A stretch of DNA of 64,000 nucleotides from a virus (IMGVR_UViG_3300037961_002813:32001-96000); one strand, 5' to 3'; shown: positions 1 to 64,000, counted from the stretch's first letter. Made by a program: numbers and translations. The notes: generated from the sequence alone by a model not told the origin.

Positions 1-1932
1 TGTGGCGTTAGATGCTTTCACTTCAAAGCCTGTCACTTTCATTTGACCTGCATCTTCTTTAGGCCATACTTTAATTCCAAAGTTTCTATTCTTCGTAGCC
101 GCAGTAACCCAATAGTCAAAGTATGCTTCTAATTCCACATCAAGATACTTTAGATTCATTTCGTTCTGCGCTACATCTGTAAGATACCCTGCAATCTCTT
201 CTGCTTTATCGAATGGTACTTTGATGTATGCTGAATCAGTATGCCCCGCTAATGGTATGAATCCTTTTTCTGCACTCTTTTCAGTCAGCATAGTAATTGA
301 TTCTCTACCTAAGTATGTGATACATTGGGCGATTGGGTAACTACTCCATTGACCCGCTACTACTTTACTTCCTGTCATACCATATATCGCATTGACCGCA
401 ACCTTCACAGCCATTTGTAGCATGTTGTATCCTAGTTTAGTATCAGCATCATCAGCCTCACGCATGAGAGTTTTGTACTTCTTTCGCAGGTCTAACATAT
501 CTTTGACTACAGAAGGTAACAATCCCATCTCATCTTGTTTCCAATGGAAAGTACCCCCTGTACCCGGTATAGCATTACCTGTTTTATCGTCATACTTTGG
601 TGGTACTTTAATAGTTAAAATATTTTCACCCGGCGAATCAGTCAATGTTGTATAACAAAGATTGGCGGAGAGTATGATATTAGGATATAGAGATGCAAAG
701 TCTACCAATGCTACTCCTTCGTGTCTGCCCGCTACAGGAGGCATGACCCATGCGGCCTGTAGTTCGGGTCTTTGTTCCTTGTAGGAGGATGGTGCTTTCA
801 AGTCTGTACGCCTACCCATCAATCCTCTAAAGTATCGTGTCACCTTGTGAGTACTATCAAATGATACTCCGGCTAATTGTTGCATGGCTATGTGATATGA
901 AATACAATTTAGTTTCTCATCACAGTCACGCAAGAGAGTGGTATCTACAAGACAATAATCTACAAAGTCATCATAGTATTCTTTCCAACCATTGTGTACT
1001 GTCATACCTTCTATCTCATTAGTTAGTTTCCCACCAAACCCTAGTTCAGTAGCAAACCAATCTAACTTTCGAGATTGAGCCTGTCCTCTACCGGACTTCT
1101 GCCATATACCCTCAAAACCACTACCGTCTGTCCACTGTGCCGCAGTATCGAATATGAGTCTACCCTTGATAGGTTGTGCTGTACTTCTGTATGCACCGGT
1201 CTTTTTGTTTGGTGCAATCAATCTATTGACAGGTGACAGTCTTTCTCTTAGCGCACCCAACTGATGATACAGATGTGGTAAGTCAGCCCAAGCAATAGCG
1301 TGTGCTACTAACATATCGGGATTACACTCATCAAGATAATCTAAGAAAGCCTCGTGCATCTTGTGTGCATTAGGATAAGTCCTAAGTTCATATCCATCAT
1401 ACCTATCTATCCATTCAGTCTTGGTAATGGTATCACGGATTGATTCTTCACTCCATGCGAATACAACAGGGTGTTCACTAAAGTTATCCGATACAGCCAT
1501 GACTGTAGTAGTTTGATTTTCAGTATCCCACTCAAGGTCAAAGTACCAAATGCGAGGTTTGAACTCCGGTATCTTATCGGGATAATTAGTAAGTAATATT
1601 TGGTCTTTGTAATTGACATCAGCCTCGTAAGTCCACTTAGGGCATTTGTCTTTTATCTCCCATAGTGTGTTTGGGTGTTGTACTGTTACCTTCACCAAAT
1701 CTTTACCATCAATACTTTTAGCCTTAATATTATGATGAATCTTAGCATGGTGACCTTTCAATCTATTCATCACCCAATTAGGTGCGTTTTCTGCTACCCA
1801 ACAATAAGGCACAACATAATCATCATCACCATCCATGATGTATCTTTCATGTAGTACACCGTCTGCACCTCTAGTTCTCTCGTAGATAACGGGAGGGTCA
1901 TAAGGGTCATCGGTGAACCAATCAATAATCAT
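1..1932 (-). CDS. polB: Family B DNA polymerase (C-terminus runs off the window start)
   Basis: Manual minus-strand translation from ATG at 1932 (MIIDWFTDDP). Shows ExoI WYFDLEW, ExoIII DYCLVD, region II VDFASLYPNII, region III KVAVNAIYGMTG and motif C variant AGHTDS. Absent from the ORF track because it is truncated. Confidence 0.95.
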   Translation of the reverse strand, partial: MIIDWFTDDPYDPPVIYERTRGADGVLHERYIMDGDDDYVVPYCWVAENAPNWVMNRLKGHHAKIHHNIKAKSIDGKDLVKVTVQHPNTLWEIKDKCPKWTYEADVNYKDQILLTNYPDKIPEFKPRIWYFDLEWDTENQTTTVMAVSDNFSEHPVVFAWSEESIRDTITKTEWIDRYDGYELRTYPNAHKMHEAFLDYLDECNPDMLVAHAIAWADLPHLYHQLGALRERLSPVNRLIAPNKKTGAYRSTAQPIKGRLIFDTAAQWTDGSGFEGIWQKSGRGQAQSRKLDWFATELGFGGKLTNEIEGMTVHNGWKEYYDDFVDYCLVDTTLLRDCDEKLNCISYHIAMQQLAGVSFDSTHKVTRYFRGLMGRRTDLKAPSSYKEQRPELQAAWVMPPVAGRHEGVALVDFASLYPNIILSANLCYTTLTDSPGENILTIKVPPKYDDKTGNAIPGTGGTFHWKQDEMGLLPSVVKDMLDLRKKYKTLMREADDADTKLGYNMLQMAVKVAVNAIYGMTGSKVVAGQWSSYPIAQCITYLGRESITMLTEKSAEKGFIPLAGHTDSAYIKVPFDKAEEIAGYLTDVAQNEMNLKYLDVELEAYFDYWVTAATKNRNFGIKVWPKEDAGQMKVTGFEVKASNAT

Positions 1933-2681
1933 CAATCATCACTCTCATCTACAATCATAAGTAAAGTATTATCTTGCTCAAAGATTACACAGGTGCTTTT
2001 ACCCATGTGCATTCGAGCATCTTCGTCGTCAAGGAATTGTAGACACATAGGTAACTTCTCACTAAAGTAAGACTCTACCGTAGCCGCAGGGCCATCACTA
2101 TCCCATACAGGAAGCGTAGTGAATAAGCGACCACTCACAGCCTTACCTGCTACTATACCCATCTCATTCTCGCCACAGTGTATGCGTAGTTTGAATTGAG
2201 TATCCTTTGATACTAAACCCCGCATACCTGCAAGAGAAATCAAATCTTTAGTAGCAAGTGAAGCGTGTGTACTAAGAGAGGCATGACCAAAACTTGACCA
2301 TCCACCTTCCTGTGATTCCTTGATTAGTTTTCTAATCACCACAGTCTTTGATGCTGACTCTATTTCGTCTGTACTTGGTAGTTGTAGTTTGTTCCCACCA
2401 CCCTCAAGATACAATGGTTTAGTCTCTTGAGTTTGCCTCAATGTGATTTCATCTTGGTTACTTGACTTTAAGAATAAAAGTACTTTCTCTAAATCAGCGA
2501 TATGTAATACTCCTTCTTCATTGACATCGGTTACAAACTGCTTTCTCAAGTAATACCATGCGTATGCTACCTCTACAGTAAGACGACCACCGGCACAGTT
2601 GATTCTCAAGTCCGGTATTCCTTTACCAAATGATGTAAGGAAAGACATAAACTCTTTTCTTTTAACTGTTATTTTTGTCAT
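1932..2681 (-). CDS. Putative DNA sliding clamp (PCNA-like)
   Basis: 249 aa (PCNA size) with an alternating beta/alpha pattern; directly upstream of polB (TGATG overlap) and near the RFC gene. No strong diagnostic motif. Confidence 0.55.
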   Translation of the reverse strand: MTKITVKRKEFMSFLTSFGKGIPDLRINCAGGRLTVEVAYAWYYLRKQFVTDVNEEGVLHIADLEKVLLFLKSSNQDEITLRQTQETKPLYLEGGGNKLQLPSTDEIESASKTVVIRKLIKESQEGGWSSFGHASLSTHASLATKDLISLAGMRGLVSKDTQFKLRIHCGENEMGIVAGKAVSGRLFTTLPVWDSDGPAATVESYFSEKLPMCLQFLDDEDARMHMGKSTCVIFEQDNTLLMIVDESDD

Positions 2682-2952
2682 CCAACTCCCTCCAATAATA
2701 TGTGATAGGTGTAGTTTTATTTCTCATTTCGGGTAATGCTAAAGGATGTCTTTCTCTACGAGTTTCACTTGAGTAATTCTTACTTAGGTATTCGTGTAGT
2801 TCACCTTTCGTTGGTATGTATCTATTAGCACTGTGAGTTCTACTTTCATACAACTCATCGAGTATTTGGAAGGCATTACGAACTTCACCATCACTCATGA
2901 TAATGTCTATGTATTTCTTAGCAGTATCACTCATTGATTTTACATGTGCCAT
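2662..2952 (-). CDS. Small hypothetical protein (possible winged-helix DNA-binding)
   Basis: 96 aa ORF with a GGTGA SD upstream, inside the replication module. Confidence 0.5.
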   Translation of the reverse strand: MAHVKSMSDTAKKYIDIIMSDGEVRNAFQILDELYESRTHSANRYIPTKGELHEYLSKNYSSETRRERHPLALPEMRNKTTPITYYWRELDDKNNS

Positions 2953-3068
2953 AGTATCACCTACTTAGTGGGAAAGTGCGGGAAGGAAAACAAACGAAGG
3001 AACTCCCCTGTGATTTGAATGAAACACCTTTGCACTTATTACTCACTAAAACCCACCTCATAAGAGTA

Positions 3069-4025
3069 TCATAGAGTACCGTCGTAGAGGTCGGGTAGAC
3101 CGTACCACTTCGGTTCTTCTCCTGTAGTAGTTACCATAACTGTCTTAGTTTGATTAACAAGAGATGGATTAGTTTTACACTTAGTATATGTAGCAGTATA
3201 GGTAGTAGAAACTAGTTCATCCTCATCGTTATACTCATTAGTAGCATCCATACGAATTAATGTAGGCAAGTAGTTGTTAGTCTTTTTCTCCCACTCCGGT
3301 TGCCATACAACAGGCGCATCGTCTTTGTAAGAGAAGTTGGTTGAACGCATGTGGGTTTCCCAATAGACACGAACACCGAGTCTAACTAAATCACGACTTA
3401 ATTTTGTTAGTTGGTGAAATCGAGTGTTACGGATAGCCCAATCGGACTGTCGCTCTACACGCTTTGCTTCACCTGCACCACGATTGTCAGCCGCATCAAT
3501 ACCATCTTTAGCCAAACCTAAGTCAATGATACGCATGTTGTTAGTACATATCTCAAGCCACGAATCAAGTCCACTTACAAGAACACCCCATACTGCAACG
3601 CCTTTTTCTTTTTCGCTAATGATGTACTTCATGATGTCCATGACACGCTGATGTGTACCGGGGTAATCGTATGCTGTTCTATCTTTACTACCCATCTTCC
3701 ACGGATTCCATGATACAACATTTGGGTTGTCGTAGATAGCGGAGTTTAGCATACCCACACCATTATCAAAATCTACTGCATGTAAAAGTGAACCTTCTAC
3801 TTTAGTCTCATCTTTATTGAATGCGTCTAATACAATTGCTGATTTACCTGTACCATCGAAACCAAAGATACCTGCAAAACTATGAGTCTTAATTATATGA
3901 CTCATGGACTCTTGCTCGGCTCTCAATGCCGCATACGGGTCTTTGTTGGGCTTCTGTACCCCAACCTCATCTACGACCTTTTCAATCTCTTGCTGTAACT
4001 TTACTGTCTGTCCAAACCCTGCCAT
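3069..4025 (-). CDS. RecA/RadA/Sak4-like P-loop ATPase (recombinase)
   Basis: Walker A GFDGTGKS, then AVDFDNG and a divergent Walker B (LVSGLDS); replication-module context. Confidence 0.75.
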   Translation of the reverse strand: MAGFGQTVKLQQEIEKVVDEVGVQKPNKDPYAALRAEQESMSHIIKTHSFAGIFGFDGTGKSAIVLDAFNKDETKVEGSLLHAVDFDNGVGMLNSAIYDNPNVVSWNPWKMGSKDRTAYDYPGTHQRVMDIMKYIISEKEKGVAVWGVLVSGLDSWLEICTNNMRIIDLGLAKDGIDAADNRGAGEAKRVERQSDWAIRNTRFHQLTKLSRDLVRLGVRVYWETHMRSTNFSYKDDAPVVWQPEWEKKTNNYLPTLIRMDATNEYNDEDELVSTTYTATYTKCKTNPSLVNQTKTVMVTTTGEEPKWYGLPDLYDGTL

Positions 4026-4034
4026 CTAATCACC

Positions 4035-5342
4035 TCACTCAAACTGACCTACGCCTGTATTCCCACCGCTTGCTCTCCTTCGGCATCTGCGTGGGTGTCC
4101 ATAGATACCCATGACTGTAATCTTAGGACTCATCAAACCATCACGGTCTTTCATACCTAGACGACCAAAGACAAACACTGTAGAGTTTTCAGCATAGTCA
4201 AATGCTTGCTCTCCCCAATGTGCTTGGAATGGATTAGTCATGATACCGACAGCACCGGGTATCCAACAGTCTACATCACCGTTCATGCTACTTAGTGACA
4301 TGAAGTAATTGAAGCCCTCCGGGTCATACTCGCTGTCTCTTGGCTCGGTATTCATGCTGTTGATTGTACCCTTAGTAATAATAAGTGGCCCGTATGTGAC
4401 ACTTCTACCACCGATGTTAGTTTTCTCTTTCTTACTCTCAAAGACATCTTCGATGTCATCAATTCTAACATACATGTCGTGGAACTCTTCGTTAGTCCAA
4501 TAACTTACAGGTTGAAGTAATGGTCTTACTTCTTCCGGTACGAAGTCATCCGAATAATTAATTTCAAAGTTAGAGTATGTACCCAAGACAGTCTTGAAGA
4601 AATCATTAGCATCTTCTCTTGGTGGTATAACGGGTATCTTACATGGTCGGCCTATGTCTAAGTTCATAGTATTGTTATCGTCAGTTAAGTCTACCTTCCA
4701 CACTGCTATGTTACTATTCTTAACGAAGTCACCTTCTTCGCCACCCAAGAAGTAAGCGTATCTACCCATCCTTGTTGGTGGTGATGGCATACCTTTGCGG
4801 GTGAGTAAACAGATGTACTCGTCACCGACCTTGATACCATGTAGCGGTTCACTGTCTGCTGATTCATCAAGTGGTTGTAGTCCGTCTTTGTTACGCACTG
4901 ACCACAAACCACCGTCTTTCTCATAGACACCTACTCTACCTGTACCAATTGCTTCGGCACGATTCTCTTTGAACAGTTTTACATTAGCATTTACAATATT
5001 TGTAAGTCTATCTTTTGTTCTATCAGCCACGCCTATGAAACAACCTACCCATGTAGATGTTCCCGATGTGCTTGCTGTTTGCTTTCTTGTTTGTACGAAG
5101 GCTTGTTCCGCCCAATCAATTAGAATATCCACATCTTCTTGTGTGTAGTCCTCAACACCGTATTCTTTCTTTATGTAATCCAAATACATCTGTTTGACTT
5201 CTTCGATGTTCTTTCCTGTTCTTTCAGCGTATGCTACCATTCTTTGAGCAACAGGCACAGGGAAACCATCGCTTGATTTCTTCTCCCCAAAACCTGTATT
5301 ACTTTCTTCGTCTATGTATTCATCTTCTTCTTTCCAACTCAT
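4035..5342 (-). CDS. Putative OB-fold ssDNA-binding protein (RPA-like)
   Basis: 435 aa acidic protein with a beta-rich C-terminal segment (VDCWIPG...TVFVFGRLG...KITVMGIY); lies between the recombinase and RFC. Confidence 0.45.
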   Translation of the reverse strand: MSWKEEDEYIDEESNTGFGEKKSSDGFPVPVAQRMVAYAERTGKNIEEVKQMYLDYIKKEYGVEDYTQEDVDILIDWAEQAFVQTRKQTASTSGTSTWVGCFIGVADRTKDRLTNIVNANVKLFKENRAEAIGTGRVGVYEKDGGLWSVRNKDGLQPLDESADSEPLHGIKVGDEYICLLTRKGMPSPPTRMGRYAYFLGGEEGDFVKNSNIAVWKVDLTDDNNTMNLDIGRPCKIPVIPPREDANDFFKTVLGTYSNFEINYSDDFVPEEVRPLLQPVSYWTNEEFHDMYVRIDDIEDVFESKKEKTNIGGRSVTYGPLIITKGTINSMNTEPRDSEYDPEGFNYFMSLSSMNGDVDCWIPGAVGIMTNPFQAHWGEQAFDYAENSTVFVFGRLGMKDRDGLMSPKITVMGIYGHPRRCRRRASGGNTGVGQFE

Positions 5343-6277
5343 TTCATTTCACCTATTTGTTTCTTTAGTCTTGCCACCAACACATCCACGAAAGCGTTAT
5401 CACTTCCCGGCCATTCATGTACTTTCTCCATCATGTCGCCCCAAACGGACATGATAGCGAATACAGTATCCGGGTCTTTGTCAAAGTACCCTCTAATGTA
5501 TTGGTGAAATTTATTCATAAAATATACACGGCTACCTGCGGTTTCCATGTTTTCATTAAGTTTCTCTCTAAGAGAATTATAATCATCATGTAACTTGAAG
5601 TCATCCCACCACGCCTCGGTGGTTTTGATAAAAGATAACTCTTGATTTTTTGGTCTACTTTCAAGGAAGTTCACAGCCGCCCTCAAGTCACCATTGAAAT
5701 GTTCTACTACATCTTCATAGGCTTGTTCCCATTCAACGGGTGCGCCACATGATTCTGTCGCTCTTAGCAAATGTCTAGCACCTTCTTTTGGAGTGACAGG
5801 AGTGAACTGATATATCTTACATCTGCTTTGTATGGCAGGTTTGATTTTTTCGGGATAGTTTGCTGTCAAGATAAACAAGACCCTGTGAGCATATTTCTCC
5901 ATGATACCCCTTAGTGCATCTTGGGATTGGGGAGTAAGCCCATCAGCCTCATCAAGTACTACTACCTTTCGTGCCGCATTGATACCACTAAGCCGACAGA
6001 ATTGTTTAATCTCCTGTCGGACATGCCCAATACCCCTATCGTCGCTTGCGTTAGTCCATAGAACATTCATATCATTATTCCATTGTCCTAACATTGTGTG
6101 TGTTATCGCATTTGCCGCACTAGACTTACCTGTACCCGGAGGACCGAGTATAAGTATGGCTGATGGGTACTCACCCGTTTTTTCCCATTCAAGGAAATCT
6201 TCGACAAAGACATTGTTACCTACTATCTCTACCGGTTTAGTAGGTCGTAGTAATTCGTTCCAATTCATCTTCATCAA
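5339..6277 (-). CDS. rfcS: Replication factor C small subunit (clamp loader)
   Basis: ELLRP box, Walker A GPPGTGKS, NASDDRGI, Walker B LDEAD, SRC motif, GDLRAAVNFLE. Confidence 0.95.
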   Translation of the reverse strand: MMKMNWNELLRPTKPVEIVGNNVFVEDFLEWEKTGEYPSAILILGPPGTGKSSAANAITHTMLGQWNNDMNVLWTNASDDRGIGHVRQEIKQFCRLSGINAARKVVVLDEADGLTPQSQDALRGIMEKYAHRVLFILTANYPEKIKPAIQSRCKIYQFTPVTPKEGARHLLRATESCGAPVEWEQAYEDVVEHFNGDLRAAVNFLESRPKNQELSFIKTTEAWWDDFKLHDDYNSLREKLNENMETAGSRVYFMNKFHQYIRGYFDKDPDTVFAIMSVWGDMMEKVHEWPGSDNAFVDVLVARLKKQIGEMK

Positions 6278-6281
6278 CCTT

Positions 6282-6310
6282 CATTTCTTAGTTGGTTTAT
6301 ATATCATTTT
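6282..6310 (-). promoter_or_regulatory. Conserved early promoter, copy 1 (AAATGATATATAAACCAA..AGAAAT)
   Basis: TATA-like motif repeated nine times, each time just upstream of a minus-strand start codon. Confidence 0.8.
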
Positions 6311-6686
6311 CAATATCATCCCATTTTTCGACCCAATCATAGAATACATTTGTGGGTGTGGATGGGTTTGCTCTAGGTATGGGATTATCAATTACCCATA
6401 ACATACGGTTGTAACCCTTCTTATCGTGTAACAATTCAGCGTATGGTTCTATCACACTCAACCACTTGAGTATGTCTGCATTACTTTTGGTACGATATTT
6501 AAGTGTTAAATTATTTTCATCGCACCACAGTTTTACAACTGCCTTCATGTTGTTATCTTGAATATCTATCTGTATGTACTTATCAACTCTAAAACCAAAC
6601 CCAAAGTGTACCTTTGATACTGATACTGAAAAGCGTAACTTAGAAAGTAAAATACCTAATCCTATGTTCTTTAGTGTATCACTCAT
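6297..6686 (-). CDS. Hypothetical protein resembling a degenerate single-motif LAGLIDADG endonuclease
   Basis: GILLSKLRFSVSVSK...GFRVDKYIQI...ILKWLSVIEPY follows the LAGLIDADG pattern but lacks the acidic catalytic residue. Confidence 0.35.
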   Translation of the reverse strand: MSDTLKNIGLGILLSKLRFSVSVSKVHFGFGFRVDKYIQIDIQDNNMKAVVKLWCDENNLTLKYRTKSNADILKWLSVIEPYAELLHDKKGYNRMLWVIDNPIPRANPSTPTNVFYDWVEKWDDIENDI

Positions 6687-7893
6687 TGTCTACACCTACC
6701 ATAGATATGTAAGTAGTGTACTCATCAATCTCATTGATGGATGCGTCATCTAGCGTAGTAATGTAACGCCACCCCCACCCATCTTCTGCTCGCCATGAGT
6801 ATGCAACTTCGATAACCACAAACGGTATGTCATGGCTAGTGTGTGAATTTTGTACAGGAATACTATTTCTTTTCAACGCACTCTCTAACTCAAACGGTAG
6901 GTTTTCTACCGTCATCTTATCTACATCAATAATATCTACCCCATCTTTAACACCTAAAATAAATTCGTACCCTGCGTTTTTAATCTGTCTAACGGACAAG
7001 GCTTGAACAATCAAAGCGTTAGTACCTTTAGTGTACAAGTGATAATGATTATCATTAAGGATTAAGAAACCACCCTTTGGGTAATTGTAAAGAATCTTGT
7101 TAGCCTCATGCCATGAAATATCCATAGGCTCTTTGTATTTTGAAAACGGTATCTCTTGTTCTGTAGAGTGTAGTCTTGTTGTACCTAACACATCCACCCA
7201 ACACCAACAAGTATCAACTCCCTGCACTTGTGGTGTGTACTCTCGATTTATCTCACCGTTTCTATTTCTAGCAACACCGTTCTCTAAGAACATCAGCGTA
7301 CCGCAATCATTGACAAACCAATACTTGTCGGGTATGTCTATACCGTTCCATGCTTGTAACCGTTTGAAATCTGTAGCAGGTCGCTCTACTTCTTGCTTTT
7401 CTCTCAATCCGAATATAACATCTAACATCTCAAATGTACTAATTAGGTCATCATTAATTTTAGAATTAATTTTAGCCCACTTTCTCATTCGGTATCTAAG
7501 TGAACGCCAACGCTCATTCAAAGTCCACCGCCAAACAAACTCGGCTTCTGTAATATCCATCGAGTGACAGAATGGTATTATCCACTCTTCATCACTTGTC
7601 ACCGATTGAATTATACTCTTAATTTCTTTTAGTTTTAATTTACTTGTTTTGCTGTCCGACGATTCCATTATCAGCACTTCTGCTAGAGAAGCACCATTGG
7701 CTACTGCATCTAACTGTTCTACGAATACACCGCACTCTTTTGCTAAATTTATTTTCAGTCTTGTTTTTGTTATCGGTAGTTTTCTTTCTTCATCCAAGAA
7801 CTCCCATAGTTCGTATGCCTCTTCCTTAGTGATGTCTTTAACATCTAACTTAGGCATCTTTGAAACTAATACTATCGCTCTACCAAGTAACAC
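6679..7893 (-). CDS. Degenerate ATP-dependent DNA ligase-like protein
   Basis: Ligase-like order of segments (RNRNGEI, GGFLIL, FILGVKD, VVIEVAY), but motif I KxDG reads VNDCG. Confidence 0.5.
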   Translation of the reverse strand: MLLGRAIVLVSKMPKLDVKDITKEEAYELWEFLDEERKLPITKTRLKINLAKECGVFVEQLDAVANGASLAEVLIMESSDSKTSKLKLKEIKSIIQSVTSDEEWIIPFCHSMDITEAEFVWRWTLNERWRSLRYRMRKWAKINSKINDDLISTFEMLDVIFGLREKQEVERPATDFKRLQAWNGIDIPDKYWFVNDCGTLMFLENGVARNRNGEINREYTPQVQGVDTCWCWVDVLGTTRLHSTEQEIPFSKYKEPMDISWHEANKILYNYPKGGFLILNDNHYHLYTKGTNALIVQALSVRQIKNAGYEFILGVKDGVDIIDVDKMTVENLPFELESALKRNSIPVQNSHTSHDIPFVVIEVAYSWRAEDGWGWRYITTLDDASINEIDEYTTYISMVGVDNE

Positions 7894-8234
7894 TAATCCA
7901 CCCCGACTCCAACATAAAGAACATCGGGTGTACCTATCAAGGCTTCACTCTCAATCCACCCTTTACCAAGTTCGTCATTACCGTACTTAGCACCACCGTT
8001 ATCTACAGATATTAAATTAAATTTGAAAGTATTAGGTTTTTGCCTTTCGGACAAAATCAACTTACATCCTGTACGATGGGCTTTGCGATAAAGCACCGCA
8101 CCTAACTTCTCAAGTAATTTAGCAACTACTCTATCGAAGCCGTAGTATAGCGGCTCTCCCTTTAACGCCCCATCATTGAATATCCATACTCTATTAGGAT
8201 GATACCAATTAAGGTGATATATCTTTGTCGTCAT
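7893..8234 (-). CDS. DUF6717-like protein
   Basis: WIFND...GEPLYYGFD...LILSE...GGAKY matches my recollection of this family. Confidence 0.5.
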   Translation of the reverse strand: MTTKIYHLNWYHPNRVWIFNDGALKGEPLYYGFDRVVAKLLEKLGAVLYRKAHRTGCKLILSERQKPNTFKFNLISVDNGGAKYGNDELGKGWIESEALIGTPDVLYVGVGVD

Positions 8235-8505
8235 GCCTCTCTTCTTCTTCTATCTTATCGTCTATGTCTTGTAGCAGTTCGTTAAGAATAGGAAGCATGG
8301 CTCTCACTTGTTCGGGTGTAAGTCTTATTCCTTCTTTCGTATGGGTGTACCCATCCTCTTCACGCCTAAGTATTCGCAGGTCTATCCAATAACGACCCGC
8401 CCACTTTACCCAAGCAAGTCGAACCTTCCCTTTACCGGAAGCCCACTTTTTTACTTTAGAATCATCTTCCCAATAATTTCTTTCAAAACTACTCATCTTC
8501 TTCAC
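8209..8505 (-). CDS. PC4/YdbC-family ssDNA-binding protein
   Basis: VRLAWVKWAGRYWIDLR...HTKEGIRLTPEQ is the PC4-family signature. Confidence 0.85.
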   Translation of the reverse strand: MKKMSSFERNYWEDDSKVKKWASGKGKVRLAWVKWAGRYWIDLRILRREEDGYTHTKEGIRLTPEQVRAMLPILNELLQDIDDKIEEEERHDDKDISP

Positions 8506-9241
8506 TCTTAGTTAAGTTTCTCTTGATAGCATATATGCCCCACATCCACGGCGGCACTTTCTTATCTTCGTAGACACTTCCAAGAACTTCTCCATTCAAC
8601 ACACCTGCGTCTTGCATCTCTTTCATCTGCCCTCTTGTAAGAGCCATGAATTGGTGACTATCATCAACACGCCAACGCATGTAATACTCATCACCTGCTA
8701 GCAAGTGGTAATCATCGGGATTCATTTTTATTTCTTCCCCGCATTGAGTACAACTAATATTACAACTCCAAATTTCTATTTCAGTGCTGTCGCCCCCGGT
8801 AAGTTCTGCGTCTATTGTTTCTACGAATACATCAGTTCTTTCATCTAACTCACAGTTAGCAAGAGGGTACTCGCAAGAAGGACATAACCATCCTCTCGCT
8901 TGCTCTTGCTTCATCTCAAACTCTTGTTGCATTCTTTCCATAGGGTCGAGTGGTGGAGTAATCTTTTGAACTCCATCCCCTTCTTGAACCTCATACCCAC
9001 AGGCTGACATCAGTTCTCTATATCTTTCATGGTGGACTTCACATTCGGGATGGTTGTACATAAACATAAGTGCAAAAGTTTTCTCACCCATCTTTCTATA
9101 TTGTACTCCGCTACCCTCCGGTGACCATACACCATCAACGGGTATAGCCGCCAAATGTTCATTTCCCCAAGTTATCATTTCAGTTGTTGGTTGCCAATTC
9201 ATTGTCCTCACCTTTGACCTCACACAGTCCGAACATGCCAC
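8489..9241 (-). CDS. Hypothetical Zn-finger protein (likely start at MNWQP, about 9202)
   Basis: CPSC and CTQC pairs; SD GAGGA precedes the internal ATG. Confidence 0.6.
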   Translation of the reverse strand: MACSDCVRSKVRTMNWQPTTEMITWGNEHLAAIPVDGVWSPEGSGVQYRKMGEKTFALMFMYNHPECEVHHERYRELMSACGYEVQEGDGVQKITPPLDPMERMQQEFEMKQEQARGWLCPSCEYPLANCELDERTDVFVETIDAELTGGDSTEIEIWSCNISCTQCGEEIKMNPDDYHLLAGDEYYMRWRVDDSHQFMALTRGQMKEMQDAGVLNGEVLGSVYEDKKVPPWMWGIYAIKRNLTKSEEDE

Positions 9242-9446
9242 AGCACACCCCTTTGTAAAGATACTGCCCGTTACTTAACAAATACATTTTATTTTTATTG
9301 TTATTTTTTCCACATGTCGGACAGTTGATTCCATAATCCCAAATGGATATTTCCATTACTACGGTATGGAACTCACCGTCTAACTTTATCTCATAGTTTC
9401 TCATATCGTCATCTACATCTGTGGTTACTATTTCCTCTTCCATCAT
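9180..9446 (-). CDS. Small Zn-ribbon protein
   Basis: CPTC...CCG in an 88 aa ORF. Confidence 0.55.
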   Translation of the reverse strand: MMEEEIVTTDVDDDMRNYEIKLDGEFHTVVMEISIWDYGINCPTCGKNNNKNKMYLLSNGQYLYKGVCCGMFGLCEVKGEDNELATNN

Positions 9447-9564
9447 AATCTACCTCTCGCTATCAAATATCTATCAGCGATTATTCCATCTATCTCTATC
9501 TTGCATTCGTGGCACATGTCATCATACTCACCCTCGATGTCTAAGCAACCCGGACACTCATCAG

Positions 9565-9780
9565 TCACGCCGTCACCTCCACCTTTTGACATCGTTCCCA
9601 TAGGTAGTCCATAGCCCAATCAATATCTTCTGCTGTGCAAATAATAGGTCTACCGAAAGTATCCATACCATTGTTATATGATTTGAACCAATCTCTTTCG
9701 TTTCCCTCAATACATGTGTATTGCATAATGCAAATGTTCAACGCTTGTATCTTTGCTTTTGATTTAGGAAATCGCTTCAC
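9565..9780 (-). CDS. Hypothetical protein
   Basis: GTG at 9780 overlaps the upstream stop; ORF ends in EVTA*. Confidence 0.6.
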   Translation of the reverse strand: MKRFPKSKAKIQALNICIMQYTCIEGNERDWFKSYNNGMDTFGRPIICTAEDIDWAMDYLWERCQKVEVTA

Positions 9781-10364
9781 GGTATCGCCTCCCAATGGAG
9801 TAAAAACAATTCTTCACTCCAATTGTCTATGTCACCATTCTCTTTCTCTAGCATGTAGACTTTGCTACCGCTAACCATCTTATCGCCTTTCAAAGTTACA
9901 ATTACATTAGTATGTTTATTCTTATATTTCTTCACGCCGTCACCTCCGCACAGTGAGGACAGGGTATTGTTTCATCAAGAGCATGTACACCATTACACAA
10001 ATTCATTTTACACATTAGCAAAGATAAATGAAATACCTTCATGCCGTCACCTCTTCATATTCTATCGCTTCTTCAATATTTTCTAAATGCTCTTGAATTA
10101 TATCGTATCTAAGTTGTAAATCATCAAGTGCTTTCTTCATTTCCTTCAATGATAGTTCATAGGCACTTTTCATTCCCTTTAATGCTATTAACTTACTCAC
10201 GCCGTCACCTCCACGCCATATTCATTTAGGTAATGACACTCACTACAAATACGCCCTGCTTGAACATCATGTAGTGGCTCATCTTTGATACAACAGGTCT
10301 TGGAACATACCTCGCAATCTTCGTAGCCGTCTGTCACTTTGTATTCACTCATGCCGTCACCTCC
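9565..10364 (-). repeat. Five copies of the junction repeat (G/A)GAGGTGACGGC(A/G)TGA (SD + stop + start) chaining mini-genes
   Basis: Copies at 9565, 9932, 10039, 10197 and 10349; each upstream ORF ends in EVTA*. Confidence 0.9.
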
Positions 10365-10894
10365 CACCAACTAGGAACATCAGTACGCACATACCGCACC
10401 CCACCTTTACTGTATTGCTTAGACTTGTAGTAAGACCTGTAGGCTTGTACTGCAAATTTAGGATAAGCATGGTATACAATCTCACCGTCAATTGGTTCGG
10501 GTCTGTATTCATCGGGCATAGCCAATGCAAACTGTGTCAATCCACCTTCGGGAATGATGTAGTCTATACAAGACATAATGTGGATAGGTGCGCTACAAGC
10601 ATGCACTTTATCAAAACGATTTGAGTATTCAGTTAGTAGTGCTTGAGCATGGCGAGCCAACCACTGAAAGTTAGCACGACTGTCACCCGCCCATACTGTG
10701 CAAGGGTGATGTTTGTATCCTCCCTTGTATGGTTTACCTGCTTTGGTAAGTGGCATCTGCTCATCAGTAGCACCATGCCTACGCAAACTAGCGGCCATCA
10801 TCTGTGCTGACTCTACGCACATCTTAGGTAATCTAACATCATCCATGTACTTAGCCGCAGTAACAGGGTTTTCATCTAATACAAATATGTTCAT
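10349..10894 (-). CDS. Pyrimidine-dimer DNA glycosylase / endonuclease V family (Pyr_excise)
   Basis: MNIFVLD.NP..AA...KM..ESAQM...HHPCTVW...Y..RF.K.H signature. Confidence 0.85.
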   Translation of the reverse strand: MNIFVLDENPVTAAKYMDDVRLPKMCVESAQMMAASLRRHGATDEQMPLTKAGKPYKGGYKHHPCTVWAGDSRANFQWLARHAQALLTEYSNRFDKVHACSAPIHIMSCIDYIIPEGGLTQFALAMPDEYRPEPIDGEIVYHAYPKFAVQAYRSYYKSKQYSKGGVRYVRTDVPSWWEVTA

Positions 10895-11124
10895 TACAAA
10901 GCCTCCAACTTAGATTCTACATCTATAACTATAGTGTTAATGATACTTTCTAGCGTACTATTCCACCCAAAACCAAGTTGTTCTAAATCGCTCATTTTAT
11001 CTAAAACATCATAAATAATTTCTTTTGCTTGAGTAGCCAATCCGTGCAACTGTTCAAGTTGTTCGGCTTGGTATGCTTTTTCTTCTAGTCTTTCTATATC
11101 TGCTTGTATTTCTGCACTTTTCAT
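10894..11124 (-). CDS. Hypothetical helical protein
   Basis: 76 aa, TAATG overlap with the next gene. Confidence 0.55.
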   Translation of the reverse strand: MKSAEIQADIERLEEKAYQAEQLEQLHGLATQAKEIIYDVLDKMSDLEQLGFGWNSTLESIINTIVIDVESKLEAL

Positions 11125-11127
11125 TAT

Positions 11128-11325
11128 CTATTCCTCCGCTAACAAAGCCCATTCGATTTTATCTTTCAAATCAAGGCCGAATCTGTGTTCATAGGCGGTA
11201 AGGAAATCAACTACGGTTTCAATACAACCTACTTGTTCTACCATACTTTCTATGTCTTGCTTATCCCAATCATAGAGATTGACAGCAACATAACAGGCTA
11301 AATTTTTCATTTGTCTATATCCCAT
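11128..11325 (-). CDS. Hypothetical protein (start MGYRQ)
   Basis: SD GGAGG before the ATG at 11325. Confidence 0.55.
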   Translation of the reverse strand: MGYRQMKNLACYVAVNLYDWDKQDIESMVEQVGCIETVVDFLTAYEHRFGLDLKDKIEWALLAEE

Positions 11326-11327
11326 AT

Positions 11328-11489
11328 CTATTCCTCCTGTATGTCTACCTCTTCTGCCTCGAACAAGTAGTCCTCGTATGGTGCGCCAAATAATGTATGC
11401 ACTACCCACAACTTCTCTTCTAGTTCTTCTTCATTTTCTGCCTCTATCTCACCTGTATAGGTGACTCTTACTGTATATGTTTTTTTCAT
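11328..11489 (-). CDS. Small acidic protein (53 aa)
   Basis: Manual translation MKKTYTVRVTYTGEIEAENEEELEEK..., directly behind promoter copy 2. Confidence 0.55.
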   Translation of the reverse strand: MKKTYTVRVTYTGEIEAENEEELEEKLWVVHTLFGAPYEDYLFEAEEVDIQEE

Positions 11490-11502
11490 GTTTCTCAATC
11501 CT

Positions 11503-11530
11503 CATTTCTTATTTGGTTTATATATTATTT
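11503..11530 (-). promoter_or_regulatory. Conserved early promoter, copy 2
   Basis: catttcttatttggtttatatattattt on the plus strand. Confidence 0.8.
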
Positions 11531-11858
11531 ATTCCGGTCTGTATTTTTTACCGTAGTCATACATCTCTTGCCATACCCCTACCAATGCAAAGTGGTAATG
11601 GTAATCATTTACACTCGCTTTGAAGTTGTCATAGTTTATACCCATCAACAGGTCACCGATGACAGTGCCTACAACATAGTTGTCTATGTCTGCCCTGTAT
11701 GGGTAGTCTGCATCTGCATCTTCATACACTTCTGCATTTGGAAAAATACTTTCAATGTGATTTTTATTTCTCGCTCGCACCAATAATGTATGTTCCTTAT
11801 CCCTGTGCTTTACGATACTCAACCATCCCTTATTGGTCGCTATCCACATAGTCACCAT
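11529..11858 (-). CDS. Conserved phage-type hypothetical protein
   Basis: MWI...GWLSIV...LLVRAR...ADYPYRA...INYDNFK resembles a widespread phage family. Confidence 0.65.
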   Translation of the reverse strand: MVTMWIATNKGWLSIVKHRDKEHTLLVRARNKNHIESIFPNAEVYEDADADYPYRADIDNYVVGTVIGDLLMGINYDNFKASVNDYHYHFALVGVWQEMYDYGKKYRPE

Positions 11859-12153
11859 CTTCCTCTATTAATCCTAACTCCTTACCGTTGTACATGATTA
11901 CGCTTTCTCCATCTTCGTTGTAATCAAGTAGCGGGTTTTCCCAATAAAATTCATCTATACCGGATTCAATGTGTAAACGCCAAATACTTAACAAGAAACC
12001 ATGTGGTGTAGACTCTACTGTAGGGTCAATCTCTATTTGCCGCAAAGCATCTTGGATTAGTTTATCCGCATGCCGTTTGTTTTTACATGGGTCTACATTT
12101 GCCCCATCTTCACTATATCCATATCGTGCTACATATTCTATTCTTTTACTCAT
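11830..12153 (-). CDS. Hypothetical protein
   Basis: 107 aa with ATGA overlap. Confidence 0.55.
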   Translation of the reverse strand: MSKRIEYVARYGYSEDGANVDPCKNKRHADKLIQDALRQIEIDPTVESTPHGFLLSIWRLHIESGIDEFYWENPLLDYNEDGESVIMYNGKELGLIEEDGDYVDSDQ

Positions 12154-12455
12154 TCTTCATCCTCCGATTGTATTGAATGTAATACCTTAGATGTTGCCTC
12201 GGACATTTTCATAACTTGGATAGTTTCACCATCCTTGTAGCCATCTATCTCAACCTCACTCTCATGTTTGCGACCTGTAACAAGATTGAACTGACCAAGC
12301 ATGAACAGTATCCCGTTAGTCGTGTAACCTTTGTTGATATACTTCACTATCTTGTTACGCATGATTTCTTCCGCTTCCATCTGTGCATCAGTCACAATCT
12401 CGTTAAGTTCTTTCAGTGTTAATTTCACGCTAACAACTCCATCGCTTTGTTCCAT
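12150..12455 (-). CDS. Hypothetical protein
   Basis: 101 aa, ends in EDEE* at an ATGA junction. Confidence 0.55.
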   Translation of the reverse strand: MEQSDGVVSVKLTLKELNEIVTDAQMEAEEIMRNKIVKYINKGYTTNGILFMLGQFNLVTGRKHESEVEIDGYKDGETIQVMKMSEATSKVLHSIQSEDEE

Positions 12456-13426
12456 GCAATAACCTTTCTTCGTGCAAGTGGGCCGAACATGGCTGACTGT
12501 GTGCGCTTGATACTTGTCTCACCATTACGCAGTTGAGTGAGGCTGTGGTCAATCGCTTCTGTGATTGCATTGTAAGCCGCCCATACTGTGCCACTCATGT
12601 TACCGATGTTGTTAGTAGGTGACAGTAGTAGTTTGTTGGTGGAAGCAATAATGTTCTTACCTCTTGTCGCAAGTTCACCATCTTCATCACGCTTCAAGTC
12701 CATGACATCAATGAAGTATTCTTGCGTAGTTTCAAGATTAATTTTCGTATTCAACATACGCTCTACATCATTAGCCCATTGTGTGAAGTCCTCTTCTACA
12801 GCCTGTAGTGCTTTCTTTGCTTCTTCCATTCTCTCGTGCATCTTACCGGAGTGACGGATTGCATACCCTTGACCTTTACCTCGACCTAACGCCATTGACA
12901 AAGTATTGAAACATACCACACGGATAGGTGTCGGTAGTATTCTTACCGAGCCTGTGCCATCGTGTGTGTTGCTTATCAACAGATACTTGTGGACTGTATC
13001 TACATTATCGAACACGATACTTGTAGGTAGCCTCGCTAGTATCCAAACTGTCTGTCCTTCGCCTAGCGCACCACATACCTCAACCTTCGGCTTGTGGTCA
13101 CCTGTCAATTCGTCAAGGAATGAAAACGCTTCTACATTCTGTAGTGCTTTCCATACCTTGCCAACTGTTTGTCCGTTCTTTGTCAATGGAATCTTCTTGC
13201 CGCTTTCAGTACGGAACACACCGTATGTACCGGGCAGTACATCCATCTCATCATTGTCCTCATAGTACAATGGCTCTTTGGTAACCACCCAATTCAAGTT
13301 GGCCTTGATTAACGCATCATGCGTGGTCATCAATCCATCTGCTTGTGTTCCTAACTTGTGCCACGGAGTTGCCCCCGCCCATGCTGTCATCCATTCTCCT
13401 GTTTGTGTTTGTGCTATATTGTGCAT
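12425..13426 (-). CDS. DUF932-family phage/plasmid protein
   Basis: TPWHKLG, LNWVV.KEP, LQNVEAFSFLD, GALG.G..VW, NTHDGTGS...TPIRVVCFNTL, GTVWAAYNAITE. Confidence 0.9.
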   Translation of the reverse strand: MHNIAQTQTGEWMTAWAGATPWHKLGTQADGLMTTHDALIKANLNWVVTKEPLYYEDNDEMDVLPGTYGVFRTESGKKIPLTKNGQTVGKVWKALQNVEAFSFLDELTGDHKPKVEVCGALGEGQTVWILARLPTSIVFDNVDTVHKYLLISNTHDGTGSVRILPTPIRVVCFNTLSMALGRGKGQGYAIRHSGKMHERMEEAKKALQAVEEDFTQWANDVERMLNTKINLETTQEYFIDVMDLKRDEDGELATRGKNIIASTNKLLLSPTNNIGNMSGTVWAAYNAITEAIDHSLTQLRNGETSIKRTQSAMFGPLARRKVIAWNKAMELLA

Positions 13427-13452
13427 TTTTTATCTCTCCTTTTCATCTCTCT

Positions 13453-13480
13453 TTTCTTTCTTGGTTTATATATCATTTCT
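13453..13480 (-). promoter_or_regulatory. Conserved early promoter, copy 3
   Basis: tttctttcttggtttatatatcattt followed by ttcagt. Confidence 0.8.
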
Positions 13481-13954
13481 TTCAGTCTTGTTTTTATTTT
13501 TGTTTTCGTGAATCATATTGTGTATTAATTCCCTCGCAATATTGTCGTACAACTCTTTGTTCTTCGGTAGTATGTCTTTCCACGGTATAGCCATAGATGG
13601 TCTTAGTTCAGCCATCTTCGCTCTTACTTCTTTGTCGTTAAGGTTGGCAAGTAAGCGTAGTACAACATACGCTACTCCGCCTGTCCTATCCCTACCGTGT
13701 ACACAGTGCAAGAGTACATCCTTACCTGTGTCGAGTAAGTCAATCACCAAGTCTACGGCATGCGCCCATATCTCCGGTGTACTATTTTTAGCCCTAAAGT
13801 AATAGTGGTGTCGCTCATGCTTGTCCGAGTCTATGTATCTAGGTGGGTAGCGACACAGTGTAACTATCGTGTGGTTCGGTTGTAGTGTATCACGGAAGTC
13901 ATTAAGGCCACACATAGTAAGTGAGCCATTACTTACTTTGATTGATTGGTTCAT
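13466..13954 (-). CDS. Dual-specificity/tyrosine phosphatase family protein
   Basis: CX5R loop VLLHCVHGRDRTG and a downstream LRP motif. Confidence 0.9.
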   Translation of the reverse strand: MNQSIKVSNGSLTMCGLNDFRDTLQPNHTIVTLCRYPPRYIDSDKHERHHYYFRAKNSTPEIWAHAVDLVIDLLDTGKDVLLHCVHGRDRTGGVAYVVLRLLANLNDKEVRAKMAELRPSMAIPWKDILPKNKELYDNIARELIHNMIHENKNKNKTERNDI

Positions 13955-14018
13955 TTGTCTCTCTCCTTAATTATTTGTTCACAAATCCAAATCCACATCA
14001 ATTCATTTAATGTCATTC

Positions 14019-14330
14019 TCATTCTTCCTCGCCTCCATACATCATTTCGTAGCATTCCTTTGAACAGATGTGAATATCGTCATCATCTATCTCTTCTCTA
14101 AAGTGACCCTCACCTTGCATTTCTGTTCCGCACCAATCGCATTCATACACTTCATAGTGACCTTTTTCGGCTAAATCGTGGTATTCATCTATATCCCAAG
14201 AATAGTCAGTGGTTCTATGTTCTTCGCAGATTTTACAGTAAGCCTCAACAAACACATGGACTATACCATCACTGTCACTTGGTCTGTATGGCACGCTAAA
14301 TGTCCACTCATGATTACATTCTTTCTTCAT
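14019..14330 (-). CDS. Hypothetical Zn-binding protein
   Basis: CNHEW, CKIC, CDWC and CSKEC motifs. Confidence 0.6.
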   Translation of the reverse strand: MKKECNHEWTFSVPYRPSDSDGIVHVFVEAYCKICEEHRTTDYSWDIDEYHDLAEKGHYEVYECDWCGTEMQGEGHFREEIDDDDIHICSKECYEMMYGGEEE

Positions 14331-14674
14331 TCAATCACCTTCCCATTTGTAATACTTCTGTGTAAGTCCTCAATGTAATCACTCATGTAATACCCATCAG
14401 CCGCCTCCATATTGTTAGCAATATCAGTAATCGCTTCACGCAACCGTTTGATTTCAGCAAGAAGTTTTGGTGCGTCTTGTATCAGTAAAGCATCTGCTTC
14501 AATTTTCTTCCTTGTTCTTTGTCCTACTTCTTCGGTAAACAATTTACATATTCCACCTACTGCTACCGAGCCATCCTCAAAGAAATGAGCCTTCCAATGT
14601 GTGCTATGTCCTTCGTAGTCATCTATGACGATACCACGAGGGCGAAAGAGAGAAAAGAGGGGAATCCAACTCAT
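14327..14674 (-). CDS. Ead/Ea22-like protein (outlying member of the EVKRLRE family)
   Basis: YEGH...DALLIQDAPKLLAEIKRLRE, with a degenerate copy of the array repeat at 14436. Confidence 0.6.
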   Translation of the reverse strand: MSWIPLFSLFRPRGIVIDDYEGHSTHWKAHFFEDGSVAVGGICKLFTEEVGQRTRKKIEADALLIQDAPKLLAEIKRLREAITDIANNMEAADGYYMSDYIEDLHRSITNGKVIE

Positions 14675-14810
14675 TCTTCCTCGCCTCCTTCACATTCTTT
14701 ACACAAGCCTTGCTTGTTCATATCTACTAACGGATAGGCGTGGGAACACCCTAAGCAATAACCCATGAGTATTCCTTTCTTTACTCCCTCAATGTAATCA
14801 TCGCTGTGTA

Positions 14811-15104
14811 TCATTCTTCCTCGCCTCCTTCACGATACTCCGCCCATTCATCGAACAGCGTTTCATTATCTATTTTGAATACCCTCTTTGTTGAAAGCCC
14901 ACACACTTTACACAAGTATCTCAATTCCATTTCATTGTCTGCAACGGTAGGTGTAGCCAACGCTTGATGGTGAACCAATGTCCACTCATGCTCTACACAT
15001 GGTTTATCTGCGTAGCCGGACTCTTCCCAAAAGTTTAGTTTGTCCAACCTGTTCTGCAAGTCTATCATATCTTGTTTTATTTTATCTCTTAATTTATTTT
15101 TCAT
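14811..15104 (-). CDS. Hypothetical Zn-binding protein
   Basis: C.EHEW and CKVC; ends in GGEEE*. Confidence 0.55.
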   Translation of the reverse strand: MKNKLRDKIKQDMIDLQNRLDKLNFWEESGYADKPCVEHEWTLVHHQALATPTVADNEMELRYLCKVCGLSTKRVFKIDNETLFDEWAEYREGGEEE

Positions 15105-15317
15105 CTTTCTTCACCGCCTCAAATAAGTCTTTATACAATTTAGCATACTCTTTCTTTTCATCATCGTCAAGCATATCGAGAACATAATCCCAATCTGTAT
15201 GTTCAAGGAAAATTCTCTTTGCTTTTTCTTCTAACTCCAATATCCTTTGCTTCTTTATTTTCAACTTGATTTCTTTCTGCTTGTTTATCCATTCGTTGTT
15301 CATATTACTACACCATG

Positions 15318-15578
15318 TCATTCTTTCTTCACCGCCTCTCTTAACGCCCATCTGCTTTGCTTGTGCTTATTGTCGTACCTAACTTTACGATAATAACGAC
15401 CAAGCACTGTGCTTAACTCATTCCTCGTTACACCTACTCGTAGGGGTTTGAAGTCTATCTCCGGTATCTTGACATTACCGTGTACTATATCGTAGATTTG
15501 TCCTGTGTATAAATTAGGTTTTACTTTTAGTAACTTAGTAATCCTGTTGCGTATAACTGTCTTGCTCATCTTAATCAC
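15318..15578 (-). CDS. Small basic protein (possible winged helix)
   Basis: 86 aa, basic. Confidence 0.5.
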   Translation of the reverse strand: MIKMSKTVIRNRITKLLKVKPNLYTGQIYDIVHGNVKIPEIDFKPLRVGVTRNELSTVLGRYYRKVRYDNKHKQSRWALREAVKKE

Positions 15579-15719
15579 CCATCAGTGTTTTTATGTCCTC
15601 TAAAGGTAAATGGTAATAAAAATCTTCACAAGCATATCTTGTACCGTCTGTATAGTTCAACTTCATTTGTTCTAATGAACAATAAGGGCATAACGGCATT
15701 GATAATCTACAATTTTTAT

Positions 15720-17183
15720 TCATCCAGTCACTTCCTTTGTACGGTTTAGTTTATCCTCCCTATAACCAAACGGCATTGTTGTAAATTTATCTTTGTGCAT
15801 TTCAAACCACATGTCACCTTTAGTTTGTAAGTTCACTAAACATTGTTGTGGAGTAGACATTGATTCAACTTCAACATTAGGGTGTAGATTTAATTCAGTG
15901 GTCACATTGTTAGTCTTGTACCTAATGGTAGGAGTAACAAACTGTAATTCTCCATTCTTGATTTTTCTATCTACACATACTTGAAGATTGTTTGGTCGCA
16001 TGGCATTATTTACTGCGGAACAATAATCAATAGCATCCTGTTCATTTAAGAATCTAACATTGTACCCAATAATGTCATAGGTATGTAACTTTTCTATCGG
16101 TTTCCAAACATAAGACACGATTTCCATACCGAATGATTTTTGCACATGACCCTTTGAATACACCCAACCGTTTACTTCATCACCTAACTTACGCTTCTTA
16201 GAATTAGATGCCATGATTTTTGTTCTTTTATCTTGAACTTTTCGCCACACACTGTCATACCACTTGAACTTACGACCTCTACCTTCTGTTGTTTGACACA
16301 CTACACCACGCTTCTTCATACGATTGACAGCCTTGTTGATTTGTTTAATTACCGTCTTGTCGTCAGCGTGTTTAGTGTAAGTGCGAGTAAACATTTTGTT
16401 GTATTCAATTGAGCCATCTAACACTAGCCTTTTTTGTAAGTAATCACTTGTCCACCCTACAGGTATGTTGGATGGTGATAAGATTTGTAAATCCGGCATC
16501 ATGACCCAAGCATTTCTTTTGGCTTCCCCGCCATGAATCGTACACATACTTTCCTTGTCTCTTGTACACAAACCATACCATGAAATTTCTCCATATTTTG
16601 ATTTAATCTTTGAAGTTCCTTTAGATGTAGTAAAGTAATAACTCGGCCAATTATATTCAACTGAATTACGACAGAAAGTTTCAAACTCTTTCTTTCTACT
16701 TTTTTGTGATTCACTTGAGATACTACTGTATCCCCCTTCAACTTCCCATCCGCATATTACATCTAAGTAATCACGATAGTCAATTTCATGTCTGTCTAAT
16801 ACACCTATTATGGAATTAATATACCCTACTCTTCTTTGTCTACCGTATTCATTGGACTCACGCTTTATGTGAACACCATCACACACAACTTTCTTTCTGT
16901 CTAATACACCTCTTACAATTCTCCCCGACTCAAACAATGAGGCGAGTCTTGTATGGTCATTGACTAAATCTTTAGCCGTGACCTCTACATTCTCGCCCAT
17001 ACTAACGATACTGTACAGTACCGCTATGTCCATTGGGTTAGCCTTGCCTACCGTATGTTTCACATACCCTAACGCTTGACTTGTCAGTACTTCTTCGTCA
17101 GTGTATGAAAGGGTATCACCCATCAGTCCTAATTCGTGCCATGTGTTCGCATCTCTATGTTTACTATATTGCATATTTCTCAT
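15720..17183 (-). CDS. Hypothetical protein (487 aa)
   Basis: Long ORF directly behind promoter copy 4; no recognised motif. Confidence 0.75.
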   Translation of the reverse strand: MRNMQYSKHRDANTWHELGLMGDTLSYTDEEVLTSQALGYVKHTVGKANPMDIAVLYSIVSMGENVEVTAKDLVNDHTRLASLFESGRIVRGVLDRKKVVCDGVHIKRESNEYGRQRRVGYINSIIGVLDRHEIDYRDYLDVICGWEVEGGYSSISSESQKSRKKEFETFCRNSVEYNWPSYYFTTSKGTSKIKSKYGEISWYGLCTRDKESMCTIHGGEAKRNAWVMMPDLQILSPSNIPVGWTSDYLQKRLVLDGSIEYNKMFTRTYTKHADDKTVIKQINKAVNRMKKRGVVCQTTEGRGRKFKWYDSVWRKVQDKRTKIMASNSKKRKLGDEVNGWVYSKGHVQKSFGMEIVSYVWKPIEKLHTYDIIGYNVRFLNEQDAIDYCSAVNNAMRPNNLQVCVDRKIKNGELQFVTPTIRYKTNNVTTELNLHPNVEVESMSTPQQCLVNLQTKGDMWFEMHKDKFTTMPFGYREDKLNRTKEVTG

Positions 17184-17187
17184 CTCT

Positions 17188-17216
17188 CATTTCTTATTTG
17201 GTTTATATATCATTTC
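17188..17216 (-). promoter_or_regulatory. Conserved early promoter, copy 4
   Basis: catttcttatttggtttatatatcattt followed by ttcagt. Confidence 0.8.
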
Positions 17217-17230
17217 TTTCAGTGTCAATT

Positions 17231-17467
17231 TTATTCTAATGGATGGTCTATGTACTTGTCACCTAGTGTCCATCTAAGGGCTTTGACTACGCCCTCAAGT
17301 GCCTTGTAATTTCTCATGTGATAGATACGCTCTTTCTTCTTACCTATCTGCATCCTTGTGAAGTGCATGTTCTGTTTGCGCTCGGCTCTATCGAGCATAG
17401 CAAGGATAACTTTCTCATCCCTAACGCCCATGAATGATTCGCTGTCTTGGTGGTCGCTCATTGTCAT
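17231..17467 (-). CDS. Hypothetical protein
   Basis: 78 aa with ATGA overlap to the array. Confidence 0.6.
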   Translation of the reverse strand: MTMSDHQDSESFMGVRDEKVILAMLDRAERKQNMHFTRMQIGKKKERIYHMRNYKALEGVVKALRWTLGDKYIDHPLE

Positions 17468-17796
17468 TCTTTCATCACCTCACAGAAGTTATTGAACCAA
17501 TCATTTCTATCTTCGTGATTACAATTTTCCCACACATCAACTACTTGCTCTATCAAGTCACGCAACCGCTTGACTTCTTCAAGGAGTAATGGTGCGTCTG
17601 CTATCAAGTTTGCATCAGCATCGGAAAACTCAATGACCTTGTCCTCAAGGTCAAAATCAACTACGCTGAATGCTTGAACATAAGCGATGTATCTGTCATT
17701 AGGGCATTTACCATTTGACACGAAGTTGTTGGTTATTCTCCAACCAACTTCATTATCACCTTTAGTATGTCCTTCATATTTGTCTGTGTCAATCAT
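17464..17796 (-). CDS. MIDTDKY/EVKRLR array gene (Ead/Ea22-like)
   Basis: MIDTDKYEGHT...DANLIADAPLLLEEVKRLRD. Confidence 0.75.
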   Translation of the reverse strand: MIDTDKYEGHTKGDNEVGWRITNNFVSNGKCPNDRYIAYVQAFSVVDFDLEDKVIEFSDADANLIADAPLLLEEVKRLRDLIEQVVDVWENCNHEDRNDWFNNFCEVMKE

Positions 17797-18071
17797 TCAA
17801 TCATCTCCTTCTTGTATGTCATACCATCAATCGTGACTAAGCCATCTTCTTCTTTCCATTCTTCTATGAGAAGTAGTAACTTCCTACAAGTATAGTCGGC
17901 ATTCTCCATGAGCCAATCCCATACTCTTTCATATTCCCAATCAGCCATTCGCAAGATATGATTCTCTTCACGCAACCGCTTGACTTCTGCGAGCAGGTTC
18001 TCTACTGCATCCTCTAATTCATCGGATGGCGTTTCCCATGTCATTTCTTCGTATTTGTCTGTGTCAATCAT
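17793..18071 (-). CDS. MIDTDKY/EVKRLR array gene
   Basis: MIDTDKYEE...LLAEVKRLRE. Confidence 0.75.
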   Translation of the reverse strand: MIDTDKYEEMTWETPSDELEDAVENLLAEVKRLREENHILRMADWEYERVWDWLMENADYTCRKLLLLIEEWKEEDGLVTIDGMTYKKEMIE

Positions 18072-18265
18072 TCAATCACTCCCATTTCTCTCATTATCCG
18101 ACAGAACTCCAATGAATCCATGTCTAAATCTAAGTAAGCCTTGATGGTTTCACGCAACCGCTTGACTTCTGTAATCAAGTTCGTCAGTGTATCTCCAAGT
18201 GTTTCACCCTCAAACTCTACAAGTTCGGGATGGTCTGTTTCTTCGTATTTGTCTGTGTCAATCAT
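18068..18265 (-). CDS. MIDTDKY/EVKRLR array gene (start corrected to 18265)
   Basis: MIDTDKYEE...ITEVKRLRE. Confidence 0.75.
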   Translation of the reverse strand: MIDTDKYEETDHPELVEFEGETLGDTLTNLITEVKRLRETIKAYLDLDMDSLEFCRIMREMGVIE

Positions 18266-18564
18266 TCTTCCTCGCCCTCCAAAATATCTAAACATGAATA
18301 TTCTACATCATTAAAACCACAACGGTTTATAGCATCCTCCAGTTTCTTATTTTCTTCACGCAACCGCTTGACTTCTGCATCTAATTCTTCGCACTTCTCT
18401 ATCCACTTTAGTCCATCTTCATGCTTACCATCAAGTTCAAAGCGTAGTGACTCATTTACTCTAACAATATTACAGTAAGAGTGCATAACTTCTTCCCATT
18501 GGTGAGCCTTTAGGTTATGCCAATCGTCAATCGTTAGTTCTGCGTATTTGTCTGTGTCAATCAT
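18262..18564 (-). CDS. MIDTDKY/EVKRLR array gene
   Basis: MIDTDKYAE...LDAEVKRLRE. Confidence 0.75.
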   Translation of the reverse strand: MIDTDKYAELTIDDWHNLKAHQWEEVMHSYCNIVRVNESLRFELDGKHEDGLKWIEKCEELDAEVKRLREENKKLEDAINRCGFNDVEYSCLDILEGEEE

Positions 18565-18965
18565 TCAATCATCTCCAACATATCTTTCATGAAACCATCT
18601 ATCCAATCCGCTACTTCTTCATCAGCGAGGTGAGAAGAATATGCTTCAATGAGTTTTGCCATGTTGTCAGCAACTTTACCAATTCCTTCACGCAACCGCT
18701 TGACTTCTGCTAGAAGTTTTGGTGCGTCTGCCATCAGCATTTTGTTCGCCATCATTGTCGTGAACTCTTCATCGGAGAAATCTTCACCCTCCGGTAATGG
18801 TGTCATGGTAGCAATCGGCACTTCTTCGTAGCCTTTCTTGCCATAAGTGGAAGGGTCAGTAAAACTCTCTCCATTGTAAAGGCACTTCCATATTTCTCGC
18901 CCTTCCTCACTGTTGTAATTCCACGGTGCGGGTGTATGTCCTTCGTATTTGTCTGTGTCAATCAT
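18561..18965 (-). CDS. MIDTDKY/EVKRLR array gene (Ead/Ea22-like)
   Basis: MIDTDKYEGHTPAPW...MADAPKLLAEVKRLRE. Confidence 0.75.
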   Translation of the reverse strand: MIDTDKYEGHTPAPWNYNSEEGREIWKCLYNGESFTDPSTYGKKGYEEVPIATMTPLPEGEDFSDEEFTTMMANKMLMADAPKLLAEVKRLREGIGKVADNMAKLIEAYSSHLADEEVADWIDGFMKDMLEMIE

Positions 18966-19294
18966 TCTTCTTCATCCTCCAAATCATCACCATAGACATT
19001 ACAACCCCACCCTTCTCTACAATAATCTTCGTGGTCTGCACCTGCATAACCTAAGTGTTCAAGTGCCATGTCCAAAGCACCGGAGTATTTGTCTATCTTT
19101 TGTTCAGCCTTGCTAAGTTCTTCACGCAACCGCTTGACTTCTGCTCGTAGTGTCGGTGCGTATTCAATCAAATATCTGTCATCATCGCTAAGTTCAATCA
19201 ACGACTTACTCAACTTACGCCACTCATCGGGTGAGTGCGCCCTTGTATAATGTAATATCATATCAATTTCTGTCGGTTCGTTTGTGTCACTCAT
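18962..19294 (-). CDS. EVKRLR array gene (degenerate N-terminal repeat MSDTNE)
   Basis: YAPTLRAEVKRLRE. Confidence 0.7.
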   Translation of the reverse strand: MSDTNEPTEIDMILHYTRAHSPDEWRKLSKSLIELSDDDRYLIEYAPTLRAEVKRLREELSKAEQKIDKYSGALDMALEHLGYAGADHEDYCREGWGCNVYGDDLEDEEE

Positions 19295-19520
19295 TCTCCA
19301 TCACCTTCTTCGATTTGCTTCGCCATGCCTCTAATCCATCATTCGATATAGGAAATACATTCATGTATTGCTCAACCCTCTCTATTGCTCGCTCAAGTGA
19401 AGAGTAACTATAGTTACCCATTAAGTCCACTACTTCTCTTAGGTCAGTGTCACCTAACCCATGTCTGTCCAACCATCGAAGGACATATACTGCTAATTGT
19501 TTTGTATCAGTTATCATCAA
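19287..19520 (-). CDS. Hypothetical protein
   Basis: First gene behind promoter copy 5. Confidence 0.6.
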   Translation of the reverse strand: MMITDTKQLAVYVLRWLDRHGLGDTDLREVVDLMGNYSYSSLERAIERVEQYMNVFPISNDGLEAWRSKSKKVMENE

Positions 19521-19525
19521 CCAAT

Positions 19526-19553
19526 ATTTCTTAGTTGGTTTATATATTATTTC
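19526..19553 (-). promoter_or_regulatory. Conserved early promoter, copy 5 (upstream of the repeat array)
   Basis: atttcttagttggtttatatattattt followed by ttcagt. Confidence 0.8.
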
Positions 19554-19567
19554 TTTCAGTGTTAATT

Positions 19568-20224
19568 TTAAGCAACTCTTCTCGCTATGTCGCCCACTCT
19601 TTGCTGTAATATACTCGCTGTGTTAGGGTTTTGAACTGCTTGGTCAATGGCACTACGCATAGCATCCTCGCCCCCGTATGTATCGTATGACCTACCTATG
19701 TCTTGTTCAGTTATGTGACCTAACTCATTAGGATTTTTCAGTCTTAAAGTATCGAGTTCACCTACGGTAGAACCAAACGCTGAACCTTTAGGTGCGCCCT
19801 GCGCTCTAAAAGCACCTGCCCCTCCAACATCAACATAGGATATACTACCATCGGGTAACACTATGGCATTGTCATTATCCAAACCTAGCATATCCCAATT
19901 AGCAATCATCGCATGCGGAACAATATCTCTCGCAGTATGCGCTCTATCTCTTATTGGTTGAATGTGGCGACCCTGCTGATACTCGGTTATCATGTGGTCA
20001 TCATCAAAGTGCGCTTGCGGAACGCCTACGCCTAATAGATTCAGTAAGCGATTCATCTCATACTCATTGCGAATATGAGCAGGACTACTACCACGCTTAG
20101 ATACGAAACGGCCTTGCGGTACATCGAATAGCCTTGCGCCTGTGCTACCGCCTAAGAACTGACCTCGTTCTCCCGCCTGTTGCCTCGCCCGAATCTCTTG
20201 CATGGCGAGTTCCATAGGCGACAT
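19568..20224 (-). CDS. HipA/PI3K-like kinase
   Basis: Gly loop LGGSTGA, VSK lysine, RNEY glutamate, ANWD...DN catalytic loop, YVDVGG and FRAQG..K. Start placed at MSPMELA after a GGTGA SD. Confidence 0.7.
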   Translation of the reverse strand: MSPMELAMQEIRARQQAGERGQFLGGSTGARLFDVPQGRFVSKRGSSPAHIRNEYEMNRLLNLLGVGVPQAHFDDDHMITEYQQGRHIQPIRDRAHTARDIVPHAMIANWDMLGLDNDNAIVLPDGSISYVDVGGAGAFRAQGAPKGSAFGSTVGELDTLRLKNPNELGHITEQDIGRSYDTYGGEDAMRSAIDQAVQNPNTASILQQRVGDIARRVA

Positions 20225-20262
20225 GGATTCACCTATGAGTGTCACCTAAATAACGACTATCA

Positions 20263-20856
20263 TCATTTAGGGATGTACATATCATACTCATGTGAGAACT
20301 GCTTTAGGAAATCTTCGGGCGAGTCATACTCCATTGACTTGACTATCTCATTCAAGAACTCATTAGCCATATCAGTCATCGCCTTACTCTCATCTGTGCG
20401 TGAGAGAATGAATGAACCATCGGGGAACAACCCACGCTCTACACCATCAAGCCATGCCCCGTACACGATGTCGGGAACATTACCATCATCATCAAAGAAA
20501 CTGATTTGATGTACTCTCCAATAAGAACCCATGTGGTCAAAGACAGGTTGTATCTTTAGACATGCTATCCATGACATAGGTACATCATACTCACTCGCAA
20601 GGTAGCGATAAGTGTTCACCCAAAAGAATGAGTCTATCTTTTCTGCTTCCATCATCTCTTGAACATATCCCATCCAACCTGTGTGTAGGTGGTTCTGTAA
20701 CTGTGCCGCATTCTTCAATGCCTTCAACGCATCCTCTTTCGCTTTGATGTAATCATGTATCTCTTGCGGCCACATGATTTTTCCTTGACCTTTCAAATCA
20801 TGTTGTAAGATAGAAAGCGAACCTATGATGTCATCAGCCTTGTATGTATCATTCAT
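20263..20856 (-). CDS. Hypothetical protein
   Basis: 197 aa with GAGGTGG SD. Confidence 0.65.
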   Translation of the reverse strand: MNDTYKADDIIGSLSILQHDLKGQGKIMWPQEIHDYIKAKEDALKALKNAAQLQNHLHTGWMGYVQEMMEAEKIDSFFWVNTYRYLASEYDVPMSWIACLKIQPVFDHMGSYWRVHQISFFDDDGNVPDIVYGAWLDGVERGLFPDGSFILSRTDESKAMTDMANEFLNEIVKSMEYDSPEDFLKQFSHEYDMYIPK

Positions 20857-21009
20857 TGTACCACCTCATAAGATTTAAACTCCCAAGACTCTCTCCACTC
20901 ATGTCCTTCATGACATACATATACTACAGTTAAATGTGTATCTTCAAATATATCTTTCCTATCCATATCATCACTACCACATACAGGGCATACTAAAGGT
21001 GCGGTTTTC

Positions 21010-21351
21010 TCACTCATGCTTAAGCCTCCATTGTCGCCTCTCCATAAGTCTCTTCATGTGGTTCATTCTTTCTGTAACAATCTTCTCATCACCATTAGCC
21101 CACAGTATTGCCTTCTCAAGAAGAGGCTCTACATCTGTGAATGAATTGTTGAAGAACTTGATGTACTCTAAGTATTCTGCGAGTGTTTCAAAGTCATAGT
21201 GTTCTTGTTCGTAGATGTCGTTATCGTCGTATCTGTCATCATCTATACAGAAGTACTTGTGGTTCTCATGGTCTTTATGGTAATCAGTTGCGCCTTTTGG
21301 TATCTCGTAACTGATGTAGTTGTCTTTGGTATTCACGCTCATGTTAGTCAC
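21010..21351 (-). CDS. Hypothetical acidic protein
   Basis: ORF in a co-directional chain. Confidence 0.55.
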   Translation of the reverse strand: MTNMSVNTKDNYISYEIPKGATDYHKDHENHKYFCIDDDRYDDNDIYEQEHYDFETLAEYLEYIKFFNNSFTDVEPLLEKAILWANGDEKIVTERMNHMKRLMERRQWRLKHE

Positions 21352-21529
21352 CTCTTGTAAATGGATTCTTGCGTGTGTCCTTCGTTGTGTCTTTGGGTAC
21401 TTTCATTACCAAAACTAAGTCATCCATGTCTACTGCTTCGGCAATAAAGGTGTGGTCGAAGTCCGGTTTAGTTGTGTATAGGTCACCATCAACATAAAAA
21501 TATATGTTGGCTAATTGTATGTCACTCAT
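21344..21529 (-). CDS. Hypothetical protein
   Basis: 61 aa with ATGA overlap. Confidence 0.5.
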   Translation of the reverse strand: MSDIQLANIYFYVDGDLYTTKPDFDHTFIAEAVDMDDLVLVMKVPKDTTKDTRKNPFTRGD

Positions 21530-21921
21530 TCTTCTGCCTCCTTGTATTCATCATCAACTATTTTCAGTAAGTCATTCTGTAGTGCGAAGTCTATCAGTTC
21601 CGAACACTTGACTGAACTTGCATTCAAGTGTAACACAAAGATGTCATCGTTATCTCTTATCTCAAAGGCTACGCAGTTTGTGTACTTGGTAAGAGTCACA
21701 CCACGAATGTAGTACTTCTCATTAGAAGCAAATGAGTTGTGTGTTGCACTACGGAAGGATAACCATTCAGTCATCTTCGTAGGCACGCTGAACTTTTCAG
21801 CATAACCATATTCACGATTCGCTGTCACCTCACCTTTACCCTGTACATGTAGTACTCCGTCACCGGCACTCACTCTTACTTGCAATACATTATCATTATC
21901 TTTTTTACTCATAATTCTCAT
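21526..21921 (-). CDS. Hypothetical protein
   Basis: Behind promoter copy 6. Confidence 0.6.
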   Translation of the reverse strand: MRIMSKKDNDNVLQVRVSAGDGVLHVQGKGEVTANREYGYAEKFSVPTKMTEWLSFRSATHNSFASNEKYYIRGVTLTKYTNCVAFEIRDNDDIFVLHLNASSVKCSELIDFALQNDLLKIVDDEYKEAEE

Positions 21922-21925
21922 CTCT

Positions 21926-21952
21926 CATTTCTTATTTGGTTTATATATCATT
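21926..21952 (-). promoter_or_regulatory. Conserved early promoter, copy 6
   Basis: catttcttatttggtttatatatcatt. Confidence 0.8.
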
Positions 21953-22172
21953 CTTCTTCTTCATCGTTTTCTAACTTGGCTCTAGTGGGTATCACGAACT
22001 TAGGTGCATTCATGTTAGGTGGATTGAAAACTTCCCAACCCCTGTTGGTCTGCCGTATCAAGTCGCCTATCACTACCTCTATCCTACAGTTGTGTTCTTC
22101 TCTTACTTGGTAGATGTTCCCACCAATGTATTCTATGTCTATCCATTTGTTCTGTCCTAATACTAACCTCAT
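21948..22172 (-). CDS. Hypothetical protein
   Basis: ATGA overlap with the helicase stop. Confidence 0.55.
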   Translation of the reverse strand: MRLVLGQNKWIDIEYIGGNIYQVREEHNCRIEVVIGDLIRQTNRGWEVFNPPNMNAPKFVIPTRAKLENDEEEE

Positions 22173-24733
22173 GCTTTCACTTCCTTTTTCTTTTGGATGA
22201 AACTTTTGGGTAGGTCTCCATCCTCAACCATTTGTTGTAAGAGCATAGTGGCTATACCCTTACGGTCATCCAAGTCACCACCATCAAGGATGGACTTGAT
22301 AACCTCACGCTTTGCTTCGACCACTGCGTTAAACTTCTCATCTATTGTTCCGGCTACAGTAAGGAACACTGCGTGTACACTGTTACTATCTTGACCGATA
22401 CGATTGACTCTATCTTCTGCTTGTTCCTCCCATGCCGGAGTCCACTCTCTCTCAACAAAGAGAACAGTGTCAGCCGCAGTAAGTGTGATACCTTCCTTAG
22501 CCGCAACAGTAGAACATAGAAGGACATCTAACTTACCTGCTTGGAACGCTTCGACTCTTATCTGTCTATCACTTGCTGATACTTGTCCGTTGATAACACC
22601 GCATCGCCACTGCTCTTTGCTGTTACCAAGTGCATCCCATATTCCTTTGAGTACATCTTGGTGGTGAGCAAAGACCACCACAGGCTTGCCTGTTATCTCT
22701 CGGTATTCAGTCAGCCATTCGACAGCCGACTCGACTTTGATTTTACCACACTCATGCCGCAAGTCTGTTAGCATGTTCAAGACGAAACCCTTTGGTGTAC
22801 TACCACTCATCAAGTGATACTCATACTCTTGTATCCATGACTGATGTAGAGCGTTGTAGTTAGTAAGTTGTTTCTTACTTGGCTTGACTGTGTGCATGGT
22901 GCGTATCTTGTCGGGTAGTTCATCGAGTACTTCCTTCTTGAGTCTACGGATACAGAAGTCTCTTGTGCGCTCATGTAACTCATCAGTGTTACTCGCACCG
23001 GAGTAGTCCCATCCCCAACCGTTGTCGAAAGCATCGCAGTATCTTTGTCCGTAGTTATAGAAACTATTGAACTCCGCAGGTCTAAGCAGGTTGAGTGTAG
23101 TAAAGAACTCCGATGGTCTGTTAGTGATAGCAGTACCACTCAAGCACAGGATTGATTCAGCATTAGAAGCAACCTCAAGCGTGGCTTGGGTACGCTTTGC
23201 TTTACTGTTCTTGACATAGTGTGACTCATCACAGATAACTATGTTGAACTCTTTGTCAAGTAACCCATCCATTCGCTTTGCCATTATCTCATAGTTACAG
23301 ATGACCACATCAGTATCCGGTATCACACCCTTACCACCTTCAAGTACACTCACTGTTAGATTAGGTAGCCACGCCATGAACTCCTTGCGCCAGTTATACT
23401 TTACATTAGAAGGACATACTACAAGAGCAGGTAACTTGTCTTGGTTAAGAGCAGTGTAAGCGATGGCTTGGATAGTCTTACCCACACCCATGTCATCACC
23501 TATCAAGGCACGACCTCCTGCTAACTGTGCAAACCTCACACCGACATATTGGAACGGGAACAACTCACGCCCTTCGGGGAAGTGGTTGGCTAACTCTTCA
23601 CGCATCTGTGTTACCATCTCTTCATCATCAAGTGCTGATGCACCACTGATGGAGATACGCTTGGCTCTCTCTTCCATCGCTGTGTGTATCTGTGGTATAG
23701 TCTCAAGAGCATCAACAAGTAACTTCGCTTCACTTAGGTTTTGTTTCTTTAGTCTGTCTATCAAAGCAGGTGCTTGATAGATACTGACTGACCATGACTT
23801 GTTATCGGGATTATACTTACGACCTTCTGTTGCTTTGACTTGTGCCATCACTCTCATACGCACATCCGGGTCAGCGATGTAAGGCCACTTCATTTCGATG
23901 GTAGTACCTTTGAGTGTGGCTGTGTAGTTAGTAACTTTCTTCACCACTTGTTTAGGTGTGAAAGTATGTTCACCTCTTAGTTGTGCAAGTGACTCATCAA
24001 AGAAACCTCCGGCTTCCTCAAGCACACGCACAGCAGTATCAAGAGTATCCTTGTCATCATTGAGTGTCCACTTCTTTCTTGAACCATCGAACTTAACTCT
24101 TGGAAACTGTAAGGCTTGCTTGAGTGCTTGGTTGAACTCATTGTTGTACGCATAGGTAAGAGCGATACGCTTGGTCTTGAACTCCTTGCCCCACTTGTTT
24201 TTCCACACATCATCTACAAGTTTAACACTGATAGTAAGTGAGAAAGGTGGAGTCCAACTGTTTACATAGTCCTCGATGAAAGCCTCCGCCTCATCTTTCT
24301 CAAGTCCGTGTGAGTACATGACAGCATTGACAACGAACTCATCAAAGACATTCTCCCTACCTCTAAGTTTAGTGTTAAGTAAACTCATGGTGCTTGCCTC
24401 TTTCTTTCTTTGTATAGACTGTAACTCTTGGAGTATCTCATACTTACGCTTGGCTTCTTCACCAACCATCTTCATCTCAAGTAAGAAAGAACTTACATCC
24501 GTATGACCATCGAGTAGTCCTGTGTCTGCAAGTATGCTTGGTAACTGTGTGTTCCTATATTTGTAGAGGCGTTCAGCCGCCTCAAGTAACTCATGCTTCT
24601 CCATCGTATCCTTGTGTGCTATCCTGTCGAAGAAAGGGAAGTCTGCTTTGTTAGCACCTATCCCATCATCCATTACAGGCGCACCATAACCAACGAAGGT
24701 TCGTATCATTCTGTGTACTATATCTGTGTTCAC
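22169..24733 (-). CDS. SNF2-family (SMARCAL1/HARP-like) helicase
   Basis: GDDMGVGKT, ICDESH, LSGTA..NRP, RRLKKEVL.ELP.K, EGITLTAAD, QAEDRVNRIGQ; N-terminal HARP-like FDG..KKW and YNP..KSW segments. Confidence 0.95.
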   Translation of the reverse strand: MNTDIVHRMIRTFVGYGAPVMDDGIGANKADFPFFDRIAHKDTMEKHELLEAAERLYKYRNTQLPSILADTGLLDGHTDVSSFLLEMKMVGEEAKRKYEILQELQSIQRKKEASTMSLLNTKLRGRENVFDEFVVNAVMYSHGLEKDEAEAFIEDYVNSWTPPFSLTISVKLVDDVWKNKWGKEFKTKRIALTYAYNNEFNQALKQALQFPRVKFDGSRKKWTLNDDKDTLDTAVRVLEEAGGFFDESLAQLRGEHTFTPKQVVKKVTNYTATLKGTTIEMKWPYIADPDVRMRVMAQVKATEGRKYNPDNKSWSVSIYQAPALIDRLKKQNLSEAKLLVDALETIPQIHTAMEERAKRISISGASALDDEEMVTQMREELANHFPEGRELFPFQYVGVRFAQLAGGRALIGDDMGVGKTIQAIAYTALNQDKLPALVVCPSNVKYNWRKEFMAWLPNLTVSVLEGGKGVIPDTDVVICNYEIMAKRMDGLLDKEFNIVICDESHYVKNSKAKRTQATLEVASNAESILCLSGTAITNRPSEFFTTLNLLRPAEFNSFYNYGQRYCDAFDNGWGWDYSGASNTDELHERTRDFCIRRLKKEVLDELPDKIRTMHTVKPSKKQLTNYNALHQSWIQEYEYHLMSGSTPKGFVLNMLTDLRHECGKIKVESAVEWLTEYREITGKPVVVFAHHQDVLKGIWDALGNSKEQWRCGVINGQVSASDRQIRVEAFQAGKLDVLLCSTVAAKEGITLTAADTVLFVEREWTPAWEEQAEDRVNRIGQDSNSVHAVFLTVAGTIDEKFNAVVEAKREVIKSILDGGDLDDRKGIATMLLQQMVEDGDLPKSFIQKKKEVKA

Positions 24734-25761
24734 TCTTTCACCCCCACTGTCTTGTCACAGTTTCTACACTCAAGGTCACCGAACTGTGGGTTGATGCGAG
24801 TGATGTCTGTAACTTTGAAGAACTGTTTGCATGCACCACATTCAAACTTACCACCGTGTGACTCAACACCTGTCAAGTCAGCGAAGCATTGTATACACTC
24901 CGGCTCACCATCAGCGAACTCAACAAGAGGTAGGTATTCATGACACGCAGGACAGTGCTTTGTACCATCCACTACATCTTCATGGAAGGCATCTATCAAG
25001 TCATCGTAGTCCATGTCTAGGTCAGTAGTAGTAACTCCTTTTCCCTTATCAGCAACCTTGTAGTTTGGTGGGTCGTACAAAGTAGACCAACCACTGTAAC
25101 TACCACCCCATGATGGTTCGTGAACTTTGTTTTCACCAAGTGGTATCTCACACACATCAGCGATGTATTGCTGTTGGCTCTTGGCTTCTACCGCATGAGT
25201 ACAGTGTTGCTCACGCACCCACTCTACTAACTCACCTGCATCTTTCCATGTGTGTTGCTCGGTTGGTATTAGGTAGTGAGCAAGTATGGCTAACTGAACT
25301 CCGGTACGACCATGCCCGCCCGCACACTGTGTGGATATAACTTTGATGTCGAACTCCTTGATGTCATCAAGTAGTGCATACCAAAAGTACTTGCTGACTT
25401 TAGGTATGGAGAAGTCCGGCCAGTCTAAAGATACAAAGTGTGGCGGAGTACTGTTAGTAAGATGTTGCTCACATGACCAACCCTCCGGTACTTCAGTCTT
25501 GGAACTAAGTAAGTTCATACCTAGAGTCTCGCTTGGTGCTATCGCTAACTGTGGTAGTGGACTCATCAAGTGCCAACCACCGTTGCGGTTACGCCCGCCC
25601 GCCCATACTTCAACACCATCATCGGTCTTGAAGATAAGGTTGTGTCCTGTGTGGCAAGTCTGCTTGCTTACCCATGTGCCTGTATTTTTCTTTGCTTGTT
25701 TCATTTTCTTCATCTCCTTTTTCTTTGCTTGCTTTCGTTGTCTTGCTTTTCTCTTTCCCAT
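24730..25761 (-). CDS. Tyrosine/dual-specificity phosphatase with C-terminal Zn fingers
   Basis: WPD loop (LDWPDF), QCAGGHGRTG (CX5R), AVE...QQ Q-loop, four C-terminal CxxC pairs. Confidence 0.9.
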   Translation of the reverse strand: MGKRKARQRKQAKKKEMKKMKQAKKNTGTWVSKQTCHTGHNLIFKTDDGVEVWAGGRNRNGGWHLMSPLPQLAIAPSETLGMNLLSSKTEVPEGWSCEQHLTNSTPPHFVSLDWPDFSIPKVSKYFWYALLDDIKEFDIKVISTQCAGGHGRTGVQLAILAHYLIPTEQHTWKDAGELVEWVREQHCTHAVEAKSQQQYIADVCEIPLGENKVHEPSWGGSYSGWSTLYDPPNYKVADKGKGVTTTDLDMDYDDLIDAFHEDVVDGTKHCPACHEYLPLVEFADGEPECIQCFADLTGVESHGGKFECGACKQFFKVTDITRINPQFGDLECRNCDKTVGVKE

Positions 25762-28418
25762 TACTCATCATCTCCTTCTGCGAACTCCCATACTCCCATC
25801 TCAACATCTTCTTCATTAGTTAAGTGTGAAGGTAGGTCAAGTTTCTCGGTAACTGTTAGGACACCCTCCATCACACAAGTAAGTACATACTGCATGCTCA
25901 CATTTTCAACCATCTGTTTATCCCATGCCGAGTGCATACCTAGTGGATTTAGTGGATACTTACCCAACGCTACATGGTAAAACATAAGAGGCTCAAAGAT
26001 ACTGTCATATAACTCCACACCATAACAGTTGCACAGTTCATACACCTCTTTCTCTAGTGCTTTCAAGTCTGTCTCACCTACCCATTGGTTCATCTTTAGG
26101 AACTCACCTGTGTTTTCTGTTGGCATCTGTGCTAACCATGCGGAGTAGTACTTGTTCAGTTTGTCAGTAACCCACTGCGGCATGTCAAAGTGTTTCTTCA
26201 AGAAGGCTGATGCTAGTAGGTAAGTGGTTTGGTTGTAGGTACTTTCCTTAGCCATGTTCTTGAAGGTAAAGATGAGTGAGTCTATCAAGGGAACACTAGG
26301 TGGGGAAGGAGGGGTATCACTAGGTAAGGACATATCAAGTTCCTTGTCCGGCACAGGTGGTGCTAAGTCAGTCTGCTTTTGCTGACCTAACATATCATGT
26401 GCATGAGTCTTGCATGTAGGACACTTGGTGTGACCACAAGGGATGAAGTAAGATGCGGAAGTATCACTGCCGTACTTACCGTGATGCCACTTGTTGAAGT
26501 CCTCCGGTAGTTGGTGGTACACTACCGGGAGGTCATCGTCAAGGAACATAGGATGCTTTGCCATGTACTCAAAGGAGTGACCAAGCCTGTTGTTGGCGTA
26601 GTTAGTAACTGCTGTGTAGTCATGAAGGTTGTTGAAGGTCATACCACGCTTGTCCCACGCATCCTTAGCGGCATAGAAGATGTTGAAGATGTTGTTCTTA
26701 CGCTCACGCATAGTGTTTGCTGTGATAACACCGATGTCAGTACCCATGTCGAAGGCTATCTTCTGTATGAACTTGTCAAGGAAGAAGCCGTTGTTGTGTA
26801 CGATGTTCTCACAGTCATTGGTAACACCACATAGGTAACTCATGTTCTCTTTGTTAGGAGTCTCTTGCATCTGCTTGATGGCCTTAGCAACAAGGAGTGC
26901 TTTGTTGGTAGCGTCGGCATACTTAGTGCCACCGTAGCCACCACTCCAACCTGTGTCGTAGACTTTCTTCAACCATGTTAGCCCACCGATGTAAGAGTCA
27001 AGAGTGATAGGTACTTGCTCGACAGTAGAGTAGAAGGCTTGCCTGTCTGTGGTTAGGTGGTTAGTGATGTTAAGAAGTTCAGCCTCACGGTCATGCCACT
27101 TGCCGTAGTACAAAGCGTGTAGTGTAGTCCAGTGCAAAGGAGTCTTGTTCTTCTTCTGTCCGTAGTGTCTTGCTTCACCAAGTGATACGGAGTAAGGTGC
27201 GGCTACCATGTAACCGGCAAAGACACCTGCAAGGTAAGCAGTTTGTTCCGGCTCATGAAGCATCTGTCCATCCATGTACTGATGGAACAAGTTAGACAAC
27301 CAACCGTACTGACGGGAGTGGTTGTATAAACCAACATCAACACCCTCCATGAAAGCATCTGCATACTCCATGATGTCATAAGGCACAGGCTCTATGGAAG
27401 GGTCGTCACATACCCAACCGCTAACGACTTGAACATAAGTGTCACCAACATTGACAGCACCCTTGATGTAAGGAACATTATACTTAACACACTGACCACA
27501 GTGATGAGTACCGTCAGTACCAAGAGGGTGAGATACTACAAGACCATCCTTGCCCGCATGCTCACGCAACTGTTCTTCAAGCCACGCTAACTCCGAGTCA
27601 TCAGCACACTTGACATGGATGATTTGCTTGACCTCGACCATACCATCGTCGCAACCAAAGAGGTTACCACTGTACAGGTTACCATCAAAGTCACTTGGCA
27701 TAGAAGGGGCAGGTGCTATTGGTGGTGCGCCATGAGAACCACGCAACTGAACTAAGTAAGTGTCACGAACCATGTAACCATTAGAGTTACGGGCATCCCT
27801 CGCTTGAGTGCTAACGAACTCTAACTCTATCTTGCTTGGGTCTATGTCTATCTTATCTAAGTCATGGGTGAGGTAGTTGTCATGTCCAACCTTGAGGATG
27901 ACTTTGAAACAGTCCTCACCTGCTGTGACACCTGCATTACCTTCACCGAAAACTATGTGAGAGTTGGGGTACATAACTGCTGATGCTACTGCATCAACGA
28001 AGGGTTGTACTATGAGCATACCTTGAGGGTCTATGTAACCATGCTTGTATGCGGGAGTTTCACTTGGGTCTTTGGACAACATAGTTCTAACTATGCGCTC
28101 TACTATCTCTCTTGCATCATCAAGAGTAGCGGCAGGAGAGGACTCAAGTACGCCCGGTCTAGGGTTGAGAGGGCATGCTCGTATGAACATCGGTCTATCT
28201 TCGGAGTAACTACGGCTACTCCATATCTTATCTATCGTTTCCAACGCTTCACTCACGAAGCGTTCCGTAGTCTCTTCGTCAAGGATGTCTCCCCACTGTA
28301 GACTCCACTTGATGTCATCAGTATCAAGCGTGGCGAGGTCTTGGTACAACCTACCATTGGTTTTTGCGGTCACATATTTTGCTAAGGCTTCTGCTTTTTG
28401 GCTCATCATATTTCTCAT
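25761..28418 (-). CDS. PPDK/PEP-synthase-like dikinase (ATP-grasp plus His swivel domain) with an unknown C-terminal domain
   Basis: FIRAC...RPGVLES, IVQPFV..SAV, ELEFV..YLVQLR (nucleotide-binding); GTDGTHHCGQCVKYNVPYI resembles the GG.TSHAA...GIP phospho-His motif. Confidence 0.65.
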   Translation of the reverse strand: MRNMMSQKAEALAKYVTAKTNGRLYQDLATLDTDDIKWSLQWGDILDEETTERFVSEALETIDKIWSSRSYSEDRPMFIRACPLNPRPGVLESSPAATLDDAREIVERIVRTMLSKDPSETPAYKHGYIDPQGMLIVQPFVDAVASAVMYPNSHIVFGEGNAGVTAGEDCFKVILKVGHDNYLTHDLDKIDIDPSKIELEFVSTQARDARNSNGYMVRDTYLVQLRGSHGAPPIAPAPSMPSDFDGNLYSGNLFGCDDGMVEVKQIIHVKCADDSELAWLEEQLREHAGKDGLVVSHPLGTDGTHHCGQCVKYNVPYIKGAVNVGDTYVQVVSGWVCDDPSIEPVPYDIMEYADAFMEGVDVGLYNHSRQYGWLSNLFHQYMDGQMLHEPEQTAYLAGVFAGYMVAAPYSVSLGEARHYGQKKNKTPLHWTTLHALYYGKWHDREAELLNITNHLTTDRQAFYSTVEQVPITLDSYIGGLTWLKKVYDTGWSGGYGGTKYADATNKALLVAKAIKQMQETPNKENMSYLCGVTNDCENIVHNNGFFLDKFIQKIAFDMGTDIGVITANTMRERKNNIFNIFYAAKDAWDKRGMTFNNLHDYTAVTNYANNRLGHSFEYMAKHPMFLDDDLPVVYHQLPEDFNKWHHGKYGSDTSASYFIPCGHTKCPTCKTHAHDMLGQQKQTDLAPPVPDKELDMSLPSDTPPSPPSVPLIDSLIFTFKNMAKESTYNQTTYLLASAFLKKHFDMPQWVTDKLNKYYSAWLAQMPTENTGEFLKMNQWVGETDLKALEKEVYELCNCYGVELYDSIFEPLMFYHVALGKYPLNPLGMHSAWDKQMVENVSMQYVLTCVMEGVLTVTEKLDLPSHLTNEEDVEMGVWEFAEGDDE

Positions 28419-28423
28419 CTCCT

Positions 28424-28450
28424 ATTTCTTTCTTGGTTTATATATCATTT
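28424..28450 (-). promoter_or_regulatory. Conserved early promoter, copy 7
   Basis: atttctttcttggtttatatatcattt. Confidence 0.8.
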
Positions 28451-28577
28451 TCATTCAGTCTATCTTTCTTGTTTGGTATCTCGTGCATAGGTGGGGGTGT
28501 CCATTCACCCACGCCCATGATTAGTTCTTGGAACTCGTATGCTTTCACAAACGATATGGTGAAAACTATTTCGCTAC

Positions 28578-29054
28578 TCATAGTATCACCACCATAGCAT
28601 TGTCAAGTCTGTATTCCTTGCCACCATTATCAAGTGGCTCAAGCATAAAGTAAGTAACTCTTGTACCGTACATCTGTTTGGTCACACTCATAGCCTTGAA
28701 GTTCTTGGGTGTATCATAAGCAGGTTTAGTGATGTGCTTTGTCTGTATCCAAACAGATTCAGCATTCATGTAACTGCGTTTCAAGTTCACTTCAGTCTTG
28801 TTGTCTTTAGCATACACACGGATGCTTTGGGGAGTAAAACGATTTATGTTTCTGTGAGTAGACAGCGTAGGCCAACCACCATTACAAAGAAGTATCCTTC
28901 CGTCTAAGTACCAAGTGATGATGTCAGTATCATGGTAGCGTAGTGCATACTTGCCACCATCAAGCATGAACAGTCTAGTGTTAGAAGTCACAGGCTTGCC
29001 TTTGCTTGGGTCTCTTGCTCTACCAAAGAGATAAGCCACATCTTTGTACTTCAT
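28578..29054 (-). CDS. Conserved phage-type hypothetical protein
   Basis: ALRYHDTDII...L.NGGW.T.ST...IN pattern. Confidence 0.65.
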   Translation of the reverse strand: MKYKDVAYLFGRARDPSKGKPVTSNTRLFMLDGGKYALRYHDTDIITWYLDGRILLCNGGWPTLSTHRNINRFTPQSIRVYAKDNKTEVNLKRSYMNAESVWIQTKHITKPAYDTPKNFKAMSVTKQMYGTRVTYFMLEPLDNGGKEYRLDNAMVVIL

Positions 29055-29239
29055 TGTTCATCACACTCACTGCACAGTTCTGTGTACACATACTGTGTTC
29101 CTTTCCATTCATACTTGCATTTAAAACAGCGAGTGGGTAAGTTACTTTCGTAGTATGTAAGACCGCTTGCCATATCATATATTACTTGACCAATTTTGGG
29201 TTTCATCAATTCACATTTCTTAATTGGTTTATATATCAT
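29051..29239 (-). CDS. Small Zn-finger protein (likely start at MKPK, about 29206)
   Basis: CFKC and CSEC; behind promoter copy 8. Confidence 0.5.
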   Translation of the reverse strand: MIYKPIKKCELMKPKIGQVIYDMASGLTYYESNLPTRCFKCKYEWKGTQYVYTELCSECDEQ

Positions 29240-29241
29240 TT
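29214..29241 (-). promoter_or_regulatory. Conserved early promoter, copy 8
   Basis: catttcttaattggtttatatatcattt followed by ttcagt. Confidence 0.8.
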
Positions 29242-29321
29242 GATTTCAGTCCACCGTTTTTCAATATCAGTCTTGTTAGTGTGGGTGCATATACTTTGAG
29301 GCTAAAAGTATCTTCGCCACT

Positions 29322-29480
29322 ATGTTCAATGTTCAAAATGTTCATCGCCATGTTCACTAAAATGAATAGTCATGTATTCACTAACACCTATGATAATAAT
29401 ATATTATTTATCTTAGAGAGAGTGTGAGTATGAGTATGTTCATTTCTTTGAACAACACTATGAGCAAAGTGAACATTGAC
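29322..29480. repeat. Iteron-like element 1: TGTTCA/TATTCA direct repeats, AT core, inverted TGAACA
   Basis: atgttca four times in about 35 bp, an ataataatatattatt core, then tgaaca/gtgaaca. Confidence 0.6.
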
Positions 29481-29753
29481 TATATCTTTCCTGTAGGTTA
29501 CAAGATGTAACTCGTACTCCCGTATAAGTATTTGAAAAGAGGGTACTGCGAGCAAGGGTCAGCCTCGCCCCTAAGAATAGTCACCCGCCCGTTAATATAC
29601 CGGGACTTAAATCTCGCTCTCGCTCGCACTAATGGAATTATTTTTCCAACCCATACGGGTGTGTCGCAGTAACTCGCAAGGTGAACGGGTCAGCGAACCG
29701 CATGCGAGGCGACAACACCCCGACATCGCATGCGCTATGGCGAATTTGAAAAT

Positions 29754-29793
29754 AAAAAAAAGCCCCCACGCCCCCCGAAAGGGGCGCAGGGGC
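29754..29793 (-). terminator. GC hairpin (UUCG loop) plus poly-T terminator after ORF 29848-30795
   Basis: Minus strand reads gcccctgcgcccct-ttcg-gggggcgtgggggc followed by T8. Confidence 0.75.
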
Positions 29794-29847
29794 AGTTATA
29801 ACCCGCAGGTTATATCAGTTCATAAGTTTGCTAGGGTAGTCACCTAC

Positions 29848-30795
29848 TCAAGACAGGGACACATGACCGTTGGTCATTAGCCAAGTGATGCTGTTCATGG
29901 TTGCACCTGTGCCTGTGTAGACATCTTTTGGTGCGCCTTTGTCTTTGGCGATGTTTCTCACGGTTATGCTAGGCATGCTTGAGATGTTAGCGACGGTTAG
30001 TTTGACCTCTTCTTGCACAGGCTCGCTGACTGTTGGTTGTGGTGTTTCTGTTGCTTGCACTTGTGTAGGAGTGTTGGTTATGACCGCCATCTTCTTCATC
30101 TCTTTGCGCTCGGCAGATGTCTTGCCTTCATGCCACTGTGTGATGACCTTGCCTGTCTTTGGGTCTTTGATGTTGAACTCACATCTGCACCACTGCTTTC
30201 GTGCTTGACCTTCATACTCAAACGGCTTTTGTGTAGGGTCGTTAGCGGCGTAGAAAGCCTCACCCTTTTGCACAGCAGACATAACAGCGATGTCTTTTCT
30301 GTCCTCAAGCACCTTTTGGCGGATGTTACCCATTCCATGTGCTACAAGGTTGCGCTTGTTGCCTTTGTTCTTGCCGTTCAAGACCTCATGCTCATGGGAG
30401 AGCATGTCTAAGACTTGTGCTTCTGTGGCTGTGTAGGAAGGCACTTTCTCTTGGAACGCTTTGTTTGCATCCTCACGGAAACCTGCAAGGGCAACCATAG
30501 CGGTTACGACTTCTGCTCTTGTGTAAGTGATGTACTCACTTGGCATCCATGCGGTCTTTTCATTCTGCTTAGGGGCTTTACCTGTCCACTCAAGGTAACC
30601 GGCTTCTTCGTCGAAGGTCACAGGTAGGGACACAAACGCATGGTCACTTGCTAGGAAGTCATGCAGTTGGTTACATACAGGGGTAAACTGTTCACCTCTT
30701 GCGGCACTCCTGTCCACAGGAGTTGGGGTTACGGTCATAGGCTGGCTTGGGGTTTCTTGGCTTTGTTTGCTCATTTTTGACACCTCAACCACCAT
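29848..30795 (-). CDS. Hypothetical protein, isolated first gene of the early arm
   Basis: 315 aa with its own promoter (copy 9) and terminator. Confidence 0.75.
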   Translation of the reverse strand: MVVEVSKMSKQSQETPSQPMTVTPTPVDRSAARGEQFTPVCNQLHDFLASDHAFVSLPVTFDEEAGYLEWTGKAPKQNEKTAWMPSEYITYTRAEVVTAMVALAGFREDANKAFQEKVPSYTATEAQVLDMLSHEHEVLNGKNKGNKRNLVAHGMGNIRQKVLEDRKDIAVMSAVQKGEAFYAANDPTQKPFEYEGQARKQWCRCEFNIKDPKTGKVITQWHEGKTSAERKEMKKMAVITNTPTQVQATETPQPTVSEPVQEEVKLTVANISSMPSITVRNIAKDKGAPKDVYTGTGATMNSITWLMTNGHVSLS

Positions 30796-30820
30796 TTCTT
30801 AGTTGGTTTATATATCATTT
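30793..30820 (-). promoter_or_regulatory. Conserved early promoter, copy 9
   Basis: catttcttagttggtttatatatcattt followed by ttcagt. Confidence 0.8.
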
Positions 30821-30849
30821 GACTTCAGTAACTTGATTTTCAATATCGG

Positions 30850-31310
30850 AAAGTCATAGCATACACGCCATAGCACATAGCATCTAAGCACATGAAGGGA
30901 AGGTGCTATCCGCACCCGTATGGGTTGGGTCAAGGGTCGCTATTCATGGGGGTGCGAATGAGAGAAGGCTATGGGAGTAGGCAATACATGGGGGCGAGGG
31001 CGGGAGTGCCACTTAGGAATCTATAGAACGGCGCATGTGGGCGCAGGTAGGGGCGCAGTGTAGCGGTCTATAGAATGCCTGTGCCACACCCACGCCCCAC
31101 CCTCGCATAGCACGCACGCAAGGTTTAGCCATAGCACAAAGTGCTATGCCGTTCTATAGAACGGGGTACTGCGGCCATAGCATAGCCCATAGCACGCCCC
31201 ATAGCACGCCCCCTTAGAAGGAGAGATAGCCATAGCACACCCCATAGCACTTCTTTTAACCACGCACAGCATTTTAGAAAAAAAATTTTATAGAAAAAAA
31301 TTTACTGTAA
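30850..31310. repeat. GC-rich non-coding block at the strand switch with CATAGC(AC) repeats and palindromes
   Basis: About 11 CATAGC copies, hairpin 31130-31148, perfect palindrome ccgttctatagaacgg at 31149-31164, two tandem tagaaaaaaa(a)ttt tracts. Confidence 0.8.
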
Positions 31311-31360
31311 AAGTAATTTTATAGCGAATATCTTTTATCCTCATTGTTCTTAGCACCCGC

Positions 31361-31699
31361 ATGGTGGAGTATGACTTCTGTGATTGTTGTAGTCCTACCG
31401 AACTTGCTTTTGCAGTGATGAAAGCAAAGAAAAAGTCCAAGCCGTTTCACGGTTATAACCCAAATAGGCATCACCGAAAAGGTGGGCTAAACGCTAAAGG
31501 TAGGGCGGCGGCTAAGAGGAAAACCGGCGCAAACTTGAAGCCGCCTGTAACCACCAAACCGTCAAAACTCAAGCCCGGCTCTAAGAAAGCAAAGCGTCGT
31601 AAGTCTTTTTGTGCGAGAATGGGTGGTATGAAAGGGCCAACTTCTAAGAAGGGCAAATTGACACCAAAAGGTGCGGCATTGAAAAGGTGGAATTGTTAA
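31361..31699 (+). CDS. Basic phage protein (DUF6321-like)
   Basis: GGLNAKGRA...LKPPV...RRKSFCARM.GMKG...ALKRWNC. Confidence 0.75.
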   Translation: MVEYDFCDCCSPTELAFAVMKAKKKSKPFHGYNPNRHHRKGGLNAKGRAAAKRKTGANLKPPVTTKPSKLKPGSKKAKRRKSFCARMGGMKGPTSKKGKLTPKGAALKRWNC

Positions 31700-32190
31700 T
31701 GACAGCGTTTAACCAAGCGTGGGATATATTAAAAATGCGCTTTAAAGATTTTCAAGGTAAAGCAAAAGGAATGCAAGATGATATTAAACATAGATATGCA
31801 AAAGAACACTCAATGGGTTATGGCGACTCAAATACAATGCCATTTCATGAACAAGAGACAGTTAATCAAAGCATAGTAGATAGATTAGTACATGATAAAA
31901 TGCAAGAAAACATGCAACAAGGTAGAGTAGGCGAGCAAACTACAGATGCATTAGCAAGTAATAAGCCTTTATTCGTACCTAGATATGATGCTCGTACAAT
32001 AGACCCTCGATTTACAGTAAGACAAGATATACAAGATGAAATGCCTTACTCATTTAGGGATTTATACACTGAAAACCCGCCAGTTAAATTTTACAACCCG
32101 GAAGATTATTCACACCTTTCAAAACCAACTCTTACTGAAAAAGATATGGAGATGTTGAGAAGGTTCGACACTAATAATTTTGATATATAA
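31699..32190 (+). CDS. Hypothetical protein with N-terminal AFxQAWxxLK tag
   Basis: ATG at 31699 (TAATG overlap): MTAFNQAWDILK. Confidence 0.7.
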   Translation: MTAFNQAWDILKMRFKDFQGKAKGMQDDIKHRYAKEHSMGYGDSNTMPFHEQETVNQSIVDRLVHDKMQENMQQGRVGEQTTDALASNKPLFVPRYDARTIDPRFTVRQDIQDEMPYSFRDLYTENPPVKFYNPEDYSHLSKPTLTEKDMEMLRRFDTNNFDI

Positions 32191-32202
32191 GGTGGAATTA
32201 AC

Positions 32203-33012
32203 TTGAATGCATTTAAACAGGCTTGGAATTTATTAAAACAAAAAAATAGTGTAGATTATAGTAGGTTACCAAAGGCTGACTTGGCTATGATGAATGCGCT
32301 TGCTAATCTTGGGTATCCTATTTTTCCCAAAACTCCTACAACACCAACTAAGAATCGTTTATTTCCTACTGAACAAGAAGAAATAAGAACTCATCATGAC
32401 CCATACTTTTCCATAGATTATGAAAATGATGAAGATGTTAGAAATGATTTAGAAGAAATTATGGAACAACAGGATAAACCACTTGGTTATGCTTTAGGTT
32501 TGGGTAATGAAGATTTTGATGAGGTTCGGGATGAGGTAGGATATGATTCAAAAGGGAATATGAAATATTTTGCCCCTACAATACACCATACAGATAGAAT
32601 AAGAAATTTAGGAAGAACACTGCAACAAATGACCGGGCCAATTGGTAATAACGAACCACAAATAACAAGAAATGATAAGCAAGTATTTCAAGATTTTAAA
32701 CAAGTAGACCCGCTACAGTTTGATAAATTTAACCAAGCATATCTTAACAGAAATCAATTTAAACCATTTTATGAAGCCGAAAAAGTTTTGTTTAATAACC
32801 CTCAATCTTTTGGTCGAAATGCACCGAATGAAGGACAAATACAGCAACTTAGAGAAGATTTTAATTTAGACGATGCAGAATATAGAGATATTGGTTCTGC
32901 TTTACAATTTATGAATACTCCTACTGAACAAAAAAGACTGTTTGAATTTGGTGATACACCGCATGCAGAAAGATACCGGGAAATGTTAAGTTCTTTAAAT
33001 CAAGACCAATAA
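32203..33012 (+). CDS. Hypothetical protein with N-terminal AFxQAWxxLK tag
   Basis: MNAFKQAWNLLK; SD GGTGG. Confidence 0.7.
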   Translation: MNAFKQAWNLLKQKNSVDYSRLPKADLAMMNALANLGYPIFPKTPTTPTKNRLFPTEQEEIRTHHDPYFSIDYENDEDVRNDLEEIMEQQDKPLGYALGLGNEDFDEVRDEVGYDSKGNMKYFAPTIHHTDRIRNLGRTLQQMTGPIGNNEPQITRNDKQVFQDFKQVDPLQFDKFNQAYLNRNQFKPFYEAEKVLFNNPQSFGRNAPNEGQIQQLREDFNLDDAEYRDIGSALQFMNTPTEQKRLFEFGDTPHAERYREMLSSLNQDQ

Positions 33013-33043
33013 GTTTAATTTGTAAACTACTTTAGGCTCGGAC

Positions 33044-33220
33044 ATGAGTGTAGTTGAATTACTTGGATATTTTTTAGTAGCCGTTTTAGTAGGTTATGTT
33101 TGGGCTTGGTATATGATTGTTAATGAAAATACTACAGATTTTAAAGTATTTAATAGCGAAGAAGAAATAGAAGAATTCCATAAGTCTTGCTTCCACGGTA
33201 TGAGGAAGGGGATTGAATGA
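33044..33220 (+). CDS. Small single-pass membrane protein (58 aa)
   Basis: Manual translation MSVVELLGYFLVAVLVGYVWAWYMIV...; ATGA overlap with the lyase. Confidence 0.6.
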   Translation: MSVVELLGYFLVAVLVGYVWAWYMIVNENTTDFKVFNSEEEIEEFHKSCFHGMRKGIE

Positions 33221-34053
33221 AGGTAACCGTCTATGAGGTTGGCCCTCGTGACGGATTGCAAAATTTAAAACAATTTATACCGACTGAAATTAAAATAGGC
33301 TTGATTGATGAATTATACAAAGCCGGTTTAACTCATATTGAAGAAACATCATTTGCACATCCAAAGTATGTACCACAGATGGCTGATGCTGAAAATGTGT
33401 TTAACAAAGGTTCTGTGCTTGTAATGAACAAGCGTGGTCTTGATAGGGCGTTAAGTGTAGGTGCTGAAAAAATAAATATTGTATATTCACCATGTGAAGA
33501 GTTTAATATCAAAAATTTTGGTAAAACAAGAAGTGAATTAATCACAATGTACTACACAATGCTTAACGGAATACCTAAAGAAAATATAAGAGTCTACATT
33601 TCTATGGCGTTTGGGAGTCCGTATACCGGCGTAATATCGCCTAAAATGATGCGTTTATGTATAAAAGATGCAAAATTGTTGGGTAAAACGGTAGTTTTCT
33701 CGGATACCGTAGGTGCGGCTACAAAAGAGGAAGTAGCATTGTGGGCGGATATGGCGAAAGAGAATAATTTGAAAGCCGCTATTCATATTCATCATAACGG
33801 AGATGAACAAAAAGCAATTAGAACAGTAAAATATGCTTTATTGGAGGGTATTAGAGAAATAGACTCTAGTATAGGCGGTTTGGGTGGCTGTCCTTTCGTA
33901 CAGGAGAGTGGTGCTAACTTGTCTACTGAAACATTAGTACGACATTTGAATGTATGGGGTTTTGATTGCGGTATAACTGAAAGAAAATTACAACCGGCTT
34001 TAAAAATTGTAAGAGAAATAAAAGAACTTCAAGAGTTAATGTTAGTAAAATAG
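33217..34053 (+). CDS. hmgL: Hydroxymethylglutaryl-CoA lyase (DRE-TIM metallolyase)
   Basis: YEVGPRDGLQN, SFAHPKYVPQMAD, DTVG, HIH, SSIGGLGGCPF..GANLSTE. Confidence 0.92.
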   Translation: MKVTVYEVGPRDGLQNLKQFIPTEIKIGLIDELYKAGLTHIEETSFAHPKYVPQMADAENVFNKGSVLVMNKRGLDRALSVGAEKINIVYSPCEEFNIKNFGKTRSELITMYYTMLNGIPKENIRVYISMAFGSPYTGVISPKMMRLCIKDAKLLGKTVVFSDTVGAATKEEVALWADMAKENNLKAAIHIHHNGDEQKAIRTVKYALLEGIREIDSSIGGLGGCPFVQESGANLSTETLVRHLNVWGFDCGITERKLQPALKIVREIKELQELMLVK

Positions 34054-35421
34054 ATGTTGATTTCTTGGCTCAACTACTGTTGGGTTTTCTTCTTTATAGT
34101 TTTCAGCCATTAATTGTATAGTTCTGTGCATAAAAGGGTCAATATCTTCAATTAATGTACCGTTATTCGTCGGTGTCATTTTATGTGTGCGGTCAAGCAT
34201 CATTATGTCGTCAATAAATTCTTGTGGTAATTCTTCATTGTGGTGGAGTTCTACTGAACCTTTTACTAATAACTCCCATGCTAAATCCATAGGTTCACTT
34301 TTGTATTTCTCATCTTTTCTTGCTGTAATAGCCGCTTGTTTTTTTCGTCTTTGATTTTTTTGTCTATTTTTACCACCCATAGGTTTACCGTCTATTTTTT
34401 GCCTTCTTGCTACATGTTCTTTAAATTCATTTTTACTTAAACCGTGAGCATCAATAAGCATAGTATTATTTTTTCCAAATTGGTCGCCTGTAAACGGTTG
34501 TCCACCTCTAATAAAAGGAGTACCACGATACATAACAGTAGTAAGTATGGGTTTTTTTGTTCTAGGGTGTTCTTTAACAACTGCAATAATTGAGTCACCT
34601 CTACTACGAGAATCAGCCGAACTTAATCCATGTTGTCTTAATACATCTTTAGGTATTTCTTTCGCTTCTCTAATGTTATCTAATAAATGAGTTCGTATAG
34701 CAAATTCTTTGGTAGGAACATTTCTTTTATAGTTTCCATCTTTATCTAAATATGGGCTTAATGCAGAATGTATCCTATCTATTATTTGCTGTCTTTCCTC
34801 ATCTTTTTCAAATCTATAATTCCCAAACAATCTAAAATTAGCATGGCCTATAGTGCCTTCATAAAATTCTTTAGGTAATCTACCTTTAAAACTAGGTTCT
34901 GCATTAGAGTCAAATTGAGGTCGTTGAGGTTCGGGTTCGGGTTCAATTTTTGGAGGTAAATTTTGAGCCGGAATATCTAAAGGTGCTTTATCAGCATCTA
35001 TATTTTCAGTAAAAAAACCACCTTCTCGATTTCCTGCTAATACATTTGTAAAATTTTGTCTTGAAACCCCGGAATAATCATCCGGTAGATTTAGATTAGG
35101 TTTATTATACATATCTTGTATATGTTGTTGTACAGAAGGATGGACATATTCTCCCTTTGATACACTTGCACCGGCTTTGGCTTTGTCAGCCATATCTTGA
35201 GCCGATGACATTTGTGCTTGATTCTTTTGCTGTTGCATTTCTGCTCTTCGTTGTTGCATCTCCATGCCTGTTTGAGCCATACTTTGAGGCTTAAGTTTTT
35301 CTTTTATGGCTTCTACTGCAACTTGACCTGTCTTATCCTTTGCTTTACTTGCAACACTTGCTATTGCGCCACCAATTACCCGTAAAGGTACGGCTTTACG
35401 CACACCAACAGGTCGGCTCAT
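34042..35421 (-). CDS. Hypothetical protein with EPMDLAWELLVK tag (antisense within the late region)
   Basis: 459 aa ORF; tag at 34261-34296. Confidence 0.75.
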   Translation of the reverse strand: MSRPVGVRKAVPLRVIGGAIASVASKAKDKTGQVAVEAIKEKLKPQSMAQTGMEMQQRRAEMQQQKNQAQMSSAQDMADKAKAGASVSKGEYVHPSVQQHIQDMYNKPNLNLPDDYSGVSRQNFTNVLAGNREGGFFTENIDADKAPLDIPAQNLPPKIEPEPEPQRPQFDSNAEPSFKGRLPKEFYEGTIGHANFRLFGNYRFEKDEERQQIIDRIHSALSPYLDKDGNYKRNVPTKEFAIRTHLLDNIREAKEIPKDVLRQHGLSSADSRSRGDSIIAVVKEHPRTKKPILTTVMYRGTPFIRGGQPFTGDQFGKNNTMLIDAHGLSKNEFKEHVARRQKIDGKPMGGKNRQKNQRRKKQAAITARKDEKYKSEPMDLAWELLVKGSVELHHNEELPQEFIDDIMMLDRTHKMTPTNNGTLIEDIDPFMHRTIQLMAENYKEENPTVVEPRNQHLFY

Positions 35422-35483
35422 GAATAGCGTATAGGGCGAGCATTCTAAATGCTATCGCTACCTCGCCCATAACAGGTGCGAGC

Positions 35484-37868
35484 GTGAGCAAGATTTTTGT
35501 TAAACAGCAAACCACCTTACGAGACTACGGAATGGAAAGAGTAGATGAGTTTCCAACCATTCCTTATGACCCATCTCAACTAACACCCGGTATTGAAGCA
35601 AGTTTGCAAAACCAAAGTGATTCATATAGAACTGCACCTATGGGTGAAGGTCATATCGTATCTAATATTCGACCTACTAACTTACAAGAATATATGGATA
35701 TGTTACATGACGATTATTATACAAATGTAACTGCTTTTAGTCATCCAACTGAACTTGAAAATATAGAAAATGACCTTGAAAATACTAGAAATACGGTTAT
35801 GCGTCAAATATCTAATCAAGTAGGTGGGTATGGTCCAAATAGAAAATTTCAATTATTTCCAAAAGGCATACCATCTAAAACACCAACAGGGTATGAAAAT
35901 GCTAGTCATACAATGTTAGATATGCTTAGACAAATGGATATTAAAGAAAAAGGATTTAGTGATATTACACAAGAAATGATAATGAATGCAAAAATTTTTG
36001 GTACAGGTGACCCTTCAAATGCGCCCAAACCTCTTGATTTAGATGAAGATGGAAACCTTGCGTATGTTAAAGAATTAGAAAAAATAAAACGCACAAGAGC
36101 AATTAATGATGCTCTAAAAAATACATTACCGGGTAACTATGATAAAAATTTTGCTAACTTAATGGAATCTTTTAAAGGAAAGCGTAGAGAAAATTTAATG
36201 TCATCAAGAAACTTTTTTAATAATTTAGTTAGAAGATATGGCCCTCAAGGTGCAACCGAGATATTAAGAAATCACCCTGCTTTAAAATTAAACCGTCAAA
36301 GAAGTTTAGCCGAAGTATTACCTGCATATCAAACTGAAAATCCATTTAACCCGGATGGCTCAATAAAACCCGGTGCTGTACCTCCTGTAACAGCAGTTAA
36401 GCAAATGTCTGCTAGTGATATTAAGAGATTAATGCTTGGCGCAGGGCTTATGCCTATAGGCTCACAAACTGATTCGGATAATGAAGGATACGAGCGTACT
36501 CAAGTAATACCTCGCTTAATGAGGCAATTTGATAAAAATAGAAGTCAGCAAAGTAAAGACCTTTCCGCACTTGAGAAACCAATGATTATTGCTGAACATG
36601 ATTCACAAAATCGTGGCGGAACACAAGCCGGAAGTTTTGTCTCACCTACAACAATACCGGATATTCGTAGAGCAATTGTAGCATCAAAAAGAGAACCACA
36701 GAATCTAAGAATGTTAGGTGTAAGAGGTTTAAATCCTGTTGATGATTTTGTACAACAACGAGCATCTACAGGACAACAAGAAGCAACAAGTGAAGGATAT
36801 ATACACTCAAGAATAGACCCTAGTAGACTTGTACCAATTGAAATGCCAAAAGGTGATATTCCTGCTACAGTTAGAGGTGATGTATCTATTGATGTAAGCG
36901 ACCCAACACCTTCACAAGAGCAAAGAGTAGCCGCTATACTTGGTACTGTAGATGAAGGTTTTAAACCCGGTATTACAAGAAATACTATAACACCTAAATT
37001 AACTAGAAGAGGTGGAGGAAAACGATTTAACTTACAATCATTATTTAGATTTAATAAAGATGGATATACTGATGGTCGAAATGCGATTAGAGGACACATA
37101 GCAAGAAATGAAGATAGAATGAAAGATTTAGATGAATCACTTGAAATATATTATAAAAGATTAAAAGACTTGAATAATATGACAAGTCAAATTACAAATC
37201 CACACACTTTGGTTAATCATGAAGATTCAATAGAACACGCAGAATTCCGTATTGATGATTTAGAAGGAGAAAAAGAAAAAGTTAATACTCAAATACAACA
37301 TCTTAATCATAGATTAAAATATTATAATCAAGATTTCCAAGAAGCAGTTAAGCAATATGCAGACGGATTAAAAAGTATAGATGAAAAATTACCATTCCTT
37401 ACCGATATGCCACTAGAAGGTATTGATTTAACTGATACTGCAAAATACTTTACATCAAGAGATGGTTATGATGGTGGAACTGAATTAGATGACAGGAAAA
37501 AATTAAACCTTAATTTAGACAAACATGGTTTCCCGTTAAAAGAAGATGGCACTGCTATGACATTAGATGAAAAAATTAACTTAGTAACAGACCCTAATTT
37601 AGAAGAATTAGCAGAAAATATATTTAAAAATAGAAATAGAGTTTTAGACCAAATAATGCGCTACAATACAAAACTACCTTTCGGTGATGACACACCAACT
37701 AAAAAGAAAATTGGAGTTCAAGAATTAGAAGATTATATTAAAAGACTAGAATCTGCAAAATATGATGAACTAGATGCTAGAGGTTATAACCCGGATAATA
37801 AAGCATTTGAAGAATACTTAAACAATTTAAGAAGAGATTACTACGAAGCAAGGGTGGGAGTGGTTTGA
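35484..37868 (+). CDS. Large hypothetical protein (possible virion cargo; ART-like segment, coiled coil)
   Basis: 794 aa; MLGVRG...EGYIHSRIDPSRLV segment shared with the next gene. Confidence 0.75.
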   Translation: MSKIFVKQQTTLRDYGMERVDEFPTIPYDPSQLTPGIEASLQNQSDSYRTAPMGEGHIVSNIRPTNLQEYMDMLHDDYYTNVTAFSHPTELENIENDLENTRNTVMRQISNQVGGYGPNRKFQLFPKGIPSKTPTGYENASHTMLDMLRQMDIKEKGFSDITQEMIMNAKIFGTGDPSNAPKPLDLDEDGNLAYVKELEKIKRTRAINDALKNTLPGNYDKNFANLMESFKGKRRENLMSSRNFFNNLVRRYGPQGATEILRNHPALKLNRQRSLAEVLPAYQTENPFNPDGSIKPGAVPPVTAVKQMSASDIKRLMLGAGLMPIGSQTDSDNEGYERTQVIPRLMRQFDKNRSQQSKDLSALEKPMIIAEHDSQNRGGTQAGSFVSPTTIPDIRRAIVASKREPQNLRMLGVRGLNPVDDFVQQRASTGQQEATSEGYIHSRIDPSRLVPIEMPKGDIPATVRGDVSIDVSDPTPSQEQRVAAILGTVDEGFKPGITRNTITPKLTRRGGGKRFNLQSLFRFNKDGYTDGRNAIRGHIARNEDRMKDLDESLEIYYKRLKDLNNMTSQITNPHTLVNHEDSIEHAEFRIDDLEGEKEKVNTQIQHLNHRLKYYNQDFQEAVKQYADGLKSIDEKLPFLTDMPLEGIDLTDTAKYFTSRDGYDGGTELDDRKKLNLNLDKHGFPLKEDGTAMTLDEKINLVTDPNLEELAENIFKNRNRVLDQIMRYNTKLPFGDDTPTKKKIGVQELEDYIKRLESAKYDELDARGYNPDNKAFEEYLNNLRRDYYEARVGVV

Positions 37869-40780
37869 AACGGGGCAAAATAATTGTTAAACAAAGTCTA
37901 AGTGATGCATATAGGCAATACTTAGAGGATGTAACTATCCCAATGAATACTTATTTTGAAGCACCCGAAGAGTTTGTAACTACTAAACCATCTATTTATC
38001 ATTCATTAAGATTGCAACCTGCTACTGATGCAAGAACAGGTCGAATAAGAAATTCACCCGCAATAGCAAGAGCATTAGCAAGTATAGACAATTTACAATT
38101 TCAAGATGATATAAAAAATTTCTCGTTACCATTAAACACTAATCAAGGACAACCGCTATACGGTAGACATGTTTATCCCGGTGAGTTACATTCTTTAAGT
38201 CCTAATTTAACATCACATACATCAGTACCCGATTTACCAAGAACTTACATAAAAAGATGGGGTGGTGGAGAAAAGTACAGACCGCTTAATTTGTATGGTT
38301 TTACAGGTGATGCCGCTACTCCGCAAAGATTTACTAATCAAACATTACAACCGGAAGGAATAATTTACGGTAATTTAGATACAAATGATGTAGTACAACT
38401 AAACACTAGACCTGCTTCTGCAATTAGATTAAGTCAAGTAGCAAGAGCATTGTCACCGTTTCATCCCGAAAGAGATGTAAAAGATTTAACTGAACGCTCG
38501 GAAGATTTAGCAAGAGATATTATGGATGCGGGTATTCCACCAATATTAGCAGAATCTAATGTAGATACTAAAGGTGTAACTCAACATTTACCATTTAGAT
38601 TAGATAATAAAATAGATGTAAAGGAAGCACATGACCCATTTGTTCAATATGATATGGGTAATTTAAATCGCCCGACCCCGGAAGGACTTGAACAGTTTAC
38701 ACTTGATTCTATTAGAGCAGGTGAACCAATGGACATCGCTATGCAGTTGTTGAAAGAAGAGATACCATATAGCAGTAGAGATTATCCACCACAAGAAATT
38801 TCTATATCTACAGGTAATCCGCTTGTAACACCTAAAGTTGCAGGTGAAACACCCGAAGTTTGTAACATGCCGGGATGTGATTCGGGTCTACCTCCTGTGA
38901 TGTATAGAAGAATGGCTAATCCGATTAGAAGTATAGATAATCATGAATTTATGTGTGAGCAGTGCGCTTACAAACATGACTTACAATCATTACTTTTCGA
39001 TAAAATGATTAAAGGTGAAATAACTCTAATGGAATACGCTATACGAAAAGCCACTTTACCTACTTTACGAGAAGCAGGTTTAAGTTTTGAAGATTTAGAT
39101 GCTTTAAGATTTATTCCTAATTATCGTAAAACAAGTTTTTATCAACCACAACTATTAAACAAACCTGCTAACATAGATTATGAAATAAGAACTGCATCAA
39201 AAAAACCGGAATACAAAAGAATACCCGGATTACAAACAGAACTTGGACCACCACAAAATAATATACATTCTTATTTTGTAAACCCTGCAACACGCTTAGG
39301 TGCTTTAGGGGGAGATGTGACATTCATGGCTAGACCTACATTATTAGGTATTAGAAATAATAATAATAATTATGGAGTTGATTTTTGGAGGACTAAAAGA
39401 CAAGGGGCAGGTAGTGAAGGTGGAGAAGGTTTAATTTACGGTGAACTACCAAAACAAAATTTTGTAGAAATTCCAATAAATTATACTGCGGCTGATGCGA
39501 TGAGGGCTAAATTAAATTTAGACCACTTTATGAATACTTTTCACATACCGGAAGAAGAAGCATTTGAAATGTTAGCCACTAGATTTCCCGAAGTGCATAA
39601 TATAGCATCACAATTACCAAATGTAAATACTCAAGATACTTCATGGCAACAACCTGCACAATACAGGGGTACTAATCCATTACTCTTAGATGAGATAGAT
39701 ACAAAAGTAGCAAGCGAGCCAATGGATATTGCTATGCAGTTGTTGAAACAAGAACCTTTACAATTGAGAAATAGTGCTGAACTTGCCGAATTAGCAAGAC
39801 AAGGTGACACGGAAGCATACAATGAAATGATGGAAAGAACAGGTGATTATTACTTGGCTAATGAAATAACCGGAGAACCCGATATGGAGGCTAACTTAGA
39901 GGCTTACGGGGCTGAAACAGGTAAAAATCCATTTAAAACTCCCCCTATTGGGCGTACAAATCAAATTCAAATCCATCAACCTCCTGTGACTCCTATTCAT
40001 GCTGATAAAAAATTACATAATTGGCAATACAAAAACGCAAGTGAGCCGATGGAGATTGCTATGCAGTTGCTAAAGCGTGAATTACATCCCGGTAGAGATA
40101 TAGAGGGTTATCTAAAAGATGATGGACATTATGCCGGTGAAGAAGAACTTTACAATTTAAATGACCCCGAAGTACAAAATTTTGTAAATAGATTACATTT
40201 AGATAAACAACCACCCGTACATCTTATTCCCGAAACTTTAGGTATGGATTTAGAATATGTTGAGCCGGAGTTAAGAGTTGAAAATAGAGATACTAAGTTA
40301 TATCATCCTATTATGATGGATGAACATGAAAACTTAGATAAATTCCCCGATAGAAAAATAGTTGAAAGAGAAGATGGTACAAAAGAAGAACTAGTTTCTA
40401 CAAGCGACCCAACAAGTGATGTTGTTGGAGTTGGAAGAACAGGTCGTACTCTTGTATCTTCAAAACCTACATTTGAAGGTATACCATTTAGTGAAGAAAC
40501 AGGCTTTACCCGTAGCGAACCGATGGAGATTGCTATGCAACTACTCAAAGAGCGTGTAAGCCCCGAAGCCAAGCGACACAAGTTAGAGTATGATAAGAAG
40601 TATGAATCTTCACCGGAGAGAGTAAAATACCGTGAAGAATTAAACCGTGAGCGTAGGCGTAGACACATTATGGGTAGGGGTGGACCGGATATGAGCCACA
40701 CCAAAGACCATACCATTGTACCGGAAAGCCCTCATACTAATCGGGCAAGGCATTTTAAAGACAAAGGAACTCTTTTGTAA
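37865..40780 (+). CDS. Modular polyprotein-like protein: four EPM(D/E)IAMQLLK separators, C-terminal HNH-like module
   Basis: Repeats at 38723, 39716, 40043 and 40517; terminal DMSH...NRAR module. Confidence 0.8.
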   Translation: MKRGKIIVKQSLSDAYRQYLEDVTIPMNTYFEAPEEFVTTKPSIYHSLRLQPATDARTGRIRNSPAIARALASIDNLQFQDDIKNFSLPLNTNQGQPLYGRHVYPGELHSLSPNLTSHTSVPDLPRTYIKRWGGGEKYRPLNLYGFTGDAATPQRFTNQTLQPEGIIYGNLDTNDVVQLNTRPASAIRLSQVARALSPFHPERDVKDLTERSEDLARDIMDAGIPPILAESNVDTKGVTQHLPFRLDNKIDVKEAHDPFVQYDMGNLNRPTPEGLEQFTLDSIRAGEPMDIAMQLLKEEIPYSSRDYPPQEISISTGNPLVTPKVAGETPEVCNMPGCDSGLPPVMYRRMANPIRSIDNHEFMCEQCAYKHDLQSLLFDKMIKGEITLMEYAIRKATLPTLREAGLSFEDLDALRFIPNYRKTSFYQPQLLNKPANIDYEIRTASKKPEYKRIPGLQTELGPPQNNIHSYFVNPATRLGALGGDVTFMARPTLLGIRNNNNNYGVDFWRTKRQGAGSEGGEGLIYGELPKQNFVEIPINYTAADAMRAKLNLDHFMNTFHIPEEEAFEMLATRFPEVHNIASQLPNVNTQDTSWQQPAQYRGTNPLLLDEIDTKVASEPMDIAMQLLKQEPLQLRNSAELAELARQGDTEAYNEMMERTGDYYLANEITGEPDMEANLEAYGAETGKNPFKTPPIGRTNQIQIHQPPVTPIHADKKLHNWQYKNASEPMEIAMQLLKRELHPGRDIEGYLKDDGHYAGEEELYNLNDPEVQNFVNRLHLDKQPPVHLIPETLGMDLEYVEPELRVENRDTKLYHPIMMDEHENLDKFPDRKIVEREDGTKEELVSTSDPTSDVVGVGRTGRTLVSSKPTFEGIPFSEETGFTRSEPMEIAMQLLKERVSPEAKRHKLEYDKKYESSPERVKYREELNRERRRRHIMGRGGPDMSHTKDHTIVPESPHTNRARHFKDKGTLL

Positions 40781-40788
40781 TAGTCAAA

Positions 40789-40920
40789 TATTCACAATGT
40801 TCACTATGTTAGTCAATAAAATGACTATTCACTTTATTCACTACTCTCTAATAATAATATAATATATTTGTATAGTCAAAATAATGAACATGAATATGAA
40901 CAAAGTGAATATATGAATAG
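40789..40920. repeat. Iteron-like element 2: (TG/TA)TTCAC direct repeats, AT core, inverted TGAA(C/T)A
   Basis: tattcac/tgttcac four times, an ataataatataatatattt core, then tgaaca/tgaata five times. Confidence 0.65.
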
Positions 40921-40950
40921 AAATCTTTATATTGGCTATAAAATTGACCA

Positions 40951-41505
40951 ATGGTGAGCAACATGCAAGGTACAGGACAAGACTCGGATGCAGAAATAAG
41001 ATTGATGGGGTTGATTTTAGCCCAATCAGCGTTAGTAGGATTAGCAATAGGTGTGTTTGATGCAGACCTATGGTTGAAAAGTGAAACTCCTATGCTAAAT
41101 GGATTCACATACGCTATGGCCGCTTTCTTTGTACAAGGTATTGCTTATTATTTCTTTAAGATGTTCTTTGAACAGAATATGCAAGAAAGAGTAAGAGCAA
41201 CCGGTGTACAAAGGTCAAGAGATGCAAGATACAAACAAATGCAAATGAATTTTGATAACAGGAGAGTTGAGATGGAAATGCGAATGCAAGAAGCCCAACT
41301 TGAGCGTGAATTGCGTTGGATGGAAGCAAATCCCGGTAAAATGCCTCCAAGTTGGGGTGTACCGGGTGGTTCACAATCTATAGTTTCACAATATGATTCC
41401 GGTCAATTTAATCCCGGTATACCAAGTCATGAAGTTGAAGTAGACCAACCGATTAACTTAGGTATCAAAGAAGAGGAAGGAAAAGAGGAAAAGAAGAAAA
41501 AGTGA
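40951..41505 (+). CDS. Two-TM membrane protein with coiled coil
   Basis: Hydrophobic LMGLILAQSALVGLAIGVF and FTYAMAAFFVQGIAYYFF segments, then a charged helix. Confidence 0.75.
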   Translation: MVSNMQGTGQDSDAEIRLMGLILAQSALVGLAIGVFDADLWLKSETPMLNGFTYAMAAFFVQGIAYYFFKMFFEQNMQERVRATGVQRSRDARYKQMQMNFDNRRVEMEMRMQEAQLERELRWMEANPGKMPPSWGVPGGSQSIVSQYDSGQFNPGIPSHEVEVDQPINLGIKEEEGKEEKKKK

Positions 41506-41514
41506 GGTGGTTAG

Positions 41515-41757
41515 TTGGGTCGTATCTTCAAAACCCCTACTGATGATTCTACAGAAGCAACACTACGGGCTATGCATACTCAAAATATGTTAGACACATA
41601 TTATGAAAAAGGTGTTGGGTGGTTAAGAACTTTAATCTTTGTAATAATTGCAATCATGGCTACAAGTGCTTTTGAATTAAGAAGCGGTGATTCAATATGG
41701 GAAAATACTGTTGAATGGTTTTGGAATAAAGTAGAAAGTTGGGTAAGTGGTGATTAA
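41515..41757 (+). CDS. Single-TM membrane protein
   Basis: WLRTLIFVIIAIMATSAF; Trp-rich amphipathic C-terminus; SD GAGGTGG. Confidence 0.7.
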   Translation: MGRIFKTPTDDSTEATLRAMHTQNMLDTYYEKGVGWLRTLIFVIIAIMATSAFELRSGDSIWENTVEWFWNKVESWVSGD

Positions 41758-42474
41758 ATGGTCGAACCTGCCGGTACTGCTTTAGTTGGTGTTGCGGTAT
41801 GGGGGCAGAATCTATACAATTCTTGGAGACCAAGAAAAGTTGGAATATACGGTGCGGCTATGGTTGGTAAAACTACACTTGACCGCTATATGACTACACC
41901 GGGTGAAATGGAAGAAATACCCGATGAAGAAAGAACAAGTCACATGAGATTACTTGGAAAATATCTATTACCAAAACCTACTAGAAAGCGTATATCGTGG
42001 AAAGGAGATAGAAGAGTAGTATTTTCTGCTGACTTGGGTGGACAAGAAAGATTTTGGTCACTGTGGATAGACGATATGGTTGCTCGACAAGTAGAGGCTG
42101 TAGTATACATGTTTGATGAAAGAGCCTTCAAAGGCGGCGATGAAGCATTACAACAAATAGCCGGATTCAAATATTTAGTAGACTGTATAATTAATAGACA
42201 GTATAGGTATCGTAATCTCAAAAGTAGATGGAAGGGTAAAAAATATGTGCCAAAACTAGTAATGTTGGTTGCTAATAAAGCAGATAGATTTTTCGATGAG
42301 TCTGCCGCTATGCTTTGGCAACAAAACAGAATAGGAGAGCATAAGGTGTTTGACCCATTTAGAGATGATTTAGTTAGATTACAAAAAGCCGGAGTGCCTA
42401 CTAGAAGGTCATTCATGGCTACAAGAATAGGGTGGAATGTAGAAACCACATTAATAGATTTACTTTCTGCGTAG
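41758..42474 (+). CDS. Ras/Arf-superfamily small GTPase
   Basis: G1 GAAMVGKTT, G2 Thr candidate (ERT), G3 DLGGQERF, AVVYMFD, G4 ANKAD, G5-like MAT..G.NV. Confidence 0.88.
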   Translation: MVEPAGTALVGVAVWGQNLYNSWRPRKVGIYGAAMVGKTTLDRYMTTPGEMEEIPDEERTSHMRLLGKYLLPKPTRKRISWKGDRRVVFSADLGGQERFWSLWIDDMVARQVEAVVYMFDERAFKGGDEALQQIAGFKYLVDCIINRQYRYRNLKSRWKGKKYVPKLVMLVANKADRFFDESAAMLWQQNRIGEHKVFDPFRDDLVRLQKAGVPTRRSFMATRIGWNVETTLIDLLSA

Positions 42475-42479
42475 GTGAT

Positions 42480-42653
42480 ATGATGAATAAAAGAACAAAG
42501 ATAATAGCAGTGAATAAAAACACAAAGTGTGTAAGAACAGTTATACCTAATGCGATGGCTGAACTAATTAATGTTAAGGCCGGTGATGAAATTTCATGGG
42601 TACTAAAAACCGATAAAAATAAATTTTATCTCGAAGTAACTAAGGTGGAATAA
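42480..42653 (+). CDS. AbrB/SpoVT-like swapped-hairpin DNA-binding protein
   Basis: VRTVIPNAMAELINVKAGDEISW; ATG at 42480 after GGTGA. Confidence 0.75.
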   Translation: MMNKRTKIIAVNKNTKCVRTVIPNAMAELINVKAGDEISWVLKTDKNKFYLEVTKVE

Positions 42654-42654
42654 A

Positions 42655-43596
42655 ATGTATAATAGTGGCAATCAACCAAATCTAGGACAAGTAAACCAAG
42701 CACAACTCTTGGCATTAAGTCAGCAAGGTAATAATTCATTAACACACAGGGCGTTAATCGAACAAGCAACTGCACAAGCGGCTATGCAAGAAGCATCAAA
42801 GAAAACTGATTTACAAGTTCCTAAAGTAAACTTTTATCCAAGTCGTCATCCTAATCCTAACAAAGCAAGAAAGAAAGATATTAAACAGGCATATAAACTT
42901 CTTACACCTACTAAAAGAAGTATATTTAATCCGTTTAGGTTATTCTTTGGTAGAAAATACCGTTACAATAAGCAAAGTCATGTATGTGTAGTAGATGGTT
43001 GTGATTGTGCTAATTTAATTCAGTATGATAATTTATATGCTAAAATTTGCGATGAAGATACAGGAGATTCTTTGTGGGATTTGTATTGGAAAAATCCCGT
43101 AACAGGAGAGCCGGAAGCGTTTGTTGCGCTTGAAAAAGTCACTAGTGGTCGTAAAATGCGTGGTACATATTGCCCCGAACACATGCATTTGTATCATTTA
43201 CTTGTAAAATGGGAAGCAGAAGAAGATAAAATTAGTGAAGCGAATCCAAGAAGATTGAGAGATAGAGTCAAGAAAGGAGTATCTATTGTTACTGTTCCTA
43301 TTACAGCAATAAAGAAAAATGACCCTACACCGGAAATGCTAAAGAAATATGAGCCGTTTTTTGCCGAATTAGAAAAAGATGCAAGAAAAACTAAAGGAAT
43401 TAACATTCAGTATTATACTAATCCTATGACTAAACAAAACGATATTACAATTGTAAGTTTTGATTTAAGAATATTTCAGCATGAATTGGCTATGTTTAAT
43501 CAACCTACACCTGCTTTTCAAGCGATGTTAAACCAACAAGTAGAAGAAGTAGTTAATCAAAACACTAATTTGATAGATACCCTTCCGACGGAGTGA
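42655..43596 (+). CDS. Hypothetical Zn-binding protein
   Basis: CVVDGC...YCPEH; Q-rich N-terminus. Confidence 0.7.
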   Translation: MYNSGNQPNLGQVNQAQLLALSQQGNNSLTHRALIEQATAQAAMQEASKKTDLQVPKVNFYPSRHPNPNKARKKDIKQAYKLLTPTKRSIFNPFRLFFGRKYRYNKQSHVCVVDGCDCANLIQYDNLYAKICDEDTGDSLWDLYWKNPVTGEPEAFVALEKVTSGRKMRGTYCPEHMHLYHLLVKWEAEEDKISEANPRRLRDRVKKGVSIVTVPITAIKKNDPTPEMLKKYEPFFAELEKDARKTKGINIQYYTNPMTKQNDITIVSFDLRIFQHELAMFNQPTPAFQAMLNQQVEEVVNQNTNLIDTLPTE

Positions 43597-44216
43597 TAGA
43601 GATGTTTGGACTAAGTGGAAATAATCAAAATTCTAATACCTTAAACTTAGGTGTTCCATCTCAACAACCTATACAAACAGCCAATCCGTGGGCGCAACAA
43701 CAACAACCTAATCCGTTCATGGCAGGTTTATTTGGAGGACAACAACAAGCCAATCAATTTATGCAACAACCAATGCAACCACCAAGTGAGATAGAAATTC
43801 AAATGGAGTTATTAAAACAACAAGCAACTATTGAAAGATTTGTTGCAAGTAGTCAAATGGGAGTATTAATTGAAATGATGGGAAGTGTAGTTACTTTAAG
43901 TGTTTTAGAAATATTAAGAAATGCTACTTTTACACTCAACGAAGATGATGGCACTTTGCGTTTAGATACTACAACATTACCTGCTAATTTACAGACTATG
44001 AGTGCAGAAAATATAGCAAGTCAATTTACTAATTTACAAGCATCAGCACAACAAGTAGTCAATCAAAGTGAAATGACACAACAACAGTTAGCCGCATTAG
44101 CACAACAATCCATGATGGGTGGTGCTTTAGCGGCTTTACAAAGTGAAGGAGTTATGGAGAAAGTTGGAGGCGGAGTGGGAAGTTTCGCTCGTTCAATGCT
44201 AACAGGAGGAAGATAA
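43593..44216 (+). CDS. Gln-rich hypothetical protein
   Basis: 207 aa low-complexity ORF. Confidence 0.7.
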   Translation: MIEMFGLSGNNQNSNTLNLGVPSQQPIQTANPWAQQQQPNPFMAGLFGGQQQANQFMQQPMQPPSEIEIQMELLKQQATIERFVASSQMGVLIEMMGSVVTLSVLEILRNATFTLNEDDGTLRLDTTTLPANLQTMSAENIASQFTNLQASAQQVVNQSEMTQQQLAALAQQSMMGGALAALQSEGVMEKVGGGVGSFARSMLTGGR

Positions 44217-44217
44217 A

Positions 44218-44469
44218 ATGATGGATAAAGATTACTCAACATACATACCGCAATCGTTTGCCGCATCTACATTAGATGTACTGAATCCAAACAGAAGTGT
44301 GATAATAGATATGATAATGGTTCAAATTCTTTCTATGATTGTAGTTATGTCTATGATTTTAGTTTTCAAAGGTAGCACTATGCCTTCTTCTACAATATCA
44401 TACTTTTTAGTTGGTTTGTTTGCTAGTTTCCTTATGCTTAGTGGAGTCTATAGCCGTATCACTAGATGA
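44218..44469 (+). CDS. Small two-TM membrane protein (holin-like topology)
   Basis: IMVQILSMIVVMSMILVF and ISYFLVGLFASFLMLSGVY. Confidence 0.7.
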   Translation: MMDKDYSTYIPQSFAASTLDVLNPNRSVIIDMIMVQILSMIVVMSMILVFKGSTMPSSTISYFLVGLFASFLMLSGVYSRITR

Positions 44470-44732
44470 CGGCCATTTTCCTATAGGGCAACTTGAATTA
44501 AGTAAACTAATTTTAGTTTTAACAAAACACCCACACATATCACATCTTTTACCACCGAATTGACAAGAGTTGCAGATTTGCTCTCTTAACATTCTTAATT
44601 CGGGTGGAGTTTTATTATTGAGTGCTACATCTTTAGCGGCTCTCGTTAGACTTTTGAGAGTCTGCATATTTAGGGGAACACCCGCAACTCTTTTTGCTCT
44701 CCACATAGTACTTTCCAAGTTATTTTTCTCCA
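44407..44732 (-). CDS. Cys-rich protein (DUF6171-like)
   Basis: R..ICNSC...CDMCGCFV..K..L..SSCPIGKW; start uncertain. Confidence 0.65.
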
Positions 44733-44761
44733 TAAGCATTTTGTAAGGGATAGACATAAGC

Positions 44762-45448
44762 GTGTACATGCAGGAGGCGAATCGCATAGTGAAACGGTCC
44801 TGCAAACTTTGTACTAGTGACAGTAGAGATGAGATAGAAGAACAATTACTCAACGGTCATATTAGTCCAAAAGAAGTAGATAAAATGATGGGTTGGCGAG
44901 CCAATACTACTGATAGACACTTTCGTAATCACATGGGAGAATATCACATGGCGGCTAATCCATCTTGTCCTATTTGTGCAAGTCCTAAAAGAGCCGAATA
45001 TGAAAAAGAATATTTTGAAGGAAATGCTGATACTCACGCAATAGCAGAAGAATTAGGATGTGCTGAAAGAACAGTCTATAATCACATGAAACATCACTTC
45101 CAACCTTTAGTGCAGAAAACTGCGGCATACGAAGTAGCATTAGCGGCAGGTCAAGAAATACAATTACTGCGTTCTAATGCAGAAAAACTAAACAGTAAAC
45201 TAAGTGAATTACTAGATGAAGGTACAGTTCATGAAGATGGTTTTGTTCGTGATGCTGTTATTCTACACAAAGAAGTAAGAGAAACAGTAAAAGATTTACT
45301 TCGCTTCCAAGACCAATGGGGGGCTAAGACAGATAATCAACAAGTCAATCAAACTATCAATGTATTACAGATTGAACTTAGTAAAGAAAGCCCGGAAACT
45401 TGGACAAGAATTAGAAAGCAGTTGGCTGAAAATATGGGGGTAGAATAA
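44762..45448 (+). CDS. Putative terminase small subunit / tandem Zn-HTH DNA-binding protein
   Basis: Two CxxC...HTH...HxxxH units, then a helical region and QTINVL tail; upstream of TerL. Confidence 0.5.
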   Translation: MYMQEANRIVKRSCKLCTSDSRDEIEEQLLNGHISPKEVDKMMGWRANTTDRHFRNHMGEYHMAANPSCPICASPKRAEYEKEYFEGNADTHAIAEELGCAERTVYNHMKHHFQPLVQKTAAYEVALAAGQEIQLLRSNAEKLNSKLSELLDEGTVHEDGFVRDAVILHKEVRETVKDLLRFQDQWGAKTDNQQVNQTINVLQIELSKESPETWTRIRKQLAENMGVE

Positions 45449-47280
45449 TGCCAATGATGGGTCGAGGTTCGGATACAAGAATGTACTCGCCAAGAAGCGA
45501 GTCGGCTCACATGTATGGTTCGGCTAACGAAGATGGCGATAAATACAGTCCTACTTCTCCCGAAGATGCTGATAAGCGTAGGGAAGAAAAACAAAGAAAA
45601 GATGAGGAAAGAAAATCAAGACTAAAAGATATTAAACATATCAAAATAAAACCATCACAAGGATTAGGAAGTGGTCCTAAATTACCTACAGAAGAAGGAT
45701 TAGATGATGGTAACAAGCGTGATGATGAGCGTGAAATATCTCTTCAAGGTGGACCGGCAGGTAGTCGTGGACATTTACTTGACTTAGCCACAGGTGCAAA
45801 AACAGGCACAGGTTCAGCGATGGGTACAGGTAACTCCGCAGTTAGAACAGGCGAGCCGATGAAAGATGCTTGGTCTACATTATTGAAAGAAGATGATGAA
45901 TATAATTTTTCGGTAAATGATGTAATAAACACGCCTAGAGATACATGGTATAGCCAAATAATGGGAAGAGATACACCAATGGTTGATACTTTAGTAGATA
46001 GTGGAATAATGTTCGCTTTAGGATATGCTAATCACCATCATGGCGACCCCGAAACGATAAGTGATTTTCATGAAGAAGGTGTTAGTGTAGACAAAGCACT
46101 TGAAAATCTTATGAATCATAGAAATTCTTTGATGGTTTTAGATGCTAAAATGCAAGGTAAAGAACATACAATTCCGCAACAGTTTCATGATTATCACAAT
46201 GATTTTGGTATCACAAGGATGATGGAAGATTTAGGTGTACCACCGCATATACAAGCGGGGCAACATTTAGGATTATTATATTCTTATTTAAATTATCTTG
46301 GTTACAAAATCGGCCCTCAAATGGGTGAACCCGATGATGATTTTAACATGAAATATACAAGCGAACCGATGGATAATGCTTGGAGTGAATTACTAAAGCG
46401 TGATACTCCAAAGAAAATACAGGCTCGCCGTCGCCGTGAAGCAAGACAGGAGTTTAGACCATCTACCGGTCAATTCAAGAAACCTCCCGGCGGTCAATCC
46501 GGTGGTGCAGGTGCTACTATGCGTAGATTCAAAGCAAGAATGCGTGGTATCAAAGGTGGTAAAAGGACCGGTTTGATGAAGCCACATCTATCTGTGGAGA
46601 TGAGCCACCGTGGTATTGCTACTAAGCAACCTATGAGTAAAGACCCACAAAAGTATCGTCAATATATGGGGCAACAAGAAGCACAAAAAATCCTCGGTGG
46701 AGTAAGAAATACATTTTCACCTCACGCTAGACACAGTGCTAGAAGTTTCGTAGCCGGTCCTACCGGTGGTGGTAGACTAACAGGTATGTTACCGGGTCAA
46801 GCGGGTCAAATGAGACAACCATCTTTAACTAGATTAGGTAGACCACGCAGACCTCGTATGCCTCGTATGCCTCGTATGCCAAGACCACCAATGCCACCAC
46901 AAATGCCTATGATGCCACCTGCACCTCCTGTACCTATCATGACAAGTGAAGATACTCCTTCGCAAATTATGATGAGTAGTGATAGAACTGAAAGTGAGAT
47001 TCTAAAAGCAAATAGACATGCTAGAAAATTAGAGATGTTAGAATTAATGCGTAGATTAATTGATTTACAAAAGAAAAGAAATAAATTAATGAAATATGTT
47101 CAAGGGGGAGGTTCTGCTTTTGAAAACGGTCATGTACCCACTCACCCTGCCGGTGTTCAACAACACGAAGATGAAGATGAGAAAAATGATGGACCAACAC
47201 AGAATTTAGAAACTAATTCAAGTCGTTTAGGTCTTGACCCTGCGGGGCATCTATCCGGTAAGAGGGGGCATTTCGGTTGA
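45448..47280 (+). CDS. Modular hypothetical protein with two EPMxxAWxxLLK tags
   Basis: Tags at 45853 and 46363 bracket an acidic module; followed by basic and PRM-repeat regions. Confidence 0.75.
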   Translation: MPMMGRGSDTRMYSPRSESAHMYGSANEDGDKYSPTSPEDADKRREEKQRKDEERKSRLKDIKHIKIKPSQGLGSGPKLPTEEGLDDGNKRDDEREISLQGGPAGSRGHLLDLATGAKTGTGSAMGTGNSAVRTGEPMKDAWSTLLKEDDEYNFSVNDVINTPRDTWYSQIMGRDTPMVDTLVDSGIMFALGYANHHHGDPETISDFHEEGVSVDKALENLMNHRNSLMVLDAKMQGKEHTIPQQFHDYHNDFGITRMMEDLGVPPHIQAGQHLGLLYSYLNYLGYKIGPQMGEPDDDFNMKYTSEPMDNAWSELLKRDTPKKIQARRRREARQEFRPSTGQFKKPPGGQSGGAGATMRRFKARMRGIKGGKRTGLMKPHLSVEMSHRGIATKQPMSKDPQKYRQYMGQQEAQKILGGVRNTFSPHARHSARSFVAGPTGGGRLTGMLPGQAGQMRQPSLTRLGRPRRPRMPRMPRMPRPPMPPQMPMMPPAPPVPIMTSEDTPSQIMMSSDRTESEILKANRHARKLEMLELMRRLIDLQKKRNKLMKYVQGGGSAFENGHVPTHPAGVQQHEDEDEKNDGPTQNLETNSSRLGLDPAGHLSGKRGHFG

Positions 47281-49466
47281 TAGGAATAAGACCTTTTTTA
47301 CTTCAAAAAGCATGGAGTATGATAGGTTATACTCCACAAGGACCGACAATGTTTCGTAACCCACCGGCACAGCACTTCAAACCACCACAAAATATGGATT
47401 TACCTTTGTTTGCTCATGACGGTAGAGGTAAATCTTTGGTAGGTGAATGGACAAATGGAGAGCATGGAGAGCAAATTTACAATACAGAACTTGGCTCTTT
47501 TCAGCATGGTATAGATGCTTTAGCGAGTCATTTAGGAGATTTTTTACGAAGAAATAATATTAACAGAAGTCCGGTAGATGTGATTAATCAAGCAATAAAG
47601 CAATTCAATGCCACTCACACAGATAAGGCTCATCAATTACCTATGTTTGATAATTTGGCTTGGAGAAAACTAAGAGCCGGTATGTTACCACCGGGTGACG
47701 GAGATAGAGAAACAGCCACAAGACCAACTCGAACTCATAATAATACTTTAATTACTACTTACACAAATAAAAATTACAAAGATACTCCATTTGGTAGGTT
47801 TATGGAATCTTATGCAATACCTTTTCATCAACAACTACAACATGTACTAGAAGATGAACACGGTATAGAAGAAGAACAATGGAAGCGAATGCCGTATGTA
47901 AAATATCCCTATATGTATGCACATTATACTGTTCCTAATGTAATAGATGAAAACGGACATGTTCGTGCTTATGTTAGAAGTAATCATAGAGAACATCCCG
48001 GCCAAGTCACTTCACAAATGATGGGTGGCGCACCGGCAGATTACTTTGGAGATATACAAGATGTACACACATGGGAAACCTTACACCATTTACCCGATAT
48101 TTTCTTTTATCCTAAATTAAATCAACATGGAAAAAAAGGTGGTAAAATTCCTACCGGACTGTATCAATCTGCACACTCCATAATAGACCAAATAATGGAT
48201 AAAGGTATAGAACATGTACCGGATATTAACATTACTTACAACCAATCCGGTAAACTAACTCAACCCGATATGGTTCAAAGACCGTTAAGAGAAGTGCTAC
48301 AAACACCGGATATGCGTGAAGCACTAATCAAAGATTTAGCACATGTACCCGCTATGATGTATTTGTTTGGTAGAAGTTTTCAAGGAGATTTCAAAAACTT
48401 ATACAATCTTATGATGGAAAATTATGGCACAGGAGAAGATGGATTATCCCATGAGGACCACATGAGGTATCTTCAACCGGGAGAAAAGGGTGGTAAAGGG
48501 TTACATACTACTGCCGGTAAAATTATGGCTCTTGCTCGTAAATCGGGCGTTGGAGAAAATGAGAGTAGAAGTAAATTTGGCGAACATCAAATTACATCCG
48601 AAGAACTAGAAACATTAGGAATTAAACATCACAACGAAACTGCACTAGGTCAAGTAGACAGGTATCGTGGGATAATCGAAGCCTTAGCCGACCATCAAGC
48701 AAGTGCTAGAGGTCATACTGTAAAAATGGGAATCGGTGATATACCAACCGAACCAATGCAAAATCTTGATATTTTTGGATACCCCGAAGAGGGTGCTACT
48801 ATGGGTATGGAAGAACACATGTCACCATATTTCCATGATTTAAGTGATTATGCGGCGAGTGAAGGAATGCCCGTTCCACCTCAATCCGCACCTCCTGCAT
48901 CAGTAGATGCCCTTCCTAGTTCCGCCGGTGACACAGGCATGTCTACCCCGGTTTCTCGACCTCTTCCGGTTTCTCAACCCGGCGGAACACCCCCACTCAC
49001 AAGCCCGGCGGTTGCTGTACGGCGACCACCTCTATCTTTGCCGCAAGAATTTCAAGAGCGCAGACCACAAGCGGCATCTTTTGACCCTGCACAATTTAGA
49101 CAATTTTTAGGTCTTAGACCCGGAGGGGAAGAACTAACTGAATTTGAACAAGCACAGCAAAGAGCAATTGCTGACCCAAGACAAACTCTTCTTACTCAAT
49201 ACATGAAATCCGAAGATTCGCATTTACCAATCATGGATAGAACATTGAAGGCTTTGGAAAGAATGCAATTTCATGAAGCGAGTTTAGATACAAGCATTAA
49301 CCATGGTAGGGTTTTTGCTGATATAAACCAAATAGCCAAGCATGTAGGTCTTACAAGTGGTGAAGTTAATTCTATAAATGAATCAATGGGTGATTGGCAC
49401 AAGATAGCAAAAGCATATTATGTGCAACCTAAAGTGGTAAAAGTAATTAAATTAAATATGAAGTGA
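47277..49466 (+). CDS. Hypothetical protein (729 aa, His-rich)
   Basis: Long ORF in the late cluster. Confidence 0.75.
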   Translation: MIGIRPFLLQKAWSMIGYTPQGPTMFRNPPAQHFKPPQNMDLPLFAHDGRGKSLVGEWTNGEHGEQIYNTELGSFQHGIDALASHLGDFLRRNNINRSPVDVINQAIKQFNATHTDKAHQLPMFDNLAWRKLRAGMLPPGDGDRETATRPTRTHNNTLITTYTNKNYKDTPFGRFMESYAIPFHQQLQHVLEDEHGIEEEQWKRMPYVKYPYMYAHYTVPNVIDENGHVRAYVRSNHREHPGQVTSQMMGGAPADYFGDIQDVHTWETLHHLPDIFFYPKLNQHGKKGGKIPTGLYQSAHSIIDQIMDKGIEHVPDINITYNQSGKLTQPDMVQRPLREVLQTPDMREALIKDLAHVPAMMYLFGRSFQGDFKNLYNLMMENYGTGEDGLSHEDHMRYLQPGEKGGKGLHTTAGKIMALARKSGVGENESRSKFGEHQITSEELETLGIKHHNETALGQVDRYRGIIEALADHQASARGHTVKMGIGDIPTEPMQNLDIFGYPEEGATMGMEEHMSPYFHDLSDYAASEGMPVPPQSAPPASVDALPSSAGDTGMSTPVSRPLPVSQPGGTPPLTSPAVAVRRPPLSLPQEFQERRPQAASFDPAQFRQFLGLRPGGEELTEFEQAQQRAIADPRQTLLTQYMKSEDSHLPIMDRTLKALERMQFHEASLDTSINHGRVFADINQIAKHVGLTSGEVNSINESMGDWHKIAKAYYVQPKVVKVIKLNMK

Positions 49467-49470
49467 TATT

Positions 49471-50643
49471 ATGGCTAAAATTCTTGTTAAAAAATCCGCA
49501 CCTAAAGGTGTGTTAATTAAAAAGAGAGTAGGCCAACAACTTCCAAATGACCAAGGTTTATTTCAAACACCGGATAGGGGTAAATCCTTTATGGATTTTG
49601 CTAGAATTGCCTTCGGACCAAGAAGAAAAAAAGCAAGTAGCGAGTTTGATGTTGATAGACCCGGTATTAAACCAACAGCAAGATTAGCCGCACTTGCAGG
49701 TATGACAGGTAAAGGGATTGCAGGTGTTGCGGCTTTAAATGAAACCATGAATGCTATGCAAGGTGGTAATATGACCGCACCATTAGGTATAGGTTATTCT
49801 TATGAAAGACTTGACCCAACAGGAAGAATGATTAGTGATTTTGCCGACCCTACTTTATCTCATAAACCTGTAAAATTAGATAATACACCACCAAAGAAAG
49901 CAAGTGTTGATGCGTTTTTAGACCCACGAAATAGTCATACAAGAGGACCTAGAGGACCACCTTTACCTGCGGATTCGCCTCTTAATAGATTCGGAAACCC
50001 GGAGGCCGGTTTAGCCCGTCGAATACCCGGTAGAGAGCAACGACAGGCATCAACATATCCACAACATACAATGAGCAGAAGAACGGCTTTTAACCAACTA
50101 GGTGCAGGTCAGCCGACAGGAGTTCCTATCCAAGCCAAAAGACCTTCACCTGTTCAAGTTCCACCTAGCCATGTTCCGGGTGCTGTAGCGAGTAATGTAA
50201 CGATTGAGCCTGTTGGTGGTATATCTCAATCACAACCACCGAATTATCCGGGTAATCAAACCTCTCTCCCTCCACCACCTCAACCTCCATTACCTCCACT
50301 AAATCAAGCACTTGCAACATTAGGACCACAATCATCTGCTCAACCAATTCCTCCACTTCAACAACCACAACAGCCACAACAGCCACAACAGCCACAACAG
50401 CCACAACAGCCACAACAGCCACAACAACAACAAACCGGTCAAGTACCACAAGGTCAAGTAGGACAAGTACCCGGTGACCAAAGTATGTTTCTTTCTCCCG
50501 AAGAATTCCATCAAAACCAACTGATGCAAAATAAATCATTCGTTACCGCACTTACTGAAAAGTTAGGTGCTGATATAGTTTACAAGATGACACCCCATGA
50601 AATAGGAACATTTGCCGCATATACTTTACTAAAATTGAGATGA
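49471..50643 (+). CDS. Pro/Gln-rich hypothetical protein
   Basis: (QQP)n tandem repeat at about 50360-50430. Confidence 0.7.
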   Translation: MAKILVKKSAPKGVLIKKRVGQQLPNDQGLFQTPDRGKSFMDFARIAFGPRRKKASSEFDVDRPGIKPTARLAALAGMTGKGIAGVAALNETMNAMQGGNMTAPLGIGYSYERLDPTGRMISDFADPTLSHKPVKLDNTPPKKASVDAFLDPRNSHTRGPRGPPLPADSPLNRFGNPEAGLARRIPGREQRQASTYPQHTMSRRTAFNQLGAGQPTGVPIQAKRPSPVQVPPSHVPGAVASNVTIEPVGGISQSQPPNYPGNQTSLPPPPQPPLPPLNQALATLGPQSSAQPIPPLQQPQQPQQPQQPQQPQQPQQPQQQQTGQVPQGQVGQVPGDQSMFLSPEEFHQNQLMQNKSFVTALTEKLGADIVYKMTPHEIGTFAAYTLLKLR

Positions 50644-50647
50644 TACT

Positions 50648-52135
50648 ATGAGTGAAAACATGGAACAGTTTATCCTAGATATGGATAGAAAGATGGCTGA
50701 AAAGTCATTTAAGTTCTTTTTCACAGATATACTTGGTTTTCATTACAGTACCCATCATGAAATGTGGGATAAAGGATTGAAAGAAAATCGTTACTACTGC
50801 GTTAAAGCGAGTCGTGACCACGGTAAATCCACTTTGTTTATGTCGTATGCTCTATGGATAGCCGCTTTCAATCCCGGTACTCACATCATGATTTTCTCAC
50901 ACTCATTAGAACAGACACTTGAACACATGAGATTTATTCGTAATAACATAGAAAGTGCTGATATTCTAAGAGGTTTGAAGCCCGACCAAGGTAGACCTTG
51001 GGCTAAATCATACTTCGAGTTCACTAACGGTAGCCGTATCATGGCTAAGTCGGTTGGTGGTGCTACTCGTGGTTTCCACCCCGATGTAGTAGTATGTGAT
51101 GACATCTTGTGGGGTACTACAGGTGGAGAGTTACAAAGAGCCGCCGATTGGTTCTATGGTGTATTACTTCCGGTACTGCACCACACAGCACGATTGATGA
51201 TGGTTGGTACACCGTTTAGTTACAATGACTTGTATGCTGAACTTGAAGAAAAAGAAACATTTGCTGTAGAAACATATCCTGCTATCAATGCGGAAGGTAT
51301 AGCACTTTGGCCGGAAAGATGGAATCTTGAGGCACTTGAACAAAGGCGATTATCAATGCCCGCTATACAATTTAGCCGTGAGTATCTGTGTGAACCTATC
51401 CACGATGTAGCGAGTATGTTCCCTGCTACTATACTTGAGGCGGCTCGTGATAAAGAGTTAGTGCTTCTTGATAGGGCTGATACTGAATTCGATGAAGAGG
51501 GTAATCCGGCAGGGGTATTTGGACAGCACTTTATCGGATGGGATACAGCGATTGCTTCCGATAAGAACGCTGACTATACCGCTATGTTAGTACTAAGAAC
51601 ACCACCGGGTGATAATATCAAAGAAATAGTTGGTATTGTACACGAAAAAGGTCTTGGTGGTGCGGCACAGAAAAAACAAATTTTACTGTTAAATAACAGG
51701 TTTCAACCCGATTTGATTGAACTTGAAGGTAACAACTTTCAGCGTATGTTTGCGGCTGAACTTCAAGACATGAGAGGGGATATTCCTATTCGCACATTTA
51801 TGACAACACGCCAAAGAAAAGAAAGTATGTTCATGTCACTTCTTATGGCGTTTGAGCAAGGACAAATAAAAACTCCATACGGTGATGAGCGAAGTCGTGA
51901 ATTTACACATAAGTTAGAATCCGAGTTAAACAGATTTGGTATGCAGAAGAATGGCAAACTAGAATCTGTAGGAACTCACGATGACTTGGCTATGGCATTG
52001 GCTTTGGCTAATTGGGGAACAAAAGAATTCAAGGGTTCAGTAGTATTACTTGATGATGTATTACCGGGCTTTGATGAGTGGATAACAGGGAAACCACACA
52101 GAAATTATGGAAAAAATGATTGGGTGATACCGTGA
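50648..52135 (+). CDS. terL: Terminase large subunit
   Basis: Walker A ASRDHGKS, RGFHPD plus Walker B VVCDD, GTP coupling motif, nuclease IGWD...D and HDDLAMALALA. Confidence 0.95.
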   Translation: MSENMEQFILDMDRKMAEKSFKFFFTDILGFHYSTHHEMWDKGLKENRYYCVKASRDHGKSTLFMSYALWIAAFNPGTHIMIFSHSLEQTLEHMRFIRNNIESADILRGLKPDQGRPWAKSYFEFTNGSRIMAKSVGGATRGFHPDVVVCDDILWGTTGGELQRAADWFYGVLLPVLHHTARLMMVGTPFSYNDLYAELEEKETFAVETYPAINAEGIALWPERWNLEALEQRRLSMPAIQFSREYLCEPIHDVASMFPATILEAARDKELVLLDRADTEFDEEGNPAGVFGQHFIGWDTAIASDKNADYTAMLVLRTPPGDNIKEIVGIVHEKGLGGAAQKKQILLLNNRFQPDLIELEGNNFQRMFAAELQDMRGDIPIRTFMTTRQRKESMFMSLLMAFEQGQIKTPYGDERSREFTHKLESELNRFGMQKNGKLESVGTHDDLAMALALANWGTKEFKGSVVLLDDVLPGFDEWITGKPHRNYGKNDWVIP

Positions 52136-52317
52136 GTTGTGAATGTGGACATTGTATTGGAATGGATAGTGCGTTTGACTTTTTAGAAAAGAAACTATGC
52201 CCCGAAGGTAAAGCGGCGGCAAAGCGTAAATTCAAAGTTTATCCGTCAGCCTATGCTAATGGATGGGCTGTTCAATATTGTCGTGGTAAGTTTAGAAAGA
52301 AGGGGAAGAAAAAATGA
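52120..52317 (+). CDS. Small basic phage protein (DUF5872-like YPSAYA module)
   Basis: AAAKRKFKVYPSAYANGW, preceded by MDSAFDFLEK. Confidence 0.7.
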   Translation: MGDTVSCECGHCIGMDSAFDFLEKKLCPEGKAAAKRKFKVYPSAYANGWAVQYCRGKFRKKGKKK

Positions 52318-52475
52318 AACTTAAAAAAGATAAATGTTGTTGTGGTGGAACTAAAAAAACACCTTGTATTTGTATGGTGCAAGGTAACCAATGTTCTGCA
52401 ACTGCACCTAAATGCCCTTGCTATGCTTTGTTAGATAAACAAAGAAACATCAAAAAAATGGTTGCAGTAAGGTGA
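52314..52475 (+). CDS. Cys-rich mini-protein (53 aa, 8 Cys)
   Basis: Manual translation MKLKKDKCCCGGTKKTPCICMVQGNQCSATAPKCPCYALL... Confidence 0.55.
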   Translation: MKLKKDKCCCGGTKKTPCICMVQGNQCSATAPKCPCYALLDKQRNIKKMVAVR

Positions 52476-52479
52476 GTAC

Positions 52480-53493
52480 ATGACTAAAGTATTAATCCGC
52501 AAGAACTTGAACCGATGGTTCAAAGAAAAGTGGGTTGATGTTAGTCGTAAAGATAAGGATGGTAAGCACCCGCCATGCGGTAGGTCAAAAGCCAAGACTT
52601 CAAGCAAAGGTTATCCAAAGTGTAGACCGAGTGTAAAAGTTTCAAGTAAAACTCCAAAAACTTCCGGCTCAATGTCCGAAGGGCAAAAACAAGCCGCTAC
52701 TAAAAGAAAGCGTAGTAAGAAACAAGGAGTCGGTGGTAAGCCTACAATTGTAAAAGAAGATTTCATCAATGACCCTATGAGTAGTTTTAACATGATGATG
52801 GCTTTACAAGATGAAGCGTATAAATTGGCTGAATTAAATATGCCTTACTCTCGTGAAATATATCCAAATCGTGATGAATATGAAGATGCTTTAGAATTGG
52901 AAGGAGAATATCAACTTATGCAGATGATGACTAATCCTAAGTATGCACCTCTAAGAGAAAGATATATGCAAAGTATCCCAAAAATGACTGAAACAGATGG
53001 GTTTTCTCAAGATTTTATTGATACTTACAAAGGCAATCCAATAGAAATCGCATTTAGATTATTAAAAGCACCTCGTATACCTCGTAAAAAAGGACAACCT
53101 GCGGGTTCAAAGAAGCATTCCGATTTGTATACTGATGAAAACCCAAAAGGAACAATACATAATTTAGGATTTAAAAATCCTCAAAAAGCAAGACAGTCAG
53201 TTAGTAAAATCAAAAACAGTAGTAGAACTCATGCTCACAAAACTCAAGCGGCTATCGCTATGGAACAAAGAGCAAGAGAAATGGGTAAAAAACAAGAAGC
53301 AGGTATATACCGTAGATTCATAGAGCAACAGAAAAAGAAAACAAAGGAGATGAATAAAATGGATGATAAGAAGAAAAAGAAAGGCGTTGTAATGGTCATC
53401 GCTATTGGTGGTAAGCCACCTAAAGGTATGGAAAAACCAAAAGATGACAAGAAAAAAGCATTTGATGACGCTTGGAATACATTAAATAAATAG
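52480..53493 (+). CDS. Modular basic protein (RWFKEKWVD...YPKCRP and HSDLYTDENP modules) with tags
   Basis: Modules I recall from marine phages, joined by NPIEIAFRLLK; ends in AFDDAWNTLNK. Confidence 0.75.
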   Translation: MTKVLIRKNLNRWFKEKWVDVSRKDKDGKHPPCGRSKAKTSSKGYPKCRPSVKVSSKTPKTSGSMSEGQKQAATKRKRSKKQGVGGKPTIVKEDFINDPMSSFNMMMALQDEAYKLAELNMPYSREIYPNRDEYEDALELEGEYQLMQMMTNPKYAPLRERYMQSIPKMTETDGFSQDFIDTYKGNPIEIAFRLLKAPRIPRKKGQPAGSKKHSDLYTDENPKGTIHNLGFKNPQKARQSVSKIKNSSRTHAHKTQAAIAMEQRAREMGKKQEAGIYRRFIEQQKKKTKEMNKMDDKKKKKGVVMVIAIGGKPPKGMEKPKDDKKKAFDDAWNTLNK

Positions 53494-53499
53494 GTCAAT

Positions 53500-54810
53500 T
53501 TGGTGGTCATTATGTGGGGTAGTGCTTTACTAGGTGATGAGTACGACCTCGCTGTACAACCTGCTGATGATTTAACAAAAAGCGTTTTATCGAATTTATC
53601 ACAGCATCCCGAATTTACAGTTACTACAGCCCCTATAGAAAAATCATCAAGTTTGTTTTCTAATGACGATATTAAATCGTATAGTTTTGCACCTAACGGT
53701 GATGGGTGGTTAGAGAGTACATACGGTAAAGACGCTAACTCAATAATTCGTATGTGTAGAAAAATGCGAAGATTAGATAAAGATAATCGTGAAAGTATTG
53801 ATGCAATCATTGATGACATTCGCACAATAAAATCTATGGAAATAGAAGCCACTATTGGTAATCTTTCATGGAGTGAAGGTTTAGAAGATGTAATAAAAAA
53901 TATAGGTCTTAATGATAGAAGCCTAAAAGCACTTCGTAAATTCGGTGAATCTCGTTCATCTTCTTTACAAAAAGCATGTCAATTGTATCTTAAATCTATG
54001 ACCGTATTGAATTTATTAAATGAAAAGTTAGATTGGGGAGTTGATGACCAAAAAGAATGGGCTAATGCTTTACAGTTGAAAAAAGATGCTCGTAAAATGT
54101 GGTCTAACACTTTGCATCAAATTGATAGTATATCAAAAACAGATAAAGCAACTCTTAATTTTATTTCCGATGAATTAACAAAATCCGGTCCACTTAGTAG
54201 TCGTGAGTTAGTTCGTAGAGGTGTTGGAACTATATCTAAATCTGTTACCCCTACAAAGGTAGGTATGCTATTGAAAATGTACGGTGAAGAGATAGATATT
54301 TACAAAAGTAACAGTAGAGGTGACTTTGTAAAAATTAATTCTCATGGTTTAATTATCAAAGATATATGGGCTTATGCCGCAGGTTTTCTTGATGCTGACG
54401 GTAGTATATTCATAACAGAAAGGGGCGAACCAAGAGCGACATTTATCGCTACAGGTGATAGGGGTCGTATGCAGTGTGAAGAGTTACACAAAGCACTAGG
54501 TTGCGGTAGATTAGTTCTAAATCAAAGAATACATAAAAACAGTGTCCGAAGCCAACACCGACTCATATTCTCATCAAAAAATGATTTAAGGCAATTATTG
54601 AAAGGTATATTACCCCATTTAAAAATGAAATCGTTGCAAGCAAAGGCTGTTTTATCCTTTGTAGATGAAAAAGATAAGATGAGAAAAGACGAATTGTATC
54701 GTGTTGTTACATATAACAATTGGAAAGACGACAAGAAAAAGGCCGATAGTTTCTTGAGTAAATGGGGCGTGGATGCAGATACAATAGGTAATTATGCGGA
54801 GAGTTTGTAA
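53500..54810 (+). CDS. Protein with C-terminal LAGLIDADG domain
   Basis: YAAGFLDADGSIFI...ILPHLKMK..QA; about 280 aa helical N-terminal extension. Confidence 0.8.
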   Translation: MVVIMWGSALLGDEYDLAVQPADDLTKSVLSNLSQHPEFTVTTAPIEKSSSLFSNDDIKSYSFAPNGDGWLESTYGKDANSIIRMCRKMRRLDKDNRESIDAIIDDIRTIKSMEIEATIGNLSWSEGLEDVIKNIGLNDRSLKALRKFGESRSSSLQKACQLYLKSMTVLNLLNEKLDWGVDDQKEWANALQLKKDARKMWSNTLHQIDSISKTDKATLNFISDELTKSGPLSSRELVRRGVGTISKSVTPTKVGMLLKMYGEEIDIYKSNSRGDFVKINSHGLIIKDIWAYAAGFLDADGSIFITERGEPRATFIATGDRGRMQCEELHKALGCGRLVLNQRIHKNSVRSQHRLIFSSKNDLRQLLKGILPHLKMKSLQAKAVLSFVDEKDKMRKDELYRVVTYNNWKDDKKKADSFLSKWGVDADTIGNYAESL

Positions 54811-56597
54811 TGGCAGATGATGAAAGTAGAATTAGTCGGTTTCTTTCGACATTGAGTAAACCCTTCAAGCGTAAGTCATCACCAACCCCGACTATGCCGC
54901 TTTGGACAAGTGGTATACAAGAACCTGTAATGGCACAGGGTATCACGATACCTGCTCTTTATGCAGTAAGCACAGAATGTTTGATTCTAAGAACCGTACT
55001 TTCTAAATTAAGACAAGAGATGTTTAGAAGAGGATACTATTGGGAAAAGAAGTTCCATAAGAAATGTGTTCAGTGCGATGAAGAATATCAACACGATGTA
55101 CAAGTATGTGAAACATGCGGTGGGGAAGTTAGAGGACCGGATAACGAAGAATTAGTATATGCTAAGTGGTTACTCAAACAAGAAAATAGTATGGAACAAC
55201 AGTTCTTACATGTTCTACATGAGATTGAAAATGACCTAAATATTGTAGATGACGCATTTATGATATTTGTAAAAGAGTATTATATTGACCCGGAAACAAA
55301 AGAGGTCGCATTTTATCGTGTAAAAGAAATGATTAGAGGTGACCCTATATTTATGAGAATAGTTGCTGATAAAAGAGGGGTAAGAGGTGGTCGTTACAAG
55401 ACTTGTTTAATTCACCGTGACCAAGTAAAAACACACGCAGAAGATGATAAGTGCGAAGTTTGTGGTAGCGATTTACACGATGTACACTATGTAAACATGG
55501 CAGGTAGTGGTAAAACACAATACTTCGTTGAAGGTGAAGTACTCCATGTCAGTAAATATAATCCATCTAAATTATATGGCCGTTCTCCTGTCAATACAAT
55601 GTGGCGACAAGCCATGACATTAACAGCGATGGATAACTACATGTATACTGCTTATCAAAAGCGTAGAATGCCTAAAGGTATTATTTCTGTTACAACCGAC
55701 AATCTTGAATCAATGAAGTCATTTTGGAAGTCAGTAGATGAAAAAATGGAGAGAGACCCCCACTATGTACCTAAAGTTGGTATTGAATCTAATACCGGTA
55801 GAGGTGGTGTCAATTGGGTTAAATTCATGGATACCCTAGAAGAGATGCAATATATTGCTGTCCGTGATGAAATAAGAAATCGAATTGCCGCTTATTTTGG
55901 TGTATCAAGTATATTTATGGTAGACAATGGTAAGTCCGGTGGTCTTAACAACGAAGGTCTACAGATTCTTGTTACTAATCGTGCAGTAGAGTTTGGACAA
56001 AAAATTTACACTGATGTTTTATTCCCTAAGATTCTAAAACAAATGGGAGTGTTTGATTGGAAATTAACACTATATCCAAACGAAGAAGAAGATGAAATTA
56101 CAAGACTACGCCGTGATGAGCAAGAGTTGAATGTAGCACAAAGAATGGCTCAACTCGGTTTCGTGCCGGAATTGATTAGTGGTGATACAAGTAACGACAT
56201 TAAATTTGTTTATCGTAAACCTAAACCCGAAGAACAACAAGGCGCACCACCTCCGGGTGGCGCACCACCAATGATGCCACCGGGTGGAGGAAGAATGCCT
56301 CCGGGTATGCCAATGGGTGGTATGCCTCCGGGTATGCCAATGGGTGGTATGCCACCGGGTATGCCAATGAGAGGTATGCCTCCGGGTATGCCAATGGGTA
56401 ACATGCCAATGCCACCTCCACAACCGGGTGGTCAAGGTGTAGGAATACGCAACCGTGGTCCTGCCGCACCCGAAAGAAGAACCTCACCGGGTAGTGGTGC
56501 GCCTGTAACAAGTGTACAACAAAGAGGACCACCACCATCACTTGGACAGCAGAATGTAAACACCATGCAGAATGCTCGAAGATTTAGAGGTGCATAA
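54810..56597 (+). CDS. Portal protein
   Basis: EVLHV...LYGRSP, PKGII, EMQY...RNRIAAYFGV...N.E portal pattern; lies between TerL and the protease. Confidence 0.88.
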   Translation: MADDESRISRFLSTLSKPFKRKSSPTPTMPLWTSGIQEPVMAQGITIPALYAVSTECLILRTVLSKLRQEMFRRGYYWEKKFHKKCVQCDEEYQHDVQVCETCGGEVRGPDNEELVYAKWLLKQENSMEQQFLHVLHEIENDLNIVDDAFMIFVKEYYIDPETKEVAFYRVKEMIRGDPIFMRIVADKRGVRGGRYKTCLIHRDQVKTHAEDDKCEVCGSDLHDVHYVNMAGSGKTQYFVEGEVLHVSKYNPSKLYGRSPVNTMWRQAMTLTAMDNYMYTAYQKRRMPKGIISVTTDNLESMKSFWKSVDEKMERDPHYVPKVGIESNTGRGGVNWVKFMDTLEEMQYIAVRDEIRNRIAAYFGVSSIFMVDNGKSGGLNNEGLQILVTNRAVEFGQKIYTDVLFPKILKQMGVFDWKLTLYPNEEEDEITRLRRDEQELNVAQRMAQLGFVPELISGDTSNDIKFVYRKPKPEEQQGAPPPGGAPPMMPPGGGRMPPGMPMGGMPPGMPMGGMPPGMPMRGMPPGMPMGNMPMPPPQPGGQGVGIRNRGPAAPERRTSPGSGAPVTSVQQRGPPPSLGQQNVNTMQNARRFRGA

Positions 56598-56621
56598 GAA
56601 ACGCTTTTATTATAGTAGTAT

Positions 56622-56993
56622 GTGAGACAGGCAGGGATGAAGATGGAATTAATCAAAATGCACCCAATGGCAAGAAAACTTGAACAAGCCCAAAAGGGAT
56701 TTCTAACAGCCCTAGAAAGTGATAATGCAGAAGTAGCAAAACAACATTTGACAGAAGTACAAAAACTAGCAGACTTCCTCGCAGATGACCTAAATACGGT
56801 TATCGCAAAGTCCGAATCCGCTAAAGGTGTAAATGATATTTATGCAGGTGGAGTTCCTGTAATGAAGTTCACCGAAGGAAGAGGAAGGACAGGTTCTATT
56901 CAAGGGCAAAGACTTCCCGGCTCTATTACTACAGGAATTAGAAAATCTAACTTTAGCCGCAGTGCAGGTACATTTGGCCGCTATTCAAATTGA
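56622..56993 (+). CDS. Hypothetical head-module protein
   Basis: ORF directly after the portal. Confidence 0.65.
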   Translation: MRQAGMKMELIKMHPMARKLEQAQKGFLTALESDNAEVAKQHLTEVQKLADFLADDLNTVIAKSESAKGVNDIYAGGVPVMKFTEGRGRTGSIQGQRLPGSITTGIRKSNFSRSAGTFGRYSN

Positions 56994-57002
56994 GGTCATA
57001 CT

Positions 57003-57341
57003 ATGACAGAAGATAAATCCGAACTTTTAGTGAACGCTTTAATCACTAAAATGGAAGTTATGGATTCTAACATAGAGATTTTAAAACAAGAAAATGAGCG
57101 TCTTAAAAGTATAATTAACAACCCTCAAAGATTGTTGAGAAAAATGGGTATGGTAAAAACTACTACTCCGTTTACCGAAGATGTACAAGATGACCCTTTT
57201 AGAAACGACCTAAATAATAATTCAATTCTAAAAGGTCAAAATACCACTATCCCGCAAACCAATGAAGAATTCCACAATATGGATTGGGATGAAATTCATG
57301 AGTTAGCAAACCAAGCAAAAAAGACAGATGTGATACAATGA
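57003..57341 (+). CDS. Hypothetical coiled-coil protein
   Basis: 112 aa with GAGGT SD. Confidence 0.65.
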   Translation: MTEDKSELLVNALITKMEVMDSNIEILKQENERLKSIINNPQRLLRKMGMVKTTTPFTEDVQDDPFRNDLNNNSILKGQNTTIPQTNEEFHNMDWDEIHELANQAKKTDVIQ

Positions 57342-57937
57342 AGCCAAGATTTGAAAAGATGAGTTATGAAACTACAGTTATGCTTGAAAAAGCAAAAGCG
57401 ATGAATGACAGGCTAGATAGAATAGAGAAAGAAATGACTCTACCACTGTCAGCAGGTACACCTCGAACATCAAAAAGAGGTAAAATGGAAAGCATGAGAA
57501 CACCTCGTGAGGGTATGCGTGAAACCGGTGAGATGCCTCTTCCGGGTACAGGTGACGATACAGGTATGGCTACAAAGGCTGAAGGTTGTCCCGACTGTGG
57601 CGGTAAAAAATGTACATGTAAAGATTGTCCTTCATGTGGTTCTAAAGTAAATAAAGCGGGTATGTGTAAAGCAAATTGTGTACCGGGTAATAAAATGGCT
57701 AAAGCCCAACCCGGATTTGCACCCGAAAAAATCACTGACATCAATCCTCACTTCGTAGCAGAATCCGGTGGACAGACTAAGAGTGGTTATTTTACTACTA
57801 ATGGTAAAACTATTGAAACTGAAGATGCTAAACCAAAGAGAAAGAAAGCAGATTCTAAGGTGAACATGGAAAGACTATCATCAAGACAAAACCCGCACTC
57901 CGATACAGGAGTCGTTAGAGAAGAAAAGTTTGATTGA
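57338..57937 (+). CDS. Hypothetical protein with Cys cluster and multiple K-A motifs
   Basis: CPDCGGKKCTCKDCPSC; LEKA, ATKA, VNKA, MAKA. Confidence 0.65.
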   Translation: MKPRFEKMSYETTVMLEKAKAMNDRLDRIEKEMTLPLSAGTPRTSKRGKMESMRTPREGMRETGEMPLPGTGDDTGMATKAEGCPDCGGKKCTCKDCPSCGSKVNKAGMCKANCVPGNKMAKAQPGFAPEKITDINPHFVAESGGQTKSGYFTTNGKTIETEDAKPKRKKADSKVNMERLSSRQNPHSDTGVVREEKFD

Positions 57938-57946
57938 GGTGATATT

Positions 57947-58117
57947 GTGAAACCTATAGCGGTTAAAAAAGCAAATATCAACTCTAAACTTAGAGAAGCG
58001 GGAGAAGCGGGAATGCCTATAGTATGTAGAAAGTGCGGTGGCACAAATACTTCGGGTTGTAAATTACATCAAGGTATGGATATACACGCATGTCCTTTAT
58101 TTGAACCGCTATCATAG
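57947..58117 (+). CDS. Small Zn-finger protein (56 aa)
   Basis: Manual translation MKPIAVKKA...CRKCGG...C..H...ACP; SD GAGGTGA. Confidence 0.55.
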   Translation: MKPIAVKKANINSKLREAGEAGMPIVCRKCGGTNTSGCKLHQGMDIHACPLFEPLS

Positions 58118-58120
58118 GCG

Positions 58121-61100
58121 GTGAAAATAATGATAGATGATTTCAACATTCGTAAAAATGAGTTTGTAATATCTCTTTACGATGGTTTAGATTTATCTCG
58201 AAGTGCCGCAGAATACATTATGGCATGGGAATCTTTAGAAAAATCCCCTAGCGATTTATTTTCTTTAAATCTTAAAGATACTGCTGAAACAATAATTAAA
58301 TTCGATAAAAAGGAAGGTGTAGGTTATTTATTGGCTAGTATGCCTACTTTTGGTGAGCCAACAAATCATGTTTGGGCTAACGGTTTAATTCGTAGAGAAG
58401 GTAGAGGTCACTCGATATTTCCTACTTATAGAGCAGATGTGAAGTCATCTTACACAGATACTCACTTTCCTTATCATGAAATGAACCATCCATTAAGGCA
58501 GATAAACCACGCTACAGGTTTACCAAATATGTTTGAAGTGCTTAGGTCATTTGCGTTAGGTGGTGCAAGTACACAAGAAATGGAGATGGAGAAAAAGTGG
58601 TATAAGACTATGACAGAAAAAAATAGTCCTTTAGTTACCGGCATAAAAGCGGGTTCTAAAACTATACCAATTCTTGGAGATATTAATGCACCGGGAACTG
58701 TAGCACAGCATCAACATCATCTGTACGAAAGAGATTATAGAAGATGGAAAAAGCAAAATGCAGATTTAGAAACAGAACTCCAAAGTAGAGGTTTGAAAGG
58801 CAAGGAGTTGGAAAGTGAACTGCGCCATAGTCACTTTGATGATAAAGTAAAGGAGTGGACAAGTAAAGAAGGAGAGTTAGGTTTAGACGGTTTTATGTAC
58901 GGTCTTGAATGGTTTACACCCGAAGAAAGAGATTCTATTGAAGAACAGTTACACGAAGGTATAGATAAAAAATCAACACTTACATTACCCAATGGTGAGA
59001 AAATACCCACCGCTAGAATAGCAGTAAATAATTTACTTAGAAGAACACCCGAAATGAACTTTATGCTTAGGTCAAATCAAAATTTTGGCCGTAATGCTCA
59101 TTATCGAAATCAATCTAATGAAGAAGATTATTCTCAAGGTGAAAACAGATTCATTAGAAGTGCTTTAGGAGAATATGTCCATAATCAAAACGATATGTTA
59201 GACTATCCTATCGCTGATTATATATTGAGTGAGATTAATGAAAAATATGCTGTTGATGATAAAGCACCTTTACAAGTACTACCGTCACTTCAAATTCATA
59301 AAACAAAACCTAAAGATAAATATAATTATCAAGATTTACAAAGAGCATCTAAACACAAAAGACTCTCTATGGAAGATTTACTTTTCTTAGCGGGATTTGA
59401 CCCTAACACGAAACAGTTGATTGATGACCACCCCATACATGGTAAAATGGATGGGCCGATAATTGATTTACCAACGCTAGAAAAAGTACAAGACCATGCA
59501 CGACGCAACGGAACAGTTCAACAATTAGCAAAAGAAATGGTGAATGATTTAGCGTTTTTAAAATCACCACACGGTCCTCATCCCGATGAAGAAAAACAAG
59601 AATTTTGGGAAAATCATCCCGATGGATATACATACGGTCCGGGTAAATTTTATTCTTCTTTGTATGCTAATATACCGGGTATGAATGTATCACCTGCAAC
59701 ATGGATTGAATTTTTACACTCTATGTCACATGACAAAGATAACTCTATCATGTTTCAAACAGACCCAAGTAACTATCAATTTTGGATGCCAAATCAAGAT
59801 AACACTATTTTAGGAATGCATTTCGGTCCACTGTTTGCGCCACCCATAGGGGCTTTTGATGCTACTAAGTATAAATTTGATTATACTCCCGAAAAAATGC
59901 CTTTGCAAAATATATTTTCTCCTTTTGGTACAGGTAAATCTTCTAATCGAACTGAAAAAAATAACTATACCGAGCATAAATCGGCAATCAATCCAATGTA
60001 TGAGTATGCAATAAGAACAGCAAATCCTGCTTTTAAACAACAACTAGGTACACATAATCAACATTTAGAACCACACACTTCAACTAATCCTACTATTATG
60101 CCTAAATCTACATCTATGTATGGTACGCATCCTAGTGATAGTAGATTACACGAAAGAGCAGTTAAAGCACAATTACATAACACATTTTTGAATAGAGTTG
60201 GTCATCCATTTACTCCACCAAAAAAAGCCATAGCGCAACTTAAAGATTTTTTAACAGGTGACTTAACATTATCAGCAGGTCTCGGCCTTCAAGAATTCAA
60301 AGATTATGTGGGGTGGGATTCTAAACCTACCACTTATAGTAATGTCAAAGATACTATAGAAACAGGCGATTACCCAATAGTTAGATTAGTAAATTCAGTT
60401 AGTAAAATACTCAATACAACAGATAGTAGAAAAATCAACAATTTTATAGAAAATTTGTCTGTTGATAAAAACGATGAAAATTATAAAATTCTACATGACT
60501 ATTATATAGATAACCACGATTTTGCTGTTAATGATAAAATTAATTTAGATGAGGCTAGGTCTAAATTACAAAGTGTAACATCTAAACTTCATCAAAGAAA
60601 ATTAGATGGTCCGAAAAAGAAATACCAACCTAAAACAACATCTACTGATGCTATTCAGTCTATCCTAAGATTTGGTGGTGACAATGTTTCTACTGAAAAA
60701 GAAAATAGAATTAGAGAAACTATTGATTCAATAAATGAAATGATGATGAATCCCGATTTATCACAAGAGCAAGTAATGGGTTTGAGAGAAGATTTACAAG
60801 ATGCTGTGACTCAATTAAATCAAGTTCAATTATCTGCAAAACAAAAAGATAAACCGACATCGCATTGGAAAATTAATGCTAAACAGTATTTAGATATGCT
60901 ACGGTCTCATCATGATACAGTTGTTGATTATGCTAAAAATGTCGTAATGCCGTTAGTTCTTGAACAACAACCCGATGCTTTTGACCCTAACAACCCTGTA
61001 CAGTTTATACATAATGTACAAAAATTATTGGCTGACACACAAAGACACATTTTAGCAACTGACAATCACGATTTATCTCCTGTAACTTACGGAATAGATT

Positions 61101-63700
61101 ACAATGTGGTCAGTCAAAAACCAAAAGAAATTAATGAACATGGTGCTATTGCTAATCATTTACTAGAAAATGGTGCAGAAATAGATGGTAACATGTCGGT
61201 TGATGAAGTAATTAATATGTTAAACTTAGAAAAAACTCCCGCTATGAAAGAACATGTTGCTAATATTATTAATGAATCTTCTTTGAGACAACAACCATTA
61301 TTTGTTTCAACAGTGGGTAATCTGCTTACAAGTGGTACATTATCAAAAATAGGAAATGCAGATATATCTCATTTACATACTCCTAATGATGATATTATGG
61401 GTACTGAATATGATGATTTAAACAGTAACGATAAGTTCCATCACGATTTACATAATTCAAATATTCATAACGCAATAACTATTGCACAAAAGAGAGCAAG
61501 AAAAGAAAATGAAAATTGGAAAGCAAATCCTATACATGGATTATCTCAATCATTAAACCATATTCTTAACACAAAACATTTTGGACAATCAATGCAAAAT
61601 AGCGGATTAGAATTTTTCCACGCTAGAGACTTTGATGCTCATGGTGCAAAAGATATGGGTAAAGGGGTTAAGAAAGTCACCGCTACTACTAGAAATAATT
61701 TAGACTCTTTAATTGTGTTAGATGAAAGAAAGTTAATGGATGAAAGAGGTGGTATATTAGAAAGCGCATTTGAAGCACCTACAACTGAAACAGTTGCTAG
61801 AGCCGGTTTAGGTACTCATTCTAAGATAGGTAGAGTGAACCCCACTAATGCATCTATCTACAATATATTCGGTGTAGGAGATATTCATGAAGGGTTTGTA
61901 GCAGAACCTTCGTTTGGTATTGAAACTAACATAGAAGGTGAACCAATAGTTGGAGAATATACTCAACCGGGCTTTTATCCAAGAGTAAGTGAAGAAGCGT
62001 TGAACACATTGTTTGGAGAAGAAACCGTACAACAGGTACTACCAAATTTACCACCACCTCAAACTACCCTTTCAGCACATCAAGGAGTAAATATGGATAC
62101 ATACTTATCTCCATCGGATGACCCTTCAACTATTGCTATGAGTGAAGTTTCTACATATATCACATCATTACTTAATCCCGATATATTACTAATGAAAAAC
62201 GATGATGTAAAATGGTCACCTCCTATTAGACCAATGCATCGTATTTTTGAAATAAGCGATTTACACCATCTAAGAGGGTTTAGTGGCTCGTGGGTAGTTA
62301 GTAAATGGTATGATGGTAAGAGAGTAATTATTGTAAACGAAGATGAAACTATTACTACATACGATGAAGATGGTAAAAAAGTAGGATTGAAAAAAGTATT
62401 CAAAGAAAATCTTTCAAAGTTAAATAAAAGAGATTATGTTATAGACGGTATTTTGGGTGAGGATGAATTAAACATAATAGATATTCTAAATTATGACGCT
62501 AACAATGTAAGCGATATGACTATGTTTGAAAGAATGAAATTATTAAGAAGTCAATTTGACAGTCATGAAAATATAATTATTCCCGGTCCACATGATACTA
62601 AAATGACAGATGAAGAAGGTTTAGATGAAACGGTATCTAATCTGCAAAAAGAACATGAGGTGCTTTTACTAAGAGATGGTAAATCTACATACATGAAAGG
62701 AGAAAGGCGACATCCTAAATGGATGCTACTTAGAAACACTAAAGATTATAATTTCATAGTATTAGATGTAAAAGGTAAAAATTCACATACATATAGATTA
62801 GGTGCAGGGCCAATATTAGATGGGTCAAAATTAGGCAATAGAGCAGTAGAAGTAAATGGTCAAGAGTATATGGATATAGGCACTATACATAATCAAACGG
62901 ATTCATACAAAGTAGGAGATGTGGTTAGAGTATCTATTACAGGAGTTACAAAGAAAACTCGTGGTGGAAGAGATGTTTTCAATGTACAAATGAAACAAAT
63001 AACCGGTAAGGGTGATGGTGAAGGTGCGGCTAGTGCCGAATCTTTAGATATACTTACTAAATCTTTAACTCCTATTTTAGTTCCGCATGATATAGAATAT
63101 GATAATAATAAATTAAAAGTTATATTAAAAGATGTAGATACTGTAGAATATGATGTTGTGAGTTATGGTAACTTATGGTATTTAGAAAATCCATCTACAG
63201 CATTGAGTGGTATGGTAAAATCAAACTATCCTGTTACATTAGCAGAAAGTATGTATCCATATTGGAGTGCTGTTGCACCGCTTATGTTTGATGGTCATTT
63301 AGTTAAAAGAGATGTACTAGATGAAAAACCTCCAAGCCGTAAACGGCAAGATAAACAATCAGCAGGTATATTAGATGCAGATGATGATAACCGGTTACTA
63401 AAACCAACTACTAAGAAAGCCTTAGAGATAATTACTCGTGCTTTAGATAAATTACACAAAGAGCGCACTACATGGACAGGGCCGAAAGGTTTGGGTATAG
63501 ATATGGCTACACCAATAGAATCCCCAAGTGGTCCAACTCGTTTGGCTAATGAAGAAACTATGCCGGATTATGATGGTAGAAAGCGAAGTGATGAAAAAGA
63601 AATTGAGCCTAAGAAAAACAAAAAAGAGAAAAAACCAATAAAACATATAGAAGTAAACGATAATACTTCGCAGTTGTCCGATTTTAACAAAATAGACTGA
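58121..63700 (+). CDS. 1859-aa head-module protein with a C-terminal ATP-dependent DNA ligase-like domain
   Basis: IRPMH, WVVSKWYDGKR, VIDG, IIDIL, ERMKLL, LLLRD..STY..G.R...KW, and an OB-fold-like segment (about 62215-63050). Confidence 0.75.
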   Translation: MKIMIDDFNIRKNEFVISLYDGLDLSRSAAEYIMAWESLEKSPSDLFSLNLKDTAETIIKFDKKEGVGYLLASMPTFGEPTNHVWANGLIRREGRGHSIFPTYRADVKSSYTDTHFPYHEMNHPLRQINHATGLPNMFEVLRSFALGGASTQEMEMEKKWYKTMTEKNSPLVTGIKAGSKTIPILGDINAPGTVAQHQHHLYERDYRRWKKQNADLETELQSRGLKGKELESELRHSHFDDKVKEWTSKEGELGLDGFMYGLEWFTPEERDSIEEQLHEGIDKKSTLTLPNGEKIPTARIAVNNLLRRTPEMNFMLRSNQNFGRNAHYRNQSNEEDYSQGENRFIRSALGEYVHNQNDMLDYPIADYILSEINEKYAVDDKAPLQVLPSLQIHKTKPKDKYNYQDLQRASKHKRLSMEDLLFLAGFDPNTKQLIDDHPIHGKMDGPIIDLPTLEKVQDHARRNGTVQQLAKEMVNDLAFLKSPHGPHPDEEKQEFWENHPDGYTYGPGKFYSSLYANIPGMNVSPATWIEFLHSMSHDKDNSIMFQTDPSNYQFWMPNQDNTILGMHFGPLFAPPIGAFDATKYKFDYTPEKMPLQNIFSPFGTGKSSNRTEKNNYTEHKSAINPMYEYAIRTANPAFKQQLGTHNQHLEPHTSTNPTIMPKSTSMYGTHPSDSRLHERAVKAQLHNTFLNRVGHPFTPPKKAIAQLKDFLTGDLTLSAGLGLQEFKDYVGWDSKPTTYSNVKDTIETGDYPIVRLVNSVSKILNTTDSRKINNFIENLSVDKNDENYKILHDYYIDNHDFAVNDKINLDEARSKLQSVTSKLHQRKLDGPKKKYQPKTTSTDAIQSILRFGGDNVSTEKENRIRETIDSINEMMMNPDLSQEQVMGLREDLQDAVTQLNQVQLSAKQKDKPTSHWKINAKQYLDMLRSHHDTVVDYAKNVVMPLVLEQQPDAFDPNNPVQFIHNVQKLLADTQRHILATDNHDLSPVTYGIDYNVVSQKPKEINEHGAIANHLLENGAEIDGNMSVDEVINMLNLEKTPAMKEHVANIINESSLRQQPLFVSTVGNLLTSGTLSKIGNADISHLHTPNDDIMGTEYDDLNSNDKFHHDLHNSNIHNAITIAQKRARKENENWKANPIHGLSQSLNHILNTKHFGQSMQNSGLEFFHARDFDAHGAKDMGKGVKKVTATTRNNLDSLIVLDERKLMDERGGILESAFEAPTTETVARAGLGTHSKIGRVNPTNASIYNIFGVGDIHEGFVAEPSFGIETNIEGEPIVGEYTQPGFYPRVSEEALNTLFGEETVQQVLPNLPPPQTTLSAHQGVNMDTYLSPSDDPSTIAMSEVSTYITSLLNPDILLMKNDDVKWSPPIRPMHRIFEISDLHHLRGFSGSWVVSKWYDGKRVIIVNEDETITTYDEDGKKVGLKKVFKENLSKLNKRDYVIDGILGEDELNIIDILNYDANNVSDMTMFERMKLLRSQFDSHENIIIPGPHDTKMTDEEGLDETVSNLQKEHEVLLLRDGKSTYMKGERRHPKWMLLRNTKDYNFIVLDVKGKNSHTYRLGAGPILDGSKLGNRAVEVNGQEYMDIGTIHNQTDSYKVGDVVRVSITGVTKKTRGGRDVFNVQMKQITGKGDGEGAASAESLDILTKSLTPILVPHDIEYDNNKLKVILKDVDTVEYDVVSYGNLWYLENPSTALSGMVKSNYPVTLAESMYPYWSAVAPLMFDGHLVKRDVLDEKPPSRKRQDKQSAGILDADDDNRLLKPTTKKALEIITRALDKLHKERTTWTGPKGLGIDMATPIESPSGPTRLANEETMPDYDGRKRSDEKEIEPKKNKKEKKPIKHIEVNDNTSQLSDFNKID

Positions 63701-63728
63701 TTTCTTTTAGACATAAAGTATCAGTTCA

Positions 63729-63738
63729 ATATAAATAG
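63729..63738 (+). promoter_or_regulatory. TATA box upstream of the prohead protease
   Basis: atataaatag about 25-30 bp before the ATG at 63763. Confidence 0.45.
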
Positions 63739-63762
63739 GATGACAGTAAGTTGTGTGAATTG

Positions 63763-64000
63763 ATGCTAACTATACAGCGACCATCTGCGGGATTGAAAGT
63801 CCTAAAGAGTGGTAGTGATTTAGTTGTAGCCGGTTATGCATCTGTAGAACTTGTTGATAAGCAAGGAGATTTGATTACTCGTGGTGCATTAAAAGATGCA
63901 TTTGACGGTTTTATGAAGAGTGACAGATACAGAAATGTACAGTTGGCTCACTCTAATATACAAGTTGGAGAAGTTATAGATAACTATGTAGACTCCAACG
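63763..64000 (+). CDS. Prohead (capsid maturation) protease, HK97/XkdF-like, truncated by the window end
   Basis: Manual translation VLKSGSDLVVAGYASVELVDKQGDLITRGALKDAF...NVQLAHSNIQVGEV. Confidence 0.85.
   Translation, partial: MLTIQRPSAGLKVLKSGSDLVVAGYASVELVDKQGDLITRGALKDAFDGFMKSDRYRNVQLAHSNIQVGEVIDNYVDSN

Follow-up and report, generated by a model that had tools for sequence, protein, structure and literature searches.

In phage T4, a capsid-targeting sequence (CTS) is carried by IPI-III and Alt and is removed by gp21, the prohead protease (Mullaney and Black 1996, as relayed in PMC9024508). DarB of phage P1 carries a capsid-targeting signal at its N-terminus, and DarA is cut by the protease Pro (PMC9024508, PMC12810830). 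Many head proteins of phiKZ, 201phi2-1, and SPN3US have a common short cleavage motif, some of them being cut multiple times, and a large mass of internal protein is ejected into the host (PMC10052503). HK97 is cut at FNK103/S104 (PMC10275583; a slash marks the junction here and below). In polyvalent proteins, found in phages and conjugative elements, a single chain holds 2 to 15 effector domains that are unrelated to one another (Iyer et al. 2017, PMC5512222). A conserved junction peptide is not described in that paper, in which the word "linker" occurs 0 times and archaeal viruses are absent (PMC5512222).

The sequence analyzed here was a 64,000-nt stretch of magrovirus DNA (IMGVR_UViG_3300037961_002813:32001-96000), referred to as the window. 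Magroviruses are abundant viruses of ocean archaea, and we know of none in culture. Dozens of unrelated modules in magrovirus proteins are preceded, separated, or trailed by one short helix ending in Leu-Leu-Lys. This tag system is probably a new form of known capsid-targeting and prohead-processing systems, and the pattern was not mentioned in the literature searched. The tag consensus is [S/G]-E-P-M-[D/E]-x-A-[M/W/F]-x-(x)-L-L-K (11 to 13 residues), with ends of the form L-[L/E/N/V]-K and a shortest form, M-x-[K/R]-h-h-h-K, at N-termini. Seven exact copies of the canonical EPMxxA[W/M]xxLL?K were identified across three late ORFs, all in frame and within long ORFs. The EPMxxA DNA pattern was observed 7 times, compared with 0.10 expected and a maximum of 2 in 100 shuffles. 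Using a tag HMM built from homologues only, nine matches were found in the window (7.4 to 33 bits), while 20 residue-shuffled copies of the window ORF translations, used as the control, gave a best score of 5.4 bits. Chance is ruled out as the source of the tag copies. Late-over-early enrichment, which the first-pass annotation had put forward as a check, was borne out by the HMM matches (8/9 in late genes), by the LLK tripeptide (14 late versus 2 early occurrences, the two sets of proteins being equally rich in Lys and Leu), and by the N-terminal K-h-h-h-K-[KQ] pattern (4/33 late ORFs versus 0/56 early ORFs). When weaker N-terminal, internal, and C-terminal forms were included, the tag was present on ∼14 of 27 late proteins versus 0 to 1 early protein. 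The DNA pattern for EPM[DE]IAM[QR]LLK occurred in 55 stretches in IMG/VR versus 1 in 185,579 prokaryote genomes; the tag is essentially restricted to viruses and is a virus-specific short linear motif.

A 971-aa tagged polyprotein is encoded at 37865..40780 (coordinates are on the plus strand unless stated). Based on the ORF, homologue alignment, and AlphaFold, it is made up of head module B (putative ART-like fold), the modules C, G, and E, and tail A, which is constant and basic. It begins with (L)KRGKIIVKQ (37865..37894) and carries EPMDIAMQLLK at 38723..38755 (tag 1, 32.9 bits; isolated helix 289-297 in AlphaFold) and 39716..39748 (tag 2, 33.3 bits; AlphaFold), followed by EPMEIAMQLLK at 40043..40075 (tag 3, 31.6 bits; AlphaFold) and 40517..40549 (tag 4, 33.1 bits), the last in front of tail A (phrog_6437-like). 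A fifth tag, EITLMEYAIRK, lies in decayed form at 39017..39049, where relatives carry EITPMEYAMQLLK. The 610-aa protein (45448..47280) combines a conserved N-domain with a single cassette and a basic tail, and its family uses the EPM[DE]xAWSxLLK subtype; its tags are EPMKDAWSTLLK (45853..45888, found with the tag HMM) and EPMDNAWSELLK (46363..46398, 21.2 bits). The 459-aa protein on the minus strand (34042..35421) has the N-terminus MSRPVGVRK (35395-35421) and the internal tag EPMDLAWELLVK (34261-34296, 16.9 bits). In the 337-aa protein (52480..53493), the N-terminus MTKVLIRK is combined with a DUF5872 part, the internal tag NPIEIAFRLLK (53035-53067) before a basic module, and the C-terminal tag AFDDAWNTLNK (53458-53490) with the stop codon immediately after it.

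The tag variant SPTELAFAVMK (31391..31423) precedes a DUF6321 domain in the ORF at 31361-31699, and N-terminal tags begin the 167-aa protein (MTAFNQAWDILK, 31699..31734), the 269-aa protein ((M)NAFKQAWNLLK, 32203..32238, tag HMM), and a small DUF5872-like protein (MDSAFDFLEK, 52162..52191; orthologues M-x-x-A-W-D-x-L-E-K). The 390-aa protein (49471..50643) has the N-terminus MAKILVKK, a second KGVLIKK, and a further variant, TPHEIGTFAAYTLLK-LR, at its C-terminus (50590-50634); the N-terminal and C-terminal forms are both kept in orthologues at 30 to 52% identity. AAEYIMAWESLEK lies close to the N-terminus of a 1,859-aa head-module protein (58205..58243) and is kept in orthologues down to 45% identity, and a further variant, SEIEIQMELLK, was found in a 207-aa Gln-rich protein (43785..43817). 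Short N-terminal forms were identified in the 794-aa protein ((V)SKIFVKQ, 35484..35507) and a 56-aa Cys-rich protein (MKPIAVKK, 57947..57970). The tagged genes lie within the morphogenetic block, on the same strand as the head genes; the block also contains the large terminase (50648..52135) and the portal protein (54810..56597). A weak candidate site, YAKWLLK, was noted by eye at the end of the N-terminal Zn-ribbon extension of the portal (55158..55178). HMG-CoA lyase-like, GTPase-like, and membrane protein genes inside the tagged block are untagged, and "late" is therefore not equivalent to "virion."

All peptides listed in the first-pass annotation, including the six KIFVKQ-type N-termini, were found in the window, and its tag observation proved stronger than first stated. 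Its positions for the canonical copies were correct, but 34261 is the end of the minus-strand motif, which starts at 34296. The N-terminal motifs likewise exist, but the coordinates given for them were ORF starts, and the motifs themselves lie at the five positions listed above for SPTELAFAVMK, MTAFNQAWDILK, (M)NAFKQAWNLLK, MDSAFDFLEK, and AAEYIMAWESLEK.

Alignment of 120 homologues of the 971-aa protein revealed a head module followed by 0 to 5 shuffled cassettes and a constant basic tail, with the tag between modules. The cassettes fall into 35 families and 36 singletons, GNAT and HD domains among them, and proteins of this family have up to 7 modules. Up to 8 tags per protein were counted in the fetched loci, and 172 tagged ORFs were sorted into 42 tail clusters. 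Between 48 and 49% of internal BLAST breakpoints lay ≤12 residues from tags (coverage, 14% of the length). The proposal that tags sit at module boundaries and end in an invariant Lys was thus upheld by the homologues and the breakpoints. In the AlphaFold model of the 971-aa protein, each tag is an isolated short helix inside a low-confidence linker, and the tag is predicted to fold, within flexible linkers, as a helix of two to three turns. The residues were invariant over 117 distinct DNA contexts, whereas the codons varied, Ser being written as AGY or TCN and Leu as TTG, CTA, CTC, or TTA; the four copies inside the 971-aa gene share only 62 to 87% DNA identity. Free codons with fixed residues indicate selection on the tag peptide, an element common to unrelated late proteins.

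The N-terminal and EPM forms had been described as two distinct patterns. However, an EAAYGSRE.. module is preceded by either N-terminal MGRILILK or internal EPMEIAMRLLK at the same junction position, so the two belong to one system. The C-terminus of the 337-aa protein is exactly the tag Lys, and just 0 to 6 residues trail the C-terminal tags; this suggests that recognition or addressing, beyond module release, is part of the tag's function. Like polyvalent proteins, the magrovirus proteins carry unrelated modules in variable and numerous orders, are encoded with late or packaging genes, have a predicted delivery with DNA, and include putative ART and acetyltransferase-type domains. Polyvalent proteins differ in being anchored by MuF or DarB-like domains and often encoding their own peptidase (PMC5512222). 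Using Pfam, no MuF, DarB-like, MPTase peptidase, or other anchor domains were identified in the 971-aa protein and 10 homologues, a search that distant versions could escape.

The start of an S78 prohead protease-scaffold fusion lies at 63751..63999, with GLKVLK/SGSD at 63790-63807, confirming the VLK-S reported before the catalytic domain. The remainder of this gene and the capsid gene lie outside the window; both were examined in locus L079. There, the protease-scaffold (L079:11551-12972, its start being window position 63751) matched PF04586 (Peptidase_S78; E value, 1.4e−10) and PF14550 (S78_2), and the adjoining gene encodes an HK97-fold capsid protein matching PF17236. No protease other than the S78 prohead enzyme was identified in a scan of the 31- to 64-kb late block and L079. 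The sequence at the HK97 gp5 site reads F-N-K/S, and the tag end has the same hydrophobic-x-Lys (h-x-K) form; as at that site, tags have Lys at the putative P1 and a hydrophobic residue at P3. Among 121 diverse capsid protein homologues (30 to 54% identity), the N-terminus differs in length and runs into [LIVF]-x-K/(A)DAPxL[TS][TS], with the Lys present in ∼112 of the 121. The protease-scaffold junction, FRILK/ED, is also h-x-K and aligns with the Lys at the end of the HK97 protease domain; HVTV-1 has VSK/AD at the equivalent place and MSK/AD in its capsid protein. Magrovirus and HK97 have the same protease family, and the putative magrovirus site has the HK97 form. HK97 differs in having one main substrate without a tagged cargo set, and it uses the delta domain of its capsid protein as scaffold; in the magrovirus, the scaffold is fused to the protease. 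Pro was not found at P1′ after the tag Lys in any of 159 downstream module families or 306 distinct 6-mers, while 18 to 26 families had Pro at each of P2′ to P6′; in untagged ORFs, Pro follows 6.1% of hhK sites. From these comparisons, the tag boundary plausibly represents a protease cut site after Lys.

We lean toward a reading in which the virus's S78 prohead protease recognizes and cleaves the h-x-Lys end of the tag and tagged proteins are loaded, cut, and delivered with the DNA. Tagged proteins and polyproteins would enter the procapsid, where the protease would act because it is fused to the scaffold, recognizing the hydrophobic-x-Lys end and cutting after Lys. The cuts would yield separate modules, namely, the ADP-ribosyltransferase-like head, enzymes of the GNAT and HD types, numerous unassigned cassettes, and small very basic domains (DUF6321, DUF5872, and phrog_6437-like), and these could travel along with the viral DNA. 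A common junction could allow cassettes to be swapped among genes and viruses with processing kept. We infer the protease as partner, the cut after Lys, and the loading and ejection of tagged proteins. The tag, its boundaries, and its late bias stood from the first-pass annotation. Its proposed cut after Lys, made by the prohead protease, is plausible, and the amphipathic docking helix, the virion location, and the injection that it envisaged are putative.

Alternatively, the tag may only dock, its helix binding the scaffold, the inner capsid surface, the portal, or another viral partner while the proteins stay uncut. We regard this as unlikely but not negligible. The conserved length of 11 to 13 residues suits a binding helix, and these residues (13 conserved) far exceed what a protease site needs. 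C-terminal tags with 0 to 6 trailing residues are poor release sites, a cut there freeing nothing, so binding may be the main role. One precedent for such a signal is the HK97 protease, whose targeting tail is C-terminal. The N-terminal signal of P1 DarB is another uncleaved or separable one (PMC9024508). Docking alone would not account for the boundary fixed after Lys, the equivalent position taken by the 8-residue N-terminal MGRILILK, the exclusion of Pro at P1′ alone, or the match of the tag end to the h-x-K sites of the capsid protein, the protease, and HK97. Against a cut site, h-x-K, as matched singly in the capsid, protease, and portal proteins, is a tripeptide that occurs often, the K-ADAP conserved in the capsid protein could be structural, and Pro exclusion at P1′ may also result if the helix usually extends one residue beyond Lys.

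The module architecture and Pro exclusion would suit any protease, and several tagged modules are enzymes able to act in the producing cell. Cytoplasmic cutting by a host or other viral protease, giving several proteins per gene independently of the capsid, is nevertheless improbable: the S78 prohead enzyme is the only protease found in the scan described above, the tag end matches the known P1 Lys of its family, and the tagged genes lie in the head-gene block and on its strand. The near absence of the tag pattern from cellular genomes also argues against mimicry of a host processing signal. It likewise leaves no host template for a motif recruiting a host protein (e.g., a chaperonin, a replication factor, or a transcription factor) to every module, which we consider quite improbable; short helices in disordered linkers are typical of linear motifs, but confinement mainly to late genes is unfavorable, and the fixed Lys boundary and Pro exclusion would be left unexplained. 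Cassettes are clearly shuffled at tags, and copies within one gene reach 87% DNA identity over 45 nt, as would suit a repeat that matters as DNA homology for cassette swaps, the peptide being a neutral linker without a partner. This very improbable explanation already fits poorly, since the residues do not vary although synonymous positions do, Ser codons of the AGY and TCN types both occurring, and since truncated N- and C-terminal forms retain the peptide pattern with no cassette beyond.

Cleavage and delivery of tagged proteins would resemble the T4 system in several respects. A short peptide common to unrelated proteins encoded with head genes was found here too, and it ends at a protease consensus (L/I-x-E in the T4 account cited; h-x-K, predicted, in magroviruses). 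The magrovirus tag is an add-on: it is missing from bacteriophage homologues of the small basic modules, as it is from DUF6321 homologues encoded between the scaffold and capsid genes of a pelagiphage. In contrast, the T4 signal as outlined in that account is N-terminal only and ∼10 residues long, whereas magrovirus tags are N-terminal, internal, and C-terminal; P1 is Lys rather than Glu, the host is archaeal, the tag is known from sequence alone, and the S78 protease is of the HK97 type and not a gp21 homologue. The magrovirus tag is predicted to work like a CTS without being a CTS member by descent. The giant phages likewise have a common short motif on many proteins, with several sites in some (cleavage being predicted in magroviruses). 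However, their cuts mostly remove N-terminal propeptides, the motif is ∼3 residues with a terminal Glu, and they have neither an 11- to 13-residue conserved junction nor combinatorial cassettes; their evidence is from mass spectrometry, that for magroviruses from genomes. Phage P1 Dar proteins are large enzymes loaded into an HK97-fold head via a short terminal signal, and some undergo prohead protease trimming and are passed to the host, all as predicted for magroviruses, but the P1 signals are protein specific, with no common consensus and no tag-punctuated polyproteins. The encapsulin cargo-loading peptide is C-terminal, has a GSL-type consensus, and binds an HK97-fold shell. Its likeness to the tag is presumably loose, consisting of hydrophobic residues ending in L-K/R and the C-terminal position of some tags.

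An ADP-ribosyltransferase as cargo may be a further likeness to T4, where the account cited names Alt, although for magrovirus module B the Z scores are weak. In the structural comparison, 39 chains reached a Z of at least 2, almost all of them being ADP-ribosyltransferase folds, the best match having a weak Z of 4.3 (rmsd, 4.2; 109 residues aligned), and a Foldseek search with the module returned no match. Arg49 and Glu164, the latter within QPEG, are invariant among its homologues.

All of the peptides listed in the first-pass annotation were found in the window. At the DNA level, the EPMxxA pattern had 7 matches against 0.10 expected, and all 7 copies were in frame, each running on into [W/M]xxLL?K. 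Using a profile of the tag (consensus [S/G]-E-P-M-[D/E]-x-A-[M/W/F]-x-(x)-L-L-K) built as that annotation had proposed, and trained on homologues with the window sequences left out, nine window sites were matched, eight of them in late genes. All nine exceeded the best score (5.4 bits) from twenty residue-shuffled copies of the window ORF translations. The ninth, at 9.7 bits, was a partial N-terminal tag without the LLK end (MSPMELAMQEI; 20180 to 20224, minus strand) at the start of an early 219-aa protein (ORF 19568 to 20245). The shuffling counts and the profile baseline ruled out chance or composition as the origin of the tag. Here, "early" (replicative) is a label assigned in the analysis to the left half of the window (1 to 31 kb, minus strand) and "late" to 31 to 64 kb on the plus strand; for the tagged block, "late" denotes shared strand and position, not expression.

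The anticipated excess in late over early proteins was also observed, with LLK occurring 14 times in late and twice in early proteins of identical Lys/Leu content. The N-terminal pattern K-h-h-h-K-[KQ] was carried by 4 of 33 late ORFs and 0 of 56 early ORFs. When weaker variants were included (43785, 50590, 58205, and others), approximately 14 of 27 late proteins were tagged, and these variants were kept in orthologues at 30 to 60% identity. The retrieved loci together yielded 269 tags on 172 distinct ORFs, whose C-terminal regions fell into 42 unrelated families. Relative to composition, LLK was three-fold above expectation in late proteins (31000 to 64000), while early proteins (1 to 31000) had 2 against ∼4 expected; this scarcity may mean that early proteins avoid the site, on counts that are small.

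Tags taken from 117 distinct DNA contexts on related contigs had invariant Glu, Pro, Met, Ala, Trp, Leu-Leu, and Lys residues and widely varying codons, with both AGY and TCN used for Ser. Within the gene for the 971-aa protein (37865 to 40780, plus strand), DNA identity among the four tag copies was 62 to 87%. Since the residues are invariant and the codons free, a repeat selected solely at the DNA level was ruled out; codon usage indicates that selection is acting on the tag peptide. The tag DNA pattern was identified in 55 stretches in IMG/VR and in 1 of 185,579 prokaryote genomes, and judged by this distribution, the tag is virus-specific. The lone prokaryote match, CAZXXH010000035.1, is a 16.6-kb contig of a metagenome-assembled genome binned as Dehalococcoidales and is possibly a mis-binned viral contig.

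The first-pass annotation placed the tags at domain boundaries, which was borne out both by splitting homologues at their tags and by BLAST breakpoints. Nearly all homologues of the 971-aa protein (n = 120) carried 1 to 6 tags, and clustering of the tag-split segments gave 35 module families and 36 singletons, arranged as a head module, 0 to 5 cassettes in varying order, and a single constant basic tail with a match to phrog_6437. Independently of tag-splitting, 48 to 49% of the internal breakpoints in BLAST alignments to the window protein lay no more than 12 residues from its tags, which account for 14% of its length. An extra breakpoint cluster coincided with a decayed fifth tag (39017 to 39049). 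This decayed copy reads EITLMEYAIRK where relatives read EITPMEYAMQLLK; two modules have thus apparently been fused, and tags can be lost. The family of the 610-aa protein (45448 to 47280) was organized likewise, using a subtype of its own, EPM[DE]xAWSxLLK. In the AlphaFold model of the 971-aa protein, each tag was an isolated short helix in a low-confidence linker, and most cassettes were also of low confidence. C-terminal tags had 0 to 6 trailing residues, one lying directly before the stop codon. The two patterns originally described, internal tags and N-terminal KIFVKQ-type peptides, are both present; their separateness did not hold, as the module beginning EAAYGSRE is preceded by either N-terminal MGRILILK or internal EPMEIAMRLLK with an identical junction after the Lys, which makes the KIFVKQ type a truncated form of the tag.

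Genes for the large terminase (50648 to 52135) and the portal (54810 to 56597) lie in the right half of the window, whose far end holds the first part of an S78 prohead protease gene (from 63751), all on the plus strand. The sequence 3′ of the window was taken from an IMG/VR locus, L079, with 98% identity to it, where a 473-aa protease-scaffold fusion (L079:11551 to 12972) precedes a 392-aa SU10/HK97-type capsid protein (33% identity to its counterpart in halovirus HVTV-1) and tail genes. Magroviruses rank with the most abundant archaeal viruses in the surface ocean; to our knowledge, they and their hosts are both uncultured, and the majority of magrovirus late genes lack annotation. The genome features match those of group A magroviruses of Marine Group II archaea (PMC5434244).

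The protease adjoining the tagged block belongs to family S78, whose type member is that of HK97, where gp5 is cut at F-N-K103/S104 (PMC10275583; slashes mark cuts or candidate cuts). The gp5 sequence at this site, hydrophobic-x-Lys, has the same form as the tag end. Among capsid homologues (n = 121; 30 to 54% identity), 4 to ∼90 residues preceded an [LIVF]-x-K site followed by (A)DAPxL[TS][TS]T.G, with Lys in ∼112 of the 121. These came from a representative-set search; a first search had given only relatives of at least 81% identity, uninformative on conservation. A covariation test for capsid lineages with Arg at P1 was discarded, since in the apparent Arg cases the Lys is shifted by one position, which makes Lys nearly universal at this site. 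The K-(A)DAP pattern is as would be expected of a propeptide junction, though it may instead have a structural reason. The protease-scaffold junction reads FRILK/ED, its Lys aligning with a Lys of the HK97 protease, and the HVTV-1 equivalents are VSK/AD where the protease domain ends and MSK/AD in the capsid protein; capsid and protease sites are thus alike within each virus.

Pro was found directly after the tag Lys in 0 of 159 independent downstream module families, compared with 18 to 26 of the 159 at each of the five positions that follow and with 6.1% after hhK sites in untagged ORFs (probability of the observed absence, ∼5e−6). A scissile K-X bond predicts such an absence and would account for it, as would a helix extending one residue beyond the Lys. 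A likeness between the tag and the C-terminal tail of the scaffold (NMSWDEVHxLA) was only loose in this genome and was dropped as evidence.

Head module B of the 971-aa protein (37865 to 38560) had a predicted fold with pTM of 0.73, and 39 chains among 48,161 PDB representatives matched it at Z ≥ 2, nearly all with ADP-ribosyltransferase folds, including Rhs TreX, Tpt1, RES toxins, heat-labile enterotoxin, ParT, and DarT. The best match obtained via this wide search was weak (Z, 4.3), and Foldseek returned none at an E value of ≤0.001 for either the whole 971-aa model or module B. Arg49 and Glu164 (in QPEG) of the module were invariant. GNAT and HD domains constitute two of the cassettes, and Pfam and PHROGs assigned no function to most tagged proteins. 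DUF6321, DUF5872, and phrog_6437-like modules are small and very basic and have untagged stand-alone homologues in pelagiphages and cyanophages; the tag is thus a lineage-specific add-on. In Pelagibacter phage HTVC131P, those small basic proteins are encoded between the genes for scaffold and capsid. This podophage encodes three tiny very basic proteins at 19582 to 20071, one a DUF6321 homologue, which are possibly DNA-associated head proteins.

That a single trans-acting partner common to all tags recognizes them is very probable. We lean toward the prohead protease as this partner, with a cut after the Lys. Both the length of the conserved part and the presence of tags at C termini suggest that binding counts at least as much as cutting. 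Tagged proteins would enter the procapsid along with the protease-scaffold, the protease would read the tag helix and cut after its Lys, and the freed modules would leave the head with the DNA; a common junction would let cassettes be swapped with processing retained. Use of the tag for capsid loading is close to an even call, and ejection of the modules into the host is rather doubtful. The complete proposal, a single genome-wide "address and cut" code that would send tagged modules to the procapsid for release by an HK97-type protease and host delivery, giving a sequence-readable effector arsenal that evolves by cassette swaps, is held tentatively.

Functionally, such a system would be similar to the T4 capsid targeting sequence with gp21, to prohead processing in phiKZ and SPN3US, and to the P1 Dar system, and its products would resemble polyvalent proteins. 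It differs in having one 11- to 13-residue consensus at N-terminal, internal, and C-terminal positions, repeated up to eight times per protein, an S78 protease with a predicted Lys at the P1 position, and an archaeal virus as its setting. The magrovirus literature searched mentions neither the tag motif nor its cleavage. If the tag is a mark for head loading and cutting, virion-delivered host-takeover proteins could be listed by sequence only, here comprising the ART-like, GNAT, and HD modules, small basic DNA-associated domains, and >150 unknown module families. For an archaeal virus that is uncultured and globally abundant, the effector arsenal carried in the virion would then be legible, the substrates of HK97-type proteases would widen beyond a single capsid protein to take in an entire set of cargo, and the junction would exemplify how conservation enables effectors to be shuffled as cassettes. 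The tag might also be usable for loading foreign proteins into HK97-fold capsids.

Several further features were identified. In HVTV-1, genes 114, 119, and 120 carry x-S-K/A-[DP] in the capsid protein, at the protease-domain end, and in a head-assembly protein (LSK/AP), which may be sites of the same type with other P2/P3 residues; the halovirus literature searched does not mention cleavage. The 112-aa protein (57003 to 57341) and the protease-scaffold (L079:12800 to 12972) share a C-terminal tail of h-x-K, ∼10 residues, [IV]P[SQ]T[QN].., and NM[SD]W[DE][ED][IV]H.[LM]A, kept in orthologues to 56% identity. This tail is a second shared element and perhaps the scaffold end that binds the coat. 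A 436-aa ORF (53500 to 54810) flanked by the DUF5872 and portal genes had no Pfam match at an E value of ≤0.01, and a LAGLIDADG-like motif (AAGFLDADGSIF) was noted in it by eye. The 390-aa tagged protein contains an in-frame tandem 9-nt repeat encoding PQQ (50272 to 50448). At its N terminus, the portal is extended by ∼120 residues with a zinc ribbon (weak DZR match; 54810 to 55180), closed by YAKWLLK/QEN, a candidate propeptide junction, and its C-terminal tail carries an in-frame tandem 27-nt repeat encoding MPPGMPMGG (56295 to 56429).

Follow-up and report, generated by a model that had tools for sequence, protein, structure and literature searches.

A divergent Arf/Sar1-like small GTPase and its conserved five-gene cassette in magrovirus-type archaeal viruses: a candidate membrane-acting machine

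The question raised by this locus is what a small GTPase of Ras/Arf-like aspect might be doing among genes for small membrane proteins in a tailed virus of archaea. Vesicle traffic in eukaryotes begins with Arf/Sar1-type switches that carry an N-terminal membrane helix, and an action of such switches on membranes in archaea, as seen in ArvA and the Asgard ArfR proteins, has been shown only recently. Magroviruses are among the most abundant viruses of the surface ocean, and to our knowledge nothing is known of the route by which tailed archaeal viruses exit from cells. The stretch of DNA analysed here (IMGVR_UViG_3300037961_002813:32001-96000; 64,000 nucleotides, hereafter the window) contains PolB, SNF2 helicase, TerL and portal genes in two opposed blocks, and opposed gene blocks with PolB replication and morphogenesis modules, in genomes of about 90-110 kb and with Poseidoniales as hosts, have been described for the Magrovirales (PMC12999244, PMC5434244). 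Its relatives are IMG/VR contigs of 85-108 kb, and a 106-kb contig with a related locus (L089) lies within a Poseidoniales single-cell genome. On its gene content and these relatives, we assign the window to a magrovirus-type tailed virus of about 100 kb that infects the Poseidoniales (Marine Group II), an abundant group of ocean archaea.

Layout of the gene block

Seven ORFs, all on the plus strand, were found in the window sequence at the coordinates assigned to them by a first-pass annotation:

40780..40950, plus strand: upstream non-coding region, probable promoter/operator (sequence reading)
40951-41505, plus strand: TMcc, 184 aa (hydropathy; homologue searches)
41515-41757, plus strand: TM80, 80 aa (hydropathy; homologue searches)
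41758-42474, plus strand: divergent Arf/Sar1-like small GTPase, 238 aa (motifs, AF2 model, structure matches, profile, hhalign)
41767..41826, plus strand: N-terminal helix of the GTPase, residues 4-23 (DSSP on the AF2 model)
41851..41874, plus strand: G1/P-loop, GAAMVGKT, residues 32-39 (direct reading; alignment)
42031..42045, plus strand: G3 and start of switch II, DLGGQ, residues 92-96, followed by ERFWSLW (Arf-type DxGGQ...LW; direct reading)
42274..42285, plus strand: G4, NKAD, guanine specificity, residues 173-176 (direct reading)
42480-42653 (ATG, 57 aa, the likelier start) or 42432-42653 (GTG, 73 aa), plus strand: AbrB/MazE-like accessory ORF
42655-43596, plus strand: Zn313, Cys/His protein of 313 aa, no recognised fold
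43593-44216, plus strand: Q207, Gln-rich protein, 207 aa (hydropathy; homologue searches)
44218-44469, plus strand: tm83, 83 aa, two transmembrane (TM) segments (hydropathy; homologue searches)

The genes are closely packed, with 9 nt between TMcc and TM80, a TM80 stop codon that adjoins the GTPase start codon (0 nt), and a 4-nt overlap of Zn313 with Q207. The tight coupling of the GTPase to a 2-TM coiled-coil protein and a 1-TM protein, as originally proposed, is borne out by these gaps of 0-9 nt and by a gene order that is retained in divergent relatives. The upstream region contains 4-5 direct ATTCAC repeats, an AT-rich core and inverted TGAAYA repeats, with a TATA-like TTTATAT about 20 nt 5' of the first ATG of the cassette, and has a twin at 29318-29480; from these elements it is probably the promoter/operator of the cassette. 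A weak sign of transcription comes from a marine metatranscriptome library, which may include DNA, where a 164-nt contig matches 41831-41994 exactly and fragments of neighbouring genes are present too.

A divergent member of the Ras superfamily

Direct reading of the 238-aa protein recovered the G1, G3 and G4 motifs together with a G5-like motif (MAT..GWNVE, residues 220-229), in agreement with the first-pass annotation, and G1, G3 and G4 are intact and in order in 99/99 distinct relatives, all with NKxD and none with a stop codon. The alignment displays invariant G32, G37, K38 and T40 in G1, and N173, K174 and D176 in G4; the Arf-type G3 and the switch II Trp are likewise present (DLGGQERFWSLW, with D92, G95 and W103 invariant). 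The G2 Thr has two candidates, namely T60, which is invariant yet lies 15 residues N-terminal to beta-2, and T75, which aligns with the switch-I Thr of Arf and is not invariant. The AF2 model (pLDDT 88.8, pTM 0.86) has a six-stranded Rossmann-like G-domain fold and, as a static structure, looks like the GTP-bound Arfs. Taken together, the ORF at 41758-42474 almost certainly encodes a real GTP-binding switch. At the position after DxxG, 67 of the 99 sequences have Q, 18 have E, 8 have D (9 with one AGD) and 3 have H; about a third of the family thus carries E, D or H where the catalytic Gln would stand, which fits a simple hydrolysis timer poorly.

The hydrophobic N-terminal extension remarked on earlier corresponds to the helix at residues 4-23 of the model. 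This segment of about 25 residues has a hydrophobic first half and an amphipathic, basic second half, a pattern found in every full-length member of the family (muH 0.32-0.59); in the window protein it is only moderately amphipathic (muH 0.22-0.43) and modelled with lower confidence (pLDDT 53-71). We infer from the likeness to Sar1, Arf and ArvA that it binds membranes, and predict that it serves as a membrane- or partner-binding anchor.

As to its family, all Pfam, NCBIfam and PHROG models remained below threshold. For the window protein, Pfam Arf (PF00025) scored 10.8 bits, short of its cut-off of 22.3, and it matched 5/25 members, all sub-threshold (best E 5.7e-4). The Roc model (PF08477) was favoured over Arf, with sub-threshold matches in 21/25 members and 17.9 bits against a cut-off of 27 for the window protein; a Roc identity was rejected on this sub-threshold score and on the protein ending about 10 residues past G5 without a COR domain. 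Other comparisons pointed towards Arf. A search of PDB sequences with the family profile recovered GerdArfR1 (8OUN) as the top match (E 1.4e-5), in an alignment that takes in the N-terminal extension, followed by Arl8. From an Asgard genome with 39 small GTPases the viral profile picked five proteins at E<=10, four of them Arf-related, namely its three genuine ArfRs and one further Arf-HMM-positive protein; in hhalign the ArfR trio reached probabilities of 95-96% as against 86% for a Rab-like protein. Every language-model look-alike outside the viral family carries a partial Arf Pfam label, and the closest structure matches of the model are Arf-family chains. The claim of a Ras/Arf-like small GTPase is thus upheld: the protein is confirmed as a small GTPase, a virus-specific and very divergent Ras-superfamily member, and the family profile, the Asgard panel and hhalign support a position nearest the Arf/Sar1 branch.

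A phmmer search against 1.84 billion representatives returned only 78 matches. These read as members of the viral family or pieces of them, at identities as low as about 30%, and none pointed to a cellular relative. Neither an Arf/Ras-type small GTPase nor ArvB/OapB was present in 61 sampled Poseidoniales genomes, in which there was no Arf match and weak Ras-HMM matches fell only within GTPases of 374 or 670 aa. OapB, by comparison, was detected in 74/151 Thermoplasmatota genomes as against 0/61 for the Poseidoniales, the PF09846 model being positive on the control and on the Thermoplasmatota genomes. Given this absence from the sampled host order, the GTPase is not nested among host GTPases and is not a recent host capture.

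Partner proteins and the conserved core

More than 150 viral loci retain the order TMcc, TM80, GTPase, Zn313, Q207, among them about 80 recovered through the GTPase with the same order and strand. The five-gene core also persists in five distant loci (L081, L084, L088, L089 and L090) with GTPase identities of 31-40%. The notion of a cluster conserved in relatives accordingly holds for these five genes across divergent clades and fails for two further genes first counted with them. The AbrB-like ORF, whose Pfam MazE/SpoVT-AbrB match is sub-threshold (E 3.6e-4; 20.8 bits where 24.7 are required), occurs in only 30/80 and 33/80 related loci (about 40% of close relatives) and in none of the distant clades, and hence lies outside the core. 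So does the holin-sized tm83, which is kept in the clade of the window and that of L088/L089 but is missing from the most distant clades, no counterpart being recognisable in L081, L084 and L090.

TMcc has a strong TM segment at about residues 15-40 and a weaker one at about 51-73, followed by a basic coiled-coil-like tail; it is predicted to be a membrane hairpin with the tail in the cytoplasm. Homologues occur in 79/80 loci and preserve this layout in the distant clades, where they are 148-272 aa long, with no family match in Pfam, PHROG or NCBIfam. TM80 (79/80 loci, 5/5 distant loci) has, by hydropathy, one TM segment, a conserved and predicted cytoplasmic N-terminus (MGRIFKTPxDDSxE...) and a Trp-rich C-terminal part. 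The Zn313 gene is always directly 3' of the GTPase gene, and the two overlap in distant clades; the label "Zn protein" is suggested solely by C111, C173, H176 and H181, which are invariant or nearly so. Q207 (80/80 loci, 5/5 distant loci) combines a Gln/Met/Gly-rich N-terminus, a conserved central domain with a hydrophobic helix at residues 86-110, and a Gly-rich C-terminus, with no match in Pfam, PHROG, NCBIfam or a look-alike search. Nothing known resembles either Zn313 or Q207, and for that reason any regulator or effector role given to them is a guess. We found no published description of the cassette in the literature.

Possible roles of the cassette

We propose that the products of the five genes, which share their direction of transcription with the morphogenesis genes, form a virus-encoded machine that acts on membranes and is switched by nucleotide. 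In its GTP state the GTPase would expose the hydrophobic/amphipathic N-terminal helix of about 25 residues and thereby dock on the host membrane from the cytoplasmic side. The docking platform would consist of two small membrane proteins translated together, the TMcc hairpin with its basic coiled-coil tail and the Trp-rich TM80, and Zn313 and Q207 might act as a regulator (GAP- or GEF-like) and/or an effector. The likeliest purpose would be release, with the host membrane remodelled or breached at a late stage of infection. We assign this mechanism as a whole, with its purpose left partly open, a probability of about 45%. That the GTPase is a membrane-associated switch we regard as rather likely; that egress or lysis is the purpose of the cassette is doubtful. 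No lysis enzyme was detected among 39 window ORFs scanned against Pfam, and neither an endolysin nor a spanin was found, as the first-pass annotation had also noted for endolysin, and no link of the cassette to any known egress system was detected.

The neighbourhood of the cassette invites another explanation, namely that it assists capsid or tail assembly, or genome packaging, near the membrane without remodelling or breaching it. The rightward block of the window contains the cassette upstream of the TerL (50648-52135) and portal (54810-56597) genes, as first described, and the cassette is flanked by two large proteins with a shared repeated peptide motif, which could be virion or cargo proteins; in distant clades a chaperonin gene stands beside it. 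These same clades show, however, that the flanks vary (a thermosome gene, for example, adjoins the cassette) while the cassette is constant, so that the link to packaging genes, valid for the window, is not conserved. Moreover, none of the Caudoviricetes assembly pathways known to us employs a GTPase of the Ras type or depends on small integral membrane proteins, and an assembly role is on these grounds unlikely.

A membrane-bound GTPase complex might alternatively serve competition rather than release, by superinfection exclusion, receptor masking or decoy vesicles. Bacteriophage exclusion is often mediated by small viral membrane proteins, but genes for exclusion tend to be variable and accessory. 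The GTPase gene, by contrast, is better conserved than any of its neighbours (median identity 75% against 46-67%) and is kept across clades. With ArvB and small GTPases missing from the sampled host order, the virus could supply such a capacity, and overexpression of ArvA-type GTPases does increase vesicle output (PMC10927574). We judge such a takeover of the host surface improbable, to much the same degree as the assembly role.

The five genes could also be neighbours by shared ancestry only; the GTPase would then work by itself on a host target in the cytosol, with no connection to the membrane proteins. All cassette loci belong to one virus group, hence the conservation of gene order partly reflects common descent, and the correlated pairwise identities of the four aligned cassette proteins (Spearman 0.74-0.90) would be expected from a single viral lineage alone. 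Against this, the genes remain contiguous and ordered, most of them overlapping or directly adjoining, even where GTPase identity is 31-40% and the flanks are rearranged, and a search with Zn313 recovered the GTPase upstream in 72/72 loci with enough room. We consequently see little likelihood in mere ancestry, and TMcc, TM80, GTPase, Zn313 and Q207 very probably form a functional cassette. An SR-beta-like targeting factor, in which a membrane-anchored GTPase would aid the insertion of viral membrane proteins or dock ribosomes or cytosolic machinery, is highly improbable, since Arf-family chains consistently outscore SR-beta in structure matches, no SR-alpha/SRX-like or SRP-related partner was found among the nearby genes, and the hydrophobic core of the viral anchor is too short for a TM span.

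The nucleotide-switched membrane machine is the reading that we carry forward. The evidence itself backs a narrower claim, that the GTPases form a new family and that the cassette is conserved. The cassette provides a candidate mechanism for the interplay of archaeal viruses with membranes, a concrete five-gene target for heterologous expression, and a further data point on Arf-like machinery beyond eukaryotes and Asgard archaea. A bolder extension, which we consider speculative and unlikely, is that an ancient virus-specific Arf/Sar1-type switch and its own membrane hairpins bend, vesiculate or cut the archaeal membrane. If true, magroviruses would possess a GTPase-driven system for release or compartment formation without parallel among the known egress routes of prokaryotic viruses. 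It would act in a host order apparently without archaeal ArvABC vesiculation, and it would imply that Arf-like membrane machinery circulated among archaeal viruses outside the Asgard archaea.

Comparison with known systems

Giant eukaryotic viruses also encode small GTPases, such as the mimivirus Rab (PDB: 5XC5), which we take to be recognisable recent captures of host Rab families; the GTPase described here, in contrast, belongs to a tailed virus of prokaryotes and has neither a close cellular relative nor a homologue in the sampled host genomes. The holin cassettes of tailed phages are similar in their small proteins with 1-2 TM segments and their compact block in the late direction, and tm83 is holin-like in size and topology. 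They differ in that the viral cassette is found with no endolysin or spanin and tm83 is not in all clades, and we know of no described holin system that includes a GTPase.

The archaeal arvABC (OapABC) operon offers a closer parallel. In Haloferax, vesicle formation is driven by ArvA, a small GTPase whose N-terminus forms an amphipathic helix, and ArvC, a Zn protein of the same operon, is a proposed GAP (PMC10927574). Both systems comprise a small GTPase of the archaeal world with an N-terminal helix, a compact operon and a Zn-type protein (putative in the virus), and ArvA and the viral GTPase share local likeness in the helix, the (V/I)GIYGxxxxGKTTL P-loop region and the following IPxE-R/T insert. 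An hhalign comparison with Thermoplasmatota ArvA (from genes adjoining OapB) gave a local probability of 92.5% over the N-terminal 47 columns, while the global alignment misplaces G3. ArvA, however, has DTPG at G3 and an Era-like body as against the Arf-type DLGGQ of the viral protein, its operons are without genes for TM proteins, and no cassette protein matched the Pfam models of ArvB (DUF2073, PF09846) or ArvC (DUF2072) at E<=1.

The Arf family (Arf1/Arf6, Arl1/Arl3/Arl8 and Sar1, with the Asgard ArfR structures GerdArfR1 8OUN/8OUM and HodArfR1 8OUK) shares with the viral GTPase the G-domain fold, the DxGGQ motif followed by an aromatic-x-x-LW switch II, and the helix before beta-1, at about 16-20% identity. 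As in Sar1, there is no lipidation signal, and some viral members have GGH. Unlike Arf, the viral proteins possess an insert of about 16-25 residues after alpha-1, in which R-T-x-H is invariant, extended alpha-3/loop and G4-G5 regions (with 238 aa where Arf has about 180), and E or D in place of the Gln in about a quarter of members. The genomic setting is distinct too, as this GTPase is the product of a tailed archaeal virus gene, and the genes coupled to it encode integral membrane proteins instead of coat or GEF/GAP families.

Composition and conservation of the GTPase cassette

Seven closely spaced ORFs occupy 40951-44469 of the window on the + strand, and a re-reading of the ORFs and GTPase motifs there confirmed the cluster as the first-pass annotation had drawn it.

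Table. ORFs of the cassette in 5' to 3' order; membrane topology is from hydropathy
40951-41505 (+): 184-aa protein (TMcc), first in the row; predicted membrane hairpin, then a basic coiled-coil-like tail
41515-41757 (+): 80-aa protein (TM80), second; one predicted transmembrane segment (TM)
41758-42474 (+): 238-aa GTPase, third; ATG immediately after the stop codon of the 80-aa gene
42480-42653 (+): small AbrB/MazE-like ORF, fourth, 3' of the GTPase
42655-43596 (+): 313-aa Cys/His protein, fifth
43593-44216 (+): 207-aa Gln-rich protein, sixth; 4-nt overlap with the Cys/His gene
44218-44469 (+): 83-aa protein (tm83), seventh; two predicted TMs

TMcc, TM80 and the Cys/His and Gln-rich proteins have no family match in Pfam, PHROG or NCBIfam, and a search of the Atlas found no look-alikes of the Gln-rich protein. 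Most TMcc homologues (alignment A3) share a conserved C-terminal peptide, LKKDGTPD(K/L)RYK, in the place of which the window's copy has a Lys-rich tail.

The window's proteins were compared by tblastn with 80 loci recovered via the GTPase. Order and strand are uniform across these loci: the 971-aa protein, TMcc, TM80, the GTPase, the AbrB-like ORF (where present) and the Cys/His protein are followed by the Gln-rich protein, tm83, the DUF6171 ORF (where present, on the opposite strand), the HTH protein, the 610-aa protein and the 729-aa protein, and the intergenic gaps of the cassette amount to a few bases or are overlaps. In 80 loci recovered independently via the Cys/His protein, the GTPase lies upstream of the Cys/His gene in all 72 that have sufficient upstream sequence. 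The most informative result on conservation comes from five distant loci (L081, L084, L088, L089 and L090), whose GTPases are 31-40% identical to that of the window. They retain TMcc (148-272 aa), a 72-79-aa single-TM protein, the GTPase, the Cys/His protein (256-329 aa) and the Gln-rich protein (202-272 aa), and in three of the five the Cys/His gene overlaps the GTPase stop codon. Their flanks have changed: a thermosome-subunit gene stands upstream in three, and the content downstream of the cassette varies, with an 808-846-aa protein in L081 and L090 and several small membrane-protein genes in L084.

The two sets of 80 loci and the distant loci support a conserved membrane cassette with a core of five genes. 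Two further genes that the first-pass annotation had counted within the cluster, the AbrB-like ORF and the 83-aa 2-TM gene, are accessory, since the former occurs in 30-33 of the 80 loci and no counterpart of the latter was found in L081, L084 or L090. The GTPase is the most highly conserved protein of the block (median 75%). Pairwise identities of four aligned proteins are correlated (Spearman 0.74-0.90), which fits inheritance of the cassette as a unit, a pattern for which common descent alone also suffices.

Affinities of the GTPase

The GTPase displays G1 (GAAMVGKT, residues 32-39), G3 (DLGGQ, 92-96), G4 (NKAD, 173-176) and a G5-like motif (MAT..GWNVE, 220-229). No curated family passes its threshold: in Pfam, Roc scores 17.9 bits against a cut-off of 27 and Arf 10.8 against 22.3, NCBIfam small_GTP stands at E 0.084, and there are no PHROG matches. 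Membership of Roc is rejected on these sub-threshold scores and the absence of a COR domain. A set of 5.8 billion proteins yielded 457 clusters of the family at E<=1e-3, nearly all of 238 aa and ~80% identical, some bearing the automatic JGI label 'GTPase SAR1 family protein'. An exhaustive phmmer search of 1.84 billion 50%-identity representatives gave just 78 matches, down to ~30% identity; all were read as family members or fragments, so no close cellular relative was found in that set. Among 61 sampled genomes of the host order, many of them incomplete, we found no Arf match, and a Ras HMM produced only weak matches within 374- or 670-aa GTPases. A recent capture from the host, with the viral protein nested among host GTPases, is rejected, since the searches found no close cellular relative and no small GTPase in these 61 genomes.

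Across the 25 rows of the GTPase alignment (A5; identities 31-95%), the motif residues G32, G37, K38, T40, D92, G95, N173, K174 and D176 are invariant, as are R59, T60, H62, W103, D106, M107, R110, D120, R122 and H195. G1, G3 and G4 are intact in each of the 99 distinct full-length sequences, which were drawn from 165 loci and are free of stop codons. An AlphaFold2 model (pLDDT 88.8, pTM 0.86) shows a complete G domain preceded by a helix at residues 4-23. The invariant motifs and this confident model bear out the identification of the protein as a real GTPase.

In every full-length member ~25 residues precede strand beta-1. The first half of this segment is hydrophobic with many small residues, and the second is amphipathic and basic (muH 0.32-0.59), a layout resembling that of the N-terminal helix of Sar1 and Arf. 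By hydropathy the helix is too short and too polar to span a membrane, and it is modelled with less confidence than the core; we infer that it binds the membrane.

Several lines of evidence, each modest, are concordant in pointing towards Arf. The best match of the family profile among PDB sequences is 8OUN (E 1.4e-5), the Asgard Arf-related GerdArfR1 (bioRxiv 10.1101/2024.02.28.582541), with the N-terminal extension included in the alignment; Arl8 follows (1e-4 to 4e-4), and then Rab33 and Ras. A single Asgard MAG encodes 39 Arf-HMM-positive small GTPases. The viral profile retrieved five of its proteins at E<=10, and four of these (E 0.02-2.5) are the three genuine ArfRs and another Arf-HMM-positive protein. 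With hhalign, the three ArfRs give a probability of 95-96% and a Rab-like protein encoded by that genome gives 86%, an uneven comparison of three sequences with one. Switch II, DxGGQ-x-x-F-W-x-L-W, is of the Arf/Arl8 type, and three family members share GGH with Sar1. The Arf/Sar-like identity advanced in the first-pass annotation is supported by the PDB and Asgard profile searches, hhalign and the switch II pattern. Beyond the family, language-model look-alikes come from bacterial clusters, whose Arf labels are partial, and serve as a lead only.

Unlike Arf, the viral protein has an insert of ~16-25 residues C-terminal to helix alpha-1, carrying an invariant R-T-x-H, and longer alpha-3/loop and G4-G5 regions. 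At the position after DxxG, where Ras and Arf have their catalytic Gln, 32 of the 99 distinct relatives carry another residue (E in 20, D in 9, H in 3), and the invariant R59, T60 and H62 of the insert could supply catalysis in cis. Assignment of the G2 threonine is ambiguous: T75 pairs with the switch-I Thr of Arf, and the invariant T60 with the ETR of ArvA. We read the protein as representing a new family, specific to viruses, that belongs on the Arf/Sar1/SR-beta side of the Ras superfamily and lies outside Pfam Arf.

Viral genome, host and neighbouring genes

The left half of the window reads leftward, with a family-B DNA polymerase, an SNF2 helicase and a tyrosine-phosphatase-like gene, and the right half rightward, with the large terminase subunit (TerL) and portal genes. 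Opposed replication and morphogenesis blocks of this kind have been described for Magrovirales, with genomes of 90-110 kb (PMC12999244, PMC5434244). IMG/VR contigs that carry relatives of the GTPase reach 85-108 kb, and L089 is a magrovirus-sized contig of 106 kb (CACGHY010000002.1) carrying the cassette in the Poseidoniales single-cell genome AG-422-I20, a direct, if anecdotal, linkage of virus and presumed host. The remaining matches in 'genomes' come from contigs of viral appearance that had been binned into unrelated MAGs. Given the opposed blocks, the sizes of the relatives and the Poseidoniales contig, we take the element to be a magrovirus-type virus infecting Marine Group II archaea, an assignment by layout and relatives rather than by a named reference genome. 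In a phage genome collection without the reference magrovirus OR863078, the cassette was unmatched at both DNA and protein level, and TerL matched at only ~28% identity.

Table. Further features
12425-13426: DUF932 (1.4e-46)
24730-25761: tyrosine-phosphatase-like protein (E 1e-4)
31361-31699: DUF6321 (5.8e-17)
33217-34053: HMGL-like protein, HMG-CoA lyase family (Pfam, 2e-20)
44407-44853 (-): Cys-rich 148-aa ORF; Pfam DUF6171 (E 2e-4), phrog_13558 (E 8.4e-11)
44762-45448: 228-aa protein; two Cys pairs, GerE/HTH-like segment (Pfam E 6e-4), coiled-coil C-terminus

The DUF6171 ORF shares sequence at one end with the 83-aa gene, whose end it covers, and at the other with the 228-aa HTH gene, whose annotated start it covers. 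Only 44-60 of the 80 related loci have this ORF, which therefore resembles an accessory gene that was inserted. The 228-aa protein is conserved in 80/80 loci and has a weak PHROG match (E 1.4e-3) to small terminase subunits; it is a candidate TerS or late regulator. The 971-aa and 610-aa proteins on either side of the cassette share a short helical peptide, occurring in the former four times as (S/G)EPM(D/E)IAMQLLK (38723-38755, 39716-39748, 40043-40075, 40517-40549) and in the latter as two related copies, EPM(K/D)(D/N)AWS(T/E)LLK (45853-45888, 46363-46398); a role in docking or processing is possible.

Twin non-coding elements at 40780-40920 and 29318-29480 contain 4-5 direct (T)ATTCAC repeats, an AT-rich core with ATAATAATAT, and the repeat inverted. 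They may represent a shared operator or promoter rather than an origin, as one copy lies immediately 5' of the cassette's first gene. A promoter/terminator scan, of a kind ill-suited to archaeal promoters, gave counts at shuffle level. One marine metatranscriptome (X1) includes a 164-nt contig identical to 41831-41994 and fragments of four other genes (Gln-rich, 610-aa, 729-aa and TerL), in coverage so fragmentary that its gaps are uninformative; these give a weak hint of transcription, as the library may contain DNA.

Possible functions and the archaeal precedent

The best-supported reading is that the GTPase would act as a nucleotide-switched, membrane-docking protein, with the two co-translated membrane proteins as its putative working partners and the two soluble proteins encoded downstream as candidate regulator and/or effector. 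Complex prediction of the GTPase with the 184-aa and 80-aa proteins and GTP gave an ipSAE of 0.00 in both runs, which were made without controls, and so speaks neither for nor against an interaction. The egress or lysis function proposed in the first-pass annotation is hypothetical. The block's late direction, its several small membrane proteins and the failure to see other egress genes make release through the membrane the most attractive end effect, albeit a doubtful one. The frequent replacement of the catalytic Gln tells against a simple 'timer' based on intrinsic hydrolysis. Possible alternatives are assistance in assembly, a takeover of the cell surface or the use of decoy vesicles, and targeting in the manner of SR-beta.

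The word 'GTPase' is absent from the magrovirus papers searched and from the supplements searched of PMC10160649, and our literature search found no virus-encoded Arf-like GTPases of archaea. The kind of switch is known, and both the family and its gene setting are new; the cassette is relevant to archaeal virology and to research on how Arf-type membrane machinery arose.

A precedent for a membrane-acting switch exists in ArvA, which drives extracellular-vesicle formation in Haloferax (PMC10927574; cited too in the egress review PMC10791045); its Zn-ribbon partner, ArvC, was proposed to be a GAP (PMC10927574). OapB/ArvB (PF09846) was detected in 74 of 151 Thermoplasmatota genomes and in 0 of the 61 Poseidoniales genomes searched, many of them incomplete, and within Thermoplasmatota the Poseidoniales may lack the ArvABC vesiculation system. 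No ArvB or ArvC domain occurs in the viral cassette. For comparison, ArvA sequences were taken as neighbours of OapB at eight of the Thermoplasmatota loci, and seven of them passed a P-loop/NKxD filter. ArvA shares with the viral GTPase an N-terminal helix of like layout (PMC10927574), a strikingly similar P-loop region, (V/I)GIYGxxxxGKTTL, and then an IPxE-R/T insert, and hhalign aligns the two locally at 92.5% probability over 47 columns, whereas its G3 (DTPG) and the remaining body are unlike the viral protein. Among archaea, ArvA offers the closest functional precedent; it resembles the viral protein in kind and not in family.
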